DNA of 32,504 bases from assembly GCA_964388035.1 (NCBI GenBank), contig CAYLZE010000051.1, positions 1 to 32,504 of the forward strand. Reading direction: 5' to 3'. The notes under the pieces were generated by a model. The model was given only the letters and a program-made list of their open reading frames with translations, did not search any database and was not told the origin of the DNA. The stretch comes from an uncultured archaeon. GTDB taxonomy: Archaea; Asgardarchaeota; Lokiarchaeia; Sigyniarchaeales; SOKP01. Below are positions 1-32,504 of the stretch, piece after piece (within the stretch, counting starts at the first letter, position 1; each line of letters starts with the position of its first letter). The translations under genes and the position numbers were made by a program.

Positions 1-5
1 TGACA

Positions 6-1244
6 ATGTTTATTGATTATTTTTATTACTTGAAAGAAAGACTTCCGATTTCCATTACGGAATACATGACCCTCATGGAAGCTTTGGATAAAGGACTAAT
101 CCATAACATGGTGGAGTTTTATTATATCTCCCGCTCCATTCTGTGTAAGAATGAGCATCAGTTTGACGTTTATGACATTGCATTTGCAAACTATTTTAGA
201 GATGCAAAATTGATATTTCCTGAAGATGTAAAAAACCAGATTTGGGATTGGTTGGAAAAAAACTTTAATCCCATGGAACTCGAACAGATGTCCCAGATAT
301 TTAAAGACGTAATGAATGACTTCGATCTTGAGCAATTACAAAAGCATTTTGAAGAATTAATGAAAAAACAAGATGACGAGCATGATTTTGGACATCATTG
401 GATCGGAACCCAAGGAGATTCGCGGTTTGGAAATATGGGACAGAATCCAATGGGAATGCGAGTGGGAGGTACTTCGGGAATGCGCATGGCCATTCAAATT
501 GCTCAAAAGCGGATTTTCCAAGATTATCGAAAGGATATTGTATTGGACACCCGGCAAATTAAAGTAGCCCTCAAGCGTCTTAGGAAACTCGAGGAGATTG
601 GAAAGCAAGATGAATTAAACATGGATAAGACCATAGATAAAACTGCTAAGAATGGTGGTGATATTGATCTCGTGTTTGAAAAGCGTCGGAAAAACCAAGT
701 AAAACTTCTTTTGCTCATGGATGTGGGAGGTTCCATGACACCTTATGCACACCTTGTAAATCTCTTATTTTCTGCCGCCAATAACATGTCGCACTGGAAG
801 GATTTCAAGTATTACTACTTTCATAATTGTATATATGAATCCCTATATTTTAATGCCCAACGAAATCCCGATGAGGCGATTGATTTCGATGAATTTTTAA
901 AGAAATATGACCATAGCTATAAAGTGGTCCTTGTTGGAGATGCAGCTATGGCCTCCTATGAGTTAACGGAACGTTATGGGAGTATCTATTATTATCACAG
1001 GAATGAATTACCGGGGATTTATTATATTAAAGAAATTGCTAATCATTTTAAAAACAATACGGTCTGGTTGAATCCCGAGCAAATAAGAATGGAATGGTTG
1101 CCCTGGACGAGAAAAGTAATTGCAAGTATTATCCCGATGTTTGATTTAACTCTTCAAGGAATCGAAGAAGCCATGGATTTTATGCGGAAAGGCGGGAAAA
1201 ACATGTACACGACCGTAAACGAATTAAAAGCGTTTACATATTAA
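6..1244 (+). CDS. VWA-domain protein, CoxE-like family (usual partner of MoxR AAA+ ATPases)
   Basis: 412 aa ORF with MIDAS-like LLLLMDVGGSM, YYFHNCIY, LVGDAAM and WLNP motifs plus a Gly-rich WIGTQGDSRFG segment. A TGA at 1-3 just before the ATG suggests coupling to an upstream gene outside the window. Confidence 0.85.
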   Translation: MFIDYFYYLKERLPISITEYMTLMEALDKGLIHNMVEFYYISRSILCKNEHQFDVYDIAFANYFRDAKLIFPEDVKNQIWDWLEKNFNPMELEQMSQIFKDVMNDFDLEQLQKHFEELMKKQDDEHDFGHHWIGTQGDSRFGNMGQNPMGMRVGGTSGMRMAIQIAQKRIFQDYRKDIVLDTRQIKVALKRLRKLEEIGKQDELNMDKTIDKTAKNGGDIDLVFEKRRKNQVKLLLLMDVGGSMTPYAHLVNLLFSAANNMSHWKDFKYYYFHNCIYESLYFNAQRNPDEAIDFDEFLKKYDHSYKVVLVGDAAMASYELTERYGSIYYYHRNELPGIYYIKEIANHFKNNTVWLNPEQIRMEWLPWTRKVIASIIPMFDLTLQGIEEAMDFMRKGGKNMYTTVNELKAFTY

Positions 1245-1423
1245 CTTAAGATATTTAGAATTTTTTAATTACCATCGTTATCTAACTATTTTCTTGATAA
1301 TTAACTACTCTCATCTAATCCAAAGAAAATTAATATTTAAAAAAGAAAAAAAATTGTTTAAGTGAGAACTTTTTTAGTGGTTTTTGTGGAAATCGGGATA
1401 TTTTTCACTAAAGATTATGATGC

Positions 1424-2155
1424 TTAGACCAAATCTGATTTTATAAAAATCTTTCTTATGAAACCTGGCAAGATAAAACCGATATAGAACATTATAGCTC
1501 CTAATATAACAAAGAATCTGGCTAGTACCAGCGTGAAGGGTGTTAGAATACCAATAGCATCAATTGTTGTCCCAATTGCAAAAAATATAAATCCAAATAC
1601 GAGGAATTTTCCTTTTATACGGACTTCATGGTTTTCAGATTTAATACTTTTTCCCGCAAATATTAACCCTGTTATTAAAAATATTGCAATGGATAAGATC
1701 AAGTATAAAACAATGAAAATTTCCCATTCTACATAAAAAGGTGCAAATTGAGTTCCTACTAATCGAGGATCGGTAATTAATGAATATAAGAAATAGATCT
1801 CGAAGATTGTTGCTTCAATCGCAAATATGGGTACTATAATTTTTTCTTTGCTCTTGTATACTAGATCAGCAAATGCCATTATCCAAGTAATATGCACTAC
1901 TGGAATGAAAGCATTAGCTAAAAAGAAATATGATACATTTTTCAATAAAGTGCCAGTCGATAATCCCAACACGAAATTAACAGCATCCGACCAATAAGGA
2001 CTCACAATGAGTATCCATGAGATGCCAACTAACAAAAACACTCTTGCTTTATTCTTGCGATATTTGGTCATGATTAAAATTCCTAATATTGTGGAAATAA
2101 CGACAAACGCGAAGGTCAGGCTTCCTTGTAATAGTTCTAAAGGTGTAAATTCCAT
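1424..2155 (-). CDS. Hypothetical integral membrane protein with about 7 TM helices
   Basis: 243 aa with seven hydrophobic segments by eye. AGGTGA Shine-Dalgarno on the minus strand at 2166-2171. Confidence 0.8.
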   Translation of the reverse strand: MEFTPLELLQGSLTFAFVVISTILGILIMTKYRKNKARVFLLVGISWILIVSPYWSDAVNFVLGLSTGTLLKNVSYFFLANAFIPVVHITWIMAFADLVYKSKEKIIVPIFAIEATIFEIYFLYSLITDPRLVGTQFAPFYVEWEIFIVLYLILSIAIFLITGLIFAGKSIKSENHEVRIKGKFLVFGFIFFAIGTTIDAIGILTPFTLVLARFFVILGAIMFYIGFILPGFIRKIFIKSDLV

Positions 2156-2502
2156 GTTTAATTAATCACCTGAGAAATATTGCTTCCTAATTTTTTATTT
2201 TTAATTATAAAAAATTCATATTTTTACGATATTATTTAGTTAATATCATGTAAGTTTGTTGTCTTTTTAAATGAATTGTTCATTATTTTAAGAAAAATAA
2301 AACCTTATTTAAGGGATTTAAAAAATACAAAATTACACCCTTATCAAATCACACTTAAATCTGGACACTCATTAAAAGAATTATAAATGAAGAAAGTTTA
2401 TTCTAATTACTTCCCAATCATTTAATCTATTCTAATAATATTTGTTATATTTTGAATAAAAATTAAGTGATTTTTGTTAATTTTCAAAAAGAGAAAAAAA
2501 GC

Positions 2503-3108
2503 TTGATAAGAAATATAATCTTTGATTTAGGAAACGTATTATTATCTTTTAAACCGGAAGACTTTTTAATGCAATATACTACTGATTTGAATAGAATCGA
2601 CGGGTTTTTATCAAAAATTACCCGGAGTCAAACTTGGTGGCAGCTAGATCAAGGATTAATAACCATGAAAAAAGCAGAAGCATTTTTCAATCAAAAATAC
2701 TCCGAAGAACTCGATTTATTAATACCTTTTTATGCAAATTGGATGAATATGCTAAAGCCCATAGCAAAGAATGTGCAATTTTTAAATGAATTGAAGAGAA
2801 AAGATTATAAATTATACGTTTTATCTAATTTCATCAAAGAAGCTTATGAATATGTTAGCAAGCAGTACAATTTTCTTAAAGTGTTTGATGGGAAAATCTT
2901 GTCGTGGAAAGAAAAGGTAGTTAAGCCTGATTTGAAAATTTATAAAAAACTCATAGAAAAATATCAAATAAATCCTCAAGAATCCGTTTTTCTGGATGAT
3001 ATTAAAGGATTCCTAAAGCCAGCAGAAAGTTTAGGGATGAAAACGATATGGATTAAGCAAAATACTGATATTCGGAAAGAATTAAGAAAATTAGATATAA
3101 TAATTTAA
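2503..3108 (+). CDS. HAD-superfamily phosphatase (subfamily IA-like)
   Basis: Motifs IIFDLGNV, LSN, KPD and FLDD. The TTG at 2503 places motif I at the N-terminus; the ORF track starts at GTG 2467. Confidence 0.85.
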   Translation: MIRNIIFDLGNVLLSFKPEDFLMQYTTDLNRIDGFLSKITRSQTWWQLDQGLITMKKAEAFFNQKYSEELDLLIPFYANWMNMLKPIAKNVQFLNELKRKDYKLYVLSNFIKEAYEYVSKQYNFLKVFDGKILSWKEKVVKPDLKIYKKLIEKYQINPQESVFLDDIKGFLKPAESLGMKTIWIKQNTDIRKELRKLDIII

Positions 3109-3113
3109 TATTG

Positions 3114-4262
3114 TTATGGATATCGTCGATATTTTTCTATAGCATCTCTAAGTGCGAGCACATTTTTCCATGGAACGTTTAGGATATTATGACTTGGGCC
3201 TGCAAAATATCCTCCACCTTGAGCAGCCGCTTTAATACATTTCTTCACATCTTCTTCAATATCCTTAGGTGTTCCGAAATTTAATATATCGGATGAGTCC
3301 ATACCCCCAATAAAGCATATTTTATCGCCTAAATTCTCTTTTAAGGATTTCAAATCTACTCCTGCGGCAGGTTCAAGGGCTTGTATAGCATCGAGCCCAG
3401 CGTCAGCCATTAAAGGTAATAATTTATCTATATACCCACAAGAATGCTGGATTATCAGCATTCCATGTTTATGGCAAGCATCATAGATCTTTTTATAATA
3501 TGGGAGGATGAATTCCTTGAAAACTTTAATAGATAAAATTGATTTTCCTTTATAACCCAAATCATCAAACATCCAAGCTAAATCCACTCCTGCTTCTCCA
3601 AGCCTTTTAATGATCTCTATATTTAATTTTGCATATTCTGACATGACTTCATGAATGAATTGTGGATTTTTACGAATGTAATAAGCCACCCGTGAAAGAG
3701 TCATGCCTTCAAATAATGCTTCATGAGGATTTGCTGGGAGAATTGCACCAGGATAAAGATATGGAGAAAGTGCTCCAACAAAACCCTCCCAAATCTTGGG
3801 AGAATAATTGACTCTATCATTTATTAATTCTGAAGGTCTACCATACTGATCCCAATAAGAATGAACGATTTCGGGGCTCGTGTAACAACCCCCGACATAC
3901 CATGTATAATCCATTCCAGTTTCTACTTGTTTTACAGTTTTGAAAAGTTTTCCAGTTAATGTATTCAATATACAATCCGGATATTCTTGAGGTGCTCTTA
4001 TATAATTTCCTTTTACTTTTAAAATCCAAGGGTCCATCGCGTACGTGTCCACGTTCCAAAATCGTTGTTCTGTTATATAATATTTAATTCTAGAGGTGGT
4101 AGATTTTACCCATAGTTCAGATTCTTTTTTTTCTTTGGAATTGGAAAAAGCTTGAAATGCCGTTCCTGTTCTTTCAAATCCTAAGGTATGAATCGGAACA
4201 ATATCGGGTTCTCCATCAAGTTCCAAGGTTTTAAATACCCGTTCTCTTTTCGATAGAACCAT
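3114..4262 (-). CDS. Uroporphyrinogen decarboxylase-like family protein (cobamide methyltransferase MtaA/CmuA-like clade)
   Basis: 382 aa with FDDLG, IQHSCG (HxC metal motif), IQALEP, FIGGMD and GGYFAGPSHNI. Confidence 0.8.
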   Translation of the reverse strand: MVLSKRERVFKTLELDGEPDIVPIHTLGFERTGTAFQAFSNSKEKKESELWVKSTTSRIKYYITEQRFWNVDTYAMDPWILKVKGNYIRAPQEYPDCILNTLTGKLFKTVKQVETGMDYTWYVGGCYTSPEIVHSYWDQYGRPSELINDRVNYSPKIWEGFVGALSPYLYPGAILPANPHEALFEGMTLSRVAYYIRKNPQFIHEVMSEYAKLNIEIIKRLGEAGVDLAWMFDDLGYKGKSILSIKVFKEFILPYYKKIYDACHKHGMLIIQHSCGYIDKLLPLMADAGLDAIQALEPAAGVDLKSLKENLGDKICFIGGMDSSDILNFGTPKDIEEDVKKCIKAAAQGGGYFAGPSHNILNVPWKNVLALRDAIEKYRRYP

Positions 4263-4408
4263 ATATTCAAATATGTGGTGTATTTAAAAAAGATTCCCAA
4301 TAAAGGAGCCTTTGTATTAAATTTGTATTAAAATTTTAAGCTTAAAATTTTTAACTTAGCAATGTATTTTCAGAATAACTACACGAGTAATTATCAAATG
4401 TATAAATT

Positions 4409-4822
4409 ATGAGTGAAGAAAACTGTATTTTTTGTAAACTTGTGAAAGGTGAAATTCCTTCAAAAATTGTATTTGAAAATGATGACAACTTGGCTTTTTT
4501 GGATATCAATCCCGTCTCTGAAGGTCACACCATCGTGATTCCTAAAAAGCATTTTACCACATTAGAGAAAACTCCAGAAGAAGAAGTGATTAAATTATTT
4601 CTAACTGTTAAAGAAGTGGCAGAAATGATCTATACAAAATTGGATATCGATGGGTATAATGTGATACAAAATAATTATAAGGCAGCAGGTCAACATGTAG
4701 ATCATTCCCATGTCCATATTATTCCAAGATCTAACAGAGATATGAAAATTAGGTTAACTATCCCTAGAAATAGTGCCAGTAATGAAGAATTAGAAAAGGT
4801 ATTAAAAAAAATAAAATCTTAA
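4409..4822 (+). CDS. HIT family nucleotide hydrolase (HinT-like)
   Basis: N-terminal CIFC, AFLDINP, GHTIVIPKKH and the histidine triad HSHVHIIP. Confidence 0.92.
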   Translation: MSEENCIFCKLVKGEIPSKIVFENDDNLAFLDINPVSEGHTIVIPKKHFTTLEKTPEEEVIKLFLTVKEVAEMIYTKLDIDGYNVIQNNYKAAGQHVDHSHVHIIPRSNRDMKIRLTIPRNSASNEELEKVLKKIKS

Positions 4823-5245
4823 TATTCAAATGTCCACCTTATATTTTTTACTCTTATTTTATTTTAACCTACTCAGGAGATAATCGTAGATGATTAATGT
4901 AAATTAATCTTCGTGAAATTGGGCTTTAACGGTGAAACCTATATATCTAAATATTATGACATTTTAAAACCTATTAACTAAATAATAAACTCTTGTAAGA
5001 TTTTAAAATAAACAATTGCTAATTAACGGATGTTTTAAATTCTCCCTCGCATGCAATTACTATAACTATACCGAATTAAGAAAGCTTTTTATTTTTAATT
5101 CAGATAATTGATTAAAATTATCTTGTGGTTAGGAATACTTAAATAAAATAATTTTAAAAGATATAATCTATGAAAAAAATAAAATTAATAGGTATAATAT
5201 TCTATTCTTATTCCATAATATAATAATCATCATACGGCAATTATT

Positions 5246-5551
5246 CTGAAAAATCTCAACAAACAACAAATATTTAAAATTCTTGGAAGTAATAGAGAAC
5301 AATTGAAAAAGCTCCAGGTAAAGAAGATTGGATTATTTGGTTCGTTTTTAAAGGGATATAATACAGATAAAAGCGATATAGATTTTTTGGTTGAATTTAA
5401 TGATGGAGAGAAGAATTTTAATAATTTTATTGAACTTGCTTTTCTCTTAGAGAAACTCTTGGAAAGAAAAGTAGATCTTTTGACAAAAGAAGCTTTAAAT
5501 CCTCATATGAAAACCAATATCTTAAAGGAGGCATATTTTGAAACAATCTAA
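5246..5551 (+). CDS. MNT minimal nucleotidyltransferase antitoxin (MntA-like)
   Basis: GLFGS-x10-DID motif and RKVDL. The frame is open from 5219. The start is uncertain: TTG 5303 in the track, while CTG 5246 gives a typical-length protein. Confidence 0.85.
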   Translation: MKNLNKQQIFKILGSNREQLKKLQVKKIGLFGSFLKGYNTDKSDIDFLVEFNDGEKNFNNFIELAFLLEKLLERKVDLLTKEALNPHMKTNILKEAYFETI

Positions 5552-5891
5552 GGATTATTTAGAAAAAATATAAAGTATACTGGATGAGATGGATTATTTA
5601 TTAAGAGTATCAAAAGATCTTTTATTTGATAATTTTATCAATGACGAAACGTTGAAAAGAGCTTTTGTTAGAAGTATTGAGATAATTGGGGAAGCAGTAA
5701 AAATATTACCTGATGGAATAAGAAATCGTTTCCCTAAGATAGAATGGAAAAAAATTGCTGGAATGAGAGATATTTTAATACACAAATATTTTGGAGTTGA
5801 TTATGAAATTGTGTGGGATGTTGTTAAAAATATGATACCAAAATTATCTAAAGATGTAAAATTCATAATAGAACAAGAAGAAAACAAATGA
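5538..5891 (+). pseudogene. HEPN (DUF86) RNase toxin, HepT-like, interrupted by in-frame TAA at 5571-5573 (or expressed truncated from ATG 5589)
   Basis: RSIEIIGEA and the R-x4-H-x-Y motif (RDILIHKY). TTG 5538 overlaps the MNT end, follows AAGGAGG (5525-5531) and is in frame with ATG 5589, reading [20 protein letters not shown]. Confidence 0.65.
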
Positions 5892-5935
5892 TCATAAGTT
5901 ATTATAAGCGTCATTTTTTTTTCATGGAATTCTAA

Positions 5936-6925
5936 TTAAATAAAATCATATATCGATTCTTGCTTGTCTATGATTTTTGCAATTGGAAAGGTCAAATGCC
6001 AAATATAATATTTTTCTTCTAATATTGTTGTTTTATTCCTATTATTATTTACTTGATTCAGATCTCTGCGCAAATTAATAATAAATTTTAAATAATTCTC
6101 TTTATAAACTTGAAATTCCTCTGAATCGAGGTTTAAAACATAAAATCGGCTAATATTTTTTGAAGAAAATATTTCCTCAATTTTTTTATGACTTTTTGGA
6201 TTGATTAACTCCAGCTCTTTTTGAAATCTCTCATAATAGCTTAAGAGTTCATCAATTAATGATCGAAGCACCCGAAAGACATATGAATCTGCTCTTATAT
6301 CTTTACATCGTGCTTCATAAGCTAATTGTGGAGAGACTTTTCTCAGCAAAGTATTACTTAATCTCGTTACATCAAAAAGATCCGATGTTGCTGAATAATA
6401 TTGCTTTTTATTAGGACCTCTTACTTTTTCTTCTCTTATTTTGACAAGGTTGAGTTTTTCTAATAGTTTTATATGACGTGCTATTGTTGATTTACTTATA
6501 TTTAGTAACTTACTCAATTTGGTAAGACCTAGCTCATTATAAGTAGAAAGAAATATTAAAATTTTTAACCGGATATTCTTTTGAAGAGACTTAAAAATCT
6601 CTATTGTCTTTTCAATTTTAGTTAAATCTATATCTTTTTTCCTTTCGCTCGTTTCCTTGGATCTTTTACTGATAATAGGTTCAGATCTTAAGGTTTTTAT
6701 CTCTTGCTTTAATTTTTTGATTTTTTGATGAGCAAGATAAATTTGAAATTCTTTACTATCTTGATTAATTTCGTTATTGATGATACTCTTATTAAAAAAA
6801 ATCAAGGCTTTACTAATAGTTCTTTTAGAAGTCTTATGTTTTTTAGCTAATTCAGTCCAAGTTAGATTCTTTTTCGAATCAAGATAAATTGCATACCATT
6901 TAGAATAATCAGGTAATCTACTCAT
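5936..6925 (-). CDS. ArsR-like winged-helix transcriptional regulator with an extra N-terminal HTH and coiled coil
   Basis: Central IRLKILIFL...LTKLSKLLNISKSTIARHIKLLEKLNLV...KQYYS winged HTH. N-terminal TWTELAKKHKTSKRTISKAL HTH-like segment. Confidence 0.8.
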   Translation of the reverse strand: MSRLPDYSKWYAIYLDSKKNLTWTELAKKHKTSKRTISKALIFFNKSIINNEINQDSKEFQIYLAHQKIKKLKQEIKTLRSEPIISKRSKETSERKKDIDLTKIEKTIEIFKSLQKNIRLKILIFLSTYNELGLTKLSKLLNISKSTIARHIKLLEKLNLVKIREEKVRGPNKKQYYSATSDLFDVTRLSNTLLRKVSPQLAYEARCKDIRADSYVFRVLRSLIDELLSYYERFQKELELINPKSHKKIEEIFSSKNISRFYVLNLDSEEFQVYKENYLKFIINLRRDLNQVNNNRNKTTILEEKYYIWHLTFPIAKIIDKQESIYDFI

Positions 6926-6937
6926 ACAATAAAAATA

Positions 6938-6967
6938 GTACCATTATACTTATATTTTGGTACCATT
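6938..6967 (-). promoter_or_regulatory. Candidate promoter/operator of the regulator: GTACCATT direct repeat flanking a TATA-like box
   Basis: GTACCATT at 6938-6945 and 6960-6967. Minus-strand AAATATAAG lies between them, about 25-30 nt upstream of ATG 6925. Confidence 0.45.
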
Positions 6968-7229
6968 CAATAATTTTTAAATTTTTTATATAGTATATTA
7001 AAATTCTAGTAAAGTAGTATGGGGCTCTTTAGCAAGAGTTATATAGAATATCCTTTAAAAAAATTGCTTAAAGGATCTTTAGACTAAATCATTTTAATTT
7101 TAACAATTGGTAATGAAATTTAACTTTGATTTAATATGTTTTATAATTACCTTAAAAGAAAACATTTAAATATTCATCTAACATTCCTAAATTTCAGATT
7201 TTTAAAATTAAAATACACATAAGATTTCA

Positions 7230-8447
7230 GTGATTATTATGCATGAAAAAAAATGGAATAATACAAGAACATTAGAAAGATTAAAAGAGTTTAGCTTTCC
7301 CAGACTATCTGGAACTAAAAATTTAGAAGATGCCAGAGATATTATTTTTAAACAACTTAAAGAGAATGTTCCAGATACAAAGATTGAAGAATTCCATTGT
7401 AGGAACGAATTAACAAGAGTTTTTAGGTTTTGGGCCCCCATTTTTTTAGGAAGCATCTTAATAACTCTAATTATATGGGAGATATTTTATATTATTTCTA
7501 TTTTTCTTGCAGTGATGATTATATTATTGAATTTAATCGCTCAAGGGAGAATAGGAAATATGCAAGTTTATAAATGGTATCACAATAGGGGTCCCATAAA
7601 TGGATATAACATAAGGGGAAAAATAGAAGCAAGTAAGGAGGAAAAAAAAGTGTTAATAATCGGAGCTCACTATGATACCAAGTCATCTCTTTTATGGAAA
7701 AGAATAAATAGTGATATAATGGCTTATTCGGTATTAATAGTGAATCTATTATTCATTATCTTTGGTATTATAAGAATCTTTATTGCATACACGTTAATCT
7801 GGTGGTTCTCTCCTATCCTTTGGATAGGTACTGCTATAGAATTCATTTCTACGGCACTTCTTACTTTGCTTTATAGCGTTCATAATGAATCTCCTGGTGT
7901 AAATGATAATGGTTCAGGAGTGGCGATAATTCTTGAATTAGCGGAGATTTTTTCAATTCACCTTCCCCTAAATCTTTCGATAATATTCGTTTTATTTGAT
8001 GCGGAAGAAATTGGATTACAAGGTGCCGCTGCAGACGCCAGATCTTATTATAAGGAGTCTATGAATAAAGACCCATGGATGATCAATTTAGATGAAGTGG
8101 GTGCGGATAATGTTTTAAAATTAATTATAAAGAGCGGTTTTCCCTCAATTGATCACGGAACTCTACTAAATCCTGCTTTTATTAAGGCCATTGAGAGTAA
8201 TGAAATCCTTAAAGATTTAAAGAACAATAAAAAAATTTTACCTAATATGAAATTATTTCTCTCACAATCTGATCATTGGCCATTTTTCTTTGCAGGAATT
8301 CCTTCCGTCTACATTACAACAGGTAATAAAAAAAGACATTCTCCCGCTGATACAATGGAAGCAATAAAACCAGAATCGATTGAAACTACCGGAATGCTAT
8401 TGATGGAATTTATTAAGGTTTTAGATGATGATCTTTCTAGTAATTAA
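7230..8447 (+). CDS. Membrane-embedded M28 family metallopeptidase
   Basis: GAHYDT, PGVNDNGSG, DAEEIGLQG, INLDE, SDH and RHSPADT motifs, with two inserted hydrophobic hairpins. Start is GTG 7230 or ATG 7239. Confidence 0.85.
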   Translation: MIIMHEKKWNNTRTLERLKEFSFPRLSGTKNLEDARDIIFKQLKENVPDTKIEEFHCRNELTRVFRFWAPIFLGSILITLIIWEIFYIISIFLAVMIILLNLIAQGRIGNMQVYKWYHNRGPINGYNIRGKIEASKEEKKVLIIGAHYDTKSSLLWKRINSDIMAYSVLIVNLLFIIFGIIRIFIAYTLIWWFSPILWIGTAIEFISTALLTLLYSVHNESPGVNDNGSGVAIILELAEIFSIHLPLNLSIIFVLFDAEEIGLQGAAADARSYYKESMNKDPWMINLDEVGADNVLKLIIKSGFPSIDHGTLLNPAFIKAIESNEILKDLKNNKKILPNMKLFLSQSDHWPFFFAGIPSVYITTGNKKRHSPADTMEAIKPESIETTGMLLMEFIKVLDDDLSSN

Positions 8448-8519
8448 ATTACATGTATGAGTTATTTTGGGAATTTTATGTTAATCTGTAATAATAATAG
8501 AAAAAAAAGGTGATTTAAA

Positions 8520-9932
8520 ATGAGTGAGAATGTTAATGAAATGAAAGATGCTAATGAAGAAGTCGTATTTAAGAAACATTCAACAAAAGATATGATTTCT
8601 TATTGCATAAATATCATGGCTATTCAAATAATTTCAGTTATTTTCGTGACTCGGCTTTTTATATTTTATGAAACTAATGTAGGATTATCCATTGGGTTAA
8701 TTGGTTTGGGATATTCAATTTATACCATTTGGGACGCATTTAATGAACCATTTTCAGGTTATCTATCTGATAGGCCCAATCGCTTATGGAAAAGATGGGG
8801 AAAGCGATTTCCGTGGATTGTCTTCTCGGCAATCCCGATCTCTATAAGTTTTTTTTTAATTTTTATCCCTCCCGATCCAGCAATTAGCGAAATTGCCACG
8901 TTTCTCTGGTTCTTAATCATATTATGTGTTTATGATGGTATTTACTCTATCTGGAATTTAAATTTCCTTGCTTTATTGCCAGATAAGTATCGTTCAGAAA
9001 AAGAACGCACGAAAGTAAGCGGCCTGAGGGTTCCTTTTCACGTTGGAGGATTATTAATTGGGTTAATCTTACCCCCTCTTATCATAGAATATGGAAATCA
9101 AGCCTCTTACATTACCATGGCACTTGTAGTTACTATTTTATTAGTAGTTCTTACAATAGTATCTATTCCTGGCTTGCGTGAAGATGAGGAAATGAGAAAA
9201 AGAACACTCGAAACCATAAAAACCAAACACGAACCCTTTTTTAAAAGTCTAAGAAACTCATTTAAACACAAGAACTTCAGAATATGGGTTATTGCAGGTA
9301 TCATGGCATTTGCATGGGATGCACTCTTAGTATCTGCAATACCTTATTACGTGCAATATGTATTGAGACTCGATGCGGAAGTGGAAATCTTTCTTTATCT
9401 ACCATATTTATTTGCTGGAATCATATTCATTCCATTATGGACAAAATTATGTAACAAATATGGTCATTGGAAAATATATAAGATAGGCCTCCTCATTAGA
9501 CCGCTTACCTTTATTCCAATACTTTTTATTTCTGATTTAGGCCCATCAATTATTTTTGTATTCATAATGGGAGCTGCTATTGGAGGTACGAATATTGCTC
9601 TTCAGCCCGTTCAAGGAGATTTGATGGATGAAGCAGCACTCCTCCATGGCGATCGACATGAAGGAAGATATTTTGGTATCTATACATTTGTAGCTAAAGC
9701 TGGCAATTTTATACAAGTTATAGTGATCGTATTATTACACACGTTAACTAATTTTAATCCAACACCTGGAGCGGTTCAGACGCCACTAGCAATTTTAGGT
9801 ATCCGATTCCATTTGGCATTAGCACCTTTAATTCTAATGTCAATAGAAGCCTTCATTTTCATTAAGTGGTGGGATTTAATTCCAGAAAAGACTGCGGAAA
9901 TTCAAGTTAAAATACAAGAGCTCAAATTATGA
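8520..9932 (+). CDS. MFS transporter, GPH/MelB (glycoside-pentoside-hexuronide:cation symporter) family
   Basis: About 12 TM; WDAFNEPFSGYLSDR, WGKRFPW and RHEGRYFG motifs. GGTGA SD at 8509-8513. Confidence 0.88.
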   Translation: MSENVNEMKDANEEVVFKKHSTKDMISYCINIMAIQIISVIFVTRLFIFYETNVGLSIGLIGLGYSIYTIWDAFNEPFSGYLSDRPNRLWKRWGKRFPWIVFSAIPISISFFLIFIPPDPAISEIATFLWFLIILCVYDGIYSIWNLNFLALLPDKYRSEKERTKVSGLRVPFHVGGLLIGLILPPLIIEYGNQASYITMALVVTILLVVLTIVSIPGLREDEEMRKRTLETIKTKHEPFFKSLRNSFKHKNFRIWVIAGIMAFAWDALLVSAIPYYVQYVLRLDAEVEIFLYLPYLFAGIIFIPLWTKLCNKYGHWKIYKIGLLIRPLTFIPILFISDLGPSIIFVFIMGAAIGGTNIALQPVQGDLMDEAALLHGDRHEGRYFGIYTFVAKAGNFIQVIVIVLLHTLTNFNPTPGAVQTPLAILGIRFHLALAPLILMSIEAFIFIKWWDLIPEKTAEIQVKIQELKL

Positions 9933-10012
9933 AATCCAAGTAAATTAATTATCATTTTTTTTTTAAAAATCAAAATAGAAATAATTGAATTAAAAAAGTA
10001 CTGAATTTTATC

Positions 10013-11389
10013 ATGGAATTTTGGAAAACAATAAATATAAAACAAATTTTAAATAAAGTTCCCGATTACACGGAATTCTTATCCATTGAAGAATTAGACA
10101 ATTCAAGTATGAAACTTGCGGATGCCTATGAAAATGTTAGCCTTTTTGAGATAGGAAAATCAAAAGAGGGAAGAATCATAAATTGTTTAAAAATTGGAGA
10201 AGGAAATAAAAATATTTTATTTTTTGGATTTCCTCATCCAAATGAGCCAATAGGTTCCTTAACCGTAGAATTCTTATCCCAATATTTGGCTGAAACTCCT
10301 GAATTTACAAGGGAATCAGGATATACATGGTTTCTTGTTAAGGCTATAGATATGGATGGAGCAAAATTGAATGAAGGATGGTTTAAAGGGAATTTTGATC
10401 CTTTAAAAAGGGCCAAGAACTATTATAGACCTCCTTTTCATGAACAAGTGGAATGGACTTTTCCTGTTGAGTATAAAAAACTTAAATTCGATTCCCCAAT
10501 CCCAGCCACACAAGCACTCATGAAATTAATGAAAGAAATAAAGCCTTATTTTCTCTACAGTTTACATAATGCAGGATTTTGTGGTGTCTATTTTTATGTC
10601 TCTCAAGATAATAGACAAATGTGCTTAGAACTTCAAGATTTAGTCAGAACTGAAAACTTACCATTGCATCAAGGAGAGCCAGAAATGGAGTTCAGTAAGC
10701 AATTATATCCTGCTATTTATCAACAATTTACAATTCAAGCGATATACGACTACTATGAAAGTCAAGGATACAATTTAAATGAATTCACGAAGATAGGTGC
10801 TGGTTCTAATGATTACCTTCAAGAAATCGCTGGAAGTGACAATTTTTCCTTAATATGTGAAATGCCCTACATATATGATAAAGCTCTTGAAAATTCGAAT
10901 CCATCAGAATATAATAGGAGGGAGATTATTGTAGAAGAAGGGAAAGTTCGGAAGAGATTTTTCTCCAACATGAAAAAGATATTCAAGCAAATTCAACCTT
11001 ACTGCAACAAGGATAGTAGATTATATTCTACTGTAAATGCGACCATGAACTTATATAAAACACAATTAAATCTCCAATTAGGTTTAGCTAAAACTTCCCC
11101 CGAATATGATCGCATGGCAACAATTGCAGAAGCATTTGATTCTAAATATGCTTCAAAATACTTTGATTTGAACACTTTTTCACAATTAGGGAGATTATGT
11201 GAAGAGTCATATAGATTACATCCAAATCATCCCGAATTAAGGAATTATCAGAAACAAGTAGAAGATAAAGTAGAACACCGAATGAAAAGTTTAATGAGTA
11301 AGGTTAACCTTGAAGTGATCCCTATAAGGAAACTTGTTAGAGTACAGGTCGGTAGTGGGTTGATAGCATTAAAATACATATCCAGCTAA
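10013..11389 (+). CDS. M14 family zinc carboxypeptidase-like protein
   Basis: IGKSKEGR, HPNE (HxxE zinc motif), DMDGA, SLHN (third ligand) and CEMP. Confidence 0.8.
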   Translation: MEFWKTINIKQILNKVPDYTEFLSIEELDNSSMKLADAYENVSLFEIGKSKEGRIINCLKIGEGNKNILFFGFPHPNEPIGSLTVEFLSQYLAETPEFTRESGYTWFLVKAIDMDGAKLNEGWFKGNFDPLKRAKNYYRPPFHEQVEWTFPVEYKKLKFDSPIPATQALMKLMKEIKPYFLYSLHNAGFCGVYFYVSQDNRQMCLELQDLVRTENLPLHQGEPEMEFSKQLYPAIYQQFTIQAIYDYYESQGYNLNEFTKIGAGSNDYLQEIAGSDNFSLICEMPYIYDKALENSNPSEYNRREIIVEEGKVRKRFFSNMKKIFKQIQPYCNKDSRLYSTVNATMNLYKTQLNLQLGLAKTSPEYDRMATIAEAFDSKYASKYFDLNTFSQLGRLCEESYRLHPNHPELRNYQKQVEDKVEHRMKSLMSKVNLEVIPIRKLVRVQVGSGLIALKYISS

Positions 11390-11473
11390 ATTTTTTTCGA
11401 AAGTATGAAATACATTCTTTTTTTATATAGTTTATTCCATATGGTTTGTTATATTTATTTTTGAGTGATATAA

Positions 11474-12634
11474 TTGAGAATGAGAGTAAATGAATCGCAA
11501 TTATTAACCGTTTTAAAAAATCTTATCAAGATTGAATCGATAAATCCTACTTTAGCAAAGGAAGGAAGTGGAGAAGCAGCAATAGCTTACTACATCGGAG
11601 ACTATTTGAAAGATTTAGGTCTCGATGTGAAGTTTCAAAAAATCGCAGAAAATAGACCAAACACGATAGGGATTTTAAAGGGTAAAGGCAATGGAAGATC
11701 ATTACTTTTAAATGGGCATACTGACACGGTCAGCGTATCTAGCATGAAGATTGAGCCTTTTAATCCGTTATTTAAAGCGGGAAAAGTATATGGGAGAGGT
11801 GCCTCTGATATGAAATGTGGTCTCGCAATGATGATAATGGCTGCTCAGACCATTTTTCAAAATGATCTTGAATTAAAAGGAAATCTCTTAATGGCTTACG
11901 TTGCGGATGAAGAATATGCCAGTCTAGGAACAGAGGAATTGGTAAAGGAATACACGGCGGAAGGTGGAATTGTGTGTGAGCCATCAAATATGAATATCAT
12001 TATCGCCCATAAAGGATTCGCATGGATTAAGGTTAATGTTCATGGCAAATCGGCTCATGGAAGTCTTAAAGATTTTGGAGTGGATGCGATTGTAAAAGCA
12101 GGTAAATTTTTAGCTAAGATTGAAGAATTAGAACAGTTATCTCTCTCTCAGAAAAAGCATGAATTATTGGGATCTCCATCCATTCATGCTTCACTAATTA
12201 ATGGAGGAATTGAATTAAGCACCTACCCCGATGAATGTAAGATCGAATTAGAACGCAGGAATCTGCCAGGGGAGACACCAAAGATAATCTCAAACGAAAT
12301 ACAATCGTTAATCGATAATATACACGAAAATGATGATAAATTCCAAGCAGAACAAGAAATTTTCTTCTATAGATCTCCATTAGAAATTTCAAAAGATGAA
12401 AAGATTGTTAAATCATTAGAAAAGTCGTGTAGAGAATTAGATATCAAGCCATCCTATGGAGGATTTGCAGGGTGGACGGATGCAGCATTGATGAATGACG
12501 CTGGAACGCCTACGGTGATCTTTGGTCCTAAAGGAACGGGTAACCATGGAGACATTGAATTTGTGAATTTTAAATCTGTAATTAAATCAACAGAAATCTT
12601 GATTAATACCATTATTGATTTTTGTAATCATTAA
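11474..12634 (+). CDS. M20A ArgE/DapE family deacylase (acetylornithine deacetylase-like)
   Basis: LNGHTDTV, YGRGASDMKCG, ADEE, CEP, GKSAHG, WTDA and FGP..GNH..E motifs. Start is TTG 11474 or ATG 11480. Confidence 0.9.
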   Translation: MRMRVNESQLLTVLKNLIKIESINPTLAKEGSGEAAIAYYIGDYLKDLGLDVKFQKIAENRPNTIGILKGKGNGRSLLLNGHTDTVSVSSMKIEPFNPLFKAGKVYGRGASDMKCGLAMMIMAAQTIFQNDLELKGNLLMAYVADEEYASLGTEELVKEYTAEGGIVCEPSNMNIIIAHKGFAWIKVNVHGKSAHGSLKDFGVDAIVKAGKFLAKIEELEQLSLSQKKHELLGSPSIHASLINGGIELSTYPDECKIELERRNLPGETPKIISNEIQSLIDNIHENDDKFQAEQEIFFYRSPLEISKDEKIVKSLEKSCRELDIKPSYGGFAGWTDAALMNDAGTPTVIFGPKGTGNHGDIEFVNFKSVIKSTEILINTIIDFCNH

Positions 12635-12696
12635 TTAATATAAAAATATAATTTTTAAATTTAAATTATCGAATTAACATTAGATCATGAACTTGA

Positions 12697-14181
12697 ATGA
12701 TGATTGATTTAAGCATCAAAGAAAAACAATTAGAAGCTACTATAGAAAGATTAAGGCAGAGAAATATCATATTGCCTACTTTCGAACAAATGAAAAATCC
12801 AAACAAGAATATACCTTTGAAGATTAAAGAAGAGTTAGCAAAAATCGGATTATGGGAAGTTCATAGTCGGAATTTATTTAGAATAAATTGGAAAAACGAA
12901 CCCGTTGAGAATGGGGGCGGGTTTCGAGACTTGCCAAATTATCTCGAGCTTCCCTCAGAGTTGACAGGCGTGAAAGCAAGGATAATCGCTCTAATTGGAA
13001 AATGGTTTCCGACAGGTTCTCATAAAGTGGGGGCCACCTATGGTTGTCTTGTTCCCAAATTGATCTCGGGACAATTTAATCCCGTGTCCCAAAAGGCGGT
13101 TTGGCCCTCGACTGGGAACTATTGTAGGGGAGGAGCTTATAATGCAACACTTTTAGCCTGCGAAAGCATCGCCATCCTTCCCGAAGGCATGAGTAAGGAA
13201 CGGTTTGAATGGTTAAAAACAGTGGCGGGAGAAATTATAGCGACTCCCGGTACGGAAAGCAATGTTAAAGAAATTTATGATAAATGTCATGAATTAATGG
13301 CAAGTCCTCGAGGGCAGATGGGGGAGATAGTGATTTTTAATCAATTTGAAGAATTTGGTAATCATTTATGGCATTACGAAGTTACAGGGCATGCGATGGA
13401 GGAAATACTGAATAAGGAATTGAAAAAGGCTCGATTTCGAGGAATCGCTATAACAACGGGTTCTGCGGGAACTATTGGATGTGGAGATTATCTAAAAGAG
13501 AAATTTCCTGCTTCTAAAATTGCTGCTGGTGAGGCCTTGCAATGTCCTACCTTACTATTGAATGGGTATGGCGCACATCGGATAGAAGGAATCGGAGATA
13601 AACACGTGCCTTGGATACATAATGTTAAAAACACGGATATGGTCATTGCGATTGATGATAATGATACAATGGCTATTGCAAGGCTTTTTAATGAATCTCA
13701 AGGACAAAAATATCTGGAAAAATTGGGAGTTTCTAAAGAATTAATAAACAAGCTAAATCTGCTCGGAATTTCAAGCATAGCAAACATGCTCATGGCTTGT
13801 AAAATGGCAAAATATTATGAAATGGATGAAAATGATGTTATTCTTACCATCTTTACCGATTCCATGGATTTATATCAATCTCGCCTTCAAGAAATGAGAC
13901 AACAATACGGAGAATACACGGAATTAGATGCAGTCCGAGATTATCACGTATCTCTATTGGGGCAAAAAACTGATAATATGGCTGAATTGAATTATTTACA
14001 ACGTCGCAGAATCCACAATCTAAAATATTATACGTGGATTGAACAACAAGGAAAAACCTTAAAAGAATTGGACGATCAATGGTATGATAATAACAAGTAT
14101 TGGTCATTAAGAAAATCAACTATAACCCAAATTGATAAGTTAATCAAAGAGGTTAATGAAAGAGTAGGATTAATAAGCTGA
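12697..14181 (+). CDS. Fold-type II PLP-dependent enzyme (cysteine synthase/tryptophan synthase beta superfamily), substrate unknown
   Basis: PTGSHKVG (Schiff-base Lys), PSTGNY, NQF, TTGSAGT phosphate loop and HRIEGIG. At 494 aa it has long terminal extensions relative to CysK. Confidence 0.85.
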   Translation: MMIDLSIKEKQLEATIERLRQRNIILPTFEQMKNPNKNIPLKIKEELAKIGLWEVHSRNLFRINWKNEPVENGGGFRDLPNYLELPSELTGVKARIIALIGKWFPTGSHKVGATYGCLVPKLISGQFNPVSQKAVWPSTGNYCRGGAYNATLLACESIAILPEGMSKERFEWLKTVAGEIIATPGTESNVKEIYDKCHELMASPRGQMGEIVIFNQFEEFGNHLWHYEVTGHAMEEILNKELKKARFRGIAITTGSAGTIGCGDYLKEKFPASKIAAGEALQCPTLLLNGYGAHRIEGIGDKHVPWIHNVKNTDMVIAIDDNDTMAIARLFNESQGQKYLEKLGVSKELINKLNLLGISSIANMLMACKMAKYYEMDENDVILTIFTDSMDLYQSRLQEMRQQYGEYTELDAVRDYHVSLLGQKTDNMAELNYLQRRRIHNLKYYTWIEQQGKTLKELDDQWYDNNKYWSLRKSTITQIDKLIKEVNERVGLIS

Positions 14182-14222
14182 AATAATGAAAAAAATCAAA
14201 AAGAAAGAATTTTTACGCTTCT

Positions 14223-15227
14223 TTATTTTTGGAATATTTTATATATGAATTCTTTTATTTTTTCTATAGCTCTCTTGCTATCCTCCAAATCATACCCAAA
14301 ACTTTGAAATACATGCGTCATACCATCCCAAACCTCTATGACCACGTCTACTCCAGCTGCTTTAGCCCGCTCTGCTAATGTAATGGAATCATCGAGCAGA
14401 ACTTCAATGCCTCCCGCTTGAATTAATAAAGGAGGAAGTCCGCTCAAATCGGCAAGGATGGGAGAGGCTAAGGGATTTTTTTTGTTTTTAGGCCCGACTA
14501 AATAAATGCTTGCCATGGCTCTCAGCGTGGTTGCTAGTTCTGGTTCATATTTCGCATTCTCCTTGAGTGATTTCCCTTTACACGTTAAATCTACCCATGG
14601 GGATAATAATACAGCGCCGGCTGGCATTGGCAACTTTAATTCCTTAATTTTTAATAACGTAGAAACGGATAATCCTCCACCAGCAGAATCTCCTCCGATT
14701 ATCACCTTATTTGGTTTGATTCCCGTGGATAATAGCCATTTATATGCCTTAATAGAATCTTCGATTGCTGCTGGAAAAGGATGTTCCGGAGCTAAACGAT
14801 ATTGGGGTTGAAAACAACGCATTTTAGTTGCCCGCCCTAATAAGAGCGGAATCCGTCTTCTTGTTTCGAGAGTGCCCATTAGATATCCTCCCCCAAACAA
14901 GTAAAAAATAACTTCCTCTTCGGAAACATTGGGATTTATTATCCATTCTGCGGGAATACCATCGGCGTCCACTCTTTCATAATTTACATCCTTAGGGAGC
15001 CTTTTAAATCCATCCAAAGCGGTATAATCTGATATGTATCTTGCTAATTCAATGATGGAACTCCAATCTCCTCTTCTGTTGATCGCATCATCAATTGGAA
15101 TACCCTTCTTTTCAGCAAAGACCCTTGCTGCTTCTTCGCTCAAATCACTATCTCTTTGTAATAATGCTGCTAACTCAGGATGAATTTTTGAAATTTCTAT
15201 AATTGCAGAATTCCCCTTAACTGCCAT
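14223..15227 (-). CDS. Alpha/beta hydrolase, HSL (family IV) esterase/acetyl-hydrolase
   Basis: FGGGY (HGGG variant), YRLAPEHPFPAA, GDSAGG nucleophile elbow, SPW, EVLLDD and MTHVF. Confidence 0.92.
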   Translation of the reverse strand: MAVKGNSAIIEISKIHPELAALLQRDSDLSEEAARVFAEKKGIPIDDAINRRGDWSSIIELARYISDYTALDGFKRLPKDVNYERVDADGIPAEWIINPNVSEEEVIFYLFGGGYLMGTLETRRRIPLLLGRATKMRCFQPQYRLAPEHPFPAAIEDSIKAYKWLLSTGIKPNKVIIGGDSAGGGLSVSTLLKIKELKLPMPAGAVLLSPWVDLTCKGKSLKENAKYEPELATTLRAMASIYLVGPKNKKNPLASPILADLSGLPPLLIQAGGIEVLLDDSITLAERAKAAGVDVVIEVWDGMTHVFQSFGYDLEDSKRAIEKIKEFIYKIFQK

Positions 15228-15258
15228 TCTTTTTACTCCAATTTTTTTTAAAATTTAA

Positions 15259-15273
15259 TTGTAATTTTTACAA
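15259..15273. promoter_or_regulatory. Palindrome TTGTAA-N3-TTACAA upstream of the intact hydrolase
   Basis: Perfect 6-3-6 inverted repeat about 32 nt upstream of ATG 15227; retained upstream of the paralog. Confidence 0.4.
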
Positions 15274-15381
15274 TAAAAACTAATAATTTTTAAATTAGAT
15301 TAATTCTCCATTCTTTTTATTTAATTGCTTTTATTTGCTGTTAAAATCAAAAAATATGAAGAATGTAAAAAAAAAGCCTCT

Positions 15382-16386
15382 TTATTTTTGAAATAAATTA
15401 TAGATGAAATTTTTAACATTTTCTATAGCTCTCTTACTATCCTCTAATTGATCTCCATAAATTTGAAACCCGTGCGTCATTCCATCCCATACTTCAATAG
15501 TCACGTCTACTCCTGCTGCTTTCGCTCGTTCTGCTAATCTAATAGAATCATCGAGTAAGACTTCAATCCCTCCCACTTGAATAAATAAAGGAGGAAGACC
15601 ACTTAATTCGGCAAAGATAGGAGAAACTCAAAGATTTTTTTTGTTTTTGGGCCTTGCCGAATAAAAACTTGCCATTACTCTTAGCGTATTCGCAAGTATT
15701 GGTTCATATTTTGCATTTTCTTTGATTGATTGTCCTTTACAAGTTAAATCCACCCATAGAGATAATAATATTGCTCCAGCGGGCATTGGTAGCTCTAGCT
15801 CTTTGATTCTTAATAGTGTAGCTATGGATAATCCCCCACCCGAAGAACCTCCTCCGATTATTATTTTATTTGGCTTAACTCCCATGGATAATAACCATTT
15901 GTAAGCCTTAAGAGAATCTTCTATTGCTGCCGGAAAAGGATGTTCCGGAGCTAAACGATGTTGAGGCTGAAAACAACGCATTTTAGTTGCTCGGCTTAAT
16001 AAAAGCGGAATTTTTCTTCTCATTTCAAGCGTGCCCACCATATATCCTCCCCCAAACAGGAAAAGAATAATCTCCTCTTCGGAAACGCTGGAGTCTCCCA
16101 CCTATTCAACAGGAATACCATTGGCGTCCACTCTTTCGTACTTTACATCTTTAGGGAGCTTTTTAAATTCTTCCAAAGCAGTATATTCTGATATAAGTCT
16201 TGATAATTCAATGATTGAATTCCCATCTCCTTTTGTATAAATCTCGTCACCATAGGGAATGCCTTGTTCCTCAGTAATGATTCTTGCAGCTTCCTAACTT
16301 GAATCAGTGCTTCTTTGTAAACAAATAGCCAAATCAGGATTAATTTTCGATATTTCTAAAATTGCAGAATTCTCCTTAATAGCCAT
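15382..16386 (-). pseudogene. Tandem paralog of the HSL hydrolase, broken by three in-frame stops
   Basis: One 1005-nt frame from ATG 16386, the same length as 14223..15227. Stops are TAG 16296-16294, TAG 16104-16102 and TGA 15630-15628. GDSAG has become GGSSG and SPW has become SLW. Confidence 0.9.
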
Positions 16387-16420
16387 TCTCTTCTTACTAC
16401 TATTTTCTTTTAAAATTTAA

Positions 16421-16435
16421 TTGTAATTATTACAA
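16421..16435. promoter_or_regulatory. Palindrome TTGTAAT-T-ATTACAA upstream of the hydrolase pseudogene
   Basis: Perfect 7-1-7 inverted repeat in the 57-nt gap between the racemase stop and the hydrolase ATG. Confidence 0.4.
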
Positions 16436-16443
16436 AATTTTTT

Positions 16444-17139
16444 TTATCCGTTAAGGGCAAATTCAACAGCCTTTCTAGCGTGGATTTCTGTGGTAGAAAA
16501 CACGGGGATGTCAACATGTTCTTGCTTTATTAATAATGGTATTTCTGTACATCCCAATACAATTCCCTCTGCTCCTCTTTTTTTTAGGTTCTCGATAATA
16601 TGAAGAAATACTTCTCTTGAAGAATCCTTAATTCTTCCCATTACTAATTCTTTAAAAATTACTTCATTCACCTTTTTTCTCTCTTCAACATCGGGAATGA
16701 TTACTTCCAGTCCGTACTTATCCTTCATTCTCTCTTTATAAAAATCTTCTTCCATTGTAAATTTAGATCCAAGGAGACCCACTTTTTTAAATCCTTTTTC
16801 TATGATTTTCTCAGCAGCTGCATCCGCAATATGTAAAAATGGGATTTTTATTTCCCTTTCTATATTATTAGCAATTTTGTGTACTGTATTGCAACAGATA
16901 AGAAGCATGGCTGCACCCCCCTTTTCTAAATTTTGTGCGGCATGTACTAATATTGAAGATATTTCATTCCATTCTTTCCTATTCAAAAGATCTTCGATAT
17001 GACCGCCATCTACTGTATACATTAAGCTTTCCGCACAATGTAAGCCGCCTTTAATTTCCATTAGTGTTTCATTTATAATTTTATAATATTCAGCGGAAGC
17101 ATACCAAGACATTCCCCCAATTAAACCAATTGTTTTCAT
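16444..17139 (-). CDS. PLP-independent aspartate/glutamate racemase family protein (YgeA/RacX-like amino-acid racemase)
   Basis: MKTIGLIGGMSW N-terminus; both catalytic cysteine motifs (CCNTVH and LGCTEIP) are present. Confidence 0.92.
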   Translation of the reverse strand: MKTIGLIGGMSWYASAEYYKIINETLMEIKGGLHCAESLMYTVDGGHIEDLLNRKEWNEISSILVHAAQNLEKGGAAMLLICCNTVHKIANNIEREIKIPFLHIADAAAEKIIEKGFKKVGLLGSKFTMEEDFYKERMKDKYGLEVIIPDVEERKKVNEVIFKELVMGRIKDSSREVFLHIIENLKKRGAEGIVLGCTEIPLLIKQEHVDIPVFSTTEIHARKAVEFALNG

Positions 17140-17734
17140 ATCAATACCTACGTTTAAGTAAGTTATTATTTTTCTTTTAAAATGAAATAATTATTAGAAA
17201 TATTTAGTGTTTATCCAATTGATATTAAATTTTCTTATATATCAAATCTAATCTTTCCAAATTACCTAAAAACACTGGTGTTATTCTTTCCGTGATATTC
17301 GTTCCTACTCTTGTAGTGAGTGAAGGGCAGATTTTTTAACTAATTGATGAGATAAATAACATTTAATTGATCCAAAATGTAATATTAATGCTATTATTAG
17401 GAATTTACTTGAAGTGAATTGATTTGGTATTGGATATTATGAGCAAATGCTGAAATAATAGCAATTACAATGAGATCAAGCCCAATATTACCCAGAATAT
17501 ATAAAAAAGTTATCATATTTATTTCATTAAAGAACAAGATGAAAGACCATCCGTTGAAATAATAACTTTTCTAATGATTATATATTTTTTATTTTAGCAA
17601 TTTATTTACGATTTAACCTGGGAATTGAGGTTAATTTAATTCAAGTTGATCAAAATATAATCACAATAACTTTATCTTTATCTCTATTTTTAAAATATTG
17701 TTAACTATTTTTATTCATTTAATAAAAAAATATC

Positions 17735-18043
17735 ATGTCATTTACAATTAAAGCACGAATAATAGGTTATTATAAAGATGACTTAAATTTTGACTATGAA
17801 GATGGAAGTTTTGAATGGTTTGACTCAACTAAATTAAGGATTATCGAACCTCCGCATATGAAGGATAAAGAATTTTATATTTTTCATAACTCATTGAATA
17901 AGATTGAAGATACTTGGACTCTAACTGGCGTTACACTCCTTATTACATTTAAAGAAGGATTTTTTGAGAAATGGGATGACATTTTTTCATCACATACTTT
18001 TATTTTTACAAATGCAATAAACTTTAAATTCTTAGATAATTAG
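17735..18043 (+). CDS. Hypothetical protein (102 aa)
   Basis: ATG-start ORF filling an otherwise empty gap; aromatic- and beta-strand-rich; no recognisable motif. Confidence 0.55.
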   Translation: MSFTIKARIIGYYKDDLNFDYEDGSFEWFDSTKLRIIEPPHMKDKEFYIFHNSLNKIEDTWTLTGVTLLITFKEGFFEKWDDIFSSHTFIFTNAINFKFLDN

Positions 18044-18116
18044 CTGTTTTAGAATATTATTATTATAGATAACTTAGTATTATAAAAACTATAAAAAGAA
18101 ATTAAAAAAAATAAAA

Positions 18117-19676
18117 TTAAGGAGCTTGATATCGAGCATTTCCATTCATGACTTTACCGTTTAGTATCATATCGATTGCTTGCATTCCTCCAAGCAATGC
18201 TCCAAATACGCCATGAACAAATTTTGGGTTAAACAGTCCTTTGACAGGAGTTCTCATTTTTAATCGGGTTCTTCCAAAATTATCCGTGTAAGGAGCCATT
18301 TCATAAATAGAACCTGTCGGCGATCCAGAATAACGCTTATAAGTCGCGGGAGTGGACACATCGGTCACTAAAATATGCTTCGAAAGTTCGGGAATCATGT
18401 ATTTTTCTACTTTAGTGATAAAAAAGTTCGCCCATTTCTCTTTTTCCTCGTTATATTTCTTCCTATCGTCTTGCCGGAGTGTTTCCCAATTTCCTAGTTG
18501 CATGGGGGTGATACGGATCGAGATATTTGGTCTCCCCCCTGTCGTGAGAGAAGGGCAAATCACGCCCATGTGAAAGCGTTGGTCATTGAATCCGATTTCT
18601 CCTTTTTCATAAGCATCAAATAATCGGTCATAAGAGTCTCCTCCCGTGGTTAAGACATTATATCCGCAATCCAAGCCCAAGGCTTCTAAATCAATTTTAT
18701 CATCCAACCCCAAACTCACGTTCATTGAAGAGGTGGACATTTTTACTTCCTCCACTTTTTTCGCGTATTTTGCATCCAGATTACGGAGGATATCCATTCC
18801 CACCATTTTTTCCATTAATTGTTTAGTATCCGCAGTATTAATTACATAATCCGCCAATATTTTTTGACCTCCCTTTAATTCCACCCCTTTTACCTGATCC
18901 CCCTCAATTAATACCTTTTCTACTTCACTCTTTAACATTAGTTCTCCGCCCAATGCCTTATAACGGTCTTCCAGTGCTTTAGTAAATTCAATGAATGGTC
19001 CCACAGTTCGAAAAGTACCATCTAATAAAGAATTCATGGCCGAAATGGGGACTATCGCCGCAACGCGTTCAGAAGGAAGGGCTGCAAATTCCGCAAATAC
19101 GTTAAAAATTTCCTGAACATCCGGTTCCGAAATATTAAATTGGTTAAAATATTCGGAAAAGGTCTTACTACCATTCTTCAAGATTTTTGGGCAAGCAAAT
19201 AGAACCTTTAGAATATCCACGAATTTAGGCTCCACCTTCAATTTAAACAATTCTAAATACATTTCCCTTGAATAATCTAAAAACTTTTCGATTTGCGGTG
19301 CATTAGAGGGATATTTTTCCATGAGATATTTTTTAAAGTTTTCCGTCCCCGAAGGTAATTCTAAAAGATTCACTTTATCCGTTTCGGGATTTACATTAAA
19401 GATGCGCATGTAATAACCCTTAAATCTCTTTAGCTCGATCTCAACACCGAGAAAATTTAATAAGTCCGAGATATTGGGAAGCATTTGACAGGTATCAAAC
19501 CAAAAATCCTCTCGTTCATACGATGTTACGAAGCCCCCCGTTTTAGGATTTCTTTCAATTATCAAAACGGGATCCTCTTTAACATCATGATTCAATGCCC
19601 AGGTAATTCCAGCGCTTAATCCCGATATTCCCCCACCTATTATGATTAAACTTTTTTCTTGCATGAATTTCACCAT
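18117..19676 (-). CDS. FAD-dependent oxidoreductase, phytoene desaturase (CrtI)/retinol saturase-like family
   Basis: IIIGGGISGL dinucleotide fold, GGFVTSYEREDFWFD, ADYVINTAD and STPATYKRYSGSPTGSIY. Start is ATG 19676 or 19664. Confidence 0.82.
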   Translation of the reverse strand: MVKFMQEKSLIIIGGGISGLSAGITWALNHDVKEDPVLIIERNPKTGGFVTSYEREDFWFDTCQMLPNISDLLNFLGVEIELKRFKGYYMRIFNVNPETDKVNLLELPSGTENFKKYLMEKYPSNAPQIEKFLDYSREMYLELFKLKVEPKFVDILKVLFACPKILKNGSKTFSEYFNQFNISEPDVQEIFNVFAEFAALPSERVAAIVPISAMNSLLDGTFRTVGPFIEFTKALEDRYKALGGELMLKSEVEKVLIEGDQVKGVELKGGQKILADYVINTADTKQLMEKMVGMDILRNLDAKYAKKVEEVKMSTSSMNVSLGLDDKIDLEALGLDCGYNVLTTGGDSYDRLFDAYEKGEIGFNDQRFHMGVICPSLTTGGRPNISIRITPMQLGNWETLRQDDRKKYNEEKEKWANFFITKVEKYMIPELSKHILVTDVSTPATYKRYSGSPTGSIYEMAPYTDNFGRTRLKMRTPVKGLFNPKFVHGVFGALLGGMQAIDMILNGKVMNGNARYQAP

Positions 19677-19844
19677 TTTTTTATAAAAATTCGATTAAAT
19701 ACTATATAAAGGTTTACTCTATCATAAAAAATTACCCTAATTGCTTAAGAAAAGTGCAAAAAAATAAAAAGAATTATAGAATGAGAATAAAAAATCGTAT
19801 AAAAGAATCTCTTTTCTTATATAAATTAAATTAAGATAACTCCC

Positions 19845-21467
19845 TCATGTTCGACGTTTTATAACCATTCCCGGCTTCTTTTTGAACTGTTTTTCATGGT
19901 CAATCACGATAACTCCGTTAACTATAACATAATCAATTCCTTCGGGAATTTGATACGGTTTATCAAAAGTTGCCTTATCCTTGATAGTTTCTGGATTAAA
20001 AATTACTAAATCAGCCCAACTCTCTTCCAGTAACAATCCCCTATCTTGGAGTCCTAGTTTCTGAGCAGGGAAGGAGGTCATCTTGCGAATGGCTTGTTCA
20101 ATTGTCAGTAACTTTTCCTCCCGCACGTACTTTCCTAAGATCCGAGGATAAGTGCCAAAGAAACGGGGATGGTATGTACCCTTACGAAATTTAATGGGAA
20201 TACCTCCTCCATCCGTTCCAATCATTTGGTAACGACTTGTCATGATTCTCCGAATATCCTCTTCTCCCATGCTTTCGATTGTGATTGAAACGGCAAATTG
20301 ATTTTCAATTAACAACTTAAAATATGTCTCCCAATCGTTCGAAAAACCTCTTATTTTGGTAATCTCTGAAATATTTTTACCCATTATATCAAACCATGCT
20401 TCATTACCTACTGAGGCAATATAAATATGGTCAAAACCGTTATCTTTAATCCAATTTTCCCAACCTTCACCTCCTTCTTCAATATCTTTTTGAATTTTAG
20501 CTTGATTTTCAGGCTTTTTAATGCGTTCAATTACAATATCACTGCTTTCTTCACGTGCCCATGGTGGCATGGTTGTGAATAAATCAGCCATGCCCCGATT
20601 ATAAGGATATTGATCGCACGTAATGTTCAAACCTCGTTCATTTGCTTCTGCTATCAATTTTAATGTTTCTACACTTTTTCCCCAATTTGCTTTACCGGAA
20701 ACTTTATGGTGTGCAATTTGGCCTCCCACGCATCCTGATTTTTCCACGATTTCTATTACTTCTTTCACGGCGTTCACTACATTTTTGTCTTCTCCTCTAA
20801 TATGTGAAAAATATAATCCATTATATTGGGCGACGACTTTAGCTAATTCAATTATCTCTTCTGTTTTAGCATATACTTGTGGAGCATAAATGAGTCCAGT
20901 GCTCATTCCAAAAGCGCCTGCTTCCATGGCTTCTCTAAGATAGCTCTTCATGGATTCCATTTCTTCAGGATTAGCGTCTCTATTTAGATCTCCTTGGCCC
21001 CCTGCGAATCTTAGATTTCTGTATCCCACGAAGAATATTAAATTTGCAGCAGTTCTTTTTTTCTCAAAATAGTTTAAATATTCTTTAAAAGTATGATACG
21101 GATAATCAAATTCTCCCAATGCAGGTTCAATTTTTGCCATGATTTTTTGGAACCCTTCTTCCTTTCCTTCCGGAATAGGTGCCATGCCATCGCCGCACAT
21201 GCCCACCACGCTAGTCGTTATTCCTTGATGAAGGGTGGATTCTTGATTTCGACTTACTGGCAAGATATAATCCGAATGCGAGTGAATGTCAATAAATCCG
21301 GGACATATTATCCGATCCTTCGCGTTAATGATAGTTTTCGCGGGCTCCTCGATTTTAGGCCGTATTTTTACTATTTTTCCGCCATTTATTGCGATCTCTC
21401 CGTAATACCACGGATTCCCCGCCCCATCAATGATTTTACCATTTTTAATTAAAATATCATGCGCCAT
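19845..21467 (-). CDS. N-acyl-D-amino-acid deacylase (D-aminoacylase, amidohydrolase superfamily), copy A
   Basis: PGFIDIHSHSD, GMCG, STGLIYAP, SHIRGE, AHHK, DQYPY, GTD and HPR.FGTYPR motifs. Alternative ATG at 21476. Confidence 0.92.
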   Translation of the reverse strand: MAHDILIKNGKIIDGAGNPWYYGEIAINGGKIVKIRPKIEEPAKTIINAKDRIICPGFIDIHSHSDYILPVSRNQESTLHQGITTSVVGMCGDGMAPIPEGKEEGFQKIMAKIEPALGEFDYPYHTFKEYLNYFEKKRTAANLIFFVGYRNLRFAGGQGDLNRDANPEEMESMKSYLREAMEAGAFGMSTGLIYAPQVYAKTEEIIELAKVVAQYNGLYFSHIRGEDKNVVNAVKEVIEIVEKSGCVGGQIAHHKVSGKANWGKSVETLKLIAEANERGLNITCDQYPYNRGMADLFTTMPPWAREESSDIVIERIKKPENQAKIQKDIEEGGEGWENWIKDNGFDHIYIASVGNEAWFDIMGKNISEITKIRGFSNDWETYFKLLIENQFAVSITIESMGEEDIRRIMTSRYQMIGTDGGGIPIKFRKGTYHPRFFGTYPRILGKYVREEKLLTIEQAIRKMTSFPAQKLGLQDRGLLLEESWADLVIFNPETIKDKATFDKPYQIPEGIDYVIVNGVIVIDHEKQFKKKPGMVIKRRT

Positions 21468-21582
21468 ACTTAACATGGAATTAAGAATTTAAAATAAAAT
21501 TATTTGATAGAAACCGATCGTCCTAAGAGTAATTGAGACAAAAGGAATTAGGAAAGAAAAAAATTGTGTAATAGCTAACGTT

Positions 21583-23205
21583 TTAAATGGGACGTTTTAT
21601 AACCACACCTGGTTTTTTTTTATTCTGCTTTCCATAGTCAACTACGATTACTCCATTTACAATAACATAATCAATACCTTCAGGAATTTGATAAGGATTT
21701 TCATAGGTTGCCTTGTCTTTAATCGTATCTGGATTGAAAATTACTATATCAGCCCAACTATCTTCCAATAACAATCCTCTATCTTGTAATCCTAATTTTT
21801 GAGCGGGAAAGGAGGTCATCTTGCGAATGGCTTGTTCTATTGTTAATAATTTTTCTTCTCGCACATATTTTCCCAATACTCTGGGATACGTTCCAAAACA
21901 TCTAGGATGAAAAGCACCCATGCTAAAAGATATCGGTACTCCAAATCCGTCCGTTCCTACCATTTGATATCGACTGGTCATGATTCTCCGAATATCCTCT
22001 TCTCCCATGCTTTGAATCGTTATCATCACTCCCATTTCATTCTCTATCAATAGCTTGAAAAAAGTTTCCCACTCATTAGCAAGTCCTTTGATTTTCGTTA
22101 TTTCTGAAATGTTTTTTCCTGCGATATCTTTCCACTCTGGATTATTCACGGAAGAAATGAATATATTACTAAAGCCATCATCTTTAATCCAATCTTCCCA
22201 ACCTTCAATGCCATTCTCTACTTCTTTTTTAATGCGAGCTTGATTCTCCGGATTTTTTATCCGTTCTAAGGCTTTTTCGCTTGTTCCCACTAATACCCAC
22301 GGGGGAAGTGCCGTTTCTAATCCGGACATGCCTCGATTATATGGGTATTGATCGCAAGTAATATTTAAGTTTCTTTCATTCGCTTCGGCTATTAATCGTA
22401 TGGTTTCTTCACTTTTTCCCCAATTTACTTTACCTGAGACTTTATGGTGTGCTATTTGACCCCCCACGCATCCCGACTTTTCCACGATTTCTATCACTTC
22501 TTTGACAGCGTTCACTACATTTTTATCTTCTCCTCTGATATGAGAAAAATATAATCCGTTATATTCTGCTACAATTTTTGCAAGTTCTATTATTTCTTCA
22601 GTGCTTGCATATACCTGTGGTGCATAAATCAGCCCAGTACTCATTCCGAAAGCTCCCGCTTCCATGGCTTCTCTGAGGTATTTCTTCATATTTTCCAATT
22701 CTTCGGGATTGGCATCTCTATCTTCTCCTCCTTGTCCTCCTGCGAATCGCAAATTATCATAGCCTATAAGAAACGCAAGATTGGCAGGGGTTCTTTTTTT
22801 CTGAATGTGGTCTAAATATTCTGCAAAAGTATGATAAGGATAGTCCATTTGTCCTAATACGGGATTCAAGCCCGACATCATTTTTTTAAATGCTTCTTCT
22901 TTTCCTTCCGGAATGGGTGCCATGCCATCCCCACACATTCCAACAACGCTCGTCGTTATTCCTTGATGAAGGGTAGATTCTTGATTTCGATTTATTGGCA
23001 ACATGTAATCTGAATGCGAATGAATGTCAATAAATCCTGGACAAAGTATATGATTTTGAGCATCAATGATAATTTTTGCAGGCTCCTCGATTTTAGGTCT
23101 AATTCCTACAATTTTTCCCTCTTTTATTGCGATCTCTCCGTAATACCACGGATTACCTGCCCCATCGATTATTTTACCATTCTTAATTAAAATATTATGT
23201 TCCAT
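21583..23205 (-). CDS. N-acyl-D-amino-acid deacylase (D-aminoacylase), copy B
   Basis: Same motifs and same length as copy A; tandem duplicate offset by 1738 nt. The ORF track starts at TTG 23214. Confidence 0.92.
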   Translation of the reverse strand: MEHNILIKNGKIIDGAGNPWYYGEIAIKEGKIVGIRPKIEEPAKIIIDAQNHILCPGFIDIHSHSDYMLPINRNQESTLHQGITTSVVGMCGDGMAPIPEGKEEAFKKMMSGLNPVLGQMDYPYHTFAEYLDHIQKKRTPANLAFLIGYDNLRFAGGQGGEDRDANPEELENMKKYLREAMEAGAFGMSTGLIYAPQVYASTEEIIELAKIVAEYNGLYFSHIRGEDKNVVNAVKEVIEIVEKSGCVGGQIAHHKVSGKVNWGKSEETIRLIAEANERNLNITCDQYPYNRGMSGLETALPPWVLVGTSEKALERIKNPENQARIKKEVENGIEGWEDWIKDDGFSNIFISSVNNPEWKDIAGKNISEITKIKGLANEWETFFKLLIENEMGVMITIQSMGEEDIRRIMTSRYQMVGTDGFGVPISFSMGAFHPRCFGTYPRVLGKYVREEKLLTIEQAIRKMTSFPAQKLGLQDRGLLLEDSWADIVIFNPDTIKDKATYENPYQIPEGIDYVIVNGVIVVDYGKQNKKKPGVVIKRPI

Positions 23206-23265
23206 ACTTAACAAGAAATTAAGAATTAAAAAAAAAATTTGGAAATTTTTAGTAAAAAGGTGAAT

Positions 23266-24753
23266 TTATTTTCCTTTTTCTTTTTTTTCTATACTGTCAG
23301 CTAACTTTTCAATTTTACTCTCGGGCGGAAATTCCTCAAAAACCACTTGTTCAGGGAAAGATGTTACAGTTTTCTTTATGTCAATTCCTTGTTTATTTAA
23401 CATTGCTTTGCGGATGAAATATAGAATAATTCCTATTATAATATAAGGTATCAGTATCAAGATAATGATTAATCCGGCATCAGGATCCGTGAGCAACAGT
23501 AATACGAAAATTATCGAGGAGACTCCTCCAATACCTCCCATTATTTTTATAGTTCGATCGCTCGGCTTGAATTTTGAATTTTCATGTAATTGTGGAAAAT
23601 TCTTCTTAAACAATATGGCACCAAAGCATATAGGTATTTGAAGGATTAATACTGCTACACCGACTACGGCACTTAACAATACTGCAGCCGTTTCAATTCC
23701 ATAGGATGGTGCGAGGGCAGGAATGAAGGTTAGAAGAAATACCATTCCAAAAACGAATAATAACGTTAATGCAGCGATGGGTGTCTTAAACCTTTTATGT
23801 ACATAAGCAAATTTACCCGGAAATAATTTATCTCTTCCTGCCATTAAAATGTCTCTAGAGAACGCCATGTATGATGGATGAAGTGTGGAAGCGATAGCAA
23901 CCGCAATGAGTATTGTTATAAAGATCACCGCACCTGGAGGGAGAATTCCTCCCTTTAAAATAATTTCTGTCACTGTTCCGACGGGCTGATTATAGGGTTG
24001 TATTGCAGCAACCATTAAAGATTGGGCTACATATAATATTAGTAATACCGGAATACTTATTAAAAGAGCTAAAGGGATGTTTCGTTGAGGCTTTTTAACT
24101 TCTCCCGCCACATCAATTATGAGAGTAAATCCTACATAAGAAAAGTAAAACGTCAATGCAGCAAAGAGAACGGGGCTAAAACCCAAGGGCATTAGGGGAG
24201 TGAGATTTTGTACCTTAAAAAAAGGAATTGCCGCAATTATAAAAATAATCATTACCAAAATATCCCCAAATATTGTTATAATCATTTCTACTAATCCCGT
24301 TATTTCAACATTAATAAAATTTAGTAGGTAAAAAGCCGCCAAAACGACAATTCCAATCCCAATTACGAAAAACATTTCCCATTCGTCAGGTATTTGAAAA
24401 AGCTCTGATATAAAAACACCAAAGGTTGCAGCTAAAAATGCCAAAGACGCACCTACAGCTAAAAGTATCATCCATAAGCTAAAGAAACCCATGAAGCCAC
24501 TTTTAAAAAGTCTCGAATTGATCATGTAAGTTCCACCTGCAATAGGTAAAGCCGCTCCTATATAAGCGGCGATATAAGCAACAAAGATTGCAGGTATAAC
24601 TGCGATTATGTATGCGATAAAAATAGCAGGACCCGTTCTAGATAGCCAAGCCGCTGGTGATATCCATATCGAGGCTCCTATTACCATGCCAACTATAATG
24701 AATATCGCCATCGGTAAATTAAGTCCTCTTTTCAATTCTTTATCTTCAGCCAT
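23266..24753 (-). CDS. APC superfamily amino-acid permease
   Basis: LKRGL, GMVIGASIW, GPA, AGGTY, FSYVGF..AGEVKKPQRNIP and SR..AGRDKLFP..F..VHKRFKTP motifs; about 12 TM. Confidence 0.92.
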   Translation of the reverse strand: MAEDKELKRGLNLPMAIFIIVGMVIGASIWISPAAWLSRTGPAIFIAYIIAVIPAIFVAYIAAYIGAALPIAGGTYMINSRLFKSGFMGFFSLWMILLAVGASLAFLAATFGVFISELFQIPDEWEMFFVIGIGIVVLAAFYLLNFINVEITGLVEMIITIFGDILVMIIFIIAAIPFFKVQNLTPLMPLGFSPVLFAALTFYFSYVGFTLIIDVAGEVKKPQRNIPLALLISIPVLLILYVAQSLMVAAIQPYNQPVGTVTEIILKGGILPPGAVIFITILIAVAIASTLHPSYMAFSRDILMAGRDKLFPGKFAYVHKRFKTPIAALTLLFVFGMVFLLTFIPALAPSYGIETAAVLLSAVVGVAVLILQIPICFGAILFKKNFPQLHENSKFKPSDRTIKIMGGIGGVSSIIFVLLLLTDPDAGLIIILILIPYIIIGIILYFIRKAMLNKQGIDIKKTVTSFPEQVVFEEFPPESKIEKLADSIEKKEKGK

Positions 24754-25129
24754 TTTCTTACTTCTTTCACTTTTTAATATTTTAATTTGATTTTAAAAAA
24801 AAACCTTAGTTCTTTTAAGAATCTATTCCAGCTTTTAAAATTTTCGAAACAATATCCATTATAGAAAATAGGATGTTTATAATCAGTTTCTTAAATTATC
24901 ATGACAATTTGAATAAGCAATCTATTTTATGAAGGCAAACGGTAGTGATTGATTTATTTCGAAGAATCACATCGCTTTTGAAAGTAATTTTCCTTTTTTA
25001 GGAAAAGCCCTTTTTATAAATACAGGAATAATCTTTTGCTATTATGAAGAAAAAACTAAATAGCTTTATTTTTGGATATTTGTTAGTAAGAAAATCTTCT
25101 AAATGTTCATTTTGGCAGATATAAAACCT

Positions 25130-25732
25130 TTACATGGTATTAAAATACTTATAACTTTCCAAGAATTCCTTCTTGACTTTCTTAATGATTTTATCAAACA
25201 TGGCTTTTCGTTTCTTATACAGTTCTAATTGTTTGCTGATGAATTTCTTAAAATTATCCTTTACTTGTTCAACTTGTAAAATTCTAAGAGGAATTGGTTT
25301 TTCCTTGACAATTTCCTCTAAATCAACCGAAAAATCATTAAATTGGCTAATATTTCCTCCAAAATGAGGAATGACAGATTGGTATTTTGACCTGAATTTA
25401 TGAGCGATCTTGTCGATAATCATCTTAATTTGCTCTTCTCCAGCATTAACATCCTTAACTGAAATTATGAACAATAAATTTTCAACAAATTCAAAGAAAA
25501 TCTTCCTCCGGGAAAATTTTATATATTCTATCTCATCAACAAAGGATTCTTCTGCAATGCTTAAAATGGCGGAAAAGAAACTCGTGATTATGTCAATTGA
25601 GACGTTATCCTTCGTGATATCTACATAATTCTGCTCAAAAATGCATATTCCCGAATTGCTTTCCAATATCCACAAGCATTCGATTAATAATTCATTTTTT
25701 TTAACACTCATCATTGCTCTCCTCTCAACCAT
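25130..25732 (-). CDS. Longin-like (sedlin/sigma-adaptin/Roadblock-related) domain protein with basic helical C-tail
   Basis: Beta-beta-alpha-beta-beta-beta-alpha-alpha pattern: LWIL..SGICIF, DIITSFFSAI, IEYIKF, IFFEF, LLFIISV, IIDKIAHKF..Y and F..F..DLEEIV. Confidence 0.65.
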   Translation of the reverse strand: MVERRAMMSVKKNELLIECLWILESNSGICIFEQNYVDITKDNVSIDIITSFFSAILSIAEESFVDEIEYIKFSRRKIFFEFVENLLFIISVKDVNAGEEQIKMIIDKIAHKFRSKYQSVIPHFGGNISQFNDFSVDLEEIVKEKPIPLRILQVEQVKDNFKKFISKQLELYKKRKAMFDKIIKKVKKEFLESYKYFNTM

Positions 25733-25822
25733 ATAAGAATCAAATATCTATTTAGATATAAAATTAATGAAAATCCTACTAGATCTAACGGTTTGTAGTG
25801 CATTTTTAAGAAAACATGATAA

Positions 25823-26296
25823 TTAGAAATCCACTGATACATTAATTGAAATCCCCTCTCTAATTGAAGGAGTTATGATGCACGTTTCTTCAAAAAACAT
25901 GTGCCCACTTTTCATTTCTTTAAGACATAATTGAACTCGTTTCATGACCTCTGGATCCTCAGTTGTAGGTTTTATCTTTACATCAATTTTGTCAATTCGC
26001 ATGTAACCCTTTTCATTTTTCTTAAATGAAATTTCTCCCGTGGCTTCTAAATCATCAATCATTAAATTCCTTTTATTCAAGCAAAAGATAAAACTGGCAT
26101 TTAAGCACGATAATAATGCCATTCCTAATAATTGAGCAGCATCTGGACCAAGAGGTTCTTTATTTTTTTCAAGAGATTCGTCAATACATAATTCCTTCAC
26201 TCTCTGATACCCTAATTCACTCCTAAATGTCATGTTTTTTTCTAACTTCACATTTATAATTGTATTTTCCTCATGTACCACTTTTTTTTTCTCCAT
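25823..26296 (-). CDS. OsmC/Ohr family protein
   Basis: GPDAAQLL..AL.SCL motif and C-terminal CIITPSI (two-Cys pattern); 157 aa. Confidence 0.8.
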   Translation of the reverse strand: MEKKKVVHEENTIINVKLEKNMTFRSELGYQRVKELCIDESLEKNKEPLGPDAAQLLGMALLSCLNASFIFCLNKRNLMIDDLEATGEISFKKNEKGYMRIDKIDVKIKPTTEDPEVMKRVQLCLKEMKSGHMFFEETCIITPSIREGISINVSVDF

Positions 26297-26577
26297 TAAT
26301 ATGTTTTGATTTGATATTATAGTTCTTCTTCTTATTCTTATAGCAGAAGAATTTTAGAACTTATATAATAATGTTCTTGTTTTATAATTTACCTAGTATT
26401 TCTATCTTTTTATTCATTCTATTTTTATAATAAAAAAAAAATAAAAGTAGCTTTTAAAACATTATTAATTTCTAATAAGAAATACTTAAATTTAAGTAAA
26501 GAAATAAACTAAATTAAAACCATACTTAGAAGTAATTTTTCAATAAATTAGAGAAATGAACAGGAAAAAAATGTAAA

Positions 26578-28020
26578 ATGACTGAAAAAATCGAACCAAA
26601 TGGGAAAACTTCAAAATTGATAATGGGAAGTTACCAGAGCTTTCAATTATTTAGCCAATTCATCACGGGGCCATTTGGCCTTTTTACGTTCTTTTTTTAT
26701 GAAACGGAAATTGGATTAAATGTGACCTTAGTAGCTATTGCTTTTATAATTTTCTCCGTTTGGAACGCGGCAAATGATCCGTTGACTGGATACATCCTAG
26801 AGAGGATTCACATGCCTTGGGAAAAAAAGCTAGGTAGGAGGTTTCCTTGGGTCTTAATTGGAGCTATTCCTTGGCTCTTTACTTATTTAGCGATATTTTT
26901 AGTACCGACTACTTGGGATCCTGTAACAGATCAATGGGCCATATTTTTATGGCTATTAATTACTATTTGCATCTATGATACTCTCTATACTCTCTGGAAC
27001 GTGAATGCTACAGCAATGTATCCGGATAAATTTGTTTCTCTCGAAGAAAGAAGAACAGCAACGGGGATTGGGACAATCATTGGAATGATAGGATTAGTTG
27101 CTGGCTCTGTTTTCGCTCCCTTATTCATCACTACGGGAGTACCCGAAACTTATAGATATGCGGCTTGGTTGAGCGTGGCAGTTGGAATGTGCTTGTTCGT
27201 GCTAATGTTACCTGGAACCTGGGAAAATCAACGAGTTCGGGCAAGATATGCAGAACAACGGAAATTGGCAGAAAAAGCAGAAAAAGAAAGCTTTTTTAAA
27301 GTCGCAGGAAGGACGGTAACAGACCGCCGCTTCATGGTTAAAGTGATTTTCTTTTTCGGTTATCAATGTGCCGTCGCCTTTTTATCCGCTTCAGCCCCCT
27401 ACATGGTGACCTTCGTCATTCAAGCAGAAGCAAGTGCGATAAGCCTCCTAATGATATTCATGCTCCTGGGAGCTTTTGTTTCGGTGCCTTTATGGAATTA
27501 TTATGCTCAAAAAATGGATAATAATAAAAAGATAAGCATTTATGCTGGATTTGCGATGTTCTTGACCTTTCTGCCCATGATTTTTGTCAATGGACTTCTT
27601 TTCTTCATAATTTCACTATTCCTTTTCGGAATTGGGCTAGGAGGTCAGTGGTTTGTAGATCCCCCGGCGATGGGCGACGTCCTTGACGATCTCACGGTGA
27701 GGAGGGGAAAGAGAGAACCCGCTATATACTATGGAATCAATGCTTTCTTCATCCGGTTAAGCACTGTCGCGCAAGCTGTGACATTTGCTGTAGTTCATTC
27801 CCTGACGGGATTTATAGAGGGAACTTCCAGTTATGCACAATTAGCAGCATCGAGTCCAACTCCTGAATTAGCCGTTTTTGGCATTCGATTACACGCAGCC
27901 CTCATTCCAGCAATTTTAGTGCTTGTAACTATATTCATCTTCTGGAAATGGTATGACCTCACCCCAAAGGTAGTAGCCGAAAATAAGCGAAAATTGAAAG
28001 AGATGGGATTAGATTTATAA
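26578..28020 (+). CDS. MFS transporter, GPH/MelB family, copy 1
   Basis: About 12 TM; WNAANDPLTGY, LGRRFPW, YPDKF...ERR and KREPAIYYG motifs. Confidence 0.9.
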   Translation: MTEKIEPNGKTSKLIMGSYQSFQLFSQFITGPFGLFTFFFYETEIGLNVTLVAIAFIIFSVWNAANDPLTGYILERIHMPWEKKLGRRFPWVLIGAIPWLFTYLAIFLVPTTWDPVTDQWAIFLWLLITICIYDTLYTLWNVNATAMYPDKFVSLEERRTATGIGTIIGMIGLVAGSVFAPLFITTGVPETYRYAAWLSVAVGMCLFVLMLPGTWENQRVRARYAEQRKLAEKAEKESFFKVAGRTVTDRRFMVKVIFFFGYQCAVAFLSASAPYMVTFVIQAEASAISLLMIFMLLGAFVSVPLWNYYAQKMDNNKKISIYAGFAMFLTFLPMIFVNGLLFFIISLFLFGIGLGGQWFVDPPAMGDVLDDLTVRRGKREPAIYYGINAFFIRLSTVAQAVTFAVVHSLTGFIEGTSSYAQLAASSPTPELAVFGIRLHAALIPAILVLVTIFIFWKWYDLTPKVVAENKRKLKEMGLDL

Positions 28021-28338
28021 TTTTTTTAATCTGTTTTTTTACCCTTTTTTTATTTAATTTAACCCCATAAATTTAGAGGAAAAATCATTCGAAGTTAATT
28101 ATTTTTTTAAAAAGACTTACAAATTTTACAATTAATTAAAATAAAATTAATACTTTCCTTAGGGATACTCTCTTTTTATTCCTTTTATATTTTTGTCAAA
28201 AGAAGAATATGGACAGTTTTTAACACATGATTAATTCCTAATAAGAAACACTTTAATTAAAACAGAAATAAGGTGGGTAAAACCAACCTAAGAAATATTT
28301 TTACTAAATTATAAAAAATAACATAAAAAAAATATAAA

Positions 28339-29781
28339 ATGACTGAAAAAATCGAAACAAATGGAAAAACATCAAAATGGATGATGGGAAGTTATCAATC
28401 CAATCAATTATTTAGCCAATTCATCACGGGACCCTTTGGACTCTTCACATTCTTCTTTTATGAAACAGAAATTGGACTTTCCGTCACTTTAGTCGCTATT
28501 GCTTTCATAATTTTCTCCGTTTGGAACGCGGTAAATGACCCATTGGCAGGATATATCTTAGAACGGATTCACATGCCTTGGGAAAAGAAATTAGGCAGGA
28601 GATTTCCTTGGGTCTTAATTGGTGCCTTACCTTGGCTCTTTACTTATTTAGCCATATTTTTGGTACCCCTTGACTGGAACCCTGTATCGGATCAATGGGC
28701 CATATTTTTATGGCTGTTGATTACTATTTGCATCTATGATACTTTCTTTACTCTATGGAATGTAAATGCAACGGCAATGTATCCAGATAAATTCGTTACC
28801 CTCGAAGAAAGAAGAACAGCAACGGGGATTGGTACAATAATTGGAATGGTTGGGTTAGTTGCTGGCTCTGTTTTCGCTCCCTTATTCATCACTACGGGAG
28901 TTCCCGCGACATACAGGTATGCAGCTTGGTTGAGCGTGGCAGTTGGAATGTGCTTATTCGTTATCATGTTACCGGGAACCTGGGAGAATCGACGAGTTCG
29001 GGCTAGATATGCAGAACAAAGGAAATTGGCAGAAAAAGCAGAAAAGGAAAGCTTCTTTGTAGTCGCAGGAAGGGCAGTGACCGACCGTCGCTTCATGGTT
29101 AAAGTGATTTTCTTTTTTGGTTATCAATGTGCTGTCGCCTTTTTATCCGCCTCAGCCCCCTACATGGTGACCTTCGTCATTCAAGCAGAAGCAAGTGCGA
29201 TAAGCCTCCTCATGATATTCATGCTCCTGGGAGCTTTTATTTCGGTGCCTTTATGGAACTATTTTGCTCAAAAGATGAATAATAATAAAAAAATAAGCAT
29301 TTATGCCGGTTTTGCGATGTTCTTGACCTTTCTCCCCATGATTTTTGTCAATGGCCTCCTTTTCTTCACAATATCGCTATTCCTTTTCGGAATTGGGTTA
29401 GGGGGGCAATGGTTCGCTGATCCACCTGCAATGGGAGATGTCCTTGACGACCTTACCGTGAGGCGAGCAAAGCGAGAACCCGCTATCTACTATGGAATCA
29501 ATACATTCTTCATTCGATTTTCTACTGTTGCACAAGCCATAACATTTGCTGTAGTTCATTCCCTAACAGGATTTATTGAAGGTACCTCCAGTTATTCTGA
29601 GTTAGCAGCAGCAAGTCCAACTCCCGAGCTAGCCGTTTTTGGCATTAGACTGCATGCTGCCCTCATACCAGCAATATTGGTTCTTGTAACGATATTTTTA
29701 TTCTGGAAATTCTACGATCTCACCCCAAAGCTAGTAGCCGAAAACAAGCGAAAATTGAAAGAAATGGGATTAGATTTATAG
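28339..29781 (+). CDS. MFS transporter, GPH/MelB family, copy 2
   Basis: Same 480 aa length and near-identical sequence to copy 1; offset 1761 nt. Confidence 0.9.
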   Translation: MTEKIETNGKTSKWMMGSYQSNQLFSQFITGPFGLFTFFFYETEIGLSVTLVAIAFIIFSVWNAVNDPLAGYILERIHMPWEKKLGRRFPWVLIGALPWLFTYLAIFLVPLDWNPVSDQWAIFLWLLITICIYDTFFTLWNVNATAMYPDKFVTLEERRTATGIGTIIGMVGLVAGSVFAPLFITTGVPATYRYAAWLSVAVGMCLFVIMLPGTWENRRVRARYAEQRKLAEKAEKESFFVVAGRAVTDRRFMVKVIFFFGYQCAVAFLSASAPYMVTFVIQAEASAISLLMIFMLLGAFISVPLWNYFAQKMNNNKKISIYAGFAMFLTFLPMIFVNGLLFFTISLFLFGIGLGGQWFADPPAMGDVLDDLTVRRAKREPAIYYGINTFFIRFSTVAQAITFAVVHSLTGFIEGTSSYSELAAASPTPELAVFGIRLHAALIPAILVLVTIFLFWKFYDLTPKLVAENKRKLKEMGLDL

Positions 29782-29864
29782 CAATTATAATTTCTTTTCC
29801 AACTTTTTTTTTTAAAAAAAACCCGTAATTTAAGAAAGAATAAAATAAAGGGTAATTAAATTCC

Positions 29865-30905
29865 TTACCATCGCCAAAAAATGTCTTCGGCGTGGCCAAG
29901 AAGATTTTTAACTTTAATTTTCTTCCCATCATCTAAAACAATCTCTCCAGAATAATATCCATGCATTAAGGAAGAGTTTAGATATATGATTCCCATATTA
30001 AGTTTTTCTTGTTGTGGAAGGATCGGTTCTAACGTCATGTTAAATCTACCATCATTACTGGTAAATTTCCATGGTTTTGTAGGATCTCGGTTTTCGTGAT
30101 GGAAGTTCACTTCATCAAGTTTATGCGCTTTTCCGTTATAAAATACGATATTTTCCGTGTGAGTAGCATTAGGCTCACTTCCCACTGCTCCAAACCCATA
30201 TCCTATGTTAAATGCAACAGGAATACCATCTACCATGCCGCATGCAGATCCCCATAACCAATGTGTCCTGTAAGGCCAGATTCCTCTTCCCCAATCCATT
30301 AATCCAAATGAAGAATCGGGGCTAAATTCATACACATCCTTTCCCACTTTAATTTGTCCGGTTGCAGGCATCATGTTTACTTTATGATTATAATAAAACA
30401 ATCTGGGATCTTCATTATATCCAGTTACAACAACGGTATTATCCCAATCAGGTTTATCCTCTAAAGTGAGCGTACCGCTGATACCTTTATCTTCAAAGCT
30501 GGGATCATTTATAGATAAAATTCTTTTATTTTTCTCTTTAGTAATGATTGCGTTAAACTTATCCGTAGGAAACTCGATCACGCTATCTTCAAGAGAACTC
30601 AGAGGTAGTACTTTAGATTTCGTAAAGAATTTAAAAAGTCCATTCCCATTTCTACTCTTATTACTAAAATCGATCCAAACATAGCTCATTTGGGTTAAAT
30701 ACCCAATATCACCAATAGTCATCAAGAATCCAAAATCTTTATTCAGAACTGAATAATGATCCCATTCTTTTATACGCCACCAGCTTTTCCCAATATTTTC
30801 TTTATTATATTTCAATATCGGTTTTTTTGCCCACCCTGTTTGTACGAGAGAGCCATCCTCATTAAAAAGGTTAGAAGGCTCCGTAATTTCAATCTGTTTA
30901 CCCAT
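29865..30905 (-). CDS. DUF2804 family protein
   Basis: RIKEWDHY, FYYNHK, MDWGRGIWPY.T.W.W, FNIGYGFG, TEN and C-terminal GHAE...RW pattern. Confidence 0.75.
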   Translation of the reverse strand: MGKQIEITEPSNLFNEDGSLVQTGWAKKPILKYNKENIGKSWWRIKEWDHYSVLNKDFGFLMTIGDIGYLTQMSYVWIDFSNKSRNGNGLFKFFTKSKVLPLSSLEDSVIEFPTDKFNAIITKEKNKRILSINDPSFEDKGISGTLTLEDKPDWDNTVVVTGYNEDPRLFYYNHKVNMMPATGQIKVGKDVYEFSPDSSFGLMDWGRGIWPYRTHWLWGSACGMVDGIPVAFNIGYGFGAVGSEPNATHTENIVFYNGKAHKLDEVNFHHENRDPTKPWKFTSNDGRFNMTLEPILPQQEKLNMGIIYLNSSLMHGYYSGEIVLDDGKKIKVKNLLGHAEDIFWRW

Positions 30906-31078
30906 TTTTATATTTTTCCTCTTAAATAATCATTATAATGTAATTGTAAAGAACAAATAAATAAGATAATTATTTTATTCTTGTTATTTTAGAATGGTGG
31001 TCAAGATTTAAATATTTCAATGTCAGCAAAGTTTAGAACTTGGAAAGTTCGAAAATTTTATACTGCCAAAGCTTTTTT

Positions 31079-31168
31079 TTCAATGAAATCAAACCGTACT
31101 CACCCGACGAAACCAGATAGGCCCGATGAGTTAAGAATTTACGAAAATGACGAGTGATTTCATATGAA
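31079..31168 (-). other. Candidate structured RNA element (nested stems) in an intergenic region
   Basis: Perfect 9-bp inverted repeat ATGAAATCA/TGATTTCAT, extendable by 4 bp across a 1-nt bulge. The inner stems pair fully only on the minus strand, through G-U pairs. Confidence 0.4.
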
Positions 31169-31484
31169 TTTTCTCCTCTTTTGACAAGAATGTTAATTTT
31201 TCAATTGCCGACGAAAAACAAAAAAAAATTTTTACGCTTTTTACACAAATGAAAGGATCTTAAATCGGAACACTATAGTATCCAAGCAATATTTTGTCGA
31301 GGGAGTATAGTTTAATTATATCGTTTCTTTTAAACTTTCTTGGGAAAAAGGGTGAATTAACATATATTAAATCAAATTTAGGCAAATAACTACGATTTTA
31401 ATTAGATGAAGTTGTTAAGAAAATTGAAATCATTACTCTTCTTAACTAGTTTTCTGGTTGGATGATAAAAAATAGGAAATATTA

Positions 31485-32504
31485 TTACTTTTGTATTATT
31501 GGTAAGGAAACATAAAAAGTTGATCCTTTTGCTCTTCCTTCAGATTCTACCCAGATATCTCCAACGTGATTTTTAACAATTTCTTTAGAAATATATAGGC
31601 CAAGTCCTGTTCCTTCTGGAACCACATCTAAATTTTGACCATACCTTTCTATTTTTCCAAATTGGGTAAATAAGATCTTTTTTTCTTCTTCAGTTATTCC
31701 GATTCCATTATCTTCTATGGAAATAACAATGTTATCTTGCTTTTTATCCGCTTTTATTTTAATTCTGCCTCGTGGAGGAGTATACTTTATAGCATTCATT
31801 ATTAAATTTTCAAATATCATGTGAATTTTTTCCTCATCAAAATAAGTCAATGGAATATTGTTAAGCTCTACTTCTATTAACGTACCTCGTAAAGATGCAA
31901 AACCTTTGAGTTCATTTACACAATGTACTATAACTTCTTTTAAATTTCCAAACTTTTTTGTGAAATCCAACTTTTTAGCATCTATTTTGGATGCATCTAA
32001 GACCTTTTTAATCAGCGCCTCTAATCGGGCACATCCTAATTTTACTTCATGAGCTAATTCCAACTGTTTTGAATTCAAGTTTTGGTTAAAGTAATTTGTT
32101 AGAAGTTCAGTATTTCCCTTAATGGCCACAAGGGGTGTTTTTAATTCATGGGAAATTCGATCTATAAATTCTGATTTGAGTTTATTCAATTTAATTGATT
32201 CTAATTCTGCATTCTTAATTTTAGTGATGTCAACAATTGTACCTAAAACAGCGGGTTTACCATTATAATTGATTGATTTTGAAAACCTATCAATCCAAAT
32301 CATTTCACCGTGCTTTTTAAATATTCGATATTGATATTCTGCAATGATATCTTTATCACCCCTTTCTTTCTTTTCAATTTGTGCTATAACAAAAGATAAA
32401 TCATCGGGATGAGTGGATCTCTTAATGTCTTCCAATGTCCATTGCTTTACTTCTTCTAATTCATATCCATAAATGCTGGCACATGCTTCATTCGCATATA
32501 TTAT
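31485..32504 (-). CDS. PAS-domain sensor histidine kinase (PAS/PAC + HisKA + HATPase); 5' end lies beyond the window
   Basis: ISHELKTPL H-box, NLIMNAIKYT N-box, DNGIGI and GTGLGL. PAS residues IIYANEA...HPDD. The frame is open to base 32504. Confidence 0.93.
   Translation of the reverse strand: MIYANEACASIYGYELEEVKQWTLEDIKRSTHPDDLSFVIAQIEKKERGDKDIIAEYQYRIFKKHGEMIWIDRFSKSINYNGKPAVLGTIVDITKIKNAELESIKLNKLKSEFIDRISHELKTPLVAIKGNTELLTNYFNQNLNSKQLELAHEVKLGCARLEALIKKVLDASKIDAKKLDFTKKFGNLKEVIVHCVNELKGFASLRGTLIEVELNNIPLTYFDEEKIHMIFENLIMNAIKYTPPRGRIKIKADKKQDNIVISIEDNGIGITEEEKKILFTQFGKIERYGQNLDVVPEGTGLGLYISKEIVKNHVGDIWVESEGRAKGSTFYVSLPIIQK

Follow-up and report, generated by a model that had tools for sequence, protein, structure and literature searches.

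A locus for putative salvage of amide-linked amino-acid compounds in a Lokiarchaeial genome appears to be a lineage-specific mosaic

Do the twelve genes that lie together on a contig of an uncultured archaeon, in a stretch of 32,504 nucleotides (the whole stretch analyzed, hereafter the window), form one conserved system for the scavenging of D-amino-acid and N-acylated material? A sequence-only reading had proposed such a single system in an Asgard-like archaeon. All of the genes that it listed were found in the window, its family assignments all held in Pfam and NCBIfam, and the archaeon was of the Loki type, with nearest homologues named Promethearchaeota or Lokiarchaeota. As for the single system itself, the enzyme identities and the general theme of uptake, amide hydrolysis, and amino-acid conversion stood, the theme being supported by independent evidence, but a search of 40 relatives turned up the 12-gene layout in none of them. 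As judged from the sequence comparisons, the locus is a patchwork, put together recently and particular to this genome, of three or more modules inherited separately, and its interpretation as a conserved D-amino-acid system is not supported. The use of D-amino-acid or N-acyl material as food by this archaeon is a plausible, putative trait.

Gene Content of the Locus

Two converging gene runs were present as proposed, but the minus-strand run is not continuous: a 977-bp gap separates the flavoprotein gene from the racemase gene and holds a 102-aa ORF on the plus strand (17735-18043) with no Pfam match and no assigned family. The gene identities and intact catalytic motifs described in this section were shown by the analysis, as were the mosaic history of the locus and the pairings that recur elsewhere, described thereafter.

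At the left edge, Pfam matches identified a toxin-antitoxin pair of MNT (NTP_transf_2; 5303-5551, plus strand) and HepT (5589-5891, plus strand), followed by a winged-HTH regulator (HTH_11/HTH_5/MarR; 5936-6925, minus strand) that is divergent to the first gene of the plus-strand run. This gene encodes a polytopic membrane M28 metallopeptidase (7230-8447; PF04389, 101.7 bits) with TM-like segments at residues 64-109 and 159-214, and is followed on the same strand by a GPH/MFS_2 cation symporter (8520-9932; PF13347, 227.6 bits) and a zinc carboxypeptidase of the M14 family, cytosolic and bearing a helical domain at its C terminus (10013-11389; PF00246). The HxxE motif (H75/E78), H185, and E283 of the M14 enzyme are invariant across 14 homologues. 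An MpaA-like action on γ-D-glutamyl bonds, mentioned earlier for some M14 members, was not supported by structure modeling (pLDDT 86), in which the top folds were CPA/CPB/CPD/CPT, with no MpaA-type affinity. The M14 family is typical of Asgard archaea; it was detected in 15 of 200 genomes of the phylum, in contexts that are always unrelated, and in 0 of the 40 relatives. The run ends with an M20 deacylase or peptidase of the ArgE/DapE family (11474-12634; TIGR01910, 274.4 bits against a cut-off of 217.6; PDB DapE 7uoi, E 6e-32) and a 494-aa fold-type II PLP enzyme, here called PALP490 (12697-14181; PF00291).

The minus-strand run begins with an APC-superfamily amino-acid permease (23266-24753; PF13520 and PF00324), followed by two D-aminoacylase-family amidohydrolases, copy 2 (21583-23214) and copy 1 (19845-21476), which are 79% identical. 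Both match the PDB entries 9g5m, 3gip, and 1m7j at E values of 1e-72 to 1e-78 (7e-78, 6e-74, and 5e-72, respectively, for copy 1). They share the fold of the known D-aminoacylases and can be aligned with them at the HxH, Cys, His, His, Asp, and YPY motifs, but they are about 60 residues longer than the known enzymes and score under the NCBIfam PRK09061 cut-off. The next gene encodes an FAD oxidoreductase (18117-19676) with weak Pfam and NCBIfam matches (PDB 4rep, E 3e-9), which appears only distantly CrtI- or amine-oxidase-like. Beyond the gap lies an Asp/Glu racemase of the two-cysteine YgeA type (16444-17139; TIGR00035, 236 bits against a cut-off of 93). It matches the PLP-independent E. coli YgeA/RacX-type racemases (5hqt, 5ell) over its full length (5hqt, E 8e-68) and retains both catalytic cysteines (Cys82/83 and Cys197), but it lies under the YgeA equivalog cut-off (263 versus 417). 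Of the two HSL hydrolases that had been described, the first is an intact alpha/beta esterase with a GDSAG motif (14223-15227; PF07859, 184.8 bits), but the second (15385-16386), a tandem duplicate with 74% identity to the first in one frame, is a pseudogene, with in-frame stops (TAG at 16294-16296, TAG at 16102-16104, and TGA at 15628-15630) and GDSAG changed to GGSSG.

Comparison with Related Genomes

The history of the locus was read from a genome of the same genus (G001, contig C35), which is collinear with the window at both ends and carries a backbone of the APC permease, one D-aminoacylase, and the esterase. The D-aminoacylase adjoining APC in G001 is 75% identical to copy 2, the backbone orthologue, whose clade is widespread in Lokiarchaeota; copy 1 stems from a tandem duplication particular to this genome. 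The esterase, 68% identical, lies downstream of the APC-D-aminoacylase pair. The collinear locus of G001 is without the second D-aminoacylase, the flavoprotein, the racemase, and the entire plus-strand run. The added plus-strand segment is flanked by the toxin-antitoxin pair, which forms its left border (5303-5891) and has no match in the collinear region of G001, and by the HTH regulator, which lies within the missing segment. In a further genome, G013, the D-aminoacylase immediately adjoins the backbone genes w2467 and w6.

The M28, M20, and PALP490 genes are contiguous, in this order, in a genome of another genus (G024), at 56, 65, and 78% identity, respectively; the GPH symporter that sits within the trio in the window is missing there. 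These arrangements in G024, G001, and G013 indicate that the D-aminoacylase and PALP490 modules were inherited separately. In G036, which belongs to the same order, PALP490 lies beside a D-aminoacylase paralog, an NSAR-type racemase (TIGR01928), and a D-aminopeptidase-like gene, whereas the window has no NSAR gene.

The synteny and co-occurrence check suggested earlier gave a divided result: the APC-D-aminoacylase and M28-M20-PALP490 groupings recur, but the M14, racemase, and flavoprotein genes have no conserved neighbor link in the genomes searched. Flavoprotein orthologues (65-70% identity) from five relatives were never beside a D-aminoacylase, racemase, APC, or HSL gene. The racemase is a paralog of C71_25182 in the same genome (65% identity); the closest racemases of the relatives are more similar to that paralog and have different gene neighborhoods, and in no relative searched was the racemase syntenic with a D-aminoacylase.

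Recurrent Gene Pairings

Among the 40 relatives, APC and close D-aminoacylase orthologues co-occur in 6 of 6 genomes (Fisher P 1.8e-6, phylogeny ignored), with genome size as a confounder, as D-aminoacylase-bearing genomes average 4.2 Mb against 3.7 Mb for those without. The two genes are adjacent only inside the genus; outside it they lie on different contigs. This genome has 9 other D-aminoacylase loci. An M20 gene lies no more than two genes away at 2 of them (0.12 expected; P 0.006, phylogeny ignored), with M20 neighbors on C37 and C42, and an MFS_2/GPH gene does so at 4 or more (0.64 expected; P 0.004, phylogeny ignored), with such neighbors on C1, C13, and C53. At C53, the D-aminoacylase paralog also lies near an S58 DmpA aminopeptidase and an OCD-family gene. 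The genome is rich in such hydrolase and transporter genes, with about 82 GPH, 13 D-aminoacylase, 13 M20, and 10 M28 members, and the sizes of the first three families mean that some juxtaposition is expected.

The PALP490 Family

On the available sequences, PALP490 represents an uncharacterized, highly conserved family. It has a CysK/CBS-like core with N- and C-terminal helical extensions, K110 aligns with the PLP lysine of CysK, and its fold matches are CBS, OASS, and beta-cyanoalanine synthase. Homologues with 62-85% identity are spread through the Asgard archaea and numerous bacterial phyla, and a phylogenetic tree of the family was built. In bacteria, PALP490 lies within reductive urate-degradation clusters, with YgeY (513 bits), SsnA, a PreA/UacX-like reductase, an allantoinase/HyuA-like enzyme, a YgeW/OTC-like enzyme, XDH, and 8-oxoguanine deaminase. 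Among 80 PALP490 loci, YgeW-like genes were found in 29, HyuA-like in 28, YqeA in 21, YgeY in 12, and a true YgeX in only 1. An M20 gene adjoins PALP490 in about 12 of 75 loci of other phyla, these M20s being non-orthologous to that of the window. An identification of PALP490 as YgeX was rejected, as there was no significant similarity, and that of the window M20 as YgeY likewise (144 bits against a cut-off of 321; 26% identity).

Known Systems and Alternative Explanations

The known reductive uric-acid clusters, ygeW-ygeX-ygeY-hyuA-ssnA-xdhD of E. coli and the UacX/UacY variant of C. difficile (bioRxiv 10.1101/2025.05.19.654654), resemble the window in combining a D-aminoacylase homologue, an M20 hydrolase, and a fold-type II PLP lyase. 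The window might encode the lower half of such a route, from ureido/N-carbamoyl amino acids (2,3-diureidopropionate, albizziin) to pyruvate and ammonia, with the D-aminoacylases acting like UacY, itself a D-aminoacylase-family ureido-hydrolase (same reference), on the 2-ureido group, the M20 like YgeY on the 3-ureido group, and PALP490 replacing YgeX. The bacterial neighborhoods of PALP490, where YgeX is so rare, speak for this route. We nevertheless consider it unlikely, as the window M20 is not YgeY, the D-aminoacylase and PALP490 modules were inherited separately, the customary ThrC-like partner is missing at the window locus, and the upper urate pathway is missing in this lineage: neither an XDH MoCo domain nor an SsnA scoring above the cut-off was found in this genome (G000) or in G001, G024, and G036, which include its PALP490-bearing relatives, nor was any D-hydantoinase above the cut-off found in this genome. 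Still less probable is a dedicated system for bacterial cell-wall or D-amino-acid peptides, with an MpaA-like M14 and with the racemase and D-aminoacylases processing the released D-amino acids. These last enzymes are present, other loci of this genome and of G036 join D-aminoacylases to genes of the DmpA or D-aminopeptidase-like type and to an NSAR-type racemase, and there is a precedent in Pyrococcus abyssi, where the Pab87 neighborhood (PAB0086-PAB0095) was proposed to scavenge D-amino-acid-containing bacterial cell debris (PMC2651629). That neighborhood, which includes the D-aminoacylase PAB0090, weakens the earlier claim that no such archaeal locus had been described. Both archaeal loci, each a putative pathway, hold a D-aminoacylase homologue, a PLP enzyme, peptidase(s), and an amino-acid/peptide transporter, but the window has no CubicO (S12/beta-lactamase-type) peptidase or dipeptide ABC transporter, has instead APC and GPH carriers, M28/M14/M20 metallopeptidases, and a YgeA-type racemase, and its PLP enzyme is CysK-like rather than of the aminotransferase type. 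The generic carboxypeptidase fold of M14 and the unrelated contexts of its homologues argue against a cell-wall system, as do the lack of racemase-D-aminoacylase synteny in the relatives searched and the absence from the window of L,D-carboxypeptidase, amidase, NlpC/P60, MurNAc, and peptide ABC transporter genes.

Chance juxtaposition, in which independent members of expanded families met in a plastic, island-prone region with no common substrate or pathway, is a possible though doubtful explanation. It would accommodate a layout found in this genome only among those searched, the large families, the fluidity marked by the toxin-antitoxin pair, the pseudogene, and the tandem duplications, and the three genes without conserved partners. 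It accounts poorly for the recurrence of M28-M20-PALP490 in G024, the enrichment of D-aminoacylase-M20 and D-aminoacylase-MFS_2 adjacency at independent loci, the co-occurrence of APC with D-aminoacylase, and the D-aminoacylase paralog adjoining PALP490 in G036.

Proposed Model

We favor, with a probability of roughly one-half, a lineage-specific mosaic that serves the salvage of amide-linked amino-acid compounds. Genes would have accreted onto a conserved backbone of a longin-like gene, the APC permease, D-aminoacylase, and HSL esterase, by tandem duplication of two backbone genes, the D-aminoacylase and the esterase, with later decay of the extra esterase copy; by gain of the CrtI-like flavoprotein and the YgeA-type racemase; and by gain of an island-like segment with the toxin-antitoxin pair, HTH regulator, and M28-M20-PALP490 module, into which the GPH transporter and M14 carboxypeptidase may have been inserted later. 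These additions were judged against the collinear same-genus locus, and a deletion in that genome would look identical.

The substrates, their stereochemistry, and the joint action of the modules we infer as follows. Substrates would be imported via the APC and GPH carriers, N-acyl or N-carbamoyl groups would be removed by the D-aminoacylase-family enzymes and the M20 deacylase, and short peptides would be trimmed by the M28 and M14 enzymes. PALP490 would act on a product of the beta-substituted alanine type, probably through a beta-elimination that yields pyruvate and ammonia, and the racemase may interconvert acidic D/L-amino acids. The D-aminoacylase family includes UacY and also OngB, a GlcNAc1A (sugar-acid) deacetylase (PMC12017989), so neither substrate nor D-stereospecificity is readable from family membership. 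In other genera, the APC orthologue lies in a context of amino-acid and acyl-CoA catabolism, with ELFV dehydrogenase, PALP enzymes, AMP-ligase, ECH, MaoC, and OCD genes, and the AMP-ligase and ECH genes there have their best matches in the D-aminoacylase-M20 locus on C42 of this genome.

Gene Content of the Window

The window is contig C51 in full (32.5 kb), one of the 211 contigs of an assembly that totals 5.47 Mb (96.7% complete, 7.3% contaminated). Its genes were identified by ORF listing and Pfam/NCBIfam scans, and every gene named in the sequence-only reading was found to be present. The plus strand carries a polytopic membrane M28 peptidase (7230–8447), a GPH/MFS_2 cation symporter (8520–9932), an M14 carboxypeptidase (10013–11389; PF00246 above the cut-off), an ArgE/DapE-type M20 enzyme (11474–12634), and a 494-aa fold-type II pyridoxal phosphate (PLP) enzyme, here termed PALP490 (12697–14181). 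On the minus strand lie two copies of a hormone-sensitive-lipase (HSL) esterase gene (14223–15227 and 15385–16386), a two-cysteine Asp/Glu racemase (16444–17139), a distantly CrtI-like flavoprotein (18117–19676), two D-aminoacylase-family amidohydrolases (19845–21476 and 21583–23214), and an APC permease (23266–24753). The two converging gene runs described for 7230–24753 both exist, although the minus-strand run is broken by a 977-bp gap with an unrelated plus-strand ORF. The named close homologues belong to Promethearchaeota/Lokiarchaeota and other Asgard archaea, and the host was therefore correctly called Asgard-like.

The racemase has the Asp_Glu_race fold (PF01177, 145.8 bits), with Cys82/83 and Cys197, scores 236 bits against the TIGR00035 cut-off of 93, and matches the E. 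coli YgeA structure 5hqt at 8e-68; it is not a YgeA equivalog (NF007569, 263 bits against a cut-off of 417). The M20 enzyme contains catalytic and dimerisation domains (PF01546 and PF07687) and belongs to TIGR01910 (274.4 bits against 217.6). It is not an equivalog of ArgE, DapE or YgeY, as it scored 180 against 298 for acetylornithine deacetylase, 144 against 321 for YgeY, and below the cut-off in all DapE models. In the M14 enzyme, the zinc-site and catalytic Glu residues (H75, E78, H185, and E283) were invariant in 14 homologues. Its sequence matched no PDB entry, and the 50 best Foldseek hits of its model (pLDDT 86) were CPA, CPB, CPD, CPT, and CCP-like enzymes and not MpaA, to which it had been likened. 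On the strength of this fold search and the unrelated contexts at 12 Asgard loci, an MpaA-type (M14C) enzyme in a peptidoglycan-recycling context was rejected. Homologues of the M14 enzyme occurred in 15 of 200 genomes of the phylum and showed no association with genes for amide hydrolysis or amino-acid catabolism.

The assignment of two HSL hydrolases held for copy 1 (PF07859 Abhydrolase_3, 184.8 bits), which retains the nucleophile motif GDSAG (GGDSAGGG), but copy 2 is a pseudogene. Its frame is collinear and free of frameshifts, and it is interrupted by three single-base nonsense codons (TAG, TAG, and TGA), with GDSAG changed to GGSSG; the codons that differ between the copies comprise 79 synonymous and 85 non-synonymous ones. 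The promoter region of each copy contains a perfect palindrome, TTGTAAT-N-ATTACAA (15259–15273 and 16421–16435). The palindrome was absent from the other promoters of the window and showed no enrichment, with 9 matches where 4.3 were expected; a role as a shared operator was rejected, its restriction to the HSL genes being a by-product of the duplication.

Conservation of the Arrangement in Related Genomes

Gene calls in other genomes were made with a simple custom ORF caller. The arrangement, which had been interpreted as a scavenging system for N-acyl- and D-amino acids, was not conserved in the 40 closest relatives, drawn from the same genus, family, and order. Among these 40 genomes, M14 was found in none, PALP490 in two, and flavoprotein orthologues in six; none of these orthologues adjoined a gene for a D-aminoacylase, a racemase, an APC permease, or an esterase. 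The racemases of the 40 relatives were closer to a paralog on contig C71 than to the window copy, and their contexts differed.

The mosaic origin of the locus was evident from contig C35 of a relative of the same genus (G001), which shows collinearity with the window at each end. Its genes run in the order OsmC fragment, longin-like gene, APC (75% identity), a single D-aminoacylase (75%), 2.4 kb free of matches, HSL (68%), HIT, URO-D, and HAD, on to a VWA gene. Missing from this contig are a second D-aminoacylase, any flavoprotein or racemase gene, the duplicate of HSL, and the HTH regulator, as well as the entire M28-GPH-M14-M20-PALP run. At the left edge of the segment that is extra in the window lies an MNT (nucleotidyltransferase)/HepT toxin-antitoxin pair (5303–5891), together with the HTH regulator, which is typical of island-like insertions. 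Given the collinearity of C35 minus these additions and the island-type edge, the two converging runs are a recent, genome-specific composite. The locus is a real and mildly interesting mosaic and does not define a new system. All that G001 keeps of the flavoprotein is a 126-aa fragment (86% identity) on another contig (C19, 9811–10191; L043), which resembles a remnant left by a loss or a rearrangement. In the divergent intergenic region between the HTH and M28 genes of the window, a direct repeat (GTACCATT...GTACCATT, 21-nt spacing, 6939–6967) is a possible regulator site.

Recurrent Gene Pairings

Several pairs within the locus recurred elsewhere. The APC permease and the D-aminoacylase are adjacent within the genus, and close D-aminoacylase orthologues accompanied APC in all six APC-bearing genomes among the 40 relatives (Fisher P 1.8e-6, a value that ignores phylogeny and is biased towards larger genomes). 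Their presence and absence covaried inside three genera; outside the genus, the two genes lay on separate contigs. The M28, M20, and PALP490 genes were contiguous in a genome of a different genus (G024; 56, 65, and 78% identity), where GPH and M14 are absent, and the latter two therefore look like a later insertion into this trio. In another genome of the same order (G036; C55, 1624–8471; L014), PALP490 and its ThrC-like PLP neighbour lie directly next to opposite-strand genes for a D-aminoacylase paralog (43%), a MenC/NSAR-type racemase (TIGR01928 above the cut-off), and a class-C beta-lactamase/D-aminopeptidase-like protein; this is a more coherent D-/N-acyl-amino-acid cluster than the window.

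The APC orthologues of six relatives from other genera (L160–L165 in G024, G008, G014, G021, G015, and G030) shared a conserved catabolic neighbourhood that includes a Glu/Leu/Phe/Val dehydrogenase, two PALP enzymes, an AMP-ligase, an enoyl-CoA hydratase, and a MaoC dehydratase, with an OCD-family gene also present in G030. This neighbourhood is a candidate amino-acid fermentation module. Its AMP-ligase and hydratase were best matched by genes of a D-aminoacylase-M20 locus on contig C42 of the source genome (G000). Together with the paralog loci of the source genome described below, these pairings form a loose but real web of associations centred on the hydrolysis of amides and the catabolism of amino acids.

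The D-Aminoacylase Family in the Source Genome

The two D-aminoacylase-family copies of the window are 79% identical to each other, carry the Amidohydro_3 domain (PF07969 above the cut-off), and showed full-length similarity to solved structures (9g5m, 7e-78; 3gip, 6e-74; 1m7j, 5e-72). The residues for metal binding and catalysis (HxH, Cys, His, His, and Asp) are intact, as is the YPY hinge motif, which is named as conserved in the family (PMC12149444); in the HMMER alignment with 9g5m, HSH, mCG, sHir, hHK, tDG, and YPY were all aligned. Scores against NCBIfam PRK09061 were 195–197, below the cut-off of 340. Since the family also includes OngB, a sugar-acid (GlcNAc1A) deacetylase (PMC12017989), and UacY, a ureido-hydrolase (bioRxiv 10.1101/2025.05.19.654654), the sequence does not fix the substrate class or stereochemistry.

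There are 13 family hits in the source genome. An M20 gene divergently adjoins a paralog on C37, and the dense C42 locus (L142, 3004–11541) contains two paralogs in the order D-aminoacylase, Amidohydro_2, AMP-dependent ligase, D-aminoacylase, M20, and enoyl-CoA hydratase; the acyl group freed from N-acyl amino acids may be handled by its ligase and hydratase. The order on C53 is GPH, D-aminoacylase, S58 DmpA, OCD, and GPH, and the paralogs on C13 and C1 have MFS_2 or GPH genes as neighbours. Within two genes of the paralog loci, M20 was observed twice against 0.12 expected and MFS_2 at least four times against 0.64 expected (phylogeny ignored in both). M20 and MFS_2 were the only recurring partners, and a repeated cassette was accordingly rejected.

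The PALP490 Family

At E ≤ 1e-20, over 8000 homologues of PALP490 were found. Among the matches listed, identity was 62–85%, and these matches spanned Hod-, Thor-, Heimdall-, and Promethearchaeota, Chloroflexota, Atribacterota, Thermotogota, Synergistota, Bacillota, and other phyla. Asgard sequences were 62–70% identical to those of at least 10 bacterial phyla; the family is uncharacterised and appears to evolve very slowly. In alignments, K110 coincides with the PLP-binding lysine of cysteine synthases, the Asn and phosphate loops are retained, and the nearest folds to the model were CBS, OASS, and beta-cyanoalanine synthase. A quick tree with midpoint rooting placed the Asgard copies in one group (SH-aLRT 92), with a subclade of the window, G024, and G036 copies at a support of 100. 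This suggests a long presence of the enzyme in Asgard archaea, and a recent transfer from bacteria is unsupported.

Across 75 loci, the most frequent neighbours of PALP490 were a ThrC-like PLP enzyme (40), a conserved 190-aa protein without a Pfam family (29), and a dihydropyrimidinase/hydantoinase (25). A Bmp-type ABC transporter was a frequent neighbour in Anaerolineae; outside Anaerolineae, the context is the reductive purine/urate cluster, with YgeY (513 bits), SsnA, a PreA/UacX-like reductase, allantoinase/HyuA-like and YgeW/OTC-like proteins, 8-oxoguanine deaminase, and XDH. Comparison with E. coli reference proteins found true YgeX in only one of 80 PALP490 loci, whereas YgeW-like, HyuA-like, YqeA, and YgeY proteins were common. 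YgeX is the terminal lyase of the published reductive urate pathway (bioRxiv 10.1101/2025.05.19.654654), and the distribution is consistent with PALP490 filling this role in bacteria, perhaps jointly with the ThrC-like enzyme.

Possible Function and Relation to Known Systems

Sediment Asgard archaea are thought to feed on detrital proteins and amino acids. At this locus, the APC and GPH transporters may import amino acids or amide-linked derivatives, which the D-aminoacylase-family and M20 enzymes would deacylate or decarbamoylate, while M28 and M14 may trim peptides, PALP490 would convert a beta-substituted alanine-type product, and the racemase would act on acidic D/L-amino acids. A bolder reading, with a probability of slightly under one in five, is that PALP490 is a PLP lyase or beta-replacement enzyme that stands in for YgeX in bacteria, has become uncoupled from purines in this Lokiarchaeial lineage, and has been re-wired behind M28/M20 and D-aminoacylase-type deacylases. 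There it would mineralise beta-substituted alanines (2,3-diamino- or others) that are set free from necromass compounds of the N-acyl, N-carbamoyl, or peptide-bound kind.

A part in urate degradation is suggested by C. difficile, in which the D-aminoacylase homologue UacY acts alongside a PLP lyase and an enzyme of the M20 family. However, the XDH MoCo domain (PF02738) was found in none of G000, G001, G024, and G036, and SsnA (TIGR03314) was below the cut-off in all four (122 bits against 455 in G000), as was the G000 hydantoinase (TIGR02033, 154 bits against 393); the idea that this lineage runs the whole urate pathway was rejected on these grounds. Two further points against the reading are that the window M20 is distinct from YgeY and that the module with the D-aminoacylase and the one with PALP490 were inherited separately. 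No YgeX homologue was found, but PALP490, the PLP enzyme of YgeX-less bacterial clusters, might take its place. The urate-type reading is a minority rival of the salvage reading, and what could operate is at most the lower part of such a route, acting on ureido or N-carbamoyl amino acids.

A D-aminoacylase neighbourhood with a cell-wall-debris hypothesis has already been published for the archaeon Pyrococcus abyssi (PMC2651629), which weakens the supposed lack of an archaeal precedent. That Pab87-type neighbourhood shares a D-aminoacylase with the window, but it features an S12/CubicO peptidase and a peptide transporter, whereas the window contains neither a beta-lactamase/S12 domain nor an ABC transporter.

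Which recalcitrant nitrogen compounds (D-amino acids, N-acyl/N-carbamoyl amino acids, and cell-wall debris) these archaea can use bears on carbon and nitrogen cycling, and also on the metabolic background of the archaea most closely related to eukaryotes. The locus illustrates how such capacity builds up, with a permease-deacylase core extended by duplication and by island-like accretion, and its most valuable by-product is PALP490, a highly conserved, uncharacterised PLP family, as a biochemical target. The locus also highlights the expanded Lokiarchaeial D-aminoacylase family; a literature search combining D-aminoacylase with Asgard returned nothing, and such enzymes are already routinely annotated in Lokiarchaeota records. 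A 30-kb NCBI contig among the sources of the closest homologues may carry two D-aminoacylases.

The GPH/MFS_2 family is extremely expanded, with approximately 82 paralogs in the 5.5-Mb source genome. Three lie in the window (8520–9932, 26578–28020, and 28339–29781), two of them a tandem pair with 92.5% identity, and at the loci examined these genes adjoin hydrolases and not glycosidases.
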